From Planctomycetota bacterium (lineage in GTDB: Bacteria > Planctomycetota > UBA11346), in NCBI GenBank assembly GCA_038213805.1, contig JBBQSO010000022.1, positions 1-64,000 on the forward strand: 64,000 nucleotides of DNA. The letters run 5' to 3'. Shown piece by piece: positions 1-64,000 of this stretch; position 1 is the first letter of the stretch, and each line of letters begins with the position of its first letter. The notes beneath the pieces were generated by a model, which was not told where the DNA came from, did no database searches, and saw only the letters and a program-made list of their open reading frames with translations. A program made the position numbers and the translations under genes.

Positions 1-2
1 GG

Positions 3-692
3 GCGATCCCCGACCGCTTCTACGATCTCGGACTCGGGGCGCTTTGGCGCCACGTCGATGCGGACGGAACCATCTGGGGTGCGAGCGTCGCGCTCGGTTC
101 GGTCTCCGACCAGCCGCTGCGCGGGCGCAGCAGCGTGGCACTGAACACCACCACCTTCTGGCGCATCCCGAGCGGCCCGGAGCAGGCCTGGATCCTGTTC
201 GTCAACGAGGCCAGCGACCGCTCTTTCGCCAACTTCATCCCGATCCCGGGCGTCGCCTGGCAATACGACCATGGGCGCGAGCTCAACCTGCTGCTGGGCG
301 TGCCCTTCCTGTTCGCTCGCTGGGCGCCGAACGCATGGTTGTCGACCAGTGCCGGCGGCTCGATCTTCGGCAATGCCCGCATCGGTGCCGCGGTCGTCCC
401 CGCACCGGCCGCGGCCGCCTGGCTGTCGCTGACCGCCGACTACGTGTGGTCGACCGAGACCTGGCGGCGCGCCGACCGCAAGGACGTGCGCGACCGCATC
501 TTCGTGCGCGAGTCGCGCCTGCTCGGCGGGCTGACCGCGAACCTCGGCCCCCCGCTGCGCGCGACTCTGCAGTATGGCTGGGCCTTCGGTCGCCGCATCC
601 GTGAGGGCACCACCTGGAACCATGCCGATGGCAACGCCATCGAGGTGGCCGCGGGAGCGGTTCTCACCGCCGGGCTGACGTCCAGTTTCTGA
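3..692 (+). CDS. Putative outer-membrane beta-barrel protein (5'-truncated by window edge)
   Basis: The frame of ORF 135..692 stays open back to position 3. Alternating aromatic/hydrophobic beta-strand pattern and a C-terminal Phe (..AGLTSSF). Confidence 0.6.
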   Translation, partial: AIPDRFYDLGLGALWRHVDADGTIWGASVALGSVSDQPLRGRSSVALNTTTFWRIPSGPEQAWILFVNEASDRSFANFIPIPGVAWQYDHGRELNLLLGVPFLFARWAPNAWLSTSAGGSIFGNARIGAAVVPAPAAAAWLSLTADYVWSTETWRRADRKDVRDRIFVRESRLLGGLTANLGPPLRATLQYGWAFGRRIREGTTWNHADGNAIEVAAGAVLTAGLTSSF

Positions 693-739
693 GCCCGGGA
701 ACGCCTACACCCGGCGCGGGGCAGGTGACGCATACGACG

Positions 740-771
740 AAAAAACCCGGCGCGCGCACGCGCCGGGTTTT
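740..771. terminator. Bidirectional intrinsic terminator
   Basis: AAAAAACCCGGCGCG-cgca-CGCGCCGGGTTTT hairpin between convergent genes. Confidence 0.8.
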
Positions 772-812
772 CTCACATGCGGTACCCGGTGATAGCCGGG
801 ATGATACGACGC

Positions 813-1589
813 TCAGTGGACTGCGGCGTCCTGGCCCTCGAGCACCACCGGACCGCCATTGTTCTTCCAGCCGGTGAAGCCTTCGTTGTAGTGGCGGATG
901 TGCGGGTAGCCCAGCGCCTGGACCTGGGTGACGACCTCGCGCCAGTCGCCCGAGTCGAAACTGTCGCCATAGATGACAACCGGGCGTTCCTTGTGGTCGG
1001 GCAGGACGCGCGCCAGTTCGGACTTGTGCGCAGCGTAGTCGACAGCGCCGGGGAGGTGTCCCTTACGGAAGGCACTGCTTCCGCTGATGTCCAGCAGGAA
1101 GGGCTGCATGTCGGCGTCCTTATCGGCCATGAGCTTGGACAGCTCGTCCTTCGAGATGCTGGTGGAGTCAACCACGCCGCCGGCAACGACCACGGCGCCG
1201 TGATGGTCGGCCCAGCCGCGCATGCCTTCATTGTAGTGCTTGACGCTGGTATAGCCCATGGTGTTGAGCTGGTCCATCACGCCGCGCCAGTCACCACCGT
1301 CGAAGTCGGAACCGTAGACGACGATGGGCTTGGCGCGATCGCTGGGCAGCACGGTCGGCAGGTCATCCTTGTGCGCCTGGTAGTCGACTGCCGAGGCGAT
1401 GTGCTGCTCGCGGTAGTTGCTGGACCCGCTGATATCGAGCAGGGTGACACGATTGTCTTTCACCTGGCTGGCGAATTCGTCGTTCGAGACACTCGGGTAG
1501 GCGGCCTTCCCGGCGCGCTCACCGCAGCCGGTGAGAGCGAGAGTGGCGCAGGCGACGATGGCGCAGCAGGTGGCGGTCAGGTGGTTCAT
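813..1589 (-). CDS. Lipoprotein with two tandem rhodanese-like domains
   Basis: Start MNHLTATCC.. follows a GAGGA RBS; lipobox LTGC. Two repeats of LLDISG..HI/LxxA..IVVYG..LGYxx(V/I)xHYNEGxxGW. Confidence 0.8.
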   Translation of the reverse strand: MNHLTATCCAIVACATLALTGCGERAGKAAYPSVSNDEFASQVKDNRVTLLDISGSSNYREQHIASAVDYQAHKDDLPTVLPSDRAKPIVVYGSDFDGGDWRGVMDQLNTMGYTSVKHYNEGMRGWADHHGAVVVAGGVVDSTSISKDELSKLMADKDADMQPFLLDISGSSAFRKGHLPGAVDYAAHKSELARVLPDHKERPVVIYGDSFDSGDWREVVTQVQALGYPHIRHYNEGFTGWKNNGGPVVLEGQDAAVH

Positions 1590-1979
1590 GTGGTCCTCGC
1601 GTCGGAGTAATAGGAAAGGGGCAAGAATTTCTATCATAGCTGAGCGCTGCTCGTGCCAATCGCCCGATGCAGTGCGCGTGGTCGCCTGCATTAGCGGAGG
1701 TGGGACATCAAAACGCACGAAATGTGGTCGAAGCGCATAATTTGCAGCGCACGTGCTGAGACGTGGCTGGTGCGGCGCCGGGTGCTGCGATGTTCGTAGT
1801 AAAGGCTGACGAACGTCAAGTTGCACGGCCGACACCACCTCTGCACTGCAATTTCAACGTAGCTCCGTCGCATCGACCGATGACCGCGAGGTGGCGTAGC
1901 AGGGCGGATGGAGCCGGGGGAGCCGGGAAACGCTGGAGTGGGCCGCCTTGTGTGCAGGTCGCGGGCGCAACGACGATCC

Positions 1980-3083
1980 CTAGTCGTTGAGCGCGCGCTC
2001 CGCACGCGGGAAGCTGCCGAGCACTTCACAGGTCGAGGTGTGCCGTCCCAGCTCGGCGAGCGCTTCGCGGATCAGCGGCTCTTGCTGGTGGCCGAGCAGG
2101 TCGATGAAGAACAGGTACTCCCACGGGCGGCGTCGGCTGGGGCGGCTCTCGATGCGGCACAGGTTGATGCCGGAGCGGTGGAAGGGCAGCAGGCAGTCGT
2201 AGAGCGCGCCCGGACGGTCCTGCACGCCGAACATCAGACTGGTCTTGTCATTGCCCGAGGGCTTGGCGGCGCGCTCCGGCTTGGCGATGACCACGAATCG
2301 CGTGATGTTATTGGGGTTGTCCTGGATGTCGGACGCCAGGATCGGCAGGCCGCAATTGACGGCGGCCTCTTCCGGTCCGATCGCCGCGGCGTCCGCTTCC
2401 TGGGTGGCGCGCTCGGCAGCCTTGGTGGTCGAGACCAGCTCGACCAGCTCCGCGCCGGGCAGGTTCGCGGCCAGCCAGCTGCGACACTGCCCGAACACCG
2501 TGTGCCGGGAATAGACGCGCTTGATGCGATCACGCGAACAGGTCGCCATCAGGTGATGGCGGATCTTCAGGTGCAGCTCACTGACTATGCGCAGGTGGGT
2601 GGCCAGGAAGGAATCGATGGTGTCGGTGATCGAGCCGTCGGTGCTGTTCTCGATCGGCACCACGCCGTAGTCGGCGTGGCCGCGCTCGACCTCGGCGAAC
2701 ACCGTGGCAATGCCGTCGACCGGTGCATAGGTGACGCTGGCGCCGAACTTGAGGCGCGCGGCGAGGTGGGTGAAGGCGCCCGCCTGGCCGAAGTGGCAGA
2801 TGGTCAGCGGCTGTTCGAGGGCGAAGCTCGCCGACATGATCTCGCGCCAGATCGCGCGCAGCGCGCCTTCGGGCAGCGGACCGGGATTGAGGCCGGCGAT
2901 CTTGCGGAAGACCTCACTCTCGCGGTGCGGCACGAACACCGCGCCGCCCTGCGCGACCTTGGTCTGTCCGATGCGCTGGGCGCAGCGCGCGCGCTGCGAG
3001 AGCAGCTCGACCAGCTGGCGGTCGAGGGCGTCGATGCTCTGGCGCTCGGCGTCGAGGTCGGGGGGGGTGGCGGCGTCGGTCAT
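1980..3083 (-). CDS. pheA: Chorismate mutase/prephenate dehydratase (P-protein)
   Basis: N-terminal AroQ domain (RxxIDxLD), VVPIENS and NITRF motifs, ACT domain with IESRPS. Confidence 0.95.
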   Translation of the reverse strand: MTDAATPPDLDAERQSIDALDRQLVELLSQRARCAQRIGQTKVAQGGAVFVPHRESEVFRKIAGLNPGPLPEGALRAIWREIMSASFALEQPLTICHFGQAGAFTHLAARLKFGASVTYAPVDGIATVFAEVERGHADYGVVPIENSTDGSITDTIDSFLATHLRIVSELHLKIRHHLMATCSRDRIKRVYSRHTVFGQCRSWLAANLPGAELVELVSTTKAAERATQEADAAAIGPEEAAVNCGLPILASDIQDNPNNITRFVVIAKPERAAKPSGNDKTSLMFGVQDRPGALYDCLLPFHRSGINLCRIESRPSRRRPWEYLFFIDLLGHQQEPLIREALAELGRHTSTCEVLGSFPRAERALND

Positions 3084-3105
3084 GGCGGATTGGTACCGGC
3101 GGCGC

Positions 3106-3573
3106 TCAGTACGCGATCGCCTTGATCTTGTACTTCAACTTTCCGACCGGGGCGTCCACGATGATGGTCTCGCCGACCTTCTTGCCGATCAGCACCGTGC
3201 CCATCGGGCTGGAGGTCAGGATCTTGTTCTCGAGCGGGTCGTCCTCGCCCTCGCCGACCAGCTGCCAGTCCTCGACGCTCTTGTCCTTGAGGTCTTCGAG
3301 CCTGAGCTTCGCGCCGAAGGCGACGCGGTCGTGGTCGATCTGGCTCTCGTCCACGACCACGGCGCGGGACAGCTTGCTCTTGAGATCCTGGATGCGCGCG
3401 TTGATCATCGACATCTCTTCGCGCGCCGCGTGGTACTCGGCGTTCTCGCGCAGGTCGCCCTTCTCGCGCGCGTCGGCGATGGCCTTGGAGATGATCGGCA
3501 CGCGCGCCTGGAGCTCATCCAGCTCGCCCTGCATCTTGCGCTTGCCTTCGGCGGTCACTGGGATGCTGCTCAT
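3106..3573 (-). CDS. greA: Transcription elongation factor GreA
   Basis: GDLRENAEYHAARE motif and SPMG..LIGKKVG. Start trimmed to MSSIPVT. Confidence 0.95.
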   Translation of the reverse strand: MSSIPVTAEGKRKMQGELDELQARVPIISKAIADAREKGDLRENAEYHAAREEMSMINARIQDLKSKLSRAVVVDESQIDHDRVAFGAKLRLEDLKDKSVEDWQLVGEGEDDPLENKILTSSPMGTVLIGKKVGETIIVDAPVGKLKYKIKAIAY

Positions 3574-3613
3574 GGTTCCGTTCCCGGGCGCGATGTGGTG
3601 AAACGCAAAGACC

Positions 3614-3638
3614 AACGCAGGCCTGGCGGGCCTGCGTT
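3614..3638 (-). terminator. Hairpin between aroG and greA (possible weak terminator)
   Basis: AACGCAGGCC-tggcg-GGCCTGCGTT, followed by an imperfect T-rich tract on the minus strand. Confidence 0.4.
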
Positions 3639-3655
3639 CGGTCGTCGGAGAAGGC

Positions 3656-4720
<1,065 letters not shown>

Positions 4721-4756
4721 GGGGTGCTCGGCGGATCGATCGGGGCGGCGCCAACG

Positions 4757-4784
4757 GAAAACCCCTGGTCGTCCGACCAGGGGT
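4757..4784 (-). terminator. Attenuator terminator upstream of DAHP synthase
   Basis: Minus strand reads ACCCCTGGTC-ggac-GACCAGGGGT-TTT, about 40 nt before the aroG start. Confidence 0.8.
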
Positions 4785-4809
4785 ATGGCGAGCCGGGTCT
4801 GGCGCGTCC

Positions 4810-4860
4810 CTAGTCGGAGATGGCCGTGGGGATGAACCAGAAATAACGGGTCGTCTTCAT
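4810..4860 (-). CDS. Aromatic amino-acid attenuator leader peptide MKTTRYFWFIPTAISD
   Basis: 16-codon ORF with consecutive Tyr-Phe-Trp-Phe codons and an upstream GGAG. Its 3' end TCCGACTAGGG can pair with CCCTGGTCGGA in the terminator 5' arm (antiterminator). Confidence 0.8.
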   Translation of the reverse strand: MKTTRYFWFIPTAISD

Positions 4861-5111
4861 ACGACGCGAAGACTACTCCAGCAGCGACATCCCGCCAGGG
4901 GATTGTCAGTGCGGCTTGACGGCCCTGTATGGTTCAGGGCGGAAGGAGCTGGAATGGCGGTTTTACCAACCAGCAGCCAAGCATTTGGACCGATACGCTG
5001 TTTCGAGGCGTGGCACTTTTGCCATTCGCTTGCGCGGTCGGATTTTCGCCCGTCCAGCCCAATGAACTAGGCGACTTGGCGGTACGAATCGCCGCCACCA
5101 GCCACGCGACC

Positions 5112-6146
5112 TCAGCCGGCTTCGGCGGCCTCGGTGGGGCGGGCGCGGAAGCGCGCGCGCATGGCCTCGATGACCTTGGTCTCGACGCAGCGAGCAGCCT
5201 GGCGAAGGGCGTGGTAGACCGCGATGCGGTTGCTGCGCCCGTGGCCGATGATGGTCACGCCATCGACGCCCGCGAGCAGCACGCCGCCGACCAGGCTCCA
5301 ATGGGTGCGCCGGCGCAGGCCGTCGAAGGCGGGCTTCATCAGCTTGGCGCCGACCTTGGTGCGCATGCTGCTGTAGATCTCCTCCTTGAGGATGGTCACG
5401 ATCGCCTCGTAGACGCCTTCGCTGGCCTTGAGCACGACGTTGCCGGTGAAGCCGTCGCAGACTACGATGTCGACGTCGCCGGTGTAGATGTCGTGCCCCT
5501 CGACATTGCCGACCAGATTGAGGTTGGTGCGGCGCAGCAGCTCGAGCGTCTCCTGGGTCAGCTCGTCGCCTTTGCCGTCCTCGGATCCGATCGACAGCAC
5601 GCCGACGCTCGGGCGCTTGACACCCATCGCCACTTCGAGGAAGGCCGAGGACATTTCGGCGAACTGCGCGAGGTGCTCGGGCTTGCCCACGGCGTTGGCG
5701 CCGCAATCGCACAACCAGGTGTGGCGCTTCGGGGTGGGCAGCGGGGTGAGCAGCCCGGCACGCTTGACGCCGGGGATGCGACGCAGGTGGATCTGGGCCG
5801 CGGCCACGCTGCAGGCGGTGTTGCCGCACAGCACCATCGCATCCGCCTTGCCCTGCTTCACCAGCTGGGCCGAGCGGTTCATGCTGTCGCCCGGCTTGTC
5901 CTTGAGCGCCTGAATCTTATCAGCCATGCTGATGATGTCGGGCGCGTGCTCGATGCTGATGTTGGCCAGCTGTGCCGTCGCCGATTTCAACTCGGTGGCG
6001 AGGCAGGCGCGAATGTCGGCTTCACGGCCGACCAGCACGACCTCGTGGTCGGGGTGCTTGCGGGCGTAGTCGATCGCACCCTGCACCATCGCGCGGGGGG
6101 CGTCGTCGCCGCCCATGGCATCGAGGGCGAGGCGCATGTGCTTCAC
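5112..6146 (-). CDS. plsX: Phosphate acyltransferase PlsX
   Basis: ALDAMGGDDAP, DCGAN, GNVEG, VVCDGFTGNVVLK and IGHGRS motifs; lies downstream of rpmF. Confidence 0.95.
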   Translation of the reverse strand: MKHMRLALDAMGGDDAPRAMVQGAIDYARKHPDHEVVLVGREADIRACLATELKSATAQLANISIEHAPDIISMADKIQALKDKPGDSMNRSAQLVKQGKADAMVLCGNTACSVAAAQIHLRRIPGVKRAGLLTPLPTPKRHTWLCDCGANAVGKPEHLAQFAEMSSAFLEVAMGVKRPSVGVLSIGSEDGKGDELTQETLELLRRTNLNLVGNVEGHDIYTGDVDIVVCDGFTGNVVLKASEGVYEAIVTILKEEIYSSMRTKVGAKLMKPAFDGLRRRTHWSLVGGVLLAGVDGVTIIGHGRSNRIAVYHALRQAARCVETKVIEAMRARFRARPTEAAEAG

Positions 6147-6150
6147 GCTC

Positions 6151-6354
6151 TCAGGCGGTGGTGTCGCCGCCGGTCTCTTCCTCGCGGAAGAGCACCTGGC
6201 GACCGCGGTACATGCCGGTGCGCAGGTCGACGTGGTGCGGGCGATGGACGCTCTTGGTCTTGCTGTCGATCGAGATGCCCGGGGGCTTCAGGGCCTGGTG
6301 GGACTGGCGCATGCCCTTACGGCTGGGGCAGGTGCGACGCTTGGGAACAGCCAT
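6151..6354 (-). CDS. rpmF: 50S ribosomal protein L32
   Basis: [25 protein letters not shown]; conserved rpmF-plsX synteny. Confidence 0.95.
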
Positions 6355-6401
6355 GATGACCTCTGGGGCTCGACATGATCGGGGGAACGAATGGGCGGGA
6401 C

Positions 6402-6430
6402 AAGCTAGAGGTGCAGGCCCATCGTGTCAA
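6402..6430 (-). promoter_or_regulatory. Sigma70-type promoter for rpmF-plsX
   Basis: Minus strand TTGACA-17 nt-TAGCTT, about 50 nt upstream of rpmF. Confidence 0.7.
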
Positions 6431-6625
6431 GCCCGTGGATGGCAAAGCCTAGCGACGCAAGCATCGGGTAGACACTAACCTGCATATAGAGTGTCGCCAG
6501 CGCTCCACAAGGCGTGGTCGCAGCGCAAACGACCCGGTTCTCGCACCGGGCGCCCACCGGAGTGCGGGCGGCTTGCTAGCCGGGTCGCGCCGGGAATGCT
6601 TTGCCCGCCGGAACGGGGTGCGGTG

Positions 6626-7669
6626 ATGACCAACGAGATGCAATCCTATATCAATGCCGGCCTGGGCCTGGCCGGCGGCCTGGTCCTGGGCCTCGGCCTG
6701 GAGATCATCGTCCTGGCCCGCCTGCGTGCCTGGGGTGAAGCGCGTGGGCATACCGGCTGGGACCAGGTGGTGCTCCAGGCCTTGCGCGGCGTCACCTTCT
6801 TCTGGTGCCTGATGGTGGGCGTGGCGGTGGGCGCCCATCTCGGCCCCTTCACCCCGGAGACCCTGACGTTGATCGGCCGCATCCAGCTGATCGCCGGCAC
6901 CGCATCGATCACCCTGGTCGTGGTGCGGCTCGCGACCGGGGGCATGGGCATCGCCACCAGCGGGCTGGCCGGCGCGCAGGCGACCTCCTCGATCCTCATC
7001 AATCTGGTGCGCCTGCTCATCTTCGGATTGGGCGCGCTGGTCATTTTGCAGTCGCAGGGGATTTCCATCACGCCGGTGCTGACCGCCCTTGGTGTCGGCG
7101 GTCTGGCGGTCGCCCTGGCCCTGCAAGACCCGCTCAGCAACCTCTTCGCCGGTCTGCAGATCCTCTCGGCCAAGAAAGTGCGCATCGGCAACATCGTCCG
7201 TCTCGACAGTGGCGACGAGGGCACGGTCACAGACATCTCTTGGCGTTACACCACGGTGGTCACCGGGTTGAACAACACCGTCCTGGTGCCCAACGCCAAA
7301 CTGGCCTCTGCGATCGTCACCAACTTCAGCATGCCTGATCACGAGGTGGTGGTGAATGTGGTGGTCGGGGTCGACTACGGCAGCGACCTCGAGCAGGTGG
7401 AGCAGGTCAGCCTGGCGGTCGCGTGCGAGGTCCAGCACGAGAGTGCCAACGCAGTACCCGGCCACGATCCGGTGATGCGCTTCAATGCTTTCGCCGACTC
7501 GGCGATCACCGCCACGATTTCGCTGCGCGCCAAGGACTTCGCCGACCAGGGCGCGCTCCGCCACGCCTTCATCAAGCGCCTGCACGCGCGCTACCGCAGC
7601 GAAGGCATCGCCATTGCCTTTCCCCAGAGCGTCGTGCACCTGCCGCCGCGCCGGCCGGCCGCGCCGTGA
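6626..7669 (+). CDS. mscS: Small-conductance mechanosensitive channel (MscS family)
   Basis: Several TM segments, ALGVGGLAVALALQDPLSNLFAG, GTVTDISWRYT, VPNAKL and GIAIAFPQ. Confidence 0.9.
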   Translation: MTNEMQSYINAGLGLAGGLVLGLGLEIIVLARLRAWGEARGHTGWDQVVLQALRGVTFFWCLMVGVAVGAHLGPFTPETLTLIGRIQLIAGTASITLVVVRLATGGMGIATSGLAGAQATSSILINLVRLLIFGLGALVILQSQGISITPVLTALGVGGLAVALALQDPLSNLFAGLQILSAKKVRIGNIVRLDSGDEGTVTDISWRYTTVVTGLNNTVLVPNAKLASAIVTNFSMPDHEVVVNVVVGVDYGSDLEQVEQVSLAVACEVQHESANAVPGHDPVMRFNAFADSAITATISLRAKDFADQGALRHAFIKRLHARYRSEGIAIAFPQSVVHLPPRRPAAP

Positions 7670-8685
7670 ACTCTGCGGACGCGCTGCGCTATTCCCGCCA
7701 GGTACGCTTCGCGCCGATCGGCGCCGCCGGGCAGCAGCGCCTGGCGCGCGCGCGCGTGCTGGTGCTGGGCTGCGGAGCGTTGGGCGCGGCAGTGGCGGAA
7801 CAGCTCTGCCGCGCTGGGGTGGGGGCACTGCGCCTGGTCGACCGCGACTTCGTCGAAGCCAGCAACCTGCAGCGCCAGTCGCTCTACGATGAGGAGGACG
7901 CGCGCCTGGCGCGGCCCAAGGCAGTGGCCGCCGCGGCGCGCCTGGCCCGGGTCAACGGTGCCTGCGCGCTCGAGGCGCTGGTCGCCGACGTGCAGGCGAC
8001 GAACATCGCGGAACTGCTCGCCGGGTGCGACCTGGCGGTCGACGGCACCGACAACTTCCCGACCCGACACCTGCTCAACGAGGCCTGCTGCCGCGCGCGC
8101 ATACCGTGGATCTACGGTGCGTGCGTTGGCGCCTACGGGGTGTCGTTGCCGATCGTGCCGGGCGAGACACCGTGCCTGCGCTGCCTGCAGGACGAGCTGC
8201 CCGCAGCCGGCGACAGCCCGACCTGCGACAGCGTCGGGATCATCGCCCCAGCGGTGCAGATGGTCGCGGCCTGGCAGGTCGCCGAGGCGCTCAAGCTGCT
8301 GGTCGGCGACCGTCCTGCAGTGCGCACGCAGCTGTGGGCCTCAGACCTGTGGGTGGGCACCTTCCAGCGCCTTGAGGTCGCCCACTGGCGGGATCCGCGC
8401 TGTTTGGCCTGTGGGCCGGCTCCCACGTATCCGCTGCTGAACGGCGGCGTCCCAGCGAGCGCGGTGCTGTGCGGACGCGATGCGGTGCAGGTGATGCGTG
8501 GCGCGGTCGACCTGGGGCGGCTGCGCGCGCAGCTTGGGCCGGCCCTGGTCATCGCCAACGAACACCTGGTGCGCTGGGCGGACGGAGACATCACCGCGAC
8601 CTGCTTCCGCGATGGGCGGGTGATCGTCCAGGGCGTCGCCGACGTGGCCGCGGCGCGCGCGTTTTGTGATCGCTGGCTGGGCTGA
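7666..8685 (+). CDS. ThiF/MoeB family adenylyltransferase
   Basis: RYSRQ, GCGALG, DRDFVEASNLQRQ, DGTDNF and two CxxC motifs. The GTG start overlaps the mscS stop. Confidence 0.9.
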   Translation: MNSADALRYSRQVRFAPIGAAGQQRLARARVLVLGCGALGAAVAEQLCRAGVGALRLVDRDFVEASNLQRQSLYDEEDARLARPKAVAAAARLARVNGACALEALVADVQATNIAELLAGCDLAVDGTDNFPTRHLLNEACCRARIPWIYGACVGAYGVSLPIVPGETPCLRCLQDELPAAGDSPTCDSVGIIAPAVQMVAAWQVAEALKLLVGDRPAVRTQLWASDLWVGTFQRLEVAHWRDPRCLACGPAPTYPLLNGGVPASAVLCGRDAVQVMRGAVDLGRLRAQLGPALVIANEHLVRWADGDITATCFRDGRVIVQGVADVAAARAFCDRWLG

Positions 8686-8747
8686 GGTGGCCGGTTGCTG
8701 TCTCATTCCTGACGGATCGTCAGCGAACGGGATCAGCCCGAGGGCCA

Positions 8748-8814
8748 TTCCTGGGACCGCGCGCCGCAGACGCGCTCAAGGGGTGAGCGCGCCAGCGGCG
8801 GGCGGTCCCAGGAA
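8748..8814. repeat. REP-like palindromic element, copy 1
   Basis: TTCCTGGGACCGCGCGCCGC...GCGGCGGGCGGTCCCAGGAA; similar copy at 50821-50888. Confidence 0.8.
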
Positions 8815-9014
8815 GGCTCCTGGCGATATGCGCGCGTCCATACGGCCTGCAGCCGCAGGGCTGTCTCCGGCCGGCGAACGGGAAATGCACGGAAACCGCG
8901 CAGCGTCCCAGCAGCACGGTTCAAGGAGTCGAGATTGCGGTATTGACCAGAACATCGTCCTGCGATGATCAACCGTGGTCGGATCTTCGCGAGTTGCAGC
9001 AGAGGAACCCATCC

Positions 9015-9365
9015 ATGCCGCTTTTCCCACGCCGCGCACCGCCTGCGGCACCCATCCCACTCGCGCCGACGCCCGCGCCCCAGAGCCGTCCCGTCACGCC
9101 GCCGCCCGGTCGTGCGGTCAACCCGCTCAGCCGCGCCGTGCATCCGCGCGAGCAGTATCCGCGCCACTTTGACTTCCTGATGCGCGACCTTTTCCAACGT
9201 GGCGAGCAACCGGAGCAGTGGCAGGTCATCGCCGCCGACGAGTCCCGCCTGGACGAGGACGGCATGGACATCGACTTCACCCTGCTGCGCACCGGGACTG
9301 ACGAGGTCCACCGTCGCCGCGTGGTGGTGCGCCAGGCGAAACTCGTCGCGATCACGGACTGTTGA
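9015..9365 (+). CDS. Hypothetical protein with Pro-rich N-terminus
   Basis: GAGGA RBS before MPLFPRR; typical GC-rich codon usage; ordered-looking C-terminal domain. Confidence 0.65.
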   Translation: MPLFPRRAPPAAPIPLAPTPAPQSRPVTPPPGRAVNPLSRAVHPREQYPRHFDFLMRDLFQRGEQPEQWQVIAADESRLDEDGMDIDFTLLRTGTDEVHRRRVVVRQAKLVAITDC

Positions 9366-9413
9366 GCAGCGGCACCGCAGAGGCGTCCTCGCTACGCGGC
9401 GGGGACCACGCCC

Positions 9414-10022
9414 TCACGCAGACGGGGGCAGCCCCACCGTGTCCTCGCTGACGCTGCCACCGGGCGGTGGCGGTGCGAGGCCTGCCGCGCTCGCGTGGTA
9501 CCAGCCATGCGCGGCGATCAGCTCGGCGACCGCGGGAGGGAGGAGACCGGCCAACGGCCCACCCGCGGCGATGCGCCCCTTCACCAGTGAACTCGACAGC
9601 GCAGGCAGGGCCGCGGGATCCTCGTCATAGCCGCGCCGGGGTACCGCGATGACCTGGATCAGGCGGCGCAGTTCTGCGCCGCGGTGCCAGTTGCCCAGAT
9701 CGGTCGCGGTGTCCGTCCCGCCAACCAGGAACCAGGCGTGGCCGGGGTGGCCGGCGCGCAGTGCCGTGAGCAGATCGAAGGTGTACCCCTGCGGGTTGCG
9801 CAGCTCATCATCGCAGAGTCGCACGAAACCTAATCCGGCAAAGGCTGCCTGGCAGAGTGCCCAGCGCTGCGCCCACGGCGCGATGGGTTTGGCATAGGCG
9901 TGGCGCGCCACGGGCATGACCCAGACCTCGTCGACGCCGCCCATGACCCGCGCGTAGGTCGCCGCCAGGACATGGCCGAGGTGGGGGGGGTCGAAGGAGC
10001 CACCAAAGAGGGCAATGCGCAT
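9414..10022 (-). CDS. nadD: Nicotinate-nucleotide adenylyltransferase
   Basis: IALFGGSFDPPHLGH, YTFD and LSSSLVK motifs. Confidence 0.92.
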   Translation of the reverse strand: MRIALFGGSFDPPHLGHVLAATYARVMGGVDEVWVMPVARHAYAKPIAPWAQRWALCQAAFAGLGFVRLCDDELRNPQGYTFDLLTALRAGHPGHAWFLVGGTDTATDLGNWHRGAELRRLIQVIAVPRRGYDEDPAALPALSSSLVKGRIAAGGPLAGLLPPAVAELIAAHGWYHASAAGLAPPPPGGSVSEDTVGLPPSA

Positions 10023-10113
10023 CAGAGCAATCCCGGTGGGCCGGAAGGACCTACTGATCCGCCATCAACCATCGCCGGCAAGTACTGCCAGGCCATCGCT
10101 GCGACGGGGCGCA

Positions 10114-11394
10114 TCACGGCGCGGCCGGGGCCGGGACCACGGGCTCGGCGACCACCGCTTCTGTGGACCGCTCGGCCTGCGGGCCGGTCTGGGCGTTCGG
10201 CCGCGCCAGCCACTGGGCGTATTCCGGCGACGTCGCGAAATCGGCATAGGCCTTGGTCTTCGCGAGGTCCTTGAAGGTGACGTGGAAGCGCCGTTCGAGC
10301 TCGCTGAGCAGGCGTGCGGTCTCGGCATGATCCTTTGCGGCGAGCGCGATGTCGACCGCGCTCCACCACGCCTTCTTTACTCCCGGTTCGGCTGCGAGGT
10401 AGCGGGACATCGCCACCTCGGCCTCGGCAAAGCGTCCGGCGACCTGCAGGACGCCTGCGCGGGTGCAATCGAGGTAGGGATCACCGCCTACGCTGCGATC
10501 CACCTGGTCGATGCTGGCCAAGGCGTGGGTCCAGTCCTTGCGCAGCACGAAGGAGTCGATCTGGATCAGGGCGAGCGAGCCATCGTCGGGGAAGGCGCTG
10601 GTGATGGCGTCGATCGCCTGCTGGTACTCGTCGCCGCCGATGGCCTGGGCGCACTGCATGCGCAGGAACAGTCCGACGCGCGATGCGCGCAGGGGTTCCG
10701 GCAGCTCCTTCCAGCGGGCCACCGCCTCGGCATGTTTGCCGGCAGCGGCGAGCTTCGTGACCTCGACGAAGGCGGACATGTCGATGCGGTCGCCGCCGTC
10801 GATCAGGCGCTCGAGCGTGGTCTTCCGGCTCTCGGCGATGGTGGGCAGGGCCACTCCCGCGACGATCTGGTCGAACATCTGCCCATTGAGGAAATTGTAA
10901 TAATTGATCACGCGCGCATGCCCCAGCGCGTCCTTGCCGATCACCAGGTCGAAATAATTGAGGGCGTCGTCGCCGTTCACGAAACGCACCAGCGCGCGCT
11001 GGCGTCCAGCGACCTCGTGCACATGGATCAGCTTGACCATGCCGCCCTTGGCGCCGGCGGCGAGCTGGACGCCCAGGGTGCCGGCGGTGGCCTTGTTCAT
11101 GCCGGCGGTGAAGTTGGTGATGAAGCGCTCGCGCTCCGCCGGGAACAGGCGCACCGGCATGAGCGCCTCGCCGACTACGGCCGGGAGATCGAAGGCCACG
11201 TCGAAATCCTTGGCCTGGCCGGCGCTGAGGCTGGTCGCCAGATGCTCGCCAATGGCTTTGGCCTCGTCCGCGCTGGCTGTGCCGTAGGCGGCGAGGGGGG
11301 AGACCGCGGTGCGCGCGCGCTCCATCGCCACGTAGCCGCCCCCGATGACGGCAGCGGCGAGGACGCAGAGCAGGATGATGATGCTTACGCGCAT
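10114..11394 (-). CDS. Membrane-anchored hypothetical protein with C-terminal TPR-like helices
   Basis: N-terminal TM/signal MRVSIIILL.., helical repeats and normal codon bias. Confidence 0.7.
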   Translation of the reverse strand: MRVSIIILLCVLAAAVIGGGYVAMERARTAVSPLAAYGTASADEAKAIGEHLATSLSAGQAKDFDVAFDLPAVVGEALMPVRLFPAERERFITNFTAGMNKATAGTLGVQLAAGAKGGMVKLIHVHEVAGRQRALVRFVNGDDALNYFDLVIGKDALGHARVINYYNFLNGQMFDQIVAGVALPTIAESRKTTLERLIDGGDRIDMSAFVEVTKLAAAGKHAEAVARWKELPEPLRASRVGLFLRMQCAQAIGGDEYQQAIDAITSAFPDDGSLALIQIDSFVLRKDWTHALASIDQVDRSVGGDPYLDCTRAGVLQVAGRFAEAEVAMSRYLAAEPGVKKAWWSAVDIALAAKDHAETARLLSELERRFHVTFKDLAKTKAYADFATSPEYAQWLARPNAQTGPQAERSTEAVVAEPVVPAPAAP

Positions 11395-11466
11395 GGCTGG
11401 TTCCCTCGCGGGCATGATGCGCGCAGGGAACGCGGGGGAAGACGGTTTCCGCGCGGCGGGGCTACG

Positions 11467-13323
11467 CTACTCGGCCTCGTTCCGGCTCTTCAGCACCGCC
11501 ATGAATGCCGCCTGGGGCACTTCGACGCTGCCGACCATCTTCATGCGCTTCTTGCCCTCTTTCTGCTTTTCGAGGAGCTTGCGCTTTCGCGACACGTCGC
11601 CGCCGTAGCACTTGGCGGTGACGTTCTTGCCGATCGACTTGATGGTCTCGCGCGCGATCACGCGCGTGCCGATCGCGGCCTGCAGGGCGACCTCGAAGAG
11701 GTGCTTGGGGATTTCCTCCTTGAGCGACTTGATGATGGCGCGCCCGCGGTATTCCGACTGGGTCTTGTGGCAGATGAAGGCGAGCGCGTCGCAGGCGTTG
11801 TTGTGCACCAGGATGTCGACGCGCACGAGGTCGGCGACCTGGTAGCCGCAGAACTCGTAGTCCATGGTGCCGTAGCCCTGGGTGACGCTCTTGAGCTTGT
11901 CGAAGAGGTCGTAGATGACCTCGGCGAGCGGCATCTTGTAGGTCAGCACGCAGCGGTTCATGCCCAGGTAGTCCTGCTTCTGGAACTCGCCGCGGCGGTC
12001 GGAGACCAGCTGCATGACCGGGCCGATCTTCTCGGCGGGAAGCATGAAGTGGATCAGCACCAGCGGCTCCTCGATCGACTCGTAGCCGTCGCGGGGCAGC
12101 TCGCCGGGGGTGGTGATCTCGATGCGCGTGGGCTTGGGCGTGCCGTCCTTCTCGAATTCGAGTGGCGCGTTGGCGTTGCGCAGGTTGACCACGTAGGTCA
12201 CGGTCGGCGCGGTCTGCACCATGTCGAGGTCGTGCTCGCGCTCCAGGCGCTCCTGACAAATCTCCATGTGCAGCATGCCGAGGAAGCCGCAGCGGAAGCC
12301 GTGGCCGAGCGCGCCGCCGGATTCCGGCGACCAGCGGAACGAGGCGTCGTTCAGCGACAGCTTCTCGACCGCCTCGCGCAGCTGGTCGTAGGTGGTCTCG
12401 CCCGACGGGTAGAGCCCGCAGTAGACCATCGGCTTCATCTCGCGGAAGCCGGTCAGGGCCTGCGCCTGGTCGCTCTCGAGGGTGATGGTGTCGCCGACCT
12501 TCACGTCGGTGAGCGCCTTGATCGCCGCGCAAATGTAGCCGACCTCGCCGGCCACCAGGCCGTCGGGCGACGCCACCATCTTCGGGCGCAGGCGGCCGAT
12601 ATCGCTGATCTCGTAGGTCTTGGCCGAGCGGATCAGGCGGATCTTGTCGCCTTTCTTCAGCGAGCCGTTGACCAGGCGCACATAGAGGATGATGCCGCGG
12701 TAGTCGTCGTAGATGGCGTCGAAGATCAGCCCCTGGGTGGAGGCGGCGCGGTCGCCGACCGGCGGCGGGATGCGCTCGACCACCGCGGTGAGGATCTCGG
12801 CGATGCCGATGCCCTGCTTGGCGCTGGCGCGGATCGCCATGCTGGCGTCGAGAGCGAGCGACTCTTCGATCTCGGCGCACACCACGTCGGGGCGGGCGCT
12901 GGGCAGGTCGATCTTGTTGATGGTCGGAATGACGGTCAGGTTGAGCTCGGTGGCGAGCAGATAGTTGGCCACGGTCTGCGCCTGCACGCCCTGTGAGGCA
13001 TCGACCACCAGCAGGCAGCCCTCGCAGGCCTGCAGCGAACGCGTCACCTCATAGCTGAAGTCGACATGGCCGGGGGTGTCGATGAGGTTGAGCTGATAGG
13101 TCTGGCCGTCGCTGTGCTCATGCCACAGACACACCGCCTTGGCCTTGATGGTGATGCCGCGCTCACGCTCGAGGTCCATGCCGTCGAGGACGGTGAGGTC
13201 CTTGTCCTCGCGCTCCTTCATCGCCCCGGTGGCCTGCAGCAGGCGCTCGGCCAGGGTGCTCTTGCCGTGGTCGATGTGGGCGATGATGCAGAAATTGCGG
13301 ATCAGGTGCTGGGGGTGGGGCAT
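11467..13323 (-). CDS. lepA: Translation elongation factor 4 (LepA)
   Basis: IRNFCIIAHIDHGKSTL, ERERGITIK, DTPGHVDF, GFRCGFLGMLH and KCYGGDVSRKRKLLEKQKEGK. Confidence 0.98.
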   Translation of the reverse strand: MPHPQHLIRNFCIIAHIDHGKSTLAERLLQATGAMKEREDKDLTVLDGMDLERERGITIKAKAVCLWHEHSDGQTYQLNLIDTPGHVDFSYEVTRSLQACEGCLLVVDASQGVQAQTVANYLLATELNLTVIPTINKIDLPSARPDVVCAEIEESLALDASMAIRASAKQGIGIAEILTAVVERIPPPVGDRAASTQGLIFDAIYDDYRGIILYVRLVNGSLKKGDKIRLIRSAKTYEISDIGRLRPKMVASPDGLVAGEVGYICAAIKALTDVKVGDTITLESDQAQALTGFREMKPMVYCGLYPSGETTYDQLREAVEKLSLNDASFRWSPESGGALGHGFRCGFLGMLHMEICQERLEREHDLDMVQTAPTVTYVVNLRNANAPLEFEKDGTPKPTRIEITTPGELPRDGYESIEEPLVLIHFMLPAEKIGPVMQLVSDRRGEFQKQDYLGMNRCVLTYKMPLAEVIYDLFDKLKSVTQGYGTMDYEFCGYQVADLVRVDILVHNNACDALAFICHKTQSEYRGRAIIKSLKEEIPKHLFEVALQAAIGTRVIARETIKSIGKNVTAKCYGGDVSRKRKLLEKQKEGKKRMKMVGSVEVPQAAFMAVLKSRNEAE

Positions 13324-13381
13324 GGGGGGGCTGGGTGGGCGGGGGCGGGACGGCTGAGGAAGGCGCGGGATGGTAGCTCGG

Positions 13382-13498
13382 GTCCGGAAGTCCGGTAGTC
13401 CGGATGTCCGGAAGCCCCGGATCACAGGGTCGCTGCCGCCATCGCGACGTCGTCGCGGTGGAACGGCCTAGTCCCACGAGACTTCCGGACTTCCGGAC
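13382..13498. repeat. Inverted pair of GTCCGGAA 8-mer tandem arrays
   Basis: About 4 degenerate GTCCGGAA units at 13382-13420 and reverse-complement units at 13480-13498. Confidence 0.85.
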
Positions 13499-13543
13499 GC
13501 TTTGACGTTGACACAGACCCCACCCGGCCCTGAGGATGGACCC

Positions 13544-14614
13544 ATGACCGGCAAACGACGGCGGGGCGACCAGGGTGGCGGGCGGGTGACGCTCAAGCAG
13601 ATCGCCGAGGAATCCGGCCTGCCCATCATGACGGTGTCCCGGGCCCTGCGCGGGCTCCGCGGCGAGGTCTCAGAGGCCAGCCTGCAGCGCGCCCTGGAAG
13701 TCGCCAACCGCCTCGGTTACCGGCCCAACCTGCTGGTCAAAGCCCTCCAGACCGGGCATTCGCAGAACATCGGCGTGGTGGTGCCGCCGATCAGCAGTTT
13801 CGCCTACGACCTGATTCGCGGCGTCCATGACGAGTTGGTCAAGGACGGCTGCCTGCCCCTAGTGCACTGGCAGAACCCGGTGCCGGGCGGCGCCACCCCG
13901 GAGCGCATGCACGCCGCCGAGCTGGAGGTCATCCACCGCCTGCTCGACCGGCGCGTCGACGGGGTGATCTTCCTGCCCAGCGACGACCTGGTCTTCGACC
14001 TGCACTTCCAGGAGGTGTGGAAGCGCGACATCCCGCTGGTCGCGGTCGACCGCTTCCTGAAGCACAGCTCGGCCGACTTTGTCGGCACCGATGACGCCGC
14101 AGGCGGGCGTCTGGCTGCCGAGCACCTGCTCGCGCTCGGTCACAGGCGCTTCGCGCAGCTCGCCGGCGCGCTGCGCGTCGGACCGTTCGCGGACCGCCGC
14201 CAGGTGTTCGAGGCGACGGTACGCGCCGCTGGGGCGGAGTGCCGGACCCACGAGGTCGACATCAGCGACCTGACCACCATCACGCCGCGATCGCAGGCGC
14301 TGCTGGCCGACCCTTTCAAGCCGACCGCGGTGTTCCTGGGCGCCGACCACTTCGCCCCGCCATTCTACACCGAGGCGCGCCGCCTCGGCCTGAGCGTGCC
14401 GCGCGATCTCTCGGTGATCGGCTTCGCCGACCTCGACTATTCCGTACACCTCGGCCTGACCACGGTGCGCCAGCATCCCTACGAAATTGGCGTGCGCGCC
14501 GCGCGCATCGTCCTCGACCGCTGCGCCGGCCGCCTGGCCAAGGATGAGCCGATCGTCGAGCGGCTGATGCCGGAACTGGTCATCCGCCAGTCGACGGCGC
14601 CCGCGCCGGCCTGA
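13544..14614 (+). CDS. LacI family transcriptional regulator
   Basis: [40 protein letters not shown] and LVIRQST. Confidence 0.93.
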
Positions 14615-14656
14615 GGTCCTCGTTCGGACGGCCGGCAGAGAGGGACAGCCGGATCG

Positions 14657-14785
14657 AACAGGAGGCGCGGAGGCGCGGAGATCGGATGAGGGGAGGAGAG
14701 CAGCGTGGGTTGGCCATGCGGCCACCAGGCCGACCCGCCGAGCCATCTCCCCTCATCCGATCTCCGCGCCTCCGCGCCTCCTGTT
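14657..14785. repeat. Perfect 39-bp inverted repeat with 51-bp spacer
   Basis: AACAGGAGGCGCGGAGGCGCGGAGATCGGATGAGGGGAG (14657-14695) and its exact reverse complement (14747-14785). Confidence 0.9.
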
Positions 14786-14865
14786 TTATCTCTTTTCTGG
14801 GACGCTGTGGATCAGCGGAACAGCGCTCTTGCCGCGGAATTGCGGCCAGCATCATGGCGCGTCCC

Positions 14866-16575
14866 ATGACCAAGCCCACCGCCCCGCTGCCCCGTCCCCA
14901 TTCCGCCATCGTCGTCGACGGGCCGGAGCGCGCCGCCAGCCGCGCGATGCTCTATCCGGTGGGCTTCGTCGCCGCGGACTTCGCCAAGCCGCAGGTCGGA
15001 ATCGCCTCGACCTGGGCGATGGTGACGCCCTGCAACATGCATATCGACGGCCTGGCCAGGGCCGCGGCCACCGGCGCGGACTCGGCGGGCGGCAAGGCGG
15101 TGATCTTCAACACCATCACCGTCAGCGACGGCATCTCGATGGGCACCGAGGGCATGAAGTATTCGTTGGTGTCGCGCGAGGTCATCGCCGACTCGATCGA
15201 GACGGTGGTCGCCGGCCAGGGCTATGATGCCGTGGTCGCGCTCGGCGGCTGCGACAAGAACATGCCCGGCTGCCTGATCGCGCTCGCGCGGCTCGACCGC
15301 CCGGCGATCTTCGTGTACGGCGGCTCGATCCTGCCGGGCAAGACGCCCCAGGATGACGGTTGCGAGGCGAAGAACACCGACGTGGTCTCGGTCTTCGAGG
15401 CGGTCGGCGCCAACGCCCAGGGTAAGATTACGCCCAAGCAGTTCCTGACCGTCGAGCAGACCGCCATCCCCGGGCCCGGCTCGTGCGGCGGCATGTACAC
15501 GGCGAACACCATGGCCTCGGCGATCGAGGCCATGGGCATGAGTCTGCCCGGCTCGTCGTCGCAGGTCGCCGTGTCGATGGAGAAGGTCGAGGACTGCACG
15601 CGCGCCGGCCAGGCTGTGGTCGAACTGCTGCGCCTGGGCATCACGCCAAAGAAGATCATGACCAAGAAGGCGTTCGAGAACGCCATCACCGTGATCATCA
15701 CCCTGGGCGGCTCGACCAACGCCGTGCTGCATCTGATTGCGATGGCGCACTCCGCCGGGGTCAAGCTGTCGCTCGCCGACTTCACCCGCATCGGCAAGCG
15801 CGTGCCAGTGCTCGCCGATCTGCGCCCGAGCGGCAAATACCATGCCGCCGATCTGGCGGCGATCGGCGGCATCGAGCCGTTGATGAAGACCCTGCTCGCT
15901 GCCGGCCTGCTGCACGGCGACTGCCTGACGGTCACCGGCAGGACCGTGGCCGAGAACCTCAAGAGCGTGAAGCCCTACCCCGCCGACCAGCAGATCATCC
16001 GCCCGCTGGCTGCGCCACTCAAGAAGGACAGCCACCTGGTGATCATGTACGGCAACCTCGCCCCCGACGGCGCGGTCGCCAAGATCAGCGGCAAGGAGGG
16101 CCTGGGCTTCACCGGCAAGGCGCGGGTCTTCGCCAGCGAGGAGGAGTGCCTCAAGCGCATCCTCGACGGCACGGTGAAGGCGGGTGAGGTGTTGGTCATC
16201 CGCTATGAAGGTCCCAAGGGCGGTCCGGGCATGCGCGAGATGTTGGCGCCGACCAGCGCGATCATGGGCCGCGGCCTGGGTAAGACGGTCGCGCTGATCA
16301 CCGACGGGCGCTTTTCCGGCGGCACCCACGGTCTGGTGGTCGGCCACGTCACGCCCGAGGCGGCGGTCGGCGGCCCCATCGCACTCGTGAAGAACGGCGA
16401 CCTGATCACCATCGACGCGGTGGGGCACCGCATCGACGTCGCGGTCAGCGACCGCGAACTGGCCAAACGCCGGAAGCTGTGGAAAGCACCGAAGGCGCGC
16501 TACACACGCGGGGTGCTGGCGAAATATGCGCGGCAGGTGACATCGGCGTCGCTCGGCGCAGTGACGGACGCCTGA
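14866..16575 (+). CDS. ilvD: Dihydroxy-acid dehydratase
   Basis: [53 protein letters not shown] and TDGRFSGG. Confidence 0.97.
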
Positions 16576-16885
16576 GCTGAGGTGAGTGCGATGCCATGGG
16601 CGGAACAGTTCCGCGTCTGAGGGTCACCGGATTGCACGGCGGGTGGCGGATGCGCAGGACGACCAGCTCGGCATTTGTCAGCAAAATTCAGCTGCTACTG
16701 TGCATTCTGCAGTGGCCTCGGGCGTGGAGTCCCACCGGAACCGCGTCATAATTGGCTCCAGATGCGGCACTTGTGAGGCCTGCGGAAAAGTCGCGACAGT
16801 ATGGCATAGGCAGCGCCATTAGCGCTCGACGCCATGTCTCGGGCAGGGCGCGCGTTTCGGTTCCAGCGGCAGCCAAAGGTTACCC

Positions 16886-19800
16886 ATGCACCACGTCCTC
16901 CGGTCCACCGGCTTCTCAGACACGCTGGTTAGGCCGGCGCCGCGCAGACGCGGTTGGGTGCATGTGGTTGCCCTGCTGGTGCTGCTGGTAGCGGGCGCAG
17001 CCCCTGCCGGTGCGGCGACGGTCCCCAACATGACCACCATCAAGATCGTCGGCGGCCTCAACAACCCGACTTTCGCCACCACCATCCCGGGTGATGGGCA
17101 CCACCTCTTCGTGCTGGAGCAGTATTCCGGAAAAATCCAGGTCGTCGATCTCGACAGCAAGTCCATCACCGGAACCTTCATGACCGTGGCCAGCATCAAT
17201 GCCACGGGCGAGGAAGGCCTGCTCGGCATGGCCTTCGATCCAACCTATACCACGAACGGCCGCTTCTACATTTTCGCCAGCATCACCGGCGGCAGCTTCG
17301 GTAGCGGCCACTCAGAGGTGCAGACCTATACCGCGAACGGCGCGGCACCGTTCACCGCCGCAAGCACGGGCAATGCCGCCAGCAAAGTCATCCTGCAGCA
17401 GTGGGACAAGCCGCAGACCAACCACAACGGCGGCTGGATCGGCTTCAACCGGCACGCCAACGACCACCAGCTGTTCATCTCCGTGGGTGACGGCGGGAAC
17501 GGCGATGACACGGGCAGCGGGCACACCAGTCCCGGCGGCAACGCCCAGGACGCCACGGTGTTCCTCGGCAAGATCCTGCGCGTCGACGTCGGCGCCGGTA
17601 CGTCGTACACCATTCCCGCCGACAACCCCTTCGCCAACGACGCGACGCGCAAGCACGAGATCTTCGCCATCGGCGTGCGCAATCCGTGGCGCTGCAGCTT
17701 CGATCGCCAGTCCGGGGATTTCTGGATCGGCGAGGTCGGGCAGAACCAGCACGAAGAGATCGATTTCAATGCCGGCGCGGTCCCGGGAATGAATTACGGC
17801 TGGCGCGCGCGGGAAGGCCTGAGCCAGAACACCAGCTTCCCAGGCGAGCATCCGACCGGCACCACCGACCCGATCCTGGACTATCCCCACAGCGGCGGCA
17901 ACAACTGCGTAATCGGTGGCTACGTCTATCGCGGCAGCGCCATTCCCGACCTGCAGGGGCTGTACCTCTACGGCGATAACGGCGGTACCCACTTCTGGAC
18001 CATCGCCAACCCTGCTGGCACGGTGGTCAACACCGACGTCACGGCACCCCTGGTGGCTGGCACGGACCACCCTTCAGGCCCGAGTTCATTCGCCGAGGAC
18101 GACGTGGGCGAGATGTACATCGTCTCTTATGGCAACGGCTCGCTGTTCAAAATCGTCCCCAACCTGGTGATCACCACCGCCTCGCCGCTGCCGGGGACGA
18201 CCACCGGCGCGACGTACAGCCAGACCCTCGCCGTCTCCGGCAGCGGGACCAAGACGTGGAGCGTGAGCGGGGGCAGCGTGGCTCCGCTGACACTGTCGGC
18301 GGGTGGTGTGCTGAGCGGCACCGCGGGCGCCGCGGGCACCATCACCTTTACCGCGCAGGTGACCAACGGTTCGGCGACCGGGTTCAAAGCCTTCACAGTG
18401 ACCGTCAATCCGCCCCCCACCATCACGTCCGCGGCGGCGTTGCCCGACGCCACGGTGGACAGCGCCTACAGCCGCACCCTGGCGGCGAGTGGTGGCACCG
18501 GAGCATTGACGTGGAGTTCGACCGGGCTGTCCGACGGACTGTCCCTGTCCGCGGGTGGCGTCTTGAGCGGCACGCCGACTGCGGCGGCGACGGTATCCTT
18601 CACCGCCAAGGTCACCGACAGCGTGGGCGTGCAGGTCACCAAGAGCATGACCGTGCAGGTGCTGAATGCCGGCGGCACCACCGCGCCGACCATCACCTCC
18701 ACCGCGGTCACCACCGCCAACCTGGGGTTCGCCTACACCTACGACGTGCAGGCGACCGGATCCCCGGCGCCGACCTTCTCCCTCACCACCAAGCCGACCG
18801 GGATGACGATCGACGCGTCCAGCGGCGTGATCACTTGGCCGACGCCGATGGGGACCAGTGCGGCTGTGACCGTGCAAGCCACCAACGGCACCGCACCTGT
18901 TGCGACGCAGTCGTTCACCATCGCGGTCAGTGACTTTGGCCTGGTTGCGCGACCGGTCGGAGGCGCCTTCCTGGGCGGCACCATGCCCGCCACGGCCAGC
19001 GGCGCACTGCCCTCGACGTTGACGGCGACGGGCGCCTTCAGCGATGTCGGCGCGCTCACGCCCAGCGCGGCCCTGCTGCCGTACACCGTCAATCTTGCCT
19101 TCTTCTCGGACGGCGCGATCAAGACGCGCTTCGTGGCGGTGCCGCACGCGGCCGGGGCCGCTGATCCGGCGATTGGCTTCGCGGCCACCGACTTCTGGAC
19201 CTTCCCCACCGGTACGGTGTTCGTGAAGCATTTCGCGTTCAACACCGACCAGCGCGACAGCAGCCAGCGGCAGCGTCTGGAGACGCGCTTGATCGTGGTG
19301 CAGGCGGACGGCAACGTCTATGGCGTGACCTACAAGTGGAACAGTGCGGGCACCGAGGCGACCCTGGTCGACGCGGCCGGCGCGACCGAGGACCTGACCA
19401 TCACCGCTGGCGATGGCAGCACGCATACGCAGAGCTGGTACTACCCATCGCGCGGCGACTGCCTGACCTGCCACAACGCCACCACTGGCCGCGTGCTGGG
19501 CGTAACCACGCGTCAGCTCAACGGCGACTTCACCTACGCGACCAGCGGCCGCACCGACAACCAGCTGCGCACCTGGAGCCACATCGGCATGTTCAACGCC
19601 CCGCCCGCGGAAGCATCCATCCCCGCGTTGCAGAAGATTGCCGTGCCCAGTGACACCAGCGTCGCGCTCGAATCGCGGGCGCGCTCCTACCTCGATGTCA
19701 ACTGCGCGTACTGCCACCGCCCGGGTGGTGCTCCGGCCAATTTCGACGCGCGTCTGCTCACCCCGCTCGTGAGCCAGAACATCGTCGATGGGCCGGTGAA

Positions 19801-20104
19801 CAACACCCTCGGCATTGCGGGCGCGAAAGTCGTGGTGATGGGCCATCAGGAGCTGTCGATCCTCTATCAGCGTCTGCACACCGTCGATCCGGCCATCAGC
19901 ATGCCCAAGGCGCCGGTCAACCGCCGCACCATCGATGCCGAGGGCTCGGCGATGATCGCAGCGTGGATCGGCTCCGGTCAGGGCTCCGGGACGACGCCAC
20001 CGCCGGCTGGCGACGGTGGTGGCAAGAAATGCGGTCTGGGAGCCGGCTTCGCCGTGCTGTCCTTCATGCTGGTGATGATCGGCTGGCGGCGACGCTTGCG
20101 TTGA
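16886..20104 (+). CDS. Secreted multidomain protein: glucose/sorbosone dehydrogenase-like propeller, Ig-like repeats, diheme cytochrome c and C-terminal anchor
   Basis: Signal peptide; EEGLLGMAFDP, NHNGG and GVRNPWR; three Thr-rich Ig repeats; CLTCH and CAYCH; GGGKKCGLG-TM-RRRLR tail. Confidence 0.85.
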   Translation: MHHVLRSTGFSDTLVRPAPRRRGWVHVVALLVLLVAGAAPAGAATVPNMTTIKIVGGLNNPTFATTIPGDGHHLFVLEQYSGKIQVVDLDSKSITGTFMTVASINATGEEGLLGMAFDPTYTTNGRFYIFASITGGSFGSGHSEVQTYTANGAAPFTAASTGNAASKVILQQWDKPQTNHNGGWIGFNRHANDHQLFISVGDGGNGDDTGSGHTSPGGNAQDATVFLGKILRVDVGAGTSYTIPADNPFANDATRKHEIFAIGVRNPWRCSFDRQSGDFWIGEVGQNQHEEIDFNAGAVPGMNYGWRAREGLSQNTSFPGEHPTGTTDPILDYPHSGGNNCVIGGYVYRGSAIPDLQGLYLYGDNGGTHFWTIANPAGTVVNTDVTAPLVAGTDHPSGPSSFAEDDVGEMYIVSYGNGSLFKIVPNLVITTASPLPGTTTGATYSQTLAVSGSGTKTWSVSGGSVAPLTLSAGGVLSGTAGAAGTITFTAQVTNGSATGFKAFTVTVNPPPTITSAAALPDATVDSAYSRTLAASGGTGALTWSSTGLSDGLSLSAGGVLSGTPTAAATVSFTAKVTDSVGVQVTKSMTVQVLNAGGTTAPTITSTAVTTANLGFAYTYDVQATGSPAPTFSLTTKPTGMTIDASSGVITWPTPMGTSAAVTVQATNGTAPVATQSFTIAVSDFGLVARPVGGAFLGGTMPATASGALPSTLTATGAFSDVGALTPSAALLPYTVNLAFFSDGAIKTRFVAVPHAAGAADPAIGFAATDFWTFPTGTVFVKHFAFNTDQRDSSQRQRLETRLIVVQADGNVYGVTYKWNSAGTEATLVDAAGATEDLTITAGDGSTHTQSWYYPSRGDCLTCHNATTGRVLGVTTRQLNGDFTYATSGRTDNQLRTWSHIGMFNAPPAEASIPALQKIAVPSDTSVALESRARSYLDVNCAYCHRPGGAPANFDARLLTPLVSQNIVDGPVNNTLGIAGAKVVVMGHQELSILYQRLHTVDPAISMPKAPVNRRTIDAEGSAMIAAWIGSGQGSGTTPPPAGDGGGKKCGLGAGFAVLSFMLVMIGWRRRLR

Positions 20105-20190
20105 TCCGGGGCGCTGGAAACCCGCGGCTTGCCCGCGGCGGGGAACCGGGGCACTGTGGCGCCGCGACGACCACCCCTGGAACCTCCTCC

Positions 20191-20694
20191 ATGAGCGCCT
20201 TCATCGACTTCCTGGCCGTCACTTGCAGACTGCCGGTCTTCCTCGCTGGCCAGGCCGCCATCCTCGTGACGCGGCTGATCCTGGGGTTAATCTTCCTCCA
20301 GTCGGGGTGGGCGAAGATCGAGAATTTTCCGAAATTCGTCCAGCAGTTTACCGACTGGGGATTTGTGGCCCCAACCCTCAATACGGCGATGGCTGCGGGG
20401 ACGGAGTTCGGCTGTGGCATCCTGCTGATCCTCGGCCTCGGCACGCGCCTAGCCGCCGCCCTGCTCGCCGTGACCATGCTGGTGGCCACGCTGACGGTGC
20501 ACCGCAGCGAGGTCGTCAACGCGCTCAGCTATGAGAACATCGCCAAGCTCACCGACATCTCCCCCCCGACGTACCTGATCTTCCTGCTCTGGCTGGTTGG
20601 CTTTGGCGGTGGCAAGATCGCCGTCGACCGCCTGGTCGAGATGTGGTGGAGGCGCCGGCGCGCCGACCAGGCCAGCGCCGCCGCCAAAGCCTGA
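20191..20694 (+). CDS. DoxX family membrane protein
   Basis: RLILGLIFLQSGWAK, EFGCGILLILGLGTRLAA and GGGKIAVD. Confidence 0.9.
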   Translation: MSAFIDFLAVTCRLPVFLAGQAAILVTRLILGLIFLQSGWAKIENFPKFVQQFTDWGFVAPTLNTAMAAGTEFGCGILLILGLGTRLAAALLAVTMLVATLTVHRSEVVNALSYENIAKLTDISPPTYLIFLLWLVGFGGGKIAVDRLVEMWWRRRRADQASAAAKA

Positions 20695-20866
20695 AGCGTT
20701 CCCAGGCCGTGGCCGGTCGGGATGGCTTCCGTCTCCGGGGCCTGACTGCTCTACGGACCCCCATACGCCCGCTGCATGAGCAGCTGCCCCATGGCCGTAT
20801 GTTGCCCCGCCGGCGCACGCCCTATGGTGCGCCCTCCAGCCCAACGTCCGTCGCGGAGCCGCAGCC

Positions 20867-22624
20867 ATGAATCCTCCCACCGCCAGCGCCATCAAGCCCC
20901 TGCCCACGCTCGTCGAACAGGAGCTGGCCAAGTACCAGAGCACCCTCGATGCGCTGCACGCCGGAGCGATCGACAACGACAAGGTGTTCAAGCCCTTCCG
21001 CTTGGTGCACGGCGTCTACGGCCAGCGCCAGGGCGGCGAGAACCAGATGGTGCGCATCAAGCTGAAGTACGGCGTGGTCACGCCCGACCAGATGCGCGCG
21101 CTGGCGAATTGCGCCGAGAAATATGCCAACGGCGTCAGCCACATCACCACCCGCCAGGCCATCCAGTACCACTACGTCCAGCTCGACCACACCCCCAAGA
21201 TGCTGCGCGAACTGGAGGAGGCCGGCCTGACCACGCGCGAGGCCTGCGGCAACGCGGTGCGCGCAGTGTGCGGCAGCCCCAACGCCGGCATCCTGCATGA
21301 CGAGCCCTTCGCTATCGACGCCTACAGCGAAGCGGTCTTCCAGCACTTCCTGCGCGGACCGCGCTCGGCGAGCCTGCCGCGCAAGTTCAAGATCGCGCTG
21401 GCCTCGTCCGACAGTGATCCGCTGCAGCAGGTCAACATCCAGGACATCGGCATCACCGCGGTGACCGTGGATGGCGTTCAAGGCTTCCGCATCGTCGCCG
21501 CCGGTGGCCTGGGCGCCGTCCCGGTCGCGCCGATCAAGCTCTACGACTGTCTGCCCAAGGACCAGCTCATCCCGGTGTGCGACGCCCTGGTGCGCGTGCA
21601 CCACGTGCACGGCGACCGCCAGAACCGCGCCAAGGCGCGCCTCAAGTTCGTGCTCAAGGCCAAGGGCGACGCCGGCTTCCGCGCGCTCTTCGAGGAGCAG
21701 CTCGCGCTCGCCAAGGCTGACGGCATAACCGGCCAGGCCTTCCCCGACCGCCTGCCCGCCGCCAACCCAACGCCGATCCCGGCCGCGACCGGGGCCGAGG
21801 GCCAGTGGCGCCTCGACAACTGCCGCCCGCACCGCGAGGCGGGCCTTGCCGTGGTCAGCGTCTGCATCCCGCGCGGTGACGTCCCGGCACGCGAGATGCG
21901 CGTGCTGGCCGACCTCTGCGAGTGGTTCAGCGCCGGCGACGCGCGCTCGACCAACGACCAGAACATCGTCTTCCGCCGGGTGAAGCACGAGCACCTGCCG
22001 CAGCTCTTCACCGAGCTCGAGAAGCTCGGCTACACCCGTCAGGCGCACGGCCTGGTCGACGTGGTTAGCTGCCCCGGTGCCAGCACCTGCCAGCTGGGCA
22101 TCACCCAGTCGAAGAACCTGGCCAAGGAGCTCGAGGTCGCGCTCAAGGCGATCGGCGCCGACGCCCGCACCTTGAACGGCCACATCAACATCAGCGGCTG
22201 CCCGAACAGCTGCGGCCAGCATCACATCGGCACCATCGGCATGCACGGCGCTGCCTCGAAGATCGGCGATAAGCTGGTGCCCCACTACGTGCTGTTCGTC
22301 GGCGGCGGCGACGAGGGTGCGAAGATCTTCCACGCGACCATGGTCGCGCGCATCCCGGCGCGCAAGGCCGTCGCCGCCGTCGCGGCGCTGGCGGGCTGGT
22401 ACCAGGCCGAGCGCACCGGCAGCGAGTCCTTCGCGCAGTACCTGCGCCGCCTGGTCGGCGAGGGCCTGGACAAGGACGGCGTCAAGGCCGCCAAGGCCAA
22501 GCTCAAGGAGCGCCTGGTCCCGATCACCTCGATCACCGAGGCGACCGAGGCCGACCTGCACGACCTGGGCACGGACAAGCTGTTCAGCCTGGATGAGCTG
22601 GGCGCGGGCGAGTGCATGGCCTGA
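20867..22624 (+). CDS. Nitrite/sulfite reductase hemoprotein (siroheme/4Fe-4S)
   Basis: HITTRQAIQ, ACGNAVR, LPRKFKI, and the ligand motifs SCPGASTC and SGCPNSCGQH. Confidence 0.92.
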   Translation: MNPPTASAIKPLPTLVEQELAKYQSTLDALHAGAIDNDKVFKPFRLVHGVYGQRQGGENQMVRIKLKYGVVTPDQMRALANCAEKYANGVSHITTRQAIQYHYVQLDHTPKMLRELEEAGLTTREACGNAVRAVCGSPNAGILHDEPFAIDAYSEAVFQHFLRGPRSASLPRKFKIALASSDSDPLQQVNIQDIGITAVTVDGVQGFRIVAAGGLGAVPVAPIKLYDCLPKDQLIPVCDALVRVHHVHGDRQNRAKARLKFVLKAKGDAGFRALFEEQLALAKADGITGQAFPDRLPAANPTPIPAATGAEGQWRLDNCRPHREAGLAVVSVCIPRGDVPAREMRVLADLCEWFSAGDARSTNDQNIVFRRVKHEHLPQLFTELEKLGYTRQAHGLVDVVSCPGASTCQLGITQSKNLAKELEVALKAIGADARTLNGHINISGCPNSCGQHHIGTIGMHGAASKIGDKLVPHYVLFVGGGDEGAKIFHATMVARIPARKAVAAVAALAGWYQAERTGSESFAQYLRRLVGEGLDKDGVKAAKAKLKERLVPITSITEATEADLHDLGTDKLFSLDELGAGECMA

Positions 22625-22656
22625 ACCGCCTGGCGGTTGGGTCCGCAGGAAATGCA

Positions 22657-22686
22657 AACGACCCGCTCCGGACGGAGCGGGTCGTT
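22657..22686. terminator. Hairpin terminator between convergent genes
   Basis: AACGACCCGCTCC-ggac-GGAGCGGGTCGTT. Confidence 0.7.
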
Positions 22687-22714
22687 CGCTTTCATCCGGG
22701 CCCGTAGTGCTGCG

Positions 22715-23302
22715 CTAGCGCTTGCGCGCCACCGGCTTCACGGGTGGCTTGGTGCCCTTCTGCGCGCTCCTGCTTGTCGGCAGGCGCCCTTTGGCCATCG
22801 CCTTGCGCATGCGCTTGAGCAGGTCGGTGTCGTGCTCGTCGCGGTAGGGCTTCAGGTCAAGGTCCGGGGGCAGTTTGGTCAGCCGTTCGTCGCCCAGGTT
22901 CTTGATGTAGCGCTGCATGAACTTGTCGTAGGCGTCCCAGGGTACCTTGTCGGCGACCACTGCGGCCTCTTCCGCCCGCAGCGCGATCTGGTGGGCGTGC
23001 TGGTAGTGCAGTTTGAGCGCATCGATCAGGGTCTTCTCAACGGTCTCGTGCAGGATGAGGTAGCGGTCGACCGAGATCGGCCGCTTGCGCCAGTGCATGA
23101 GCTGCGGCACGTGGCGGTCGATGTAGATGGTCTTGCCGTCCTCACTGTAGCCGGCGAGGTAGGGGATGTCGTGGCGGCGGTCGATGCGTGTACGGCGGAT
23201 GATCGCGTCCAGGGCGCGGTCGAGCATCAGTCCGGAGATGAACCAGTCGGGCACGCCCAACTTGCTGTGCGAGGCGATGGGGTGGCAGCAATCGAGCGGC
23301 AT
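22715..23302 (-). CDS. Hypothetical protein with HExxE motif
   Basis: GGAG RBS before MPLDCCH; IPYLAGYS..TIYID..YLILHETVE..AHQIA; basic C-terminal tail. Confidence 0.7.
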   Translation of the reverse strand: MPLDCCHPIASHSKLGVPDWFISGLMLDRALDAIIRRTRIDRRHDIPYLAGYSEDGKTIYIDRHVPQLMHWRKRPISVDRYLILHETVEKTLIDALKLHYQHAHQIALRAEEAAVVADKVPWDAYDKFMQRYIKNLGDERLTKLPPDLDLKPYRDEHDTDLLKRMRKAMAKGRLPTSRSAQKGTKPPVKPVARKR

Positions 23303-23407
23303 GATGGCTCCGATGATGGCGATGGTGGCGGCGGTTTGGGAGTAGCAGCTGAGAGGAGCAGGGGCGTGCAATCTGGGCGGGTGGCCGTGAAATGAGAAGC
23401 GGCGGAA

Positions 23408-24193
23408 CTATCCGATCGAACCCTTTTCGATCTTGAGGTCCTCGCGCAGCTCGACGCGGTCGACGGTGCCGTCCTTGATCCACAGCACGCGGTCGCTGAC
23501 CGCGAGCATCTCGTGGTCGTGGGTGGCGCTGATTATCGTCACGCCCTTCTTGATCTTGAGTTCGACGAGCAGGCGGATGATCTCGAGACCGGTCTTGGAG
23601 TCGAGGTTGGCGGTCGGCTCGTCGGCGAGGATGATCGCCGGGTCGTTCGCCAGGCTGCGCGCGATGGCGACGCGCTGCTGCTGGCCGCCGGACAGCTCGC
23701 TGGGCTTGTTGTCGAGGCGGTGGCCAATGCCGACCAGTTCGCACAATCCAGCGGCCTTGTGCCGTGCCACGTCGCCCGGCGTCCCTGCGAAGGTCATCGG
23801 CAGCATCACGTTTTCGATCGCGGTCATCACCGGGATGAGGTTGTAGCTCTGGAAGATGTAACCAATCTTGCGGCAGCGCAGCCAGGCGAGCTCGCGCGCG
23901 TCGAGTTGGGCGATGTCGACCTCGTCGATGTAGACCTGGCCCGAAGTCGGCCGGTCGAGGCCGCCGATGGCGTTGAAGAAGGTCGATTTTCCCGAGCCGG
24001 AGGGACCCATGATCGCCAGATACTCGCCGGCGTAGATCTCCATGGTCACGCCGCGCAGCGCCTGCACCGGTTCGGCATTGCCGCGCTGGTAGACCTTGCG
24101 CACATCGCGCGCGCGCACGATCACCGTGCGCTCGGAGGCATAGGCGCGGTGGCGCTCGTTGTTCTCGGGGTCCCAATAGGTCTGGTAGGTCAT
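23408..24193 (-). CDS. ABC transporter ATP-binding protein (LolD/MacB type)
   Basis: GPSGSGKST, LSGGQQQRVAIAR, ILADEPT and ATHD. Start trimmed to MTYQTY because the upstream frame is repeat-derived. Confidence 0.95.
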   Translation of the reverse strand: MTYQTYWDPENNERHRAYASERTVIVRARDVRKVYQRGNAEPVQALRGVTMEIYAGEYLAIMGPSGSGKSTFFNAIGGLDRPTSGQVYIDEVDIAQLDARELAWLRCRKIGYIFQSYNLIPVMTAIENVMLPMTFAGTPGDVARHKAAGLCELVGIGHRLDNKPSELSGGQQQRVAIARSLANDPAIILADEPTANLDSKTGLEIIRLLVELKIKKGVTIISATHDHEMLAVSDRVLWIKDGTVDRVELREDLKIEKGSIG

Positions 24194-24209
24194 GCGGCCT
24201 CCGGCCGCG

Positions 24210-24324
24210 GTCCGGAAGTCCAGAAGTCCGGAAGTCCGGAAGTCGGCGACGGAAAGCCACCCGCGATCCCGGTCAGCAGTCTGCCGTCGACTCGCGGACT
24301 TCCGAACTTCCGGACTTCCGGACT
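24210..24324. repeat. Inverted pair of GTCCGGAA tandem arrays
   Basis: About 4 units at 24210-24244 and about 4 reverse-complement units at 24295-24324. Confidence 0.85.
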
Positions 24325-24423
24325 CCAACCCGCCTCCATGCGGACTCGCCCAGTATCGGCCAAGCGGTCGATGCGAATTACGTAGCAGAGATCCATAGCA
24401 TCACTCCCAAGGGTCGGACCCGG

Positions 24424-26406
24424 TCAGAACGACAACTGGAACACCGAGGCGGAGAGGAACTTGACGCCGACCGCAAACGCGGTGGCCAGGCCGGCGCCGC
24501 ACGAGTAGCCGGCGAACAGCACCGGCGCGTAGCCGCGCCAGCGCTCGGTTCCGAAGCGGCGTTCGAGCACGTAGCGCCCGAACAGCGCGCCGACCAGCTG
24601 CAGCAGCAGGTACTGCGGGATCGAGCCGCCAAGGCCCTTGACCACGCCATAGAGCAGCAGGATGGGCAGGCCGAAGGCCGAGAGCCCGGCGTAGGTGGCC
24701 ACGCCGATGACGCCACCGGCGGCGATGATGCCGGGCTTGACCGCCTCCATGAACGGGCTGAAGCCGCCGGTGGTGGCGGTGTAGACCAGGCACTGCTGGC
24801 GCGCGTTGAGTTCCCAGAGCTGTTGCGCGTAGGGGTATTGCGGGCCCGGGATCGGACCGAGCGACCAGATGAACTGCCCATAGAGGATCGACAGCGCGAA
24901 GACCAGCGGGGTGACCACCAGGGTCATCTTCCAGATCGAGCGGAACGAGCAGCCGACGAGTTCGGCGATGCGGTAGTTGACGGTGTCCTCGCCGCCGAAG
25001 TTGCGCATCGGGATGGGCAGCAGCCAGATCTCGATGCCCTGGAAGCCGGAGAAGATGAAGGCCGCCTCGCGGATGTACGGCAGGTCGAGCGCCTGCCCGG
25101 CGAGGCCTTCCAGGCGCGCGGTGACGTAGCTGACCAACGGCGTGTAGATGAAGGCGAAGAACAGCAGCACCCACAGCAGCCGGCTGCCGCGGAAGTCCCA
25201 GTGCAGCAGGAAGCCGCACAGCAGGATGTAGAAGGTCGAGCTGGCGAGGTAGGTCAGGATGATCAGCAACGTGCGGATGTCGCCTCGCGCGCGAGAGGCG
25301 TGCGCCGGCGCCGCCACCACCGTGGCACGGTCGAAGGATGGCTCACGCCCCCGGCGCAGGGTGGCCAGCGACTGCCAGATGCCAATGCCGGCCACCGCCA
25401 GCGCCAGGCCGATGCCGAAGCTCAGGTAGAAGTCGACGCTGTTATTGTAGAGGATCTCGGTGGTGCTCATGCCCGGCTTCCAGCTGGTCAGCACGTGGTA
25501 TTTGAACAGCAGCGGATTGGCGATGCAGGTGATGAACAGGGCGAGCGCCGCGCCGACCACGCCGAAGAACGGCAGGGCCATGCCGAGGAAGAAGTTGCCG
25601 AGGTCGAAGCTGATGCCGGTCGGGGTCGCCGGCAGCAGGTCCTGGGTGGTGGTCGAGGTCTCGAGCCACGGCAGCGGCAGGATCTGAAGCGGCGCGTTCA
25701 TGCCCAGCGCCGTCGAGATCACCGGCACGCCGGCGTAGATGAAGCCGAAGACCAGGCCGAAGGCCGCGCCGATCGAGAAGCAGCGCCAGCGCCAGCCCTC
25801 GTTGCCGGTGAGGTTCTCGGACAACGCGGTGACGCCGGCTGCGCCCATCGGCGCCATCGGGAAGGGCAGCTTCTCAATGTCGCTGGTGATGCGGAACAGG
25901 CCGTAGCCCAGCACCAGGCTGTCGATGCGCCCGATCACCTGCGAGATGAACAGCAGCACGATCGGCACGAACCATTCCCACATGAAGAAGCTGCGCTTGT
26001 CGAGTACTGCCGGGTCGCTGGGCGCAAACCAGGTCGGGAAGCTGTCGGTCAGCCCGAAGCCGCGCGCCGCCTCGGACTGGACCAGGAACTGGTTCCAGAA
26101 GAAGCTCTGCATCGGGCTGCCGACCAGCGTGCCGACCATGGCGAAGAGGATGAAGATCTCGGCCGGCTTGAGCGACGAGCGCGCGCGCTTGGCGACTTCC
26201 AGGAAGAGGATCACCGTCACCCACTTGGCGGCCGGGCCGATGCCCTCGCCGATCGCCAGGCTCATGTACATCGAGGCCGGCAGCATGAGCAGGCCGACGA
26301 ACACCGCGCCGAGCAGGGTGCGCCAGCTGAAGCCGTCGTCCCAGGTGCCGGGCGCTTTGACCAGGTCGCGGTACTGCTGCAGCTCGCGGTCGGCGAGGGC
26401 GCTCAT
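24424..26406 (-). CDS. OPT-superfamily-like (oligopeptide/YSL) polytopic transporter
   Basis: Many TM helices; DGFSWRTLLGA and DIEKLPFPMA motifs; ATGA overlap with the upstream gene. Confidence 0.75.
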   Translation of the reverse strand: MSALADRELQQYRDLVKAPGTWDDGFSWRTLLGAVFVGLLMLPASMYMSLAIGEGIGPAAKWVTVILFLEVAKRARSSLKPAEIFILFAMVGTLVGSPMQSFFWNQFLVQSEAARGFGLTDSFPTWFAPSDPAVLDKRSFFMWEWFVPIVLLFISQVIGRIDSLVLGYGLFRITSDIEKLPFPMAPMGAAGVTALSENLTGNEGWRWRCFSIGAAFGLVFGFIYAGVPVISTALGMNAPLQILPLPWLETSTTTQDLLPATPTGISFDLGNFFLGMALPFFGVVGAALALFITCIANPLLFKYHVLTSWKPGMSTTEILYNNSVDFYLSFGIGLALAVAGIGIWQSLATLRRGREPSFDRATVVAAPAHASRARGDIRTLLIILTYLASSTFYILLCGFLLHWDFRGSRLLWVLLFFAFIYTPLVSYVTARLEGLAGQALDLPYIREAAFIFSGFQGIEIWLLPIPMRNFGGEDTVNYRIAELVGCSFRSIWKMTLVVTPLVFALSILYGQFIWSLGPIPGPQYPYAQQLWELNARQQCLVYTATTGGFSPFMEAVKPGIIAAGGVIGVATYAGLSAFGLPILLLYGVVKGLGGSIPQYLLLQLVGALFGRYVLERRFGTERWRGYAPVLFAGYSCGAGLATAFAVGVKFLSASVFQLSF

Positions 26407-29400
26407 GGGGCGTCTCCCACCGTCGGCAGCGCCGGCGCGGGCTCGTGCGCGGCGAGGCGCGCGCCGGCCTGCTCATCGCCGCCGGCGGCGCGGTAGCGGT
26501 CCATGGCCTCGGGCGCGAGGGTGCGCCAGACCAGGAATTGCTGGCGCAGCTGGCGCATGAAGGCGACGTTGGCGCGCCGCCACGCCGAGCGCTGGCCCGA
26601 GAGCAGTTCGAGCTCGATGCGCACCGCATAGATCGCGCCCACGTCGGTGCGCTCGGCGATCAGGGTGAAGCGTTGGCTGATACCGAGGTCGAAGGGCGCC
26701 AGCCAGGTCGTGGCGGTGACCGCGAAGCGCGGGTCGTCGATGGTCAGGAAGGCCTCTGCGGCGGTGAAGGCGCCGGTCGAGGCTTCGGTGTGGAGTTCGA
26801 GCCAGCGGCGCAGGAAGGCGAGCAGGCCGCGGATGTCGCGCGCCGCGACGGTGAAGGGGAAGGCCGCGGCGATGCTGTCGCCTTCCGGCTTGGGCAGGCG
26901 GAACTCGCCACCGCTGCCGGGATTGGCGGTGCGCGAGGCGACCAGCGCCGGGTAGAGCGCCGAGAGCAGCACCGTGGCCATGACGATGAGGATGGTCAGC
27001 ACCGCGGCGAAACTCGAGTAGTTGAGATCGGGCCGGGTGCCGAAACCGAGGTCGGCGGCGAAGCCGAGCGCCGAGACCGTGCCCTGCGCGAGCATGTAGC
27101 CGCCGATGCCGCCCAGCACCGCATAGATGCCGGCCTCAACCAGGAACAGCGCCGCGACGTGCGTCGGCGACAGCCCGAGCGAGGCGTAGATGAAGATCTC
27201 GCGGCCGCGCTCCGCCACCGAGTTGAGCATGGTCGAGAAGATCACCAGGCCACCGAGGATCAGCGGCACCAGCACCGACCCGAGCCCCGCCACCGAGATG
27301 CGGCTGACTCCGGTGAGCAGGTAGCTTTCGCCCTGGTCGCCGACGCGCAGGGTGGTCGCCACCTGCTGGGCGAGGTCATCGGCGAGCCGGGCGAGGTCGA
27401 TGGTGGAATCGCGTGGCACCAGGCTGATCGCGCGCAGCGTGCCGCCCAACCCGGCGACGGTCTCGGCGCGCGCAACCGCCACCGCCGCGGCGCCGAGGTG
27501 CACCACGGAATTGCTTTCGACGCTGGGCGCGTCGCCGCTCGCGCTGCCGGCCTGGGCCGCGGCTTGGCCTTGCTCGAGCGCCTCGAGGGCGAGCGGGGTC
27601 GGCGCCTCGCCGCCGAGCTGGGTGACGCCGGCCAGGGCGCGCACGTCGATCAACCCGGCCAGCATCTCGCGTCCGCGGAAACGCAGCTTGCCACCGGGCT
27701 GGACGCCGATGCGGCGCAAGATCTCCTCGGGCAGGAACAGCCAGTCGCCGGCGTCGCCGAAGCCCCGCGGCGTGCCGAGCGCGGCCGGGCCGCGCAGCAG
27801 CGCCGATTCGATGCCGGTGGGATCGCCCGGACGCACACCGACCACACCGGTGACCTGGCTGGAGCCACCCGGGCCGCTGAGCGGGAACTTGGGATTCTCG
27901 GCGGACGGCTGCATCCAGCGCAGCGGATAGGCGACCAGTTGCGTGCCCCAGCTCGACTCCATGCGCTCGAGGGTCGGCTCGGGCAACGCCGACCAGCCGT
28001 TGAAGCGCAGCAGTACACCCTGGTAGGGGGCCGGCGCGTCGAGGGCGATGCGCTGGGTGCCGTTGACCGGATTGAAGCCCGCGAAGGTCAGCAGGATGAA
28101 GGTCATCAGCACCACCGTCGCCGCGGTCAGCGCGGTGCGCAGCGGGCGGCGGCGCATGTTGCTGGTGCCCAGCGCGACGGTGGCGAGCAGCACGCCCAGG
28201 CGGCTGACGTCGGCACGGTGGTGGCCCTCGCCGGCCATGCGGATGGCTTCCATCTCCTGCTCGAAGCGCGCAGCGATGATGCCGATCACCCACATGCTCA
28301 TGAGGATGATGACGAAGGCGAGGAAGATGATCATCGGCGTGGTGGCGAGCGAGAACGCCGGGTGGAAGCACAGGAAGAACAGGAACACCACGGTGAAGCA
28401 GCCGGCGAAGCCCGCGACCTTGCGCACCACCGTGCCGCCGGCCAGAAACAGGCGCTCGCAGATCAGCGCGAAGGGGATGGCGAAGAACAGCAGCACGACC
28501 AGGCCGTAGACCACGTCGTTGGCGGTGGCGAGCAGGTTCGGGTAGACGCGGCTAGTCAGCGCCCAGGACGCTTGCGCCGCGCCGCTTGCTCCGGCGACGT
28601 CGCCGCGCTGCCAGGCCTGGCGCGCCAGGGTCAGCTGACGTTCGGCGGCGGCGTGCAGGGTGACCAGGCTGTCCGGCTCGATGCCGCTGCGGCGCAGCAG
28701 GGCAAGGCGCTGCTCGTCGAGGTGCCACATGTCCTCGGCGGCGTCGAGGGGGGTCAAGCGCGCGAGCGCGCCGCCGGCGTTGCGCCCGGCGTACTCGCCG
28801 GCCTTGCCGCCGGGCTCGCCGAGCAGCACCAGACGGTTGCCGACGCGGCCCTGCGAGGCGGTGACCAGCAGCGGCACGTCAGGCTCGGTGAACACCGCGA
28901 CCTGCCCGTCGGCGGCCTCACAGTGGTAGAAGTTGGGTTGGGCGTTGCGGTAGGCCGAGAGCGGCGTGACCGCGCCGAGCTCGGTGAGCAGGCGCGGGTC
29001 GAAGGCGCCATGCAGGCGGCTGGGCACGGCGCGGAACAGCAGCACCAGCTTGTCCTCGAGCTTCTGGTTGATGCCCAGCTCCAGTCCGGGGTTGGTCTTC
29101 TGCTGGCCGCCGCTGGCGATGACGTGGGTGATTGCGCCGCGCGCGTCGCAGCCGTAGATGGTCAGCGGCAGCCCGTGGCCCATGCCGGGGGAGAACTCGC
29201 TCTCGAACAGCACCTGGGCGTTGCCGGCGAGGTCGCCCCACGCGGTCTCCCACGCGCGCACGTCGCCGACCAGGTCGGAGCGCCAACCGAAGACCATGGT
29301 GCTGAGCGCGAAGGGGAAGGGCCGCCGGCCGTTCTTCGAACCGGTGGCGCGCGCCTCGACGGCGATCAGCGGCTGCTTGAAGACCAGCGTCTTGGGCTTG

Positions 29401-31442
29401 CGGTCGGCGATGTCGGGGCAGTCGATGTAGGCGCGCAGCAGCGGCAGCAGACCGGCGCACTGGTGCAGGAACGCCGCGGCGCGGAAGGCCGCGGCGGTGT
29501 CGAGCGGCGTGCCGACGCGCAGCCGCGCGTCGTTGGTGGTGGCCAGGGTCACCGCGGGCAGGAAGTTGCCGACCGCGCCGGCCTCGTGCATCCATTCGGC
29601 GGGGAAGAACGCGCCGCTGTCCGCTGGCAGCTGCTGCGGCGCCGGGTCGTAGGCGCTGTGCAGCGTGCCACCGGTGGCGAGCTTGAGCACCGCCTTGTGC
29701 AGCCAGCTGAGGTCGTTGGACCAGGTCACAAAGAAGCCGCTCGTCGCGGTCGAGAAGGCGTCGTTGCCGTCGCTGAAATCGAGGGCGACCAGGTGGATGG
29801 GGTCGAGTCTGGCCGCCAGCGCGCGCGCCGCCGCCAGGCTGCGCAGGTCGGCGGCGCGGTCGTCGACCACGCTGCGGTGGCGCGCGACCAACGCGCGCGC
29901 CGCCGGCAGCAGTTCGCCGAGCGCGCGGTCGCCGTCGGCGTCGAGGTCCTTGCCGTAGTCGAGGCGCTGCTGCAGCGAGCGCCAGCGCTGGTACACCGGC
30001 TCTTCCCTGGCGAGTTCGGTGCGGACCTGGGCGAGCGCCTCGGCGCTGCCGCCGCGGCGCAGATCGGCCTGACGCTCGCGCAGGTGGTCGACGCCCTCGA
30101 GCAGCCCGTCGGCGCGGTCGCCGGCCTCGTTGGCGAGCACCAGTTCGAGCAGCAGCTGCGCCTGGCGGCCCTGCTCTGCGGCGTCTGCGCCGGCCGGGAT
30201 GCGCTGGCGCAGGCCGTGGCGCAGCGCCGCGGCAAGGCCGGCGGTGCCCGGATCGACGGCGGCGAGGGTGTCGCCGACCAGCGTGGTGCGCGAGCGCGCG
30301 GCCTCGGCGTCGCCGAGCAGCCCACCGATGCGGCTGGTAGGCGCGAGCCCGCGGTCGGACTGGCGGTCGAGGGTCAGCGCGCCCATCAGCTGGCGCAGGC
30401 CGCGGAAGTACTCGGCGCGCCCGCCATTGAACACCACCAGCACGCTGCGCTGCGGCGGCGTCCGGGCCAGCGCGGCGGCGAGTTCGGCGAGCAGCGCGGC
30501 ATTCCACGCGCGCGTCGCGCCGGGTGTGAGGTGGTCGATCGGGCCGCCCGCTTCATAGCCGGCGGTCAACACCACCGCCTCGCGCCCGCTGCCGGTGCCG
30601 GGGATCAGCGCGACCAGCGAGGTCGCGGCGCGCGGTTCCCAGGCGACCTCGGACTGAAGCAGCGCCGGCTGGCCGTCGAGCGCCGGATCGAGATCGGCGA
30701 CGAAGCGCGGGAAGACCAGGCTCGCCGCCACGGTCTGCGCGGCGAGGTGGAAGCCGTCCATGCCGTCACTGCGCCGGAACACCACCGCCGCGGCGCCGAG
30801 CGACGCGACCGTGGTCCACCCAGCGCGCGCGTCCCCGTCGAGCACCACGATGTTGCCGGCGATAGGTTTTCCGCCGAGCTCGGGCAGGGTGCCGCGGCCC
30901 GCGAACACCAGGCGCGCCGAGATGGTGCGCCCGCCGGTGCCGGCGGTGGCGGCGTGGTTGCTCTGGTGCGGAGCGAGCACCAGGCGCTTGCCGCCGACCT
31001 CCAACCACGAGCCGCGGTCCGCCGCCACCGTCACCGTGGTGCGCACGCGCAGCGGCGCCAGGCCGGCGGCTTGCAAGCGCTGTTCAAGCAGGCCCAGCGC
31101 CCGCTCGGCGCCAGGCGTGCCCATGGTGCGGTCGGGAATGGCGATCAGGGTCTCGGCGAGGGTGCGGATGGCATTGGGGTCGAGATCGGCTTCCGCGGCG
31201 GCCAGGTGCAGGGGGAGCAGGGACACCATGGACACGAGGAAGAGGGTGCGAAGTGCGGAGTGCGGGGTGCGGAGTGACCGTCGCGCGGCAACGCATGCGC
31301 TCAGCCCGGATTCGGCGGGACGTGAGGGGGCGGTGGTGACGGAGTCGTACAGACACTCCGCACTCCGCACTCCGCACTCCGCACCTGCGAAACGGGGTTC
31401 CCCCATGCACCGACCAACATCACCAGGTTGACGCAGGCTCAT
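26403..31442 (-). CDS. Giant PA/M28-peptidase-like plus FtsX-type ABC permease fusion
   Basis: PA-like ARLVFAGRG..GNIVVL; M28-like AVVLTAGYE..PGA..LAELA..PQRSVLVVF; NMRRRPLRTALT and MLNSVAERGREI..ASLG (FtsX/MacB). Start is either 31442 (ATGA-coupled) or ~31229. Confidence 0.8.
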   Translation of the reverse strand: MSLRQPGDVGRCMGEPRFAGAECGVRSAECLYDSVTTAPSRPAESGLSACVAARRSLRTPHSALRTLFLVSMVSLLPLHLAAAEADLDPNAIRTLAETLIAIPDRTMGTPGAERALGLLEQRLQAAGLAPLRVRTTVTVAADRGSWLEVGGKRLVLAPHQSNHAATAGTGGRTISARLVFAGRGTLPELGGKPIAGNIVVLDGDARAGWTTVASLGAAAVVFRRSDGMDGFHLAAQTVAASLVFPRFVADLDPALDGQPALLQSEVAWEPRAATSLVALIPGTGSGREAVVLTAGYEAGGPIDHLTPGATRAWNAALLAELAAALARTPPQRSVLVVFNGGRAEYFRGLRQLMGALTLDRQSDRGLAPTSRIGGLLGDAEAARSRTTLVGDTLAAVDPGTAGLAAALRHGLRQRIPAGADAAEQGRQAQLLLELVLANEAGDRADGLLEGVDHLRERQADLRRGGSAEALAQVRTELAREEPVYQRWRSLQQRLDYGKDLDADGDRALGELLPAARALVARHRSVVDDRAADLRSLAAARALAARLDPIHLVALDFSDGNDAFSTATSGFFVTWSNDLSWLHKAVLKLATGGTLHSAYDPAPQQLPADSGAFFPAEWMHEAGAVGNFLPAVTLATTNDARLRVGTPLDTAAAFRAAAFLHQCAGLLPLLRAYIDCPDIADRKPKTLVFKQPLIAVEARATGSKNGRRPFPFALSTMVFGWRSDLVGDVRAWETAWGDLAGNAQVLFESEFSPGMGHGLPLTIYGCDARGAITHVIASGGQQKTNPGLELGINQKLEDKLVLLFRAVPSRLHGAFDPRLLTELGAVTPLSAYRNAQPNFYHCEAADGQVAVFTEPDVPLLVTASQGRVGNRLVLLGEPGGKAGEYAGRNAGGALARLTPLDAAEDMWHLDEQRLALLRRSGIEPDSLVTLHAAAERQLTLARQAWQRGDVAGASGAAQASWALTSRVYPNLLATANDVVYGLVVLLFFAIPFALICERLFLAGGTVVRKVAGFAGCFTVVFLFFLCFHPAFSLATTPMIIFLAFVIILMSMWVIGIIAARFEQEMEAIRMAGEGHHRADVSRLGVLLATVALGTSNMRRRPLRTALTAATVVLMTFILLTFAGFNPVNGTQRIALDAPAPYQGVLLRFNGWSALPEPTLERMESSWGTQLVAYPLRWMQPSAENPKFPLSGPGGSSQVTGVVGVRPGDPTGIESALLRGPAALGTPRGFGDAGDWLFLPEEILRRIGVQPGGKLRFRGREMLAGLIDVRALAGVTQLGGEAPTPLALEALEQGQAAAQAGSASGDAPSVESNSVVHLGAAAVAVARAETVAGLGGTLRAISLVPRDSTIDLARLADDLAQQVATTLRVGDQGESYLLTGVSRISVAGLGSVLVPLILGGLVIFSTMLNSVAERGREIFIYASLGLSPTHVAALFLVEAGIYAVLGGIGGYMLAQGTVSALGFAADLGFGTRPDLNYSSFAAVLTILIVMATVLLSALYPALVASRTANPGSGGEFRLPKPEGDSIAAAFPFTVAARDIRGLLAFLRRWLELHTEASTGAFTAAEAFLTIDDPRFAVTATTWLAPFDLGISQRFTLIAERTDVGAIYAVRIELELLSGQRSAWRRANVAFMRQLRQQFLVWRTLAPEAMDRYRAAGGDEQAGARLAAHEPAPALPTVGDAP
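31246..31384. repeat. Inverted pair of GTGCGGA 7-mer tandem arrays inside the 5' end of the giant ORF
   Basis: About 4 GTGCGGA units at 31246-31276 and 4 CACTCCG units at 31354-31384. Confidence 0.85.
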
Positions 31443-33244
31443 GCGTCAACCCGCATCGCTTCGATCGGATGCATGCGCGCCGCCACCAGCGCAGGCAGCA
31501 GGGCACCGAGGATGGCCAGGGTCAGCCCGGCGACCATGCCGGCGACGCACGCGGCGACGAGGTCGGCGACCGGCAGGGTCGCCCAGAACACCGCGCCGAA
31601 GCGCGTCGCGGCCTGCAGCAGCACCAGCGCGAGGCCGAGGACCACGCCGAGCAGCGATCCGGCCACACCCATCGCCGCGGACTCGATGAGGAAGGCCTTG
31701 ACGATGAACGAGTCGAGCGCGCCCAGGCACTTCATGGTCGCGATCTCGCGAAACCGTTCAGTGACCGCCATCATCATGGTGTTGACGATGCCGACCACGC
31801 ACACCAGCAGCGACAGCACCACCAGCCACACCGTGCGGCCGCCGCCCGGCGTGCCGCGCCCGCCAGAGAACGTGCGCGCCAGATCCTCAAGCTCGGCGCG
31901 GCGCAGCAGCTCGGCACGCAGTTCGGCGGTGCCGTCCGGCCCCAGCGCGGCGGTGACCAGCGCGCGTGTGCGCAGGGCGGTAGCGTCGGGATGGAGCGCG
32001 GCGAGCTGGCGCAGGTCCAACGCCTCGAGCGCCGGCTGCCCGGTCAGCGCGGGGGCGAGCGCATGCTCGAGCAGCACGCGGTTGAGGCGCGTCAGCCGGC
32101 GCTCGGCCATGCGCGCGAGGTTCTGTTTGAGCAGCAGCAGCGCCTCGGTGGGCAGCGTCTCCTGCCGCCACGCCTCCTCGTCGTAGAGTTCGGGGCGAGC
32201 CAGTTCGCGGTTGAGCGCGGCGAGGAGTTCGCCTTGGGCGGCTGGCTCGTGGGCCAGGCGCGCAGGGTCGGGCGGATGGATGCCATCGGTGGCGAAGAGC
32301 AGTTCGAGGCGGACGAGCAGGCGGTTGCCCGGCCAGACGCGGGCCAGCGCCGCCCAGTCGGCGATGTCCTGGCTGCGCAGCAGCGAAGGGTCGTTGCGGT
32401 TGGCCTCGGCGAGCACCGCCGCGGCGCGCGTACGCAGGCGTTCGATGCGGATCTGCTCGCGCAGCGCGGCGGCCTGCGCGGCGTCCTGACCCGGCAGCGC
32501 CTCGTCGAGGGGCAGACCGGCCTCGCGCAGGTCGCCGGGCGAGGTACCGCGCTGCACCTGGTCGAGCACCGCCTCGACCCCGCCGGCCGCGGCAACGCGC
32601 GCCAGACGCGCCGGTTCAGCGAGCCGCAGCGCTTCGACCGCTGCGGCTATGCCCGGGGCGTGCCGCGACAGCGTGATCAGCTCGTCGCGCGCCAACGGCA
32701 GGCGCTGACCGGTGAAGCCCGCGGCACTCGCGATCAGCTCGTCGACCGCGGCCGGCGAATCGACGTGCAGCGCCCAGTCCGCGAGCTCGCGATTGCGCGT
32801 CAGCAGGTAGGCGTGGGTGGGCTTGAGCGCGGCCGCCCATGCGATCAGGCGCACCGCGGTCTGCGCGGTACCTGGCGGGATGGCGTCGGGCGCCGCGACC
32901 GCGGGCGCGGGCGTGCGCGCCACCAGGCGCAGCAGGTCGGCGACGTTGCGCGGACGCGCCAGCATCTCGCGCAGCAGCGCCAACTGTTCGCCCGGCAGGC
33001 TGTGCGCGCGCCAGCGGCGGTAGACGGTGGCCTCGGTCAGGCCCTGGCCGAGCACCGCGAGCAGGAATGCCACCGCCAGTACCACCGACGAGATGCTGAC
33101 CAGGCTGCGCACTAGGCGCACGCGGATCGAGCGCCACGCGACCTGTGCGGCGACGCTCAGCGGCAACACGCGCGGCGGCCCGATCTGTGCCCGCTGGCGG
33201 GCGCTTGAGGTGGTGCCGGATGGCTGCGGGAGCGCCCTGGTCAT
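31439..33244 (-). CDS. FtsX/MacB-type ABC permease
   Basis: AWRSIRVRLVRS..TM, VGIVNTMMMAVTERFREIATMKCLGA and AARMHPIEAMR. Confidence 0.9.
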   Translation of the reverse strand: MTRALPQPSGTTSSARQRAQIGPPRVLPLSVAAQVAWRSIRVRLVRSLVSISSVVLAVAFLLAVLGQGLTEATVYRRWRAHSLPGEQLALLREMLARPRNVADLLRLVARTPAPAVAAPDAIPPGTAQTAVRLIAWAAALKPTHAYLLTRNRELADWALHVDSPAAVDELIASAAGFTGQRLPLARDELITLSRHAPGIAAAVEALRLAEPARLARVAAAGGVEAVLDQVQRGTSPGDLREAGLPLDEALPGQDAAQAAALREQIRIERLRTRAAAVLAEANRNDPSLLRSQDIADWAALARVWPGNRLLVRLELLFATDGIHPPDPARLAHEPAAQGELLAALNRELARPELYDEEAWRQETLPTEALLLLKQNLARMAERRLTRLNRVLLEHALAPALTGQPALEALDLRQLAALHPDATALRTRALVTAALGPDGTAELRAELLRRAELEDLARTFSGGRGTPGGGRTVWLVVLSLLVCVVGIVNTMMMAVTERFREIATMKCLGALDSFIVKAFLIESAAMGVAGSLLGVVLGLALVLLQAATRFGAVFWATLPVADLVAACVAGMVAGLTLAILGALLPALVAARMHPIEAMRVDA

Positions 33245-33600
33245 GGCGGGACCAGGCGCAGCAGGTGCCGGCGTTCGAGCAGGCGCAGGAAGTCGGCGAG
33301 CGCGACGCGCGCCTCGCGGCGGGTCAAGCGCAGGTGGCCGGCGAGGTCGCCGGCGAGGTCCTCAAAGTCGCGGCCGTCGCAGCGCGTGACCACGAAGGTG
33401 CCGAGCTCGTCAAGCTCGACCTCGATGCGTTCAGGCAGGCGCAGCCAGCGCGCGACCATGCGGTGCACCGCGCCGCGCCGGAACGGCTCCCCACGCAGGC
33501 GCACAAGCCCGCCGTCGAGCCGCTGCAGCTCGACCCCTGGAATCAGCCGCGGGATGCCCGGGGCGGGTGCACCGGGCATGCTGGCGGAGGGCGCGACCAT
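33241..33600 (-). CDS. PqqD-family (RRE-like) small protein
   Basis: VELDELGTFVVTRCDGR..DL...LAGH..LTRREA..ALADFL..LERRHLL winged-helix pattern. Confidence 0.7.
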   Translation of the reverse strand: MVAPSASMPGAPAPGIPRLIPGVELQRLDGGLVRLRGEPFRRGAVHRMVARWLRLPERIEVELDELGTFVVTRCDGRDFEDLAGDLAGHLRLTRREARVALADFLRLLERRHLLRLVPP

Positions 33601-33604
33601 GGAG

Positions 33605-34480
33605 CTAACTTCTTGAGGGGACGGCACTCCGCAAGCACATCACCGGGGTCCCGGTGCCGTACCATTCCTGCAAGACCAGGCGCTCTCCACCCGTTTCCAG
33701 CCAGGTGTGGAAGCTGCGTCCCTCGCTGCCGCCGGTCAGGCGCCGTAGCCAGCCGTGCGCCGGGCGCCGGGTGCGCACGGCGGTGACCCCGTCGGAGACT
33801 CCGCTGCCAACCACGCTTTCGCGCCGGCCGAGCTGGTCCGTGATCCACGCAGCCGGGGTACGCCCGGCCAGCACCCGCTCCGCGCAGGCGTAGCGGCGCA
33901 CCACCAGTGCCCCGGCGATGCGGTCGAGGCGCCCCTGCGGATGGTGCAGGAACAGCGCCCGGACCAGACCGGCCAGCTGCTGCACGCCCTCAAGCCGCCA
34001 CCAGGGCGGCAGCTCAAGGTCGAGACCGTAGATGCGCAGCGGGGTCGCCTGGCCGTCGCGACGGGCCCAGGCGCCAGCCACGGCCGCATGCGTCGCGGCC
34101 ACGCCGGCGGGGGCCAGGGCGCGAACCACCAGGGTCACGCCCGCGCCTGCCGGCCTTCCGTCGCTGTCGGGCAGCCAGCGTACGCCACCGCACAGTTCGC
34201 CCGCCGGGGCCGACCAACGTGCCAGCAGGCCCCCGGTGATGGCGCTGCACGCGCGGCGCTCGCCGCAACCCAGCTCGCGGCGCATGCGCCGCTCCAGCGC
34301 CTCAAGCACACGCGGCGCCTCTACCATGGCAGTTTCGCGCGCCCAACCGACGGCGAGCAGGGGCGGGCCGTCCGCGGCTGCGATCAGAGCCTGACCACGC
34401 CGCCAGCCGCCGGCAGTGCCTACCGCCTCCCAGCCCGCCGGCAGGGGGCAGCCGATGCCGTGCAGAGCGACGCCGTTCAC
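33605..34480 (-). CDS. Hypothetical protein with internal repeat (HGIGCPLPAGW / YGLDLELPPWW)
   Basis: Fills the gap in a tight operon; GTG start 7 nt after the upstream stop. Confidence 0.65.
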   Translation of the reverse strand: MNGVALHGIGCPLPAGWEAVGTAGGWRRGQALIAAADGPPLLAVGWARETAMVEAPRVLEALERRMRRELGCGERRACSAITGGLLARWSAPAGELCGGVRWLPDSDGRPAGAGVTLVVRALAPAGVAATHAAVAGAWARRDGQATPLRIYGLDLELPPWWRLEGVQQLAGLVRALFLHHPQGRLDRIAGALVVRRYACAERVLAGRTPAAWITDQLGRRESVVGSGVSDGVTAVRTRRPAHGWLRRLTGGSEGRSFHTWLETGGERLVLQEWYGTGTPVMCLRSAVPSRS

Positions 34481-34487
34481 CTGCGGC

Positions 34488-36728
34488 TCAGCGGGGCAGG
34501 AACGAGGGGTGGGTCGCGAAGTCGACGCCGCACAGGTGCAGCAGAATGGTCAGAACCATGAAGAGCACGCTGGCCAAGGCCTCGCCCACGATCAGCCCGA
34601 TGGCGAGCGGGCGCATGCGCTGATAGAGCTGCGGGCCGCCATAGCGCAGGACCAGGCACTTGGCGGACCAGCCAACCAGTACGCTGAACCAGTTCAGCCA
34701 GGTCGGGTAGCAGCTTGCGACGACGTAGCCGAGCGGGTGCAGCGGCCAGGCGGAGAACAGCATGCGCCCGATGCCGAGCACCGCGGTGATCCCGGCGCCC
34801 AGTCCGTAGCTCGGCCAGACCTCGGCCGTCGGCACACCGCTCGAGCCGTTGGCGAGCGGCTTAAGATTGTGTTCGAGCAGCGTGTAGTGCGGCCATGGGT
34901 CGGCGGGGTGCTCGCCGCCATAATAAATGACCAGCATGGCCGCGCCGCTGAGGAGCGCGCCGACCACCACCACGACGAACAGCACGGCGCTGCCCGCCAG
35001 ACGCGGCGTGCCGGCGCGCTGGCCGAGGTATTCCGCCTGGACACCGAAGGCCAGCAGGTTCTCGCGCGTGTCGCCCATCAACCCCGTGCCGATCAGCAGC
35101 AGCGGGGCGAGCGCCGCCAGCGGCAGGTGGAAGCCGGTGATGGAGAACACCACCTTGCTCAGGAAGTAGCCGGTGGGGATCTGCAGGAAGGGCAGCCCGG
35201 CTTCGGCGACCACGCGCGCCAGCACCAGCAGGAAGCCGAGGAAGATCAGCACGGTGAGCAGCGCGTGGTACCACAGCGCGCCGTTCAGGACCAGCGTCGC
35301 GGCCATCGCGGCGATGCCCGCCAGCAGCAGCCAGACGTAGGGCGCGACCTCGCGCAGCGCCGGGTCGCCACTGCGCAGCAGCGCCATGCGCAGCACCTGG
35401 AGGTAGTACCGTCGGCCGACCCACATGATGAGCAGGCACTGCACCGCAAATCCGCCGACGCCGGTGCTGGAGACCTGGTCGTCGGTGACCGGCACGCCCT
35501 GCGCGCGCAGCAGCCCGACGCCCGCCACCGTCGCCACGAAGAAGAACCACAGGCTGAAACCGAGGTCGAGGGGCAGGAAGAAGGCCAGTCCCGCGACCGA
35601 GAACCACAGCACCAGGTCGGTGATCGCCCAGCCTGCGTAGACGTCGTCGAAGGCGTGCTGGCCGAAGACCGTGCGGAAGTCCAGGTGCGTGGGGATCGCG
35701 ACCGGCAGCATTCCCCAGGTTTTAAGGCCCTGGGTGATCAGCACCGTCCCGGCGATGGCGAGGCCGACCCAGAACAGGCGCGCGCGGAACAACGGCGCGA
35801 GACGTTGGCCGGGATCGGGATCAGCAACGATGGCGAGCAGCACATTGGCGATCGGGTAGGGCAGGCGCTCGTGGTCGATCCACTGCCGGCGCACCAGGGC
35901 GGCGAGGGCGAGGCAGCAGACGAAGGCGCCGAGCAGGATCGGCAGCCAGTGCAGCAGCGGGCCCGCCCACGCGTCCCACGGCACGCCGGCGAGCGCGCTG
36001 CGTTCCACCGTCAGCACCCGCACCCGACCGGTCGGGGTCTCGACCTCGTCGCCGGCATGGTGCCCGGCGAGCAGCCGGCCCGGCGGCACGTCGAGGTCGA
36101 GCACGTCGTCACCGCCGCCCACCGCCAGGGCGCCGGTGCAGGCGGTGGCGCGGTGCGTGACGCCGTCGAGGGTGCGCCAGGCGACCACGGTGCGGTGGCC
36201 AACGGCCAGGTCGCCCCGCACCAGGCCGTTGTTGAATCCGTCGACCACGTAGCGGTACTCGGCGTCGTCACTGCGGATCGGGCCGTGCTCGGGCAGGCCG
36301 ACAAAGAAACGCGTGGGCAGCACCACGTCGCCGTTCGCCGGGGCCAGCGGCGCCAGCTCCGGGGTCGAGGTCAGCAGCTTGGCCGGTCCAGCGATGACCT
36401 GCGCAAAGAAGCGGTTGAGGCCAGAGGACACCACCCCGCCCAGGACCAGCAGCATGCCGGTGATCACCGCCAGCTCGCCCAGGCGCAGGCGGCGCGCGCC
36501 GAGCAGCGGATTGACGCCCAGGGCCAGCACCAGCACCAGCAGGGTCACGCCGGGCGGCATGAAATGGCAGTACAGGTACGAGCTGGTGTACTGCCAGTCG
36601 TTGTAGGGCGTCGCCAGCGCAAAAGTAACCACCGCGAGCGCCCCGATGGCGATGGCGCGCGGGGTCAGCGACGGACCACTGGCCGGCGGCGGAAGGCGAT
36701 CGCTCACCGGTCGGTCGTCCCGATTCAT
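34488..36728 (-). CDS. DUF6785/DUF6784-like polytopic membrane protein, paralog B
   Basis: LTPRAIAIG, LVRRQWIDHERLPYP, RVVAEAG, WPLHPLGY and RYGG..LY..PLAIGLIVGE. Start MNRDD overlaps the upstream stop (ATGA). Confidence 0.8.
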   Translation of the reverse strand: MNRDDRPVSDRLPPPASGPSLTPRAIAIGALAVVTFALATPYNDWQYTSSYLYCHFMPPGVTLLVLVLALGVNPLLGARRLRLGELAVITGMLLVLGGVVSSGLNRFFAQVIAGPAKLLTSTPELAPLAPANGDVVLPTRFFVGLPEHGPIRSDDAEYRYVVDGFNNGLVRGDLAVGHRTVVAWRTLDGVTHRATACTGALAVGGGDDVLDLDVPPGRLLAGHHAGDEVETPTGRVRVLTVERSALAGVPWDAWAGPLLHWLPILLGAFVCCLALAALVRRQWIDHERLPYPIANVLLAIVADPDPGQRLAPLFRARLFWVGLAIAGTVLITQGLKTWGMLPVAIPTHLDFRTVFGQHAFDDVYAGWAITDLVLWFSVAGLAFFLPLDLGFSLWFFFVATVAGVGLLRAQGVPVTDDQVSSTGVGGFAVQCLLIMWVGRRYYLQVLRMALLRSGDPALREVAPYVWLLLAGIAAMAATLVLNGALWYHALLTVLIFLGFLLVLARVVAEAGLPFLQIPTGYFLSKVVFSITGFHLPLAALAPLLLIGTGLMGDTRENLLAFGVQAEYLGQRAGTPRLAGSAVLFVVVVVGALLSGAAMLVIYYGGEHPADPWPHYTLLEHNLKPLANGSSGVPTAEVWPSYGLGAGITAVLGIGRMLFSAWPLHPLGYVVASCYPTWLNWFSVLVGWSAKCLVLRYGGPQLYQRMRPLAIGLIVGEALASVLFMVLTILLHLCGVDFATHPSFLPR

Positions 36729-38929
36729 AGCGGCAGGAAGCTCACGTGCCGCGGGAAGTCGATGCCGCACCAGTGCAGCACCGCGGCGAGCAGCATGAAC
36801 AGCCCGGCGGCCGCGGCCTCGGCGGCGATCAGGCCCATCGCCACCGGCTTGAGCCGCTGGTAGAGCTGCGGCCCGCCATAGCGCGTGACCAGCAGCTTGG
36901 CCATCCACGCGAGCAGGAAACTGAACCAGATCGCCTGGGTCGGCCCGGTCATGCTCACCAGATAGCCGATCGGGTGGAGCGGCCACCACGACAGGAACAT
37001 GCGGCAGATGCCCAGCACCGCGACCAGGGCAGCGCCCAGGCCATAGCACGGCCAGGTGCCGGGCGCGACGCCGGCACCGCTCGCAGAGCCGGTCGCGAGC
37101 GGCATCAGCCCCTGCTCGACCAGGGTCGCGTACCACGCGCGGTCGACCTGGCCGTCGCGCCGGTAGTCGGCTGAGATCAGCGTCATCATCGCCGCCAGCG
37201 AGCCGACCACCAGGATGGCGAGCAGCAGCGACGTCCAGCGCAGGCGCTTGGCCACGGTGTTCTGCACCAGCGTGCGCTTGACCAGGTATTCGCTGTCGAC
37301 CGCGTAGGGGAGGAGATTCTCACGGCTGTTGCCGAGCAGCGTGGCGCCGAGCAGGGTCAGCGGCGCGAGCGCGGCGAGCGGCGCGCCGAAACCCACTACC
37401 GAGAACAGCACCTGGCTGAGGTGGCAACCGGCGGGCAGGCCGATGGCGGGGATGCCGGCCTCGGCCACCACCCGCGCCAGTACCAGCACGAAGCCGAGGA
37501 ACAGCAGCACCGCGACCAGCGCGTGGTGCGGCTGCGCACCAAGCGCGACCAGCCACAGCGCCATGGTCAGGACGCCGCCGAGCAGCATCCATACGTAGGG
37601 CACCAGCAGGCGCTCGTGCTCATCGCCGCTGCGGCGGAAGGCGGCGCGCAGCAGTCCCAGGTAGTGGCGCCGCCCGATCCACAGGATGAGCAGGCATTCT
37701 ACCGCGAAACCACCGACCCCGACCTTGCCGGCGTCGTCGTACGCGACCGGGCGGCCCTGGGTGCGCAGCAGCAGATACACGAGATTGGTGGCGACGAAGA
37801 AGAACCACAGGCTGAAGCTCAGGTCGAGCGGCAGGAAGAAGGCCAGCCCGACGATGCTGAAATAGACGGTGACGCGGAACAGCGCCCAGTGGGTGTAGAC
37901 CTGGTACCAGGGCTCGCTCGCGAACGCGTCGCGGAAGTCGAAGGTCGTCGACACCGACATCGGCAGCAGTCCCCAGGTCTCCAGGCCCTGGCTGATCAGC
38001 ACCACCGCCACCACCGCGAAGCCCAGCCAGAAGCCGCGCGCGCGGAAGATCGGCGCGAGCCGCGTGCCCGGCTCGGGCGGGGCCATGAAATCGAGGGTGA
38101 CGTTGGCGAGCGGGAAGGGCAGGCGTTCGTGGTCGATCCACTGCCGGCGCACCAGCGCTGAGATCGCCAGGCAGGCGGCGAAGGCGCCGAGCAGCAGCGG
38201 CAGCCACGCCAGGTAGGGCTGCCACCACGCTCGCCACGGCACGGACGGCGGGATCACCGCGAGGATGTGCAGCGGGCCGCCCACCGTGGCCACCGTGTCG
38301 CCGACGTGGTGTCCGAGCAGGGCAAGTCCCGGCTGGATTCCGAGATCCAGGCAGCCCGGCATCTCGCCAGCGCGCCGGCCGGCCAGGGCCAGGGCGGTGC
38401 GCTCGCTGCCGTCGGCCAGGCGCCAGGTCACGGTGGCGCGGTGGCCGACCACCGGCACGCCCTGGGGCAGACCGTTGTGGAAGCCATCGATGACCAGGCG
38501 GTGGTCGGCATCGTTGGGGTCGGGCGGGCCGTGATCGGGCAGGTCGACGAACACCCGGCGCGGCATCAGCAGCTCGCCGTTGCCCAGGAAGGGTGCCAGG
38601 CCCGGCTCCGCCGGCAGCACCCGCGCCGGCCCGGCCATCACCCCGGGCAGCAGGCGGGTCAGACCGCTCGAGGCCACCCCGCCCAGCACCAGCAGCATGC
38701 TGACGATGACCGTCATCTCGCCGCTGCGCAGGCGGCGCTCGCCGAGCAGGGGGTTGACCACCAGTCCCATCAGCAGCACCAGCACGGTGACGCCCAGCGG
38801 CAGGTAGTGGTTGTAGATCGGCGTGTTGCCCAGCGCCCAGTCGTTCAGCGGTGCGACCACCGCCATCATCGCCGAGGCGATCAGCCCGATGATCACCGAG
38901 CGTGCCGTCAGCAATCTGCTGAAGGTCAT
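36725..38929 (-). CDS. DUF6785/DUF6784-like polytopic membrane protein, paralog A
   Basis: Collinear with paralog B (RRQWIDHERLPFP, RVVAEAG, WPLHPIGY, RYGG). Confidence 0.8.
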   Translation of the reverse strand: MTFSRLLTARSVIIGLIASAMMAVVAPLNDWALGNTPIYNHYLPLGVTVLVLLMGLVVNPLLGERRLRSGEMTVIVSMLLVLGGVASSGLTRLLPGVMAGPARVLPAEPGLAPFLGNGELLMPRRVFVDLPDHGPPDPNDADHRLVIDGFHNGLPQGVPVVGHRATVTWRLADGSERTALALAGRRAGEMPGCLDLGIQPGLALLGHHVGDTVATVGGPLHILAVIPPSVPWRAWWQPYLAWLPLLLGAFAACLAISALVRRQWIDHERLPFPLANVTLDFMAPPEPGTRLAPIFRARGFWLGFAVVAVVLISQGLETWGLLPMSVSTTFDFRDAFASEPWYQVYTHWALFRVTVYFSIVGLAFFLPLDLSFSLWFFFVATNLVYLLLRTQGRPVAYDDAGKVGVGGFAVECLLILWIGRRHYLGLLRAAFRRSGDEHERLLVPYVWMLLGGVLTMALWLVALGAQPHHALVAVLLFLGFVLVLARVVAEAGIPAIGLPAGCHLSQVLFSVVGFGAPLAALAPLTLLGATLLGNSRENLLPYAVDSEYLVKRTLVQNTVAKRLRWTSLLLAILVVGSLAAMMTLISADYRRDGQVDRAWYATLVEQGLMPLATGSASGAGVAPGTWPCYGLGAALVAVLGICRMFLSWWPLHPIGYLVSMTGPTQAIWFSFLLAWMAKLLVTRYGGPQLYQRLKPVAMGLIAAEAAAAGLFMLLAAVLHWCGIDFPRHVSFLPL

Positions 38930-39142
38930 GGTCGGTCCGCCGGGCATCATGCGGGCATCCCGTCACCACGACGCAGGCGGCATCCGGACCCCCGGTGGGG
39001 CCTGCGTGCGGGGGGCTGGGGAAGGACCGGCATCAAGCCCTGTTTGTGGTGCTGCCGGTGCCCAAAGGCAAGGCTCAAGGCGTCGGGTGTGGGGTGTCTG
39101 GAGCGGCCGGCCGGGGCGCTGCCAGTGTTGCCCAAATGGGCG

Positions 39143-39172
39143 TTGACGCGAGCCGGCCGCTGGGCGTATGCT
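39143..39172 (+). promoter_or_regulatory. Sigma70-like promoter for hpf
   Basis: TTGACG-18 nt-TATGCT, about 105 nt upstream of the start. Confidence 0.55.
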
Positions 39173-39278
39173 CGGCCCAGGACTCCCCTGAGTCGTATCC
39201 ATCCGGCCGCAGGCAGGGGCACTCGGCCATAGCCAACTGGGCCCTCCAGCGCGAGGACCACGATCGAGGAGCGTCAAC

Positions 39279-39593
39279 ATGGTTGCCATCCACATCACTG
39301 GCGTCCGTTTCCAGATTTCCGACAAGGTCAAGGCCTACGTGCATGACAAACTCGGGGCCCTGGGCAAGTTCCACTCGGCTCTGCAAAAGGTCCACGTCAC
39401 CATCCATCCCTCCGACAAGCACGGCTACCGTGTCGATGTCGACATGCATCTCCCCCACGGCAAGGATGTGGTGGCCCACGACCAGGAAGAGACCGTGTAC
39501 AGCGCCATCGACGTGGTCTGCGACAAGTGCGCCGTGCAGCTGCGCAAGATCCACGACCGCGAGACCCATCCGCCACGCGCCCTGCGCGCTTAG
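39279..39593 (+). CDS. hpf: Ribosome hibernation factor HPF/RaiA (short form)
   Basis: IHITG..ISDKVKAYVHDKL..ETVYSAIDVVCDK..QLRK; GAGGAG RBS. Confidence 0.9.
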   Translation: MVAIHITGVRFQISDKVKAYVHDKLGALGKFHSALQKVHVTIHPSDKHGYRVDVDMHLPHGKDVVAHDQEETVYSAIDVVCDKCAVQLRKIHDRETHPPRALRA

Positions 39594-39622
39594 GCCCAGG
39601 CCTAAAAACCTGCTGGATCTCC

Positions 39623-39652
39623 GCCCCCTGGCCGTTGGCCAGGGGGCTTTTT
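39623..39652 (+). terminator. Intrinsic terminator after hpf
   Basis: GCCCCCTGGCC-gtt-GGCCAGGGGGC-TTTTT. Confidence 0.85.
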
Positions 39653-39885
39653 CGTGTCCCATCGTGGTTGGCAGGTCGCCAATGCGATCCTTGCCGTGGA
39701 CCGGATTCGCGAACCCGCACTGGTGCTCGAGCATCCCGGCGGATGCCGACGACGTGATGGCGTCGGTAACGTGGCGCGGGTATGCGGAGAGATAGGTGCC
39801 AGCACCCGGCACCCTGGCCGTGGCCGCACCCGCCGCCATGCTGATGGGGGTGCCTGCGCACCATATGCCATCGACCGGAGCCCTC

Positions 39886-42789
39886 ATGCGCCTCTTTGCC
39901 GCTGCCATCCTCGCACTCCCGGTCCTGGCCTCTGCCGCGGACCTCACCCTGCCGGTGCTGGCGGACACCAGCATCAGCGCCTTCCCGAGCGAGCGCGGGC
40001 TGAACGCCGGAAGCAGCGCGCGGCTCAAGCTGAAGGGCATCGAGAACATCATCCTGCTGCTGCCCGACACCGGGCCGCTCGCCGGCCAGGTGGTCGACCA
40101 CGCGGAACTGCGCATGAAGGGCTGCGACGAGCGGCTGATGATCCACCGCATCGGCATCTCGACCGTGGCCACCGCCTGGGGCGAGGGGGCCGGCAACTAT
40201 GCCGCTGCCGGCGCGGGAGAGGCGAGCTTTTACAGCGCCGCCCAGGGGCAGCGGGCGTGGGCGGGTCAGAGTTCGGTGCTGCTCGATGCGGTGTTCGCGC
40301 GCGGCGGCACCATGTGGAACCAGGCCGAGGCGCTGCGCAGCGACGACGGCTGGTACCGCATCGCCATCGATGGCCGCATGCTCGAAGCCTGCGCGGCCGG
40401 GCTGGCGCACGGCTTGGCGCTCAGCGACGACAGTGGTCAGACCATGAATCTGTCGGCCGAGGCCGTGCCGCAGACCAACCACGGCAACAATTATCTGTTT
40501 GCGCACGAGCAGGGCAACGCCCGGCCGCAGATCACGGTCAGCGTCCATCCCGTCGCACGGGGTGCGGTGGCGGCGCTGGCGGTGACGGCGCGGGCTTGGC
40601 CGGGTGGCGCCGGACTGGACAGCGGCGCGCTCGAGTTGCGCTGGCCCGGCCCGCCCGATGCGGCCGCGCGTGCCGCGATCATCGGCTATCGCGTGCGCCT
40701 CGGCCACGGTGGCGCCCCCACGGAGCTGCCGCGCTGGCAGCATCCGAGCGTGCCTCCACCTGGCCAGCCGGCGCGCATGCTGCTGCGCGAGCTGCCCGCT
40801 GGCGCGGCATACGCAGCCGAGATCGCGGTGATCGGCCGCGGCGGTGTGGTGATGGCCAGCGGACGCGCCAGCGGCCACGCTTCGGCCGCCTTATCCACAC
40901 CGGCGGCGCTCGACTTTCCGGTCGTGCCCGCGCAGGCGCCTGGCGCGCCGCCAGCCACTGCGGCGGGTACCGTGTGGGCAGTACCGGACCTAGTGCAGGT
41001 CGACCCGCTCAGCGGCGCAGTCGACGCCGATCCCGGAGTCGGTGCGGCCGCTGCGGCCACGACGGCCGGCACCTGGTCGCAGGGCAACCCGGCCTGGAGC
41101 GGCAGCGCGCGCACCGTGCATGTCGCCGTCCCGCGCGGCGCCTGGGCCGCCTTCCAGCTGGTCTGCGCCGGACGCCAGCCGACGACCACCTGGACGATCA
41201 CCCCCGGCGACCTCGACGGACCCGGCGGGGCGCGCATCCCCGCCAGCACGATCCACCTCGCCAGGCTGTGGTACCAGCAGGTGGGGGGGAAATGGCGCCC
41301 GGATCCACTGGTGCCGCTCGCCGCGGGCGCGACCTTCCAGATTCCGGACGCGCGCAACGGCGTGCCTGGGCAGGCTAACCAGACGGTCTACGTCGAGTGG
41401 TTCGTTCCTGCCGAGACCAGCCCCGGGGTCTATCACGGCTCCTTCTCGATCGCCAACGATGCGGGCGCGCTGCCACTCGCGGTGGAGCTCTCGGTCGCTC
41501 CTGCGGTCATCCCGTCCGCAGCGGCGTTCACCTGGTCGATGAATGCCTACAGTTCACCCGGAACGGATTTCGGCGCGCCAGGCAGCGCCGAGTTTCTGGC
41601 TGCTGAGCGCGCCTTCTACCGCTTGGCGCACGAACACCGCACCACCCTCGCCATTCTCGGCTACAGCCACGCCGCCGACTTCCAGCCCGATGTCGCGCCA
41701 CCGCTGACCGGCAGCGGCACGGCGATGCGCGTCGCGGATTGGAGCGCCTGGGACCGGCGCTACGGACCCCTGCTCGATGGCAGCGCCTTCGCCGGCACGG
41801 CGCGCGCCGCTGTTCCGCTGGATCACTTCTACCTGCCCTTCATGGAGTCGTGGCCCACGCCGATGGCCGCAGGCTACCGCTGGAACGCGCTCACCTGGGA
41901 GGACCACTGGCGCCTCGCCGGGCCGGTGGCCGAAGGCTTCAGCCCCGAATACCGCGCCCAGTGGATCGCGGTGATGCGCGACTTCATCGCGCACATCCGC
42001 GCCAAGGGCTGGCGCACCTCGTTCCAGGTCTACCTCAACGACAAGTATTATTACAAACAATTCGACGCGCGGCGGAAGGCCGCCGGCCACGGCACCAGCT
42101 TCTGGCTGCTCGACGAGCCGCAGCACATCGACGACTTCCTCGCGTTGGAGTTCTTCGGCGGACTCACCCGCGCAGCCCAGGCGGGCGACCGCACCACCAT
42201 TGTCCAGCGCGTCGACCTGTCGCGTCCGGAGTGGGGCCGCGACACCCTTGACCAGGTCATCGATCTCGACGTCAGCGGCGGCTTCAACGGCTCCCGCCCG
42301 CTGCTGGAGGACTGGCGCGCGCGCCACGACCAGCACGTGTGGACCTACGGCAGCGCGCCATCCTCGGCCGAAGGCGCGCTCGGCATCGCCGCCCAGGCGC
42401 TCGATCTCTACAGTCGCGGCGTCGACGGCTTCGTGCCCTGGATGACCCTGGGTTCAGTTAAGAATTGGACGGAATTCGAAGAAACCTGCGTGATCTACTG
42501 CGGGAAGCCGGTGGGCGTGGCCGGCCCCTGCGCCTCGCTGCGCCTAAAGGCCTATCGGCGCGGCGAGGAGGACGCCGCGCTGCTCAAGGCGGTCGCCACG
42601 CGCGAGGGCCTGCTCACCGACGACCCCGACCGCCGCCGCATCGGCGCGCTCATCGCCCCCGCGCTTGGCGGCGGCCGCGCCCTCGGCAGCCTCGACGGCC
42701 AGGGCGCCGTCACCGAACGCCTCACCGGCCTCACCGTCGAGCGCCTCGACGCCCTGCGCCGCGCCCTCTGCGCCCGCGCCGCCCCATGA
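39886..42789 (+). CDS. Secreted putative glycoside hydrolase (GH123/DUF4091-like) with N-terminal carbohydrate-binding/Fn3-like modules
   Basis: Signal peptide MRLFAAAIL..ASA; PDPLVP..NQTVYVEWFVP; LLDEP; C-terminal SLRLKAYRRGEED. Confidence 0.6.
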   Translation: MRLFAAAILALPVLASAADLTLPVLADTSISAFPSERGLNAGSSARLKLKGIENIILLLPDTGPLAGQVVDHAELRMKGCDERLMIHRIGISTVATAWGEGAGNYAAAGAGEASFYSAAQGQRAWAGQSSVLLDAVFARGGTMWNQAEALRSDDGWYRIAIDGRMLEACAAGLAHGLALSDDSGQTMNLSAEAVPQTNHGNNYLFAHEQGNARPQITVSVHPVARGAVAALAVTARAWPGGAGLDSGALELRWPGPPDAAARAAIIGYRVRLGHGGAPTELPRWQHPSVPPPGQPARMLLRELPAGAAYAAEIAVIGRGGVVMASGRASGHASAALSTPAALDFPVVPAQAPGAPPATAAGTVWAVPDLVQVDPLSGAVDADPGVGAAAAATTAGTWSQGNPAWSGSARTVHVAVPRGAWAAFQLVCAGRQPTTTWTITPGDLDGPGGARIPASTIHLARLWYQQVGGKWRPDPLVPLAAGATFQIPDARNGVPGQANQTVYVEWFVPAETSPGVYHGSFSIANDAGALPLAVELSVAPAVIPSAAAFTWSMNAYSSPGTDFGAPGSAEFLAAERAFYRLAHEHRTTLAILGYSHAADFQPDVAPPLTGSGTAMRVADWSAWDRRYGPLLDGSAFAGTARAAVPLDHFYLPFMESWPTPMAAGYRWNALTWEDHWRLAGPVAEGFSPEYRAQWIAVMRDFIAHIRAKGWRTSFQVYLNDKYYYKQFDARRKAAGHGTSFWLLDEPQHIDDFLALEFFGGLTRAAQAGDRTTIVQRVDLSRPEWGRDTLDQVIDLDVSGGFNGSRPLLEDWRARHDQHVWTYGSAPSSAEGALGIAAQALDLYSRGVDGFVPWMTLGSVKNWTEFEETCVIYCGKPVGVAGPCASLRLKAYRRGEEDAALLKAVATREGLLTDDPDRRRIGALIAPALGGGRALGSLDGQGAVTERLTGLTVERLDALRRALCARAAP

Positions 42790-42812
42790 CCGCGAACCCG
42801 CCTCGGCCGTCC

Positions 42813-42839
42813 GACTTCCGGACTTCCAGACCTCCGGAC
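42813..42839. repeat. Single TTCCGGAC tandem array between convergent genes
   Basis: GACTTCCGGACTTCCAGACCTCCGGAC. Confidence 0.75.
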
Positions 42840-42841
42840 GG

Positions 42842-45800
42842 TCAATTCTTGTTGGTCAGGAACTTGAGCAGCGCGATCACGTCTGGCTCGGGCATCGCCT
42901 CGAGCAGGCCCGGCGGCATCATCGACTGGGCGAGCACCTGGCGGGTCTGCACCTGGTCCTTGGGGATGATGACCTTCTCTGCCACGGTGCGCAGCACGTA
43001 GACGGTGTCGGTCTCGGAATCGACCATGCCCGAGACCACGCTGCCGTCTTTTTTGGTGATCAGGTTGAGCTGGTAGTTCTCACCGACCACCGCGTTCGGG
43101 TCGACGATGTTCTCGATGAAGTAGTCGACGCCGTTGCGCGCGGACCCGCCGAGATCCGGGCCGAGTTTGCCGCCCACGCCGTTGTACGAATGGCAGGCGG
43201 TGCAGGTGCGCTGGAACACCGCCTTGCCGACGTTGACGTCGAAGGCCCACAGCGGCGCCTCGTTGAAGGTCTTCTTGAACCGCGCCATCGTCGCCTTGGC
43301 CGCGGCCGGCGAGTCGGTGACCCGGCCGAAGGCCTTGTCGAGCAGTTGGTCGATGCCGTCATTGTGCAGGTTACGCATTTGGCGCACGTGCAGCGCGGTG
43401 AGGTTGGCGCGGTCGAAGCGCTTGTCCTGCAGCGCGTGCAGCAGTTCGGTGGCCTGGGCCGGGTGGCTGGTCAAGGTCTCAAGCGCGGCGATGCGGTCCT
43501 TCTCGGACAACGGCGCGAAGTGCGCGATGATACCCTTGGCCGCCGCGGGGTCGGCGCTGCCGGCGAGCAGCGGGATGACCGCGGTGCGCCAGGCGTCGGC
43601 TTCGAGGAGGTGGACGTAGATCGGCTGTGCCTCCTTGTCGCCGCTGCGCTTGAGCAGCTCGAAGGCGCGCTGGCGCTCCGGCGCGGGCGCGTTGTCGTCG
43701 CCGAGGACGCCGCGCATGCGCGCCAGCACCGAGTTGTCACCGAATACGGCGGACAACCGCTCGCTGAGGGCGCGTAGTCCGTCGTCCTTGGCGAAGCGCT
43801 TCGCGACGTCCGCCCAGCCCGCGGGCATCGGCAGGCGCGTCTCGTTCTCAAGGCTGCTCGCCAGCAGGCGCAGCAGGCGTGCGGCCCGCGCATCGTCGGA
43901 ACCGCTCATCTGCGCGGTGATCTGATCCCGACCCGCGCCGCTGCGCGCGGCGTACCACACGCAAGAGTCGCTGACCGTGGGCAGCGGCGAGGCCGCGGCG
44001 AGCGCCAGGGCGCGCGTCGGATCGCCGGGCACCAGCGGGGCGAGGCCCGTCCACACCACCTTGGGCAGGAAGCGGTCGCCGGCGTCCTCGCCGTGTGCGG
44101 CGAGCGCTTTGGCCACGTCCCAGCGCGGCGCGTCCGCCAGGGTCGGAAGAGCCGAGGCCAGGGCCAGGCGCACCGCCGGCGAGGGGTCGCTGGTGGCGAG
44201 TTGAGTGAGCACGGCCGGCGTGATCAGCGGCGCCTGCGCACGCTCAGTGCCGAGGTCCACCGCCCAGCCGCGCACGCGGTCGTCCGGGTGCTTCAGCGCC
44301 GCGGCGATGCCGGCGGCGTCGAGCTGTCCGGTGACGTGCAGCGTCCACAGCGCATGCAGCGCGGTGACCGCGTCCGGCGCCGACGCCTGGGTGCGCAGCG
44401 GCGCGAGCGCCTTGACGTCGAGCTTGCCGGTGGCGGCGCGCTCGGCGAGCAGGCGGCGCGCGGTGCGCACGAACCACTCGTTGCGGTGCGCGTGCAGCGC
44501 GACCAGCTCTGCGTCGGTCTTCGCGCCCAAATCGACCTTCACCGGGTGCCAGGTCGCCGCCCAGGAGATGCGGTAGATGCGTCCGTCGGAGCGGTTCCAG
44601 CTCTCGTCGCGCGGGGTGTGACAGTGCTGGGTGTCGCACCAGTCGATGGCGTAGGCGGCGCCGTCGGGGCCGTACTGCAGATCGACGCCGAGCCAGCGCG
44701 GGTCGGGGGACATCAGCATGTCGTAGCCGGCGTGCAGGGTCTCGTAGCCGGCGCCGCTGCGCACGCTCTCCTGGTGGTTGAGCTGCTGACCGAAGAGGTT
44801 GAAGGTGAACATGTGGTCGCGGTAGATCTCGGGCCAGTTGTCGCCGAGATAGATCATCGCGCCGGCGTGCGCATGGCCGCCGTACACCGCGCCGCTGCCG
44901 GGCTTGCCCGCGCCGCCCTCGCCGTCGTCGTAGCGCGCCGAGGCGGGCAGGTAGTTGCGCAGCGCGGGCGCGAAATCCGGCGCATTGTTGTCGATGAACG
45001 GCGCGTACTCCGCGTTCACCTGATTCCAATAGTGGCCGTTGCGGATCACGTAGCTGGTGCCGCCGCCGCCCCAGAAACTGCGGCAGTGGGTCATGAAGAG
45101 GTGGCCGACCTCGTTGAAGTCGATGCCCCACTGGTTGCTGCCGCCGTGGGCGAAGACCTCGAATTCCTTGCGCACCGGATGGTAGCGCCACACGCCGGCG
45201 CGCAGCGGCGTGCGCTCCGCGTCGGTCGCCCCGGGCTTGCCGACGTTCGAGCGCGTGAACACGCCCTGATTGCCATAGAGCCAGCCGTCCGGGCCCCAGG
45301 TGAAGCTGTTCATGGTCTCGTGGGTGTCCTGGTGGCCCCAGCCGTCCAGCACCACCTCGGGCGCGCCGTCCGGCTTGTCGTCGTGGTCGCGGTCGGGGAT
45401 GAAGAGCAGCTGGGGCGCCGCGCCAATGAACACGCCGCCGTAGCCGACCTCGATGCCGCTGACCAGATTGAGGCCCTCGGTGAACACCGTGCGCGTCTCG
45501 AGGAAGCCGTCGCCGTCCTTGTCCTCGAAGATGACGATACGGTCCTTGCCCTTGCCTTCGGGCTGCTTGTTGGGGTAGCTGTAGGCCTCGACCACCCACA
45601 GGCGGCCGCGCTCGTCGATGGCGAAGGCGATGGGCTGGCGCACATCGGGCTCCGCGACCATCAGCTCTGCCTGGAAGCCGTGCGTCAGCATCATGTCGCT
45701 GATCAGCTTCTGGGCTTCCGGATTGGCGATCGCCGTGGGTTTTGCAGGGTTGGGCCGCAGATGCCAGAGCACTGCGCTGTCATTCTGGTGCGAGGCCGCG

Positions 45801-47053
45801 CCCTTGGCCGTGGACGCCGCGAAGGACGGCTTCTGGTCGTGGAAGACGAAGTCGTCGAAGTTGAGGTGGCCCCAGCCGCCGGTCGCCTGATCGACCAGGC
45901 GGATGCGGATGTGCTTGCCCTTCCAGGCCGTGAGGTCAACGGCGACGCGCTGCATGTCCTCGAGGTCGTTGCCGCCACCGGTGAAGACCACCTTGCCGGT
46001 GCCCTCCTCGACCAGCTCGACGCGCAGGGTGGCGCGGTCGCGCCCGCCGCCGACCAGGAAACTCGCCCACGGCTGGGCGACGACGAACGCGGGCGAGGTC
46101 AGCGTGCCCGTGCCCGCGTCCAAGACGTGTTCATAGCCGCCGATCCAGAACTGGCCGGCGTGGCGGCTGGCCATGCCCGGCTTGCGCTGGCTGATGGTGT
46201 CGCCCTTGATCGGCTGATCCGTGAAGGCGTCGCCGGTGGCGGTCCAGCCCGCAAGGGTGCCGGTCTCGAAGTCGAGGTTGAGCGGCTTGCCGTCGTCGCC
46301 CAGCGGACGGATGCCGGCGCTCGCGGTCGCCGGCACATCCTGCACGCCCGGCAGGGCCGGCGGCAGTTCGGAGGCGCCAAGGTCGGTGAAACGGATATTG
46401 CGAAACTGGATCTTCGCCGGACCGGGGCCGGCGTGCAGCTGCAGGCCGATGCGCCCGGCGTACTTCGCGGCGCTGCTCTGGTGATCGTCGAGCGCGGCGA
46501 AGAGCGTGCCGTTGATCCAGGTCTCAAGGTGCGAGTTGGCGGCGTGCACGTGGTAGGTGTTCCAGCCCTCCTTGACCGGGACGCTGCGGAAGCTCTCGGG
46601 CGTGGCCAGTGGATCGGCCCAGCGCCTGCCGTCGGGCGCGATCGAGCCGCGCGTGCCGCGCTCGGCGAGCAGGGCGCGACCGTTTTCCTCGTAGATGCGA
46701 CCGAGCCAGGTGGCGCCGTCGTCGAGGTCGGCCTGGTAGCCCTTGGCCTCGCCATCGTCAAGGCGCTGGCTGCGGATCTGGATGCCGGAGTTGGCGCTGG
46801 GCACGCCGCTGATGCGGTACTCGACGGTGAGGTCGAAGTCGCGGCTCTCGCCCTTCCAGAACAAGAATTGGTTGCGCCCGAGCGACTGGCCCGCCGGGAT
46901 CTCGCCGGTAAGCGCGCCGTCTTCGACCCGCCACCACTTCGCGTCGCCTTCCCAGCCGCCGAGGGTGGTGCCGTCGAAGATGCTGCGCTCCTCGGCGGAC
47001 CACGCGCAGACGCCGGCGGCGAGGAGGGGGATGAGCAGGAGGGGGCGGAGCAT
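42842..47053 (-). CDS. PVC-type heme-binding CxxCH protein with N-terminal DUF1080-like domain
   Basis: Signal peptide; NSGIQIRS..GYQAD..IGLQLH; AEPDVRQPIAFAIDERGRLWV propeller; HEAT-like repeats; CTACH..GPDL..SMMP. Confidence 0.88.
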   Translation of the reverse strand: MLRPLLLIPLLAAGVCAWSAEERSIFDGTTLGGWEGDAKWWRVEDGALTGEIPAGQSLGRNQFLFWKGESRDFDLTVEYRISGVPSANSGIQIRSQRLDDGEAKGYQADLDDGATWLGRIYEENGRALLAERGTRGSIAPDGRRWADPLATPESFRSVPVKEGWNTYHVHAANSHLETWINGTLFAALDDHQSSAAKYAGRIGLQLHAGPGPAKIQFRNIRFTDLGASELPPALPGVQDVPATASAGIRPLGDDGKPLNLDFETGTLAGWTATGDAFTDQPIKGDTISQRKPGMASRHAGQFWIGGYEHVLDAGTGTLTSPAFVVAQPWASFLVGGGRDRATLRVELVEEGTGKVVFTGGGNDLEDMQRVAVDLTAWKGKHIRIRLVDQATGGWGHLNFDDFVFHDQKPSFAASTAKGAASHQNDSAVLWHLRPNPAKPTAIANPEAQKLISDMMLTHGFQAELMVAEPDVRQPIAFAIDERGRLWVVEAYSYPNKQPEGKGKDRIVIFEDKDGDGFLETRTVFTEGLNLVSGIEVGYGGVFIGAAPQLLFIPDRDHDDKPDGAPEVVLDGWGHQDTHETMNSFTWGPDGWLYGNQGVFTRSNVGKPGATDAERTPLRAGVWRYHPVRKEFEVFAHGGSNQWGIDFNEVGHLFMTHCRSFWGGGGTSYVIRNGHYWNQVNAEYAPFIDNNAPDFAPALRNYLPASARYDDGEGGAGKPGSGAVYGGHAHAGAMIYLGDNWPEIYRDHMFTFNLFGQQLNHQESVRSGAGYETLHAGYDMLMSPDPRWLGVDLQYGPDGAAYAIDWCDTQHCHTPRDESWNRSDGRIYRISWAATWHPVKVDLGAKTDAELVALHAHRNEWFVRTARRLLAERAATGKLDVKALAPLRTQASAPDAVTALHALWTLHVTGQLDAAGIAAALKHPDDRVRGWAVDLGTERAQAPLITPAVLTQLATSDPSPAVRLALASALPTLADAPRWDVAKALAAHGEDAGDRFLPKVVWTGLAPLVPGDPTRALALAAASPLPTVSDSCVWYAARSGAGRDQITAQMSGSDDARAARLLRLLASSLENETRLPMPAGWADVAKRFAKDDGLRALSERLSAVFGDNSVLARMRGVLGDDNAPAPERQRAFELLKRSGDKEAQPIYVHLLEADAWRTAVIPLLAGSADPAAAKGIIAHFAPLSEKDRIAALETLTSHPAQATELLHALQDKRFDRANLTALHVRQMRNLHNDGIDQLLDKAFGRVTDSPAAAKATMARFKKTFNEAPLWAFDVNVGKAVFQRTCTACHSYNGVGGKLGPDLGGSARNGVDYFIENIVDPNAVVGENYQLNLITKKDGSVVSGMVDSETDTVYVLRTVAEKVIIPKDQVQTRQVLAQSMMPPGLLEAMPEPDVIALLKFLTNKN

Positions 47054-47339
47054 GCGAGCCTTTCGCTACGGGAAAACGCGTCGAACTGCGAGCAGGTTAC
47101 GGGTCGGGTCCAGTCAGCGTTGACCACCAGGCGACGCGACGATCACCACGGTAAATACCACGGAAAATCAAAAGAATCTACGACCGCTCCACCGCGCGGG
47201 CGAGGCCCGGCGGGAAGCGTACCGGAGGTGGCAGCGGAGCGCGGCTCAGCAGCCGGTACGGCTCCTGGCACGGTTGCGCGCACGACGACCCAGCGTGCAG
47301 AAGTGGCGCTGACGGAGAGGGCGCGCGCGCATTGCGGAC

Positions 47340-48611
47340 CTAGTGCCCGAGCGGCTTGGGCTGGGCCGCGTCGTAGGCGGCCTGGTCGACCGGCTGCGCG
47401 TGCTGCAGGTGGACGAAGGTGCCTTTCTTGTTGCCGACCACGACGTCCGGCAGTCCGTCGCCGTTGAGGTCGCCGACCATCACCTGGGTGCCGACGCCGC
47501 TGGCGTCGTGGATGAGGTGCGGAACCCAGTCGATCGCGCCGCCCGGCCCGCGCACCAGCTTGAACCAGTACAGCACGCCGGTGAACTCCGCGTCATTGGC
47601 GCCGTGCGGGCCGTGCGACCACCAGCGCCGGCCGGTGACGATGTCCTTCAGTCCGTCGCCGTCCATGTCGACCAGCTGCAGCGCGTGCAGTTCCGAGAAG
47701 TGCACGCCGTAGCGGTTGTCCTCGGGCTTGTCGCCCATGATCAGATGGCGGGTGAAGGTGTGATCGGCGTTCTGCTCGAACCAGGCCAGACCGTAATCGT
47801 GCGCCGCGAGCGAGGTCACCACGTCGGCGCGGCCGTCGCCGTTGACGTCGTAGACCTCCATCTGCGCGCCGCCGCCGCCGAAGTCGGCGGGGTGGAAGAC
47901 CCACTGCGGATCGCCACTCAGGTCGGACGGCTGTTCCCACCAGCCCTCGCGCATGAGGATGTCCTTGCGCCCGTCACCATTCAGGTCGCCGACGCCGAGA
48001 CCGTGGGTGAAGCGGCCCCAGCCGCCCTTGGCCGACACCGCGTGGAAGACCCACGGCTTGGCCGGGGCCGCCCAGTCGACGCTGGCATAGCCGACCTGGC
48101 CGGCGCTGATGCACAGCAACTCGGGATGCGCATCGCCGACCACGTCGCTGAAGGTCGGCGACTCGTTGTCGACGCTCGCGAAGACCTGATGGCGGGCCCA
48201 CGCCGCATCCTTGCCCGGACCCGGGTTCTCGAACCATGACGCGTCCTTGCCGGGGAAGCCGACGATGACGATGTCCTGGTTGCCGTCATCGTTCAGGTCG
48301 CACGCCCACGCGAAGAAGTTGTCGGAGTAGCCGTGCGGGTCGAAGGCCTTGGCCGGGTAGTACTCGTGGCGCACCGTGAAGCCGGGGCCCTGGTACCAGT
48401 ACGGCCCGGAGACCACGTCCATCACGCCGTCATGGTTGAAGTCGCCGAAGGCGGCACCTTCGCTGAGGAACTGATCGCTCAGACACTGGGTGGTGAAGGT
48501 GCGCAGGGTCGGCGCATCGGCGGCCGTCGCCCCGGTCATGGCCAGGGCAAGCGCGCACCCGATCAGGCGCCGTAGGAGGGAAGAAGCGGAATGCGTGCGG
48601 GTTTGGGACAT
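47340..48611 (-). CDS. Secreted FG-GAP/VCBS repeat protein
   Basis: Signal peptide and repeated DxNxDGxxD(I/V) motifs. Confidence 0.88.
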   Translation of the reverse strand: MSQTRTHSASSLLRRLIGCALALAMTGATAADAPTLRTFTTQCLSDQFLSEGAAFGDFNHDGVMDVVSGPYWYQGPGFTVRHEYYPAKAFDPHGYSDNFFAWACDLNDDGNQDIVIVGFPGKDASWFENPGPGKDAAWARHQVFASVDNESPTFSDVVGDAHPELLCISAGQVGYASVDWAAPAKPWVFHAVSAKGGWGRFTHGLGVGDLNGDGRKDILMREGWWEQPSDLSGDPQWVFHPADFGGGGAQMEVYDVNGDGRADVVTSLAAHDYGLAWFEQNADHTFTRHLIMGDKPEDNRYGVHFSELHALQLVDMDGDGLKDIVTGRRWWSHGPHGANDAEFTGVLYWFKLVRGPGGAIDWVPHLIHDASGVGTQVMVGDLNGDGLPDVVVGNKKGTFVHLQHAQPVDQAAYDAAQPKPLGH

Positions 48612-48805
48612 GCTGCGGATGGGTATACCCGCGACGCGACCCCGTCCATGAGGTCTTTTGCAGGTTCATTGAGGTTTTTCACCGGTGGTACGTGGCCGTT
48701 TGCGCCCATCACCCACACCTCGCGTCGGCCCCCAGCCGGGATCTGGCCTGGTGCAGCCACCACGGATGATCAGCGCTCGCCGCAGCGCCGGCGACGGAGC
48801 ATGCC

Positions 48806-49144
48806 ATGACCGAGCCGACCCTGACCGACGTGCAGATCATGATCGACACGCTCTTCGCCAAGCTCGACAAAGCGGCCTCTGGGGGTGACCTGACGCGCTA
48901 CCAGCACGCCCTACGCATCCAGATCTCGCGCAAGCGCAACATGGGCGGGACACTGACTGGATCGGAGCGCGAACTCGTTGCGGCGGTCGGTACCATCACA
49001 CCGGCGCGGCGCAGCCATCCGCTGGTGACGCTCCTGGTCATCATCGCGCTGGGGGCCGCTGCACTGTTCCTGTACCGCAGGTTTTCACCGCCCCCAGCGG
49101 GTGCTCCAGCCGCCCCTCTGGCACCCCCGGCCGACGTCCGTTAG
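48806..49144 (+). CDS. Small hypothetical membrane protein
   Basis: GGAG RBS, a single C-terminal TM and a Pro-rich tail. Confidence 0.6.
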   Translation: MTEPTLTDVQIMIDTLFAKLDKAASGGDLTRYQHALRIQISRKRNMGGTLTGSERELVAAVGTITPARRSHPLVTLLVIIALGAAALFLYRRFSPPPAGAPAAPLAPPADVR

Positions 49145-49240
49145 GAAGCCTTAGGTCGTGCTGAAATGGACAGCCCATGGTTGGGCGGACGCGCTCTGCG
49201 GCAATTGCCTGTCGGGTCCGTGGTGCTACCTTCGCTGACC

Positions 49241-49942
49241 ATGTCCGTGCGCACCTTTGCAGCCGTCCTCCTCGACCTCGACGGCACGCTGGTCGATTCG
49301 GAACCCGCCCACGTGCGTGCGCACCGCCGCTTCCTGTCCGGCAAGGGTCTCGACGTCCCGGAGGCGCGCCTTTACGCCAACATCGGCAAGAGCGACGCGC
49401 TGCTGTTCCAGGACCTCATGCGGGAGCACGGCCTGAACGAGGACGTCGAGGCGTGGAAGCTCGCCAAAAGCGAGATGCTCATGGAGATCCTGGCAGGCGA
49501 GGGGGTGCCGCTGCGCTCCGGCGCCCGCGCCCTGCTCGAGCACGCCTGGTCCGAGGGCCTCACCTGCTGCGTCGTGACCTCGTCGCCGCGCGCCGTCGCC
49601 GCCCTCGCGCTTGAGTCCGTCGGCTTGACCGCGCGCCTGCCGATGCGCGTGTGCTTCGAGGACAGCGCACCGCGCCACAAGCCCGACCCCCATCCCTACG
49701 CCCTCGCCGCGCAGCGCCTGGGCGTGCCCATCGAACGCTGCCTGGCGATCGAGGACAGCATCAGCGGCATCGCCTCAGCGCACGCCGCCGGTGCGATCGT
49801 CATCGCCGTCGATGGGCACGCCAGCGAGGCCGACCAGATCGCCGCCGGCGCCGGCCGGGTGGTGCACTGCCTGAGCGAGCTGCTGCCACTCAACCGCCAG
49901 CCGGGGGCGACGTCCTCGTTCAGGCGGACGGTGAAGAAATAG
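49241..49942 (+). CDS. HAD-superfamily phosphatase
   Basis: LDLDGTLVDS, VTSS, KPDP and IEDS motifs. Confidence 0.92.
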   Translation: MSVRTFAAVLLDLDGTLVDSEPAHVRAHRRFLSGKGLDVPEARLYANIGKSDALLFQDLMREHGLNEDVEAWKLAKSEMLMEILAGEGVPLRSGARALLEHAWSEGLTCCVVTSSPRAVAALALESVGLTARLPMRVCFEDSAPRHKPDPHPYALAAQRLGVPIERCLAIEDSISGIASAHAAGAIVIAVDGHASEADQIAAGAGRVVHCLSELLPLNRQPGATSSFRRTVKK

Positions 49943-49943
49943 T

Positions 49944-50062
49944 TCTGAAGTCCGGAGGTCCGGGAGTCCGGAAGTCGCGTGGTTAAGGAAGTCATCGATT
50001 GGCGGGCTGCCAATTCCGCGGGTCTGGACTTCCGGACTTCCGGACTTCCGGACTTCCGGACC
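49944..50062. repeat. Inverted pair of GTCCGGAA tandem arrays
   Basis: About 4 units at 49944-49976 and about 5 reverse-complement units at 50023-50062. Confidence 0.85.
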
Positions 50063-50080
50063 TGCCGCTAGGCTCCGTGC

Positions 50081-50800
50081 ATGCCCGAGATCCCCTGGTG
50101 GCAGGCCGCCTTCGCTAGCGGATATGAGCAGGTCTACGCCCACCGCGACGATGCCGCCGCCGCCGCCGAGATTGCCGGACTGCTGCCGCGCCTCAGCCAG
50201 GCGCCGGGCGCGGTGCTCGATGCCGGCTGCGGCAATGGCCGGCATCTGCAGGCGCTGCGCGCTGCGGGGCTGAACGCATTCGGATTCGACCTGAGCCCGC
50301 ACCTGCTGGCCAGCGCCCGTATCCGGGGCTCCTGCCAGGGGCGACTGGTGCGCGCCGACATGCGCGCGCCGCCGCTCGCCGGCGGGTGGGGGGCGATCGT
50401 GCTGCTGTTCACCGCCTTCGGATATTTCGACGATGCCGCCAACGCCGCGGTGCTGCGTCGCCTTGCCGGCATGCTCGCGCCGGACGGCTGGCTGGTGCTC
50501 GACCTGCCCGAACCAGTGCGCCTGCGAGCAGGTCTGGTCGCGGAGAGCGAGCGCAGTGGTGGCGATGGCCTAGTCATCCGCGAACAGCGCCGCCTGATCG
50601 GCAGTCGGGTCGAGAAGGATGTCACTATGAAGCGCGCTGGCGAGGTGCTGACGAGCTGGCGGGAGAGCGTGCGGATCTACGATGCAGCCGAGATCGCAGA
50701 GTTGGCTGCAGACGCCGGTCTGACACGGGTGGACACCTGGCCCGGGTTGCGCGGCCCTGCGAACGACGAGGGTCGCCAGGTTCATTGGCTGCGGAGCTAG
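50081..50800 (+). CDS. Class I SAM-dependent methyltransferase
   Basis: VLDAGCGNGRH, GFDLS, ADMR and LFTAFGYF. Confidence 0.9.
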   Translation: MPEIPWWQAAFASGYEQVYAHRDDAAAAAEIAGLLPRLSQAPGAVLDAGCGNGRHLQALRAAGLNAFGFDLSPHLLASARIRGSCQGRLVRADMRAPPLAGGWGAIVLLFTAFGYFDDAANAAVLRRLAGMLAPDGWLVLDLPEPVRLRAGLVAESERSGGDGLVIREQRRLIGSRVEKDVTMKRAGEVLTSWRESVRIYDAAEIAELAADAGLTRVDTWPGLRGPANDEGRQVHWLRS

Positions 50801-50820
50801 CGGATCGACCATCTGGGACC

Positions 50821-50888
50821 TTCCTGGGACCGTGCGCCGCTGGCGCGCTTGAGATGGGGAGCGCGCCAGCGGCGCGCGGTCCCAGGAA
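50821..50888. repeat. REP-like palindromic element, copy 2
   Basis: TTCCTGGGACCGTGCGCCGCTGGCGCGCT...AGCGCGCCAGCGGCGCGCGGTCCCAGGAA. Confidence 0.85.
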
Positions 50889-50978
50889 TGCCCCTTGCGC
50901 TGATTCGGTGACTGGCGAATGGGCCGCGGCTGACTCCAGGCTCTGGATCCACCTCCGTCCCTACCCATCATCCCCACC

Positions 50979-51710
50979 ATGCTCCTGGCCTTCGAAACCG
51001 TCGCACGCAGCGCTTCAGCCTGCCTGGTGGATGACCAGGGGCGCGAGCTCGCCTATCGCGACCTTGGCGGCGGCGAGGCGGAGAAGGGTCTGATCAGCCT
51101 GCTCGACGGCCTGATCCGCGATTTCGGCCCGCCATCCGCCTTGGCGGTGGCTGCCGGTCCAGGCAGCTTCACCGGACTGCGTATCGGACTGGTCGCGGCG
51201 CGCACGCTGGCGTGGCTGGAAGACCTGCCGGTGCACGGCGTCGACAGCCTGGTGGCGCGCGCCTGCGAGGCGGGCGAGGGATGCTGGTGGGTACTCGCAC
51301 CGCTCAAGCGCGATACCACCTTCCAGGCGCTGATCACGGTGGTGGATGGGGTACCGCACGTCCTGGACCCGACCACGGCGATGCCGGACGCTCAGCCCTT
51401 GCCCGCGCATCCGCTGCGCGTCGGCGCGGTGGCGGTCGGACCGGCGCTGGTCGCGAAGCCGGATCTGGCGGAACGCTGGTGCGCCGGGGTGCGCCTGGGC
51501 TCGCCGGCCGCGTTGACGGCGCGCGGCGTGGCGCTCGCCGCCCGCCACCAGCCCGCGATCCACTGGGAACATCTCCTGCCCGCCTATCACCAGCTCAGCG
51601 CACCAGAGCTGCAGCGCGCGGCGCTGCAGGGTCCGGAAGTCCGTCCCGAGGGTCCGGAAGTCCGGAAGTCCGGAAGTCCGGAAGTCGACAGCCGCGTGGA
51701 ACCGCGGTAG
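50979..51710 (+). CDS. tsaB: tRNA t6A biosynthesis protein TsaB
   Basis: MLLAFET, AVAAGPGSFTGLRIG, GVDSL and LLPAY. Confidence 0.9.
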   Translation: MLLAFETVARSASACLVDDQGRELAYRDLGGGEAEKGLISLLDGLIRDFGPPSALAVAAGPGSFTGLRIGLVAARTLAWLEDLPVHGVDSLVARACEAGEGCWWVLAPLKRDTTFQALITVVDGVPHVLDPTTAMPDAQPLPAHPLRVGAVAVGPALVAKPDLAERWCAGVRLGSPAALTARGVALAARHQPAIHWEHLLPAYHQLSAPELQRAALQGPEVRPEGPEVRKSGSPEVDSRVEPR

Positions 51711-51793
51711 ATTCCCTTCGCCGCCGCGCAGGAAGACCAATGGCTCCAGCCGCATTCGACCTCTGGACTTCCGGACTTCCGGACTTCCGGACC
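51630..51793. repeat. Inverted pair of GTCCGGAA arrays overlapping the tsaB 3' end
   Basis: Left arm 51630-51686 lies inside tsaB; right arm 51762-51793 lies just before alr. Confidence 0.85.
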
Positions 51794-51800
51794 CTCCCCC

Positions 51801-52898
51801 ATGGCCTGGCGTAACCGCGTCGAGGTCAGCTATGGCGCCCTGCGCGCCAACATCGCCGCGGTGCGCGCCGCGGCGGGCGTGCGCCACGTCATCGCCGTGG
51901 TCAAGGCCGACGCCTATGGCCTGGGTTTGGAGCGCTGCGCGCGCATCTACGCCGAAGGCGGGGTGGCTGCGCTGGCCGTCGCCGCCCTGGTCGAAGCCGA
52001 CCGCGTGCGCCGCGTGGTCGGCGACGCGCGCATCATCCTGCTCGGTTCGCCCCTGCCGGAGGAGCGCCCGGCGGTGGTGGCGAGCGGCTATGAGGTGTGC
52101 TGCTCGAGTATGGAGGAAGTTCAGGAGTTCGCGCACCTCGCCGACGCCCGCACCCCGCATCCCGTGCACGTCAAGTTCGACAGCGGCATGGGCCGCTTCG
52201 GCGCCAACGCCGAGGAGGCAGAGGCGATGGTGCGCGCCGTCCTCGCTGCGCCCGGTCTGCGCCTCGCCGGCGTCGCCTCGCATTACCCGCAGGCCACCGA
52301 CGGCACCTTCACAGCTGACCAGGAGCAACGCTGCGCGGTCCTGCTCGCGCGCCTGCCACCGCTGCCGGCCGCCTGCTGGATCCACTACGCCAACTCTGAA
52401 GGCCTGCTGGTACGTCCGCCCGGCCCCGCCCATGCCGTGCGCGTCGGACTGCTGCTCGCGGGGGTGGTGCCCGACGGCTGCGCCAACCCCGGGGTGGTGC
52501 CGGCGGTGCGCTGGATCAGCAGCCTCAGCCTGGTGAAGCGCCTGCCCAGCGGTCACGGCGTCAGCTACAACCGCAGCCGCCTGCTGCAGCGCGACAGCCT
52601 GGTCGGGATCGTCCCGGTCGGCTACGCCGACGGCTATCCGCTCGCGCTCTCCGACCGCGGCGCCGTACTCATCCAGGGGCAGCGCTGCCCCATCCTCGGC
52701 CGCGTGACCATGGATTACTGCATCGTCGACCTCACCGACCTGCCCCGCCCGCCGGCGCCGGGCGAGGCGGTGGTGCTGTTCGGCAGCCAGGGCGGCGAAC
52801 AGCTCAGCGTCAACGAACTCGCCCGCCACGCCGGCACGATTCCCTATGACATCCTGTGCGGACTGCGGGGGCGCTGCGAGGTGGTGGGCGTGCCCTGA
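51801..52898 (+). CDS. alr: Alanine racemase
   Basis: AVVKADAYG, HVKFDSGMGRFG, VSY, GYADGY and GRVTMD. Confidence 0.95.
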   Translation: MAWRNRVEVSYGALRANIAAVRAAAGVRHVIAVVKADAYGLGLERCARIYAEGGVAALAVAALVEADRVRRVVGDARIILLGSPLPEERPAVVASGYEVCCSSMEEVQEFAHLADARTPHPVHVKFDSGMGRFGANAEEAEAMVRAVLAAPGLRLAGVASHYPQATDGTFTADQEQRCAVLLARLPPLPAACWIHYANSEGLLVRPPGPAHAVRVGLLLAGVVPDGCANPGVVPAVRWISSLSLVKRLPSGHGVSYNRSRLLQRDSLVGIVPVGYADGYPLALSDRGAVLIQGQRCPILGRVTMDYCIVDLTDLPRPPAPGEAVVLFGSQGGEQLSVNELARHAGTIPYDILCGLRGRCEVVGVP

Positions 52899-53022
52899 GA
52901 GAGGGACGCGCAGCATAGAACGTTCAAGACACCAGGCAGGCCTGCGCCGCGCACCGGCCACCCGTAACGGGCCCGGCGGATAGGCCATGGCCTTTCGCTG
53001 CGAACGTGTAGAAACTGCAGGA

Positions 53023-55644
53023 ATGACGTCGAAGTACGATCGCCCGTCCGTCAACCTCTTCGACCTCGCTGGCATGGTTCAATCCATAACCTCGCAGCGG
53101 CGCAGCGGGGTTATGACGGCGCGTTACGGCAAGGAGTCGAAGGAGGAACGCACCCTGCGCTTCGTCAACGGCAACCTGGTCGCGCTCAGCGGCGGCCTGA
53201 GCTCGACCTTCGCCAAGGCGTTGGTGTGGTCGGAGGTGGTCTCGCCCGAGCAGCTCTCGGCCTGCCTGGCCACGCTCGGCAAGAGCTTCCGCCCCGAGCA
53301 CCTCGCCCAGACGGTAGTCGCTCGCAACATCGCCAATAAAGACGGCCTGCTCGACGCGATGGACTGCTACGTTGAGGAAGGCTTCTCCGAACTGGTCAGC
53401 ATCGCCGATCCGCGTCTGTCCTTCACCATGGACGTGCCGGCCGACCCGTGGGCCGACCTCCAGGTGGCGATGGGCGTCTCGGTCAGCCCCGGCTCGCTGC
53501 TGCTCGAGGCGCTGCGCCGCCAGGACGAGCTCAAGACCATCGCCCAACACGTGCCCGATACCTGGGACGTGCTGGTGCTCGACGCCGGCCTGTCCATCCC
53601 CTCCGACCTGCACCCCGATGCGGTGCGCATCCTCGCCGGCTGGCGCGACGGCCTGATCGCCGGCAGCCTGTTCGAGCGATCGCTGTTGCCGCCGTTCCGC
53701 TCGACCACGGCGCTCGCGCTGTTGCGCCGCCTTGGCCTGGTGCGCCCGGCGACGCCCGCCGAACTGGTGGTCTACGCCGACGCCGCGCACGCGCACGGCC
53801 GCCACAAGGATGCCTACGGCCTTTACCGCCGCGCCCTGGCGGTCGGCGTCGACAGCCCGCGCATTCACCTGCACCTCGCCGAGCTCGCCGAACGCTTCGG
53901 CGACAACGCCGCCGCTGCCGATTCCTACATGGCGGCCTGCTCGCACCTCACCGACCCTGGCGGTGCGGTGGTCGCGCTGCGCAGCGCCCTGCGCCTGGGC
54001 ACCAACCGCGAGGCTCCGCTCACCCAGCTGCTCGCCATCTACCGCCAGATGAACGAGTCCGAGGAGGCGATCCGCATCCTCCACGACCTCGCCCAGCTCT
54101 ACGAGGAGAAGTCCGACCTCGACCAGGCCGCCAAGGCGGTGCGGCAGGCGCAGGAACTGGGCGCTGACGCGGTGCATTCGGCGCTCACCCTGGCGCGCCT
54201 TGCCGCCTCGGAAGGCGACCAGGAGCAGGCCGCGCTGCAGCTCGAGCTCGCCGCGCACGCCGCCCAGTACGGCAAGCGCAACACCGAGGCGGTGGCCGCC
54301 TGGAAGGAGCTGCTCGCCATCGTCCCCGGGCGCTGCGAATACGCGCGCGAATGCGCCGAACTGCTCGCCAACCTCGACCAGCCCGACGAGGCCATCGCCA
54401 TCCTGCGCAACAACCTGCTCAACGCGGTTGGCGCCAGCGAGGACGCCCTGGTGCCGGTCTACGAGCTGCTCGCCAAGCTCTCGCCCGGCGACACCAGTGC
54501 GCACGACTGGCTGGCGATGACCTACGAACGCCGCCGCGACCGCGCCGGCGCCACCCAGCAGCTGCACCACATCGCCGCCGCCCAGGAGAAATCCGGCAAC
54601 GACGGGGCCCTGGCCGCGACCCTCGAGCGCATCGTCGAGCTCGGCGGCCCCGACGTGCCGACCCTGCGCCGCCTCGCCGGGGTGCGCGCGCGCCTCGGGC
54701 AGAACGTGCTCGCCGGCGACACCTGGTGCCGCGCGGTCGACGCCGCGCTCGCGGTCGGCCAGATCAAAGAGGCGCGCGCGCTGTGCGAGACCGCGCGCGC
54801 CGCGTGCCCCGCGAGCCTCGCGCTGGGCATCCGCGAGGCGCAGATCGCCAACCGCGACGGCGACCGCATCGCCGCGCAGATCGCCTACCGCGCCGCCGCC
54901 GACCTCGCGCGCGGCTCCGGCGAACTAGCGGTGGCGCGCGACGTACTGATGCAGATCCGCCGCCTGCGCCCCGACGACGCCCTGGTGCGGGTCGAGATCG
55001 CCGAGGTCGCGCAGCGCCTGGGCGATCCCGACCTCGACCGCATCTACCGCGACGTGGTGCACAGCAGCGCGCGCACCACCAACCACGGTCTTGCCCTGGA
55101 GTTCGCGCGCCGCCGCGTGGCGCTGTCGTCCGGCCCCGGCTTCGAAGCGCGCAACGAACTGGTCGAGCTGCTGCGCCGCATGGGCGACCACGCCGGCGAG
55201 CTCAGCGAGGGCCGCGAGCTGCTCAACCAGCTGCTCGAGCACGGCGAGTTCGAGCGCGCCCTCGAACTGCTCCAGCGCCTGGTCGCGAGCAACAGCCGCA
55301 ACGCCGACCTGGTGCTGCAACTCGCCGAGATCTTCGCCGCGCTCAGCGACGAACGCCAGGCGCAGCGCTTCTACCGCCACGCCATCTGCCTGCTGCAGCT
55401 CGAGACCCGCGTCGCCGAGGCCAAGCGCGTGCTCGACGTGCTCGCCGACTTCGCCAGCGACGACGAGGCCATCTCCATCGCCCGCGTCCAGCTCGACAAG
55501 GGCCAGGCCGTCGACTGGGAGTCCATCCGCCTGTCGCTGTCCCAGAACCAACGCCGCCGCCTTGCCGACGAGATCGGCAGCGGCCGGCACGAGATCGGCA
55601 GTTTCAAGGACAGTCCGACGGGGGTGGTGCCGACGATCACGTGA
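53023..55644 (+). CDS. DUF4388-like N-terminal domain plus TPR-repeat protein
   Basis: LFDLAGMVQSI..RRSGVM..LRFVNG..SLLLEALRRQDE, followed by long helical TPR-like repeats. Confidence 0.75.
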   Translation: MTSKYDRPSVNLFDLAGMVQSITSQRRSGVMTARYGKESKEERTLRFVNGNLVALSGGLSSTFAKALVWSEVVSPEQLSACLATLGKSFRPEHLAQTVVARNIANKDGLLDAMDCYVEEGFSELVSIADPRLSFTMDVPADPWADLQVAMGVSVSPGSLLLEALRRQDELKTIAQHVPDTWDVLVLDAGLSIPSDLHPDAVRILAGWRDGLIAGSLFERSLLPPFRSTTALALLRRLGLVRPATPAELVVYADAAHAHGRHKDAYGLYRRALAVGVDSPRIHLHLAELAERFGDNAAAADSYMAACSHLTDPGGAVVALRSALRLGTNREAPLTQLLAIYRQMNESEEAIRILHDLAQLYEEKSDLDQAAKAVRQAQELGADAVHSALTLARLAASEGDQEQAALQLELAAHAAQYGKRNTEAVAAWKELLAIVPGRCEYARECAELLANLDQPDEAIAILRNNLLNAVGASEDALVPVYELLAKLSPGDTSAHDWLAMTYERRRDRAGATQQLHHIAAAQEKSGNDGALAATLERIVELGGPDVPTLRRLAGVRARLGQNVLAGDTWCRAVDAALAVGQIKEARALCETARAACPASLALGIREAQIANRDGDRIAAQIAYRAAADLARGSGELAVARDVLMQIRRLRPDDALVRVEIAEVAQRLGDPDLDRIYRDVVHSSARTTNHGLALEFARRRVALSSGPGFEARNELVELLRRMGDHAGELSEGRELLNQLLEHGEFERALELLQRLVASNSRNADLVLQLAEIFAALSDERQAQRFYRHAICLLQLETRVAEAKRVLDVLADFASDDEAISIARVQLDKGQAVDWESIRLSLSQNQRRRLADEIGSGRHEIGSFKDSPTGVVPTIT

Positions 55645-55663
55645 GGGGGGGGCTGCGGCCCCC

Positions 55664-55810
55664 GGCTGATGGCTGATGGCTGATGGCTGATGGCTGATGG
55701 CTGAGTGATTGTGCGCTCGGCTGCGGTTCGCAACAAACCCGCCACCTATGACGACTGCGGGCACCGACGCGAAACGCGCGGTGCCGGCCATCAGCCATCA
55801 GCCATCAGCC
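55664..55810. repeat. Inverted pair of GGCTGAT 7-mer tandem arrays between convergent genes
   Basis: 5 full GGCTGAT units plus a partial one at 55664-55704; 3 ATCAGCC units at 55790-55810. Confidence 0.9.
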
Positions 55811-55812
55811 GT

Positions 55813-57041
<1,229 letters not shown>

Positions 57042-57045
<4 letters not shown>

Positions 57046-58262
57046 CCCGCCAGCGTGCCGATCAGGACCCGCTCGGCCAGCGCGCGCGCCGCGGGGTTCC
57101 GCATGCGCTCGATGACCGCGTTGGCGAAGCCGCGATTGAGCACCGCCAGTGCCTGCTCAGCGCCCAGCCCGCGGCTGCGCAGGTAGAACAGCTCCTCTGG
57201 ATCCGGCCGGCCGACGGTCGCACCGTGGCTGGCCTTGACGTCGTCGGCGAGGATGTCGAGCTGCGGCCGGCTGTCGACGCGCGCGGTCGGCGCCAACAGC
57301 AGGTTGTGGTTGCGCTGCTGCGCGTCGGTGCCGTCGGCGCCGACGTCGACCGCGACTAGGCCGTCGAAGCTCGCCACCGCGTGCCCGTCGACGATGGTCT
57401 TGAACAACTGGCGGCTGGCGGCGTTGCCGGCGGCGTGGCGCACACGGGTATGCACGTGCGCCTGGCGCTGGCCGGCGAGCTGGAGCAGCCCCGCGAGTTC
57501 GAGCGTGGCGCCCTGCCCGGCAATGACCGCCGCCGTGCGCTGGCGCACCAGGCTGCCGCCCTGCGCGGCGCTGGTCCATGCGACCTGGGCGTCACGCCCC
57601 AGCTCAAGCTGCACGATACTGAAGTGCTGACCCGCCGGCTGCGCGTGCCCGCTGGCCTGCAACTCGTCGACCTGCAACCGGCCGCCAGCGCCGACCTGCG
57701 CCTCGATGGCGATGCTCAGGCGCGCCGGGGCGAGTTCGACGTGGGTGATGACCAGTTCGAGTGCCGCGCCCTGCGCCACCTCGATGACCACGCGGCAGCC
57801 CTGCACACCGCCACTGGCGATCACCAGCAGGTGCAACGGCACGGGCGCATCGCCACGCGCGGCCAGGTGCACGCCACCGGCGCAATCCGCGATGGACCAG
57901 CAGACGGTAGGGTCATCCTCCATCGCCAGTGCCGCCATCCAGCGACCGAGCAGCGCGCTGCGCCGCGCCTCATCAAGCTTCCCCAGCGGTGTGATCGCCA
58001 CGCTGTCGTACCGCGCCGATGCCTCGACCACCTTGCCGTCCACCAGCACCAGCGTCGGCACGCCGGGCAACCGGTGACGGTCGATGTCCGCCGCCGCGAC
58101 CGCCGTGGCCGACGCCGCCCACGTGGTTGGATCGGCCGCGAGCGGCCGCACATCGACGTAGCGCCAGTCCTCCTGCGCGGTCGTCGGCAGGCCCAGCGTC
58201 TGCGCGCGGGCGCGCGCCGCCGTACGTACGGCGATCCAGGGATTCGTCTCCGGCGTCATCAC
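57042..58262 (-). CDS. sufD: Fe-S assembly protein SufD
   Basis: LPT..EDWRY and [27 protein letters not shown]. Confidence 0.92.
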
Positions 58263-59020
58263 GCCCCCGCGGCCTTGACCAGATCGTCGTAGCCCGTGCG
58301 TTCGATCTGCGCGGCCAGTTCCGGCCCGCCGCTGGTGACGATGCGGCCGCCAGCGAGCACGTGCACCACATCCGGGCGCACCAGGTCGAGCAGGCGCTCG
58401 TAGTGGGTGATCAGCACGATCGCGCGGTCGGCGCGGCGGTAGGTGTTGATGCCGGCCGCGACCACGCGCAGCGCGTCGATGTCCAGACCCGAGTCGGTCT
58501 CGTCGAGGATGGCGAGCAGTGGCTCCAACACGACCATCTGCAGGATCTCGTTGCGCTTCTTCTGCCCACCCGACAGCCCGGCATTGAGCTGACGGTCCTT
58601 GAAGGCGGGATCGATCTCGACCGCAGCCATGCGCTCGGCGAGCAGGGGGGCAAACTCCTTGGCGCTGAGCTCGGGCTGACCCTGCGCCTTGCGCTTGGCG
58701 TTCAGCGCCAGGCGCAGGAAGTCGGCGTTGTTCACGCCCGGCACCTCGACCGGGTACTGGAAGCCGATGAAGAGACCCAAGTGCGCGCGCGCCTCCGGCT
58801 CGAGCACCGTCAGGTCGCGGCCCTGGAACTGCAGCGACCCGGAGGTGACCTGGTACGCCGGGTGCCCGGCGATGGTCTTGGTCAGGGTGCTCTTGCCCGA
58901 GCCGTTCGGCCCCATGATGGCATGGACCTCCCCAGCGCGGACGGTCAGGGTCAGCCCCTTGAGGATGGGCTGGTCGTTGGTGGAGACGTGCAGGTCGGTG
59001 ATGGTGAGCATGGGTGTCAT
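58259..59020 (-). CDS. sufC: Fe-S assembly ATPase SufC
   Basis: GPNGSGKST, FQYPVEVPGV, SGGQKKRNEILQ and LDETDSGLDID. Confidence 0.96.
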   Translation of the reverse strand: MTPMLTITDLHVSTNDQPILKGLTLTVRAGEVHAIMGPNGSGKSTLTKTIAGHPAYQVTSGSLQFQGRDLTVLEPEARAHLGLFIGFQYPVEVPGVNNADFLRLALNAKRKAQGQPELSAKEFAPLLAERMAAVEIDPAFKDRQLNAGLSGGQKKRNEILQMVVLEPLLAILDETDSGLDIDALRVVAAGINTYRRADRAIVLITHYERLLDLVRPDVVHVLAGGRIVTSGGPELAAQIERTGYDDLVKAAGA

Positions 59021-59337
59021 TGGATCAGACTGCGGACGTCGAAGTTCTGCCGCTGGTGGATGACGGTCAGGATGAAGACCCGCTTGGCGATGATCGAGTA
59101 GATGATGCGATGGCGTTTGAAGTGGAGGTCCCGGTATGGGTTTTCGGCGACAGGCAGTCCGGCTTCCGGCAACGGATGGCCACGGCGGGGATGTCGCGCA
59201 AGTTTGTCGGTTGTGGTGAAGAGCGCGGAGCAGTACCGATCAGCAGTCATCGGCGCCTCCTCGGCGATCCAGCGGTGGATCCGATCAAGGGAGCGCTCCG
59301 CCTGCCTGGTCCAGATCACCTCTGCTTGCGCCGCCAT
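59017..59337 (-). CDS. RelE/ParE family toxin
   Basis: VIWTRQAERSLDRI..WIAEE..L..HPRRG..YR....HRIIY....VFILTVIHQRQ. Confidence 0.85.
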   Translation of the reverse strand: MAAQAEVIWTRQAERSLDRIHRWIAEEAPMTADRYCSALFTTTDKLARHPRRGHPLPEAGLPVAENPYRDLHFKRHRIIYSIIAKRVFILTVIHQRQNFDVRSLIQ

Positions 59338-59519
59338 TTTGCCTTCAAGCGGCTTTCAACCTCGCTCTGGGTGGAGACCCGCCCTGCGGCGATGTCGGCT
59401 TCGGCCTCCTCGATGGCGGCCCACAACTGGATGCGGTAGACGGCCTCGTCGAGGGTACAGCTCTCCGGCAGGTCGCGGACAACCTTGAGGAGCTTCTTGC
59501 GATCCATCACGGTAGCCAT
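59316..59519 (-). CDS. Putative antitoxin, 67 aa
   Basis: MATVMDRKKLLKVVRDLPESCTLDEAVYRIQLWAAIEEAEADIAAGRVSTQSEV. Small and acidic in its C-terminal half; overlaps the toxin start. It is the C-terminal part of track ORF 59316..60257. Confidence 0.75.
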   Translation of the reverse strand: MATVMDRKKLLKVVRDLPESCTLDEAVYRIQLWAAIEEAEADIAAGRVSTQSEVESRLKAKWRRKQR

Positions 59520-59521
59520 GC

Positions 59522-61777
<2,256 letters not shown>

Positions 61778-62059
61778 GGGCGGTCGCGGTGGGCACCCTA
61801 GGTTCGCACGGGGGGGGCGCAATGGAGGGGCGGGACGATCCCCTACGGATCGCGGGATCCGTGCTGGGATGTGCAGCTCCTCCACACTGCTCCGCCATGC
61901 GCATGGCGAAAGCCCGGTGAAGTTGCCCGGGACGCGCCCACGCCCGCTCACCTCCCATGTTTGCACCTCGGGCGCCTAATCCTTGCCGCCTTGACGGTTA
62001 GTAGGATGCGCAGGCGGCTGGCGGCTTGCTTTCCGCGCGTCCCCCCGTCCGCTGCGCGG

Positions 62060-63442
62060 ATGGCCAACCGTCCCCTGACCTGCGTGGTCTCCGTCTCAGG
62101 CATCCGCGGCATCGTCGGCGAGACCATCGACGTCGACCAGGTGCTCGGACTGGCGGCGGCCTATGGGCGCACCATCGCCGCCGGGGGCACCGTGGTGCTG
62201 GGCCGCGACAGCCGGCCCACCGGCGCGCTGTTCGCCCAGGCCGCGGCCGCGGGCCTGCGCGCAGCCGGATGCCAGGTGGTCGACATCGGCCTGGTCCCCA
62301 CCCCGACCGTGCCGATCATGGTCGGCGCGCTCGGCGCGGCCGGCGGCATCCAGATCTCGGCCAGCCACAACCACGTCGAATGGAATGCGCTCAAGCTGTT
62401 CAGCGCCTCGGGCCGCAACGTCGACCAGGCGCAGCTCGACCGTGTGCTCGCCGCCTACGCCCAGCCGCCCGCCTGGCAGCGCTGGGCCGGCGTCGGTGGC
62501 TACCGCCAGCACGAGGGTGCGCTCGCCGTCCACCGCGACCGCGTGCTCGCCGCGGTCGACGTCGAACTGATCCGCGCCGCCAAGCTCAGCGTGGTCATCG
62601 ACAGCGTCAACGGCGCCGGCAGCGAACTGGGCCCCGACCTGCTCGGCCGCCTCGGCTGCCGGGTCATCCCGCTCTACACCCGTCCCGACCAGGTCTTCCC
62701 GCGCGATCCCGAGCCGAACGCGGCCAACGTCACCGAGACCGGCGCGGTGGTGCGCGCGGTGGGCGCCGACCTCGGCTTCGTCCAGGATCCCGATGCCGAC
62801 CGCCTCGCCATCATCGATGAGGACGGTCGCTACATCGGTGAGGAGTATACCCTGGTGCTGTGTGCCGCCGGTCGGCTGGCCGCCGCCCCCCCCGGCGCCT
62901 GCGTGTGCACCAACCTTTCAACCAGTCGCATGCTTGAGGATGTCGCTGCCCGTAGCGGGGCCCGCGTCGAGCGCTCACGGGTCGGCGAGGCGCACGTGGT
63001 CGACGCCATGCAGCAGCACGGCGCGCTGATCGGCGGCGAAGGCAACGGCGGGGTCATTGATCCACGGGTTGTATGGGGCCGCGACAGCCACATCGGCATG
63101 GCCCTAGTCCTGGAGTATGTCGCTCGACAGAAAATCGCTCTCAGCAAGGTCATTGCCGCCATACCGTCCTATGCCATCCACAAGGAGAAGATCGCCATGG
63201 ACCGCGCCGCGGTCACTGCTGCCATCCCCAGGGTGCGCGCGCACCCACTCGCGCAGGGCGCCACCGTCGACACCCGCGACGGCCTCAAACTGAGCTGGCC
63301 GGACCGCTGGGTCCATCTGCGCGCCTCTGGTACTGAACCGGTCAGCCGAGTGATCGCCGAGGCACCGACCGCGCTGGAAGCCAGCGAAATCGCCGAGCTT
63401 GTCCGTCACGCTGCCGGAGCCACCCTGGCGGCCACTCATTAA
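62060..63442 (+). CDS. Phosphohexomutase (phosphoglucosamine mutase/phosphomannomutase)
   Basis: SGIRG, ISASHN, QDPDADR, GGEGNGG and RASGTEP. Confidence 0.92.
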   Translation: MANRPLTCVVSVSGIRGIVGETIDVDQVLGLAAAYGRTIAAGGTVVLGRDSRPTGALFAQAAAAGLRAAGCQVVDIGLVPTPTVPIMVGALGAAGGIQISASHNHVEWNALKLFSASGRNVDQAQLDRVLAAYAQPPAWQRWAGVGGYRQHEGALAVHRDRVLAAVDVELIRAAKLSVVIDSVNGAGSELGPDLLGRLGCRVIPLYTRPDQVFPRDPEPNAANVTETGAVVRAVGADLGFVQDPDADRLAIIDEDGRYIGEEYTLVLCAAGRLAAAPPGACVCTNLSTSRMLEDVAARSGARVERSRVGEAHVVDAMQQHGALIGGEGNGGVIDPRVVWGRDSHIGMALVLEYVARQKIALSKVIAAIPSYAIHKEKIAMDRAAVTAAIPRVRAHPLAQGATVDTRDGLKLSWPDRWVHLRASGTEPVSRVIAEAPTALEASEIAELVRHAAGATLAATH

Positions 63443-63499
63443 TCGTCCGACATTGCTGTACTGATTGCGTCATATCTCAGCCGCTGGAGCACCAAGGTC

Positions 63500-64000
63500 A
63501 TGAATGCGAGCTTCCCTGGATTCGAAGATGATGAGTCCAAGCCCGCTAAGCCGGTCACCCCGTCGGCCGGACGGGCCCCGGTGAAACCTGCTACGGCAAG
63601 CTTCCAGAAGCCCACCACCCCCAACATCGCCAGACCAGGTGGCGCCGGAGCGACCAAACCCCTGGCCGCCCCCGCCACCGCCCCATCGTTCGCATTCGAG
63701 GACGACGAGCCCCAGAAGCCCGCCTCCGCCGCGCCCAAAACCCCCGCGGCCGCCGCGTTCAACCCCTTCGACCAGCCGGTCTCGGTGCCGATCGGCGGCA
63801 GCGGTACCGGCGTGAAAATGGATCCGCCACCTCCGCCCGCGGCGCGCAAGGCGCCCGCGCCCGCCTCCACCACCAAGGGCGGTGTGGCGACCCCACCGCC
63901 CTCGGCCACTGAACCGGAAGAAGAGATCGAGCTGCGCCCCGGACGCGCCGCCAAGGATCTCTGGATCTGCCCGCACTGCACCACCGGCAACAAGCCCGGA
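63500..64000 (+). CDS. Pro/Ala-rich protein with zinc-ribbon start (3'-truncated)
   Basis: Frame MNASFPGFEDDE.. stays open to the window end and finishes WICPHCTTGNKPG. Not in the ORF track because it has no stop. Confidence 0.7.
   Translation, partial: MNASFPGFEDDESKPAKPVTPSAGRAPVKPATASFQKPTTPNIARPGGAGATKPLAAPATAPSFAFEDDEPQKPASAAPKTPAAAAFNPFDQPVSVPIGGSGTGVKMDPPPPPAARKAPAPASTTKGGVATPPPSATEPEEEIELRPGRAAKDLWICPHCTTGNKPG

Follow-up and report, generated by a model that had tools for sequence, protein, structure and literature searches.

Eight consecutive genes in a Planctomycetota genome combine OPT-related membrane proteins, FtsX-type permeases, an ABC ATPase, and a PqqD-like protein, which raises the question of whether they encode one apparatus and, if so, what that apparatus would move and in which direction. 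The genes lie in a 64,000-nucleotide stretch of contig JBBQSO010000022.1 (assembly GCA_038213805.1; referred to here as the window), for which an initial annotation had been made from the sequence alone.

Operon layout and co-occurrence

All eight ORFs (g1 to g8; Table 1) were confirmed in the sequence as co-directional minus-strand genes between positions 23408 and 38950. ATGA overlaps were read directly at four junctions (g1/g2, g4/g5, g5/g6, and g6/g7), as was a 7-nt gap between g2 and g3; the g3-g4 gap is 4 nt if g4 starts at the ATG at 33600. The eight genes, four overlaps, and two gaps of 4 to 7 nt reported in the initial annotation were thus all seen. Its component calls likewise held, with corrections given below for g6 and g7; the eighth gene, g3, unnamed in its title, is a conserved member of the set.

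Upstream of g1, a divergent 330-nt intergenic region is presumed to mark the operon start and is the predicted promoter region. The gene diverging from g1 on the plus strand (39279-39593) resembles a ribosome hibernation factor, as judged by eye; a homologue with 76% identity lies upstream of g3 in a genome of the same genus (G142). At the opposite end, g9 (22715-23371) was considered as a ninth member and rejected, as it has no Pfam match and is not matched by the HMM of fam207, a family of ∼207-aa exported proteins that follows g7 in Desulfobacterota. Rfam gave no match within positions 22000 to 40000.

The gap of about 230 nt between g7 and g8 exists because a genome-wide REP-like hairpin was inserted there. 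The element consists of four copies of CGGAAGTC facing four copies of GACTTCCG, with a predicted RNA fold of -129.7 kcal/mol (z -6.3), and its repeats gave 263 + 269 matches across the genome versus 1 + 1 in the control. In a 98%-identical relative (L065), g7 and g8 are separated by about 35 nt, with no hairpin at this junction. The hairpin is not part of the membrane machine.

Table 1. Positions, in the window, of the operon's genes, protein domains, and associated elements
Feature	Position	Strand	Evidence
Divergent intergenic region upstream of g1, presumed operon promoter region	38951..39278		sequence
g1, DUF6785/DUF6784 polytopic membrane protein, 741 aa	36725..38950 (or ATG 38929)	-	Pfam
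g2, second DUF6785/DUF6784 protein, 746 aa	34488..36728	-	Pfam
g3, two tandem Mog1/PsbP-like domains, 291 aa, predicted cytoplasmic	33605..34480	-	fold match
g4, small PqqD/RRE-like protein, 128 aa (119 aa from ATG 33600)	33241..33627	-	Pfam
g5, single-unit FtsX-type permease, 601 aa	31439..33244	-	Pfam
g6, giant permease, 1679 aa	26403..31442	-	Pfam FtsX, hydropathy, PDB sequence matches
g6 residues ∼85-680, PA + M28-fold pseudo-peptidase outer domain	29403..31190	-	fold
g6 residues 977-1056, three-helix membrane cluster	28275..28514	-	hydropathy, 16-sequence alignment
g6 residues 1105-1505, single FtsX unit	26928..28130	-	Pfam, hydropathy, PDB sequence matches
g6 residues 1505-1679, cytoplasmic C-terminal domain	26406..26930	-	16 invariant columns
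g7, divergent OPT-family polytopic membrane protein, 660 aa	24424..26406	-	relatives' Pfam matches
Inserted REP-like hairpin between g7 and g8	24194..24423	-	sequence, RNA fold
g8, LolD/MacB-type ABC ATPase	23408..24193 (or 24328)	-	Pfam, NCBIfam

The annotation had held that an absence of co-occurrence in other genomes would speak against its proposal; the gene set instead recurs in loci from Desulfobacterota, Planctomycetota, Verrucomicrobiota, and Acidobacteriota. Conservation was gauged in the 80 loci that best matched g7, most of them from related Desulfobacterota, so that counts overstate independence. Among the 49 loci of other genomes with at least 9.5 kb upstream of g7, 47 carry DUF6785, g6, g5, and the ATPase beside it. 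Across 301 genomes of the window's phylum, 45 contain DUF6785 and 45 contain the g7 family; of the 46 genomes with either, 44 have both. The g3 family occurs in 39 of the 301, each of which also has DUF6785, and in 0 of the 255 genomes lacking both DUF6785 and the g7 family. The system is present in about 15% of the sampled genomes of this phylum; in two same-genus genomes (86 to 89% complete), DUF6785, the g7 family, and g3 were not found. Relatives of g7 occur in at least 587 species-level genomes, and the operon is also present in the cultured sulfate reducer Halodesulfovibrio aestuarii DSM 17919. This co-occurrence is well beyond chance, with seven families (DUF6785, g3, g4, g5, g6, g7, and the ATPase) kept together across phyla. 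The claim of one coupled unit is borne out by the ATGA overlaps and by the recurrence of the set.

The encoded proteins

HMM searches of the window's proteins with Pfam models confirmed the DUF6785/DUF6784, PqqD, FtsX, and ABC_tran assignments of the initial annotation, and failed to match OPT to g7 or Peptidase_M28 to g6. Both g1 and g2 score above the gathering cutoffs of DUF6785 (PF20581, 25 bits) and DUF6784 (PF20580, 26.4 bits): g1 with 234.5 bits (E 2.5e-69) and 84 bits (E 9.1e-24), in a match split by an insert of about 135 aa, and g2 with 218.9 bits (E 1.4e-64) and 86.6 bits (E 1.4e-24). These tandem paralogues are 53% identical (391/732) and are the only DUF6785 genes in the 5.5-Mb assembly. 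In G142, the DUF6785 genes lie on a contig other than that of the core operon and are therefore separable from it; in genomes of the same family they occupy separate loci and so need not encode stoichiometric subunits. Full-text searches of literature outside subscription journals returned no description of DUF6785/DUF6784.

For g7, no Pfam match was obtained even at E ≤ 1. The OPT call stands through its relatives, as 6 of 16 family members match PF03169 (best E 6.8e-12) and relatives carry the source annotation "peptide transporter." The protein is 46 to 50% identical to most copies listed from other phyla; its family profile gave 0 matches to PDB sequences, and a search for fused forms among proteins of 1156 to 3300 aa, which constitutes weak evidence, found none. 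An hhalign comparison of the DUF6785 alignment with the g7 family returned a probability of 89.4% (E 2e-6) over 140 columns with a common ERLPFP motif. On this link, of only 89% over 140 columns, g1 and g2 appear to be distant OPT relatives; together with the Pfam matches of relatives, it agrees with the earlier description of three OPT-like proteins (g1, g2, and g7, all polytopic), for which the role of secondary transporter suggested there is conjectural. The DUF6785 profile gave only chance matches to PDB sequences (E > 0.5), and no solved OPT structure was matched.

The FtsX domains of g5 and g6 and the LolD/MacB-class ATPase g8 support the proposed type VII (FtsX/MacB/Lol-type) ABC system. 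In g5, FtsX (PF02687) was detected at residues 474 to 593 (E 9.9e-15); the best NCBIfam models were LolC/E, MacB, and FtsX, all far under their curated cutoffs (49.2 bits against 362.45 for the LolC/E equivalog). Hydropathy places hydrophobic segments at residues 48 to 66 and 474 to 580, separated by a predicted outer loop of roughly 400 aa. Homologues in Desulfobacterota have only 216 to 260 aa and a loop of about 50 aa; the large loop is therefore dispensable. In g6, FtsX was found at residues 1392 to 1504 (E 1.8e-9), with PDB sequence matches to YtrF, MacB, LolF, and LolC and a hydropathy plan of one TM segment, a ∼260-aa outer loop, and three TM segments; its homologues carry the name "ABC transporter permease" or are listed as hypothetical. 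Neither g5 nor g6 showed the Pfam MacB periplasmic core domain (MacB_PCD). The three-helix cluster of g6 was rejected as a second FtsX unit (hhalign against the true unit, probability 0.13%).

The ATPase g8 matches ABC_tran (E 7.9e-34) and the N-terminal part of MacB (E 8.5e-63), with FtsE and DevA also among its best NCBIfam models; at 216 bits against the 307.75-bit cutoff of LolD (TIGR02211), it falls below the equivalog level. Its homologues align from residue ∼47 onward, and the probable start is the ATG at 24193. Both the window and the Desulfobacterota loci contain a single ATPase gene. Since g6 has one FtsX unit, g5, g6, and g8 look like one LolC/LolE/LolD-type heteromer, which is more likely than two systems.

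From its N terminus, g6 comprises a signal/anchor, a PA/M28-fold outer domain, the three-helix cluster, the FtsX unit, and a C-terminal cytoplasmic domain. Fold matching identified the outer domain as an M28 alpha/beta fold with an inserted PA domain and a further inserted helical segment of about 170 aa. The Peptidase_M28 HMM detected this domain in 11 of 15 homologues and not in the window's g6. In a sequence alignment, the EE motif is absent from all 15 sequences and the first His is kept in 3 of 15; the window's g6 reads GYEA, PGAT, and GRAE at the motif columns and has no His at the last site. The M28 motifs, which we take to be H-x-D, G-A-x-D, E-E, D, and H (co-catalytic metal ligands plus the catalytic Glu), are thus lost, and the domain is predicted to be catalytically dead. 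A pseudo-peptidase module therefore exists, as annotated; it is the outer domain of g6 and not a separate gene.

Across 16 sequences, the three-helix cluster retains invariant D, P, F, H, and E residues. The C-terminal domain is specific to this family of proteins and had no Pfam match and no usable ESM Atlas match; its profile retrieved 1592 cluster representatives at E ≤ 0.001 and 1430 at E ≤ 1e-10, and in long proteins it always matched at the extreme C terminus. The membrane core of g6 also matches the PADLOC model CARF_LolE_TM (PDLC01991) at residues 932 to 1546 (E 2.8e-39), covering only the membrane part of the model (profile positions 30 to 593 of 810) and no CARF sensor. No other PADLOC defense model matched, save for generic ATPase matches of g8, and none of the articles listed for CARF and LolE was relevant.

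On the cytoplasmic side, the two domains of g3 gave a match to the alpha/beta sandwich fold. Its family alignment contains no invariant polar residues and no conserved catalytic residues, and g3 is a predicted adaptor, not an enzyme. The PqqD-like assignment of g4 is sound, with 28.0 bits against the 23.4-bit cutoff of PF05402 (E 2.9e-6); its family HMM gave E 6.6e-28, and homologues reach E 2.4e-9 against PF05402. The two form a fixed pair: g4 always directly follows g3 in the loci examined, they are fused in one (L081), and all 5 genomes examined from other lineages contain g3, which adjoins g4 even where unlinked from the core. Genes for a STAS protein, an RsbW-like kinase, and a SpoIIE-type phosphatase adjoin the pair in Desulfobacterota.

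As the annotation had noted for the window, no RiPP precursor or radical SAM gene is conserved in the 80 loci. No conserved small ORF (25 to 110 aa, outside known genes) was found in them, all recurrent small-ORF clusters having been rejected as frame shadows of known genes or STAS proteins. No leader-dependent modifying enzyme is conserved either, so neither the precursor nor the enzyme expected of a RiPP cluster is present. A B12-radical SAM gene was seen in a single locus (L126).

A candidate uptake mechanism and its alternatives

The operon very probably encodes one inner-membrane machine. In the mechanism we propose, g5 and g6 would contribute one FtsX unit each to a LolC/LolE/LolD-like type VII ABC heteromer that also includes two copies of g8. 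The periplasmic head of g6 (about 900 aa), having no catalytic metal site, would therefore have a binding role. Both g7, an OPT-family protein, and the OPT-related DUF6785 proteins would sit beside the motor, possibly touching the three-helix cluster of g6, while g3 and the putative peptide binder g4 would dock on the cytoplasmic face. ATP hydrolysis would move the head, which would capture a peptide-like oligomer and pass it on; the OPT-fold permeases would then import it in a proton-driven step, and g3-g4 would receive the cargo or gate the process.

Such ATP-assisted uptake of peptide-like oligomers is tentative, its odds lying a little below even, and both substrate and direction are a best guess from family analogies. 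The peptide or glycopeptide cargo suggested in the initial annotation is likewise conjectural. Uptake is favored because the conserved set contains no membrane-fusion or outer-membrane-channel gene and no precursor ORF, and because g3 has no catalytic residues; characterized OPT/YSL proteins, moreover, are importers. Against it, type VII ABC systems mostly expel, extract, or activate, and we know of none that feeds an importer. We assign the whole explanation, a single machine with this uptake mechanism, a rough probability of 0.4. A more specific version is doubtful: that the operon represents a new composite transporter class, whose type VII ABC mechanotransducer, bearing a transferrin-receptor-like binding head, forms a physical complex with OPT-fold permeases and is served by a dedicated cytoplasmic PsbP-like/PqqD-like receiving pair. 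ATP-driven periplasmic capture and proton-driven translocation would then be joined in one machine in many bacterial phyla.

Export is the first alternative, and a rather unlikely one. Here g3-g4 would bind a cytoplasmic peptide or unfolded segment, the OPT-fold protein would carry it across, and the ABC motor would expel it or place it in the envelope, much as MacB-type systems export darobactin, bacteriocins, and enterotoxin. The role for which PqqD-like RRE domains are best known is to bind precursor peptides in the cytoplasm ahead of their export, so the fold of g4 fits this direction better, and g3 shares its Mog1/PsbP-like fold with the chaperone-like proteins SciW and DcrB. The good scores of g8 against darobactin- and bacteriocin-export ATPase models, and the characteristically outward action of type VII ABC systems, point the same way. 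The 80 loci, however, contain neither a conserved small ORF of at least 25 aa outside known genes nor a conserved modifying enzyme. A membrane-fusion protein or TolC-like gene is likewise missing from the conserved set, the roughly 48% identity of g7 across phyla would be unusual for a secondary-metabolite exporter, and we know of no characterized OPT family member that exports.

Unlikely, too, is a mechanotransducer that transports nothing and performs mechanical work on an envelope component, like FtsEX-EnvC, LolCDE, or BceAB: extracting a lipid-anchored molecule, or remodeling or sensing the wall. The OPT-fold proteins would then be scaffolds, sensors, or flippase-like, and g3-g4 regulators. 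The LolC/LolE-like heteromer logic suits this role, as do the dead-enzyme head, which resembles the regulatory, noncatalytic partners of FtsEX, and the partner-switching genes beside g3-g4 in Desulfobacterota; the CARF_LolE_TM match suggests that the g6 membrane core serves elsewhere as a regulated membrane effector. A core envelope function is nevertheless hard to square with the patchy distribution within the phylum, and strict retention of two different OPT-related families suggests a real transport step. That the genes are chance neighbors, or two or three independent systems (an OPT importer, an ABC exporter, and a PqqD pair), is highly improbable given near-perfect genome-level co-occurrence, with g3 only inside that set, and synteny across four phyla, even though some genomes carry DUF6785 and g3-g4 apart from the g5-g8 core.

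Comparison with known systems

The type VII ABC systems (Lol, MacB, FtsEX, and Bce) hold a central place in envelope biology, where a new mechanism has come to light with every partner that was worked out. In this operon, such a motor is strictly co-inherited with two OPT-fold families, OPT being almost unstudied in prokaryotes, and also carries a receptor-like, predicted dead peptidase. The putative machine is widespread, its g6-specific domain defining about 1,400 sequence clusters, and its presence in H. aestuarii opens its function to genetics. If the system were solved, DUF6785/DUF6784, a large orphan OPT branch, and a new PqqD partner would each gain a role, and a route of nutrient or metal acquisition in anaerobes and PVC-group bacteria could be uncovered.

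The initial annotation knew of no characterized system with this architecture, and full-text searches, with subscription journals outside their coverage, located no description of one. Nothing was found that combined PqqD, FtsX, and OPT; OPT family, FtsX, and Desulfovibrio; or FtsX, oligopeptide transporter, M28, pseudopeptidase, and type VII ABC terms. For OPT family, MacB, and M28, none of the articles listed was relevant by its title and abstract opening.

The g4 protein belongs with PqqD/RRE proteins by its Pfam score; it differs in having no conserved precursor peptide, radical SAM enzyme, protease, or cyclodehydratase partner. Two Mog1/PsbP-like domains, as in g3, are also found in Tli4/TplEi, and DcrB and SciW are other adaptors of that fold; as far as literature searches reach, the g3-g4 pairing is undescribed. 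The OPT/YSL family (PF03169) is approached through the matching members of the g7 family and the distantly related DUF6785 proteins, whereas the window's g7 lies under every Pfam threshold. To our knowledge, no characterized OPT protein works with an ABC motor, and the literature search found none.

MacAB-TolC, DevCBA, and DarBCD share the FtsX domain and ATPase family with the operon, as the PDB sequence matches to MacB illustrate. Here, in contrast, the ATPase is unfused to the permease, the MacB periplasmic core domain is undetected, and no membrane-fusion or outer-membrane channel gene is conserved; the eight genes gave no HlyD-type Pfam match, and none of the seven conserved families is such a partner. 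A single HlyD gene was encountered, as part of a different MacB-like system at another locus (L049).

With LolCDE, the operon shares two different single-unit FtsX-type permeases and one LolD-like ATPase gene, and LolC/E and LolD are the top NCBIfam models for g5 and g8, respectively. It scores far under the Lol cutoffs (49 versus 362 bits and 216 versus 308 bits), and has OPT-fold and cytoplasmic partners in place of a LolA/LolB context; g6 adds the outer head of about 900 aa, three extra helices, and the novel C-terminal domain. FtsEX-EnvC and YbbAP-TesA likewise join a type VII ABC motor to nontransporter partners and a catalytically inactive periplasmic module, but in this operon the predicted inactive enzyme is a domain of the permease itself, and the motor's partners are OPT-fold proteins of polytopic type. 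The head itself most resembles the transferrin receptor, GCPII, and the PA-M28 aminopeptidases BSAP and PaAP, with an M28 core, an inserted PA domain, and a helical part, and shares with the transferrin receptor the absence of a catalytic site. It departs from all of these in its fusion to an ABC permease and in the helical segment of about 170 aa carried within the M28 fold.

Operon structure and the g7-g8 hairpin

The operon is real and tightly coupled. All eight minus-strand ORFs proposed in the initial annotation are present in the window sequence (see the table), and the ATGA overlaps it listed were read at the g1/g2, g4/g5, g5/g6 and g6/g7 junctions. Its two gaps of 4 to 7 nt likewise hold, with 7 nt between g2 and g3 and, if g4 starts at the ATG at 33600, 4 nt between g3 and g4. 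The spacer between g7 and g8, at ∼230 nt, contains a long hairpin in which four CGGAAGTC octamers stand opposite four GACTTCCG, i.e., tandem CGGAAGTC against its own reverse complement over ∼30 bp; its RNA fold reaches -129.7 kcal/mol (z -6.3). This hairpin is a dispersed REP-like element: a 15-base probe, allowing ≤1 mismatch, gave 263 + 269 matches across the window's own 5.5-Mb assembly, compared to 1 + 1 for a control pattern. Since the element is dispersed genome-wide and a relative with 98% identity lacks it at the g7-g8 junction, with a spacer of only ∼35 nt there, the ancestral operon was tight throughout.

Upstream of g1, a 330-nt divergent spacer leads to a plus-strand gene that, by eye reading of the sequence, resembles a ribosome hibernation factor; after the gene comes a strong terminator-like hairpin (11 pairs and then a T run). 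A homologue of this gene (76% identity) is also the operon's upstream neighbor in a genome of the same genus (G142, locus L143). Located 36 nt downstream of g8, an ORF with no Pfam match has 84% identity in the close relative and falls outside the cross-phylum gene set. The two plus-strand flanking genes, one with glucose/sorbosone dehydrogenase and He_PIG domains and weak heme-motif matches, the other a nitrite/sulfite reductase, show no linkage to the operon in other genomes.

Features in the window and in loci of other genomes (L-numbers)
Feature	Location	Strand	Remarks
g1 (DUF6785)	36725-38950	-	741 aa ORF
g2 (DUF6785)	34488-36728	-	746 aa ORF
g3 (Mog1/PsbP-like)	33605-34480	-	291 aa ORF
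g4 (PqqD-like)	33241-33627	-	128 aa ORF
g5 (FtsX-type permease)	31439-33244	-	601 aa ORF
g6 (FtsX-type permease)	26403-31442	-	1679 aa ORF
g6 part matching PADLOC	27x-28x kb	-	residues 932-1546
g7 (OPT-related)	24424-26406	-	660 aa ORF
g7-g8 spacer	24194-24423		hairpin inside
g8 (ATPase)	23408-24328	-	probable start ATG 24193
ORF downstream of g8	22715-23371	-	218 aa
Nitrite/sulfite reductase	20867-22624	+	flank
Dehydrogenase/He_PIG protein	16886-20104	+	flank; 1072 aa
Upstream neighbor gene	39279-39593	+	
Terminator-like hairpin	39623-39647		
∼207-aa exported family	L069:12249-12872; L126:13515-14135		32 more loci
B12-binding radical SAM gene	L126:11954-13450	+	
g3-g4 single ORF	L081:7376-8683	+	435 aa
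Partner-switching/signaling genes beside g3-g4 in Desulfobacterota	L069:14304-18246; L146:9989-11539	-; +	similar loci

Protein families of the operon

Pfam placed both permeases, g5 and g6, in FtsX and the ATPase g8 in ABC_tran. Among NCBIfam models, g8 is closest to LolD, MacB, and FtsE and g5 to LolC/E, with all scores well under the equivalog cutoffs. The hydropathy profile of g6 comprises a signal or anchor (residues 63-81), three helices at 977-1056, one helix at 1105-1123, and three helices at 1385-1496. Only the last four helices constitute its FtsX unit; the cluster at 977-1056 is conserved but was rejected as FtsX at an hhalign probability of 0.13%. Given this single unit, g5 and g6 supply one each, and with one ATPase gene in the window, as in Desulfobacterota loci, we infer a LolC/LolE/LolD2-like heteromer.

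The C-terminal 175-aa cytoplasmic domain of g6 is strongly conserved and has no match in Pfam or the ESM Atlas; it is found in 1592 cluster representatives among 1.84 billion and, in long proteins, always occupies the extreme C terminus. Among PADLOC models, CARF_m8--CARF_LolE_TM aligns with the preceding membrane region at E 2.8e-39 over profile positions 30-593 of 810, so that the g6-type membrane module seems also to be joined to CARF sensors in proteins associated with type III CRISPR systems. In g6 itself, the conserved C-terminal domain after this membrane core is a different one.

For the outer part of g6, HMM searches with the window copy returned no match, and the ESM Atlas result was M28/PA (0.94). 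The aligned range of the head model (residues 1-593) spans long helices at 287-458, which therefore form an insert within the M28 fold. Pfam Peptidase_M28 matches 11 of 15 g6 homologues and PA matches 4. The E-E pair at the M28 motif positions is absent in all 15 sequences, and the window copy has lost every such position, which we take to be the metal and catalytic sites. These losses support the initial annotation's pseudo-peptidase as an M28-like fold without its active-site motifs, although it is a domain of g6 rather than a separate gene.

Both g1 and g2 contain DUF6785 and DUF6784 (Pfam); they are tandem paralogues (53% identical) and the only DUF6785 genes in the assembly. The Pfam OPT model matches 6 of 16 members of the g7 family (best E 6.8e-12), whose relatives are named "peptide transporter" by their sources. 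Profile-profile comparison of DUF6785 with the g7 family gave 89.4% probability (E 2e-6) over 140 columns, centered on an E-[KR]-L-P-F-P motif common to both. Judged from these family-level similarities, it appears reasonable to call g1, g2, and g7 OPT-like proteins, although g7 itself has no Pfam match.

No family match was found for g3 in Pfam and NCBIfam searches, and HMMs iterated from Desulfobacterota sequences detected g3 at E 1.2e-42 and g4 at E 6.6e-28. The predicted structure of g3 (pLDDT 86.3, pTM 0.82) has two Mog1/PsbP-like domains, for which the best two-domain Foldseek matches are TplEi/Tli4 proteins. As only two prolines are invariant in 36 sequences, g3 is read as a putative binding adaptor rather than an enzyme. 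Pfam assigned g4 to PqqD (28.0 bits; cutoff, 23.4), and g4 always directly follows g3, including at loci where the two are distant from the core genes. In a Verrucomicrobiia MAG, a single ORF is recognized as g3 family (E 5.5e-57) and also as PqqD family (E 8.9e-33); either g3 and g4 are naturally fused there or a frameshift in the assembly has joined them. Neighbors of g3-g4 in Desulfobacterales include STAS, RsbW-like HATPase_c_2, and cNMP-binding proteins and an 838-aa ABC exporter; in Halodesulfovibrio, where the pair is unlinked from the core, the neighbor is a MASE10-SpoIIE phosphatase.

Conservation and distribution

Species-representative genomes scanned with a pattern from the g7 alignment yielded at least 587 g7 relatives. 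The best 80 of these loci are mainly from Desulfobacterota, with others from Planctomycetota (including a Kuenenia MAG), Verrucomicrobiia, and one Acidobacteriota MAG. Cultured carriers of the cluster include Halodesulfovibrio aestuarii DSM 17919 and Desulfovibrio/Solidesulfovibrio strains (L076, L082, L113). Among 49 loci with ≥9.5 kb upstream of g7 (the g7 loci counted being a similarity-ranked, phylogenetically clustered sample), DUF6785 and g6 were each present in 48 and g5 and the ATPase each in 47, with all four in 47; L107 lacks all four, and L116 lacks g5 and the ATPase. Where ≥9 kb was available downstream, g3 and g4 occurred together in 26/41 loci.

One set of 301 genomes of the window's phylum was searched for DUF6785, the g7 family, and g3. 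DUF6785 exceeded its cutoff in 45 genomes and the g7 family was found in 45; 44 contained both and 255 neither, leaving one genome with DUF6785 only (G100, 89% complete) and one with the g7 family only (G006). All 39 genomes with g3 lie inside the DUF6785 set, and none was found among the 255. The co-occurrence in other genomes on which the initial annotation's proposal depended is thus seen both across these 44 genomes and beside g7 in the 47 complete loci. The system is accessory, since two genomes of the same genus (86% and 89% complete) have none of the three families.

Gene order in Desulfobacterota is g5-ATPase-g6-DUF6785-g7, the exported ∼207-aa protein, g3, and g4. In G142, g3-g4-g5-g6-g7-g8 follows the same upstream neighbor, and the DUF6785 gene is on another contig. 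From these differing orders, the window represents a variant headed by two DUF6785 paralogues. The ∼207-aa family, restricted to Desulfobacterota, where it separates g7 from g3, has a signal peptide and a conserved C-terminal ...PR/PK; it gave 35 HMM matches in 34 loci and has no window counterpart. A B12-binding radical SAM gene lies between g7 and this protein in a single locus among those scanned with Pfam. Several genomes (G289, G162, G101, G072, and others) carry many copies of DUF6785 and the g7 family, with several scored matches and up to 20 first-look DUF6785 candidates per genome in the phylum sample, which suggests paralogous sets of the machine.

Possible function

Members of the co-inherited set are the type VII ABC pair and the ATPase, two families related to OPT, a peptidase head that is dead and receptor-like, and a cytoplasmic pair of binding proteins; we infer that they assemble as one machine. 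By analogy, the ATP-driven g6 head would act in the periplasm, capturing a peptide-like oligomer and passing it to the OPT-fold permeases for import, with g3-g4 either receiving the cargo or gating the process. We hold this reading tentatively, at a probability of roughly 0.35 to 0.4. It is favored because the OPT proteins known to us are importers and because neither outer-membrane export parts nor a cargo gene was found in the conserved set. Against it, the type VII systems we know of act outward, and the usual ligands of PqqD-like domains are cytoplasmic precursors; both points keep two alternatives live. An export machine would accommodate both, yet it would lack those same outer-membrane parts and cargo, and we consider it unlikely. 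A mechanical or regulatory role without transport, consistent with the STAS, RsbW-like, and SpoIIE-type partner-switching genes beside g3-g4 in Desulfobacterota, is likewise unlikely.

Established identities were rejected. In agreement with the initial annotation, which saw no RiPP precursor or radical SAM gene, the loci compared hold no conserved small ORF or enzyme of the kind a RiPP cluster would carry, the radical SAM gene of one locus aside; the conserved set has no membrane-fusion or outer-channel gene, as a tripartite efflux pump would; and PADLOC matches to known defense systems comprise only the membrane core of the CARF-linked LolE_TM model and generic ATPase models. The earlier statement that no characterized system has this architecture accords with full-text searches of literature outside subscription journals, in which no description of the system was found. 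The operon is one instance of a widespread composite, apparently unstudied so far, that combines OPT-fold proteins with a type VII ABC motor. If the motor is indeed coupled to the OPT-fold proteins, this composite is possibly a new class.
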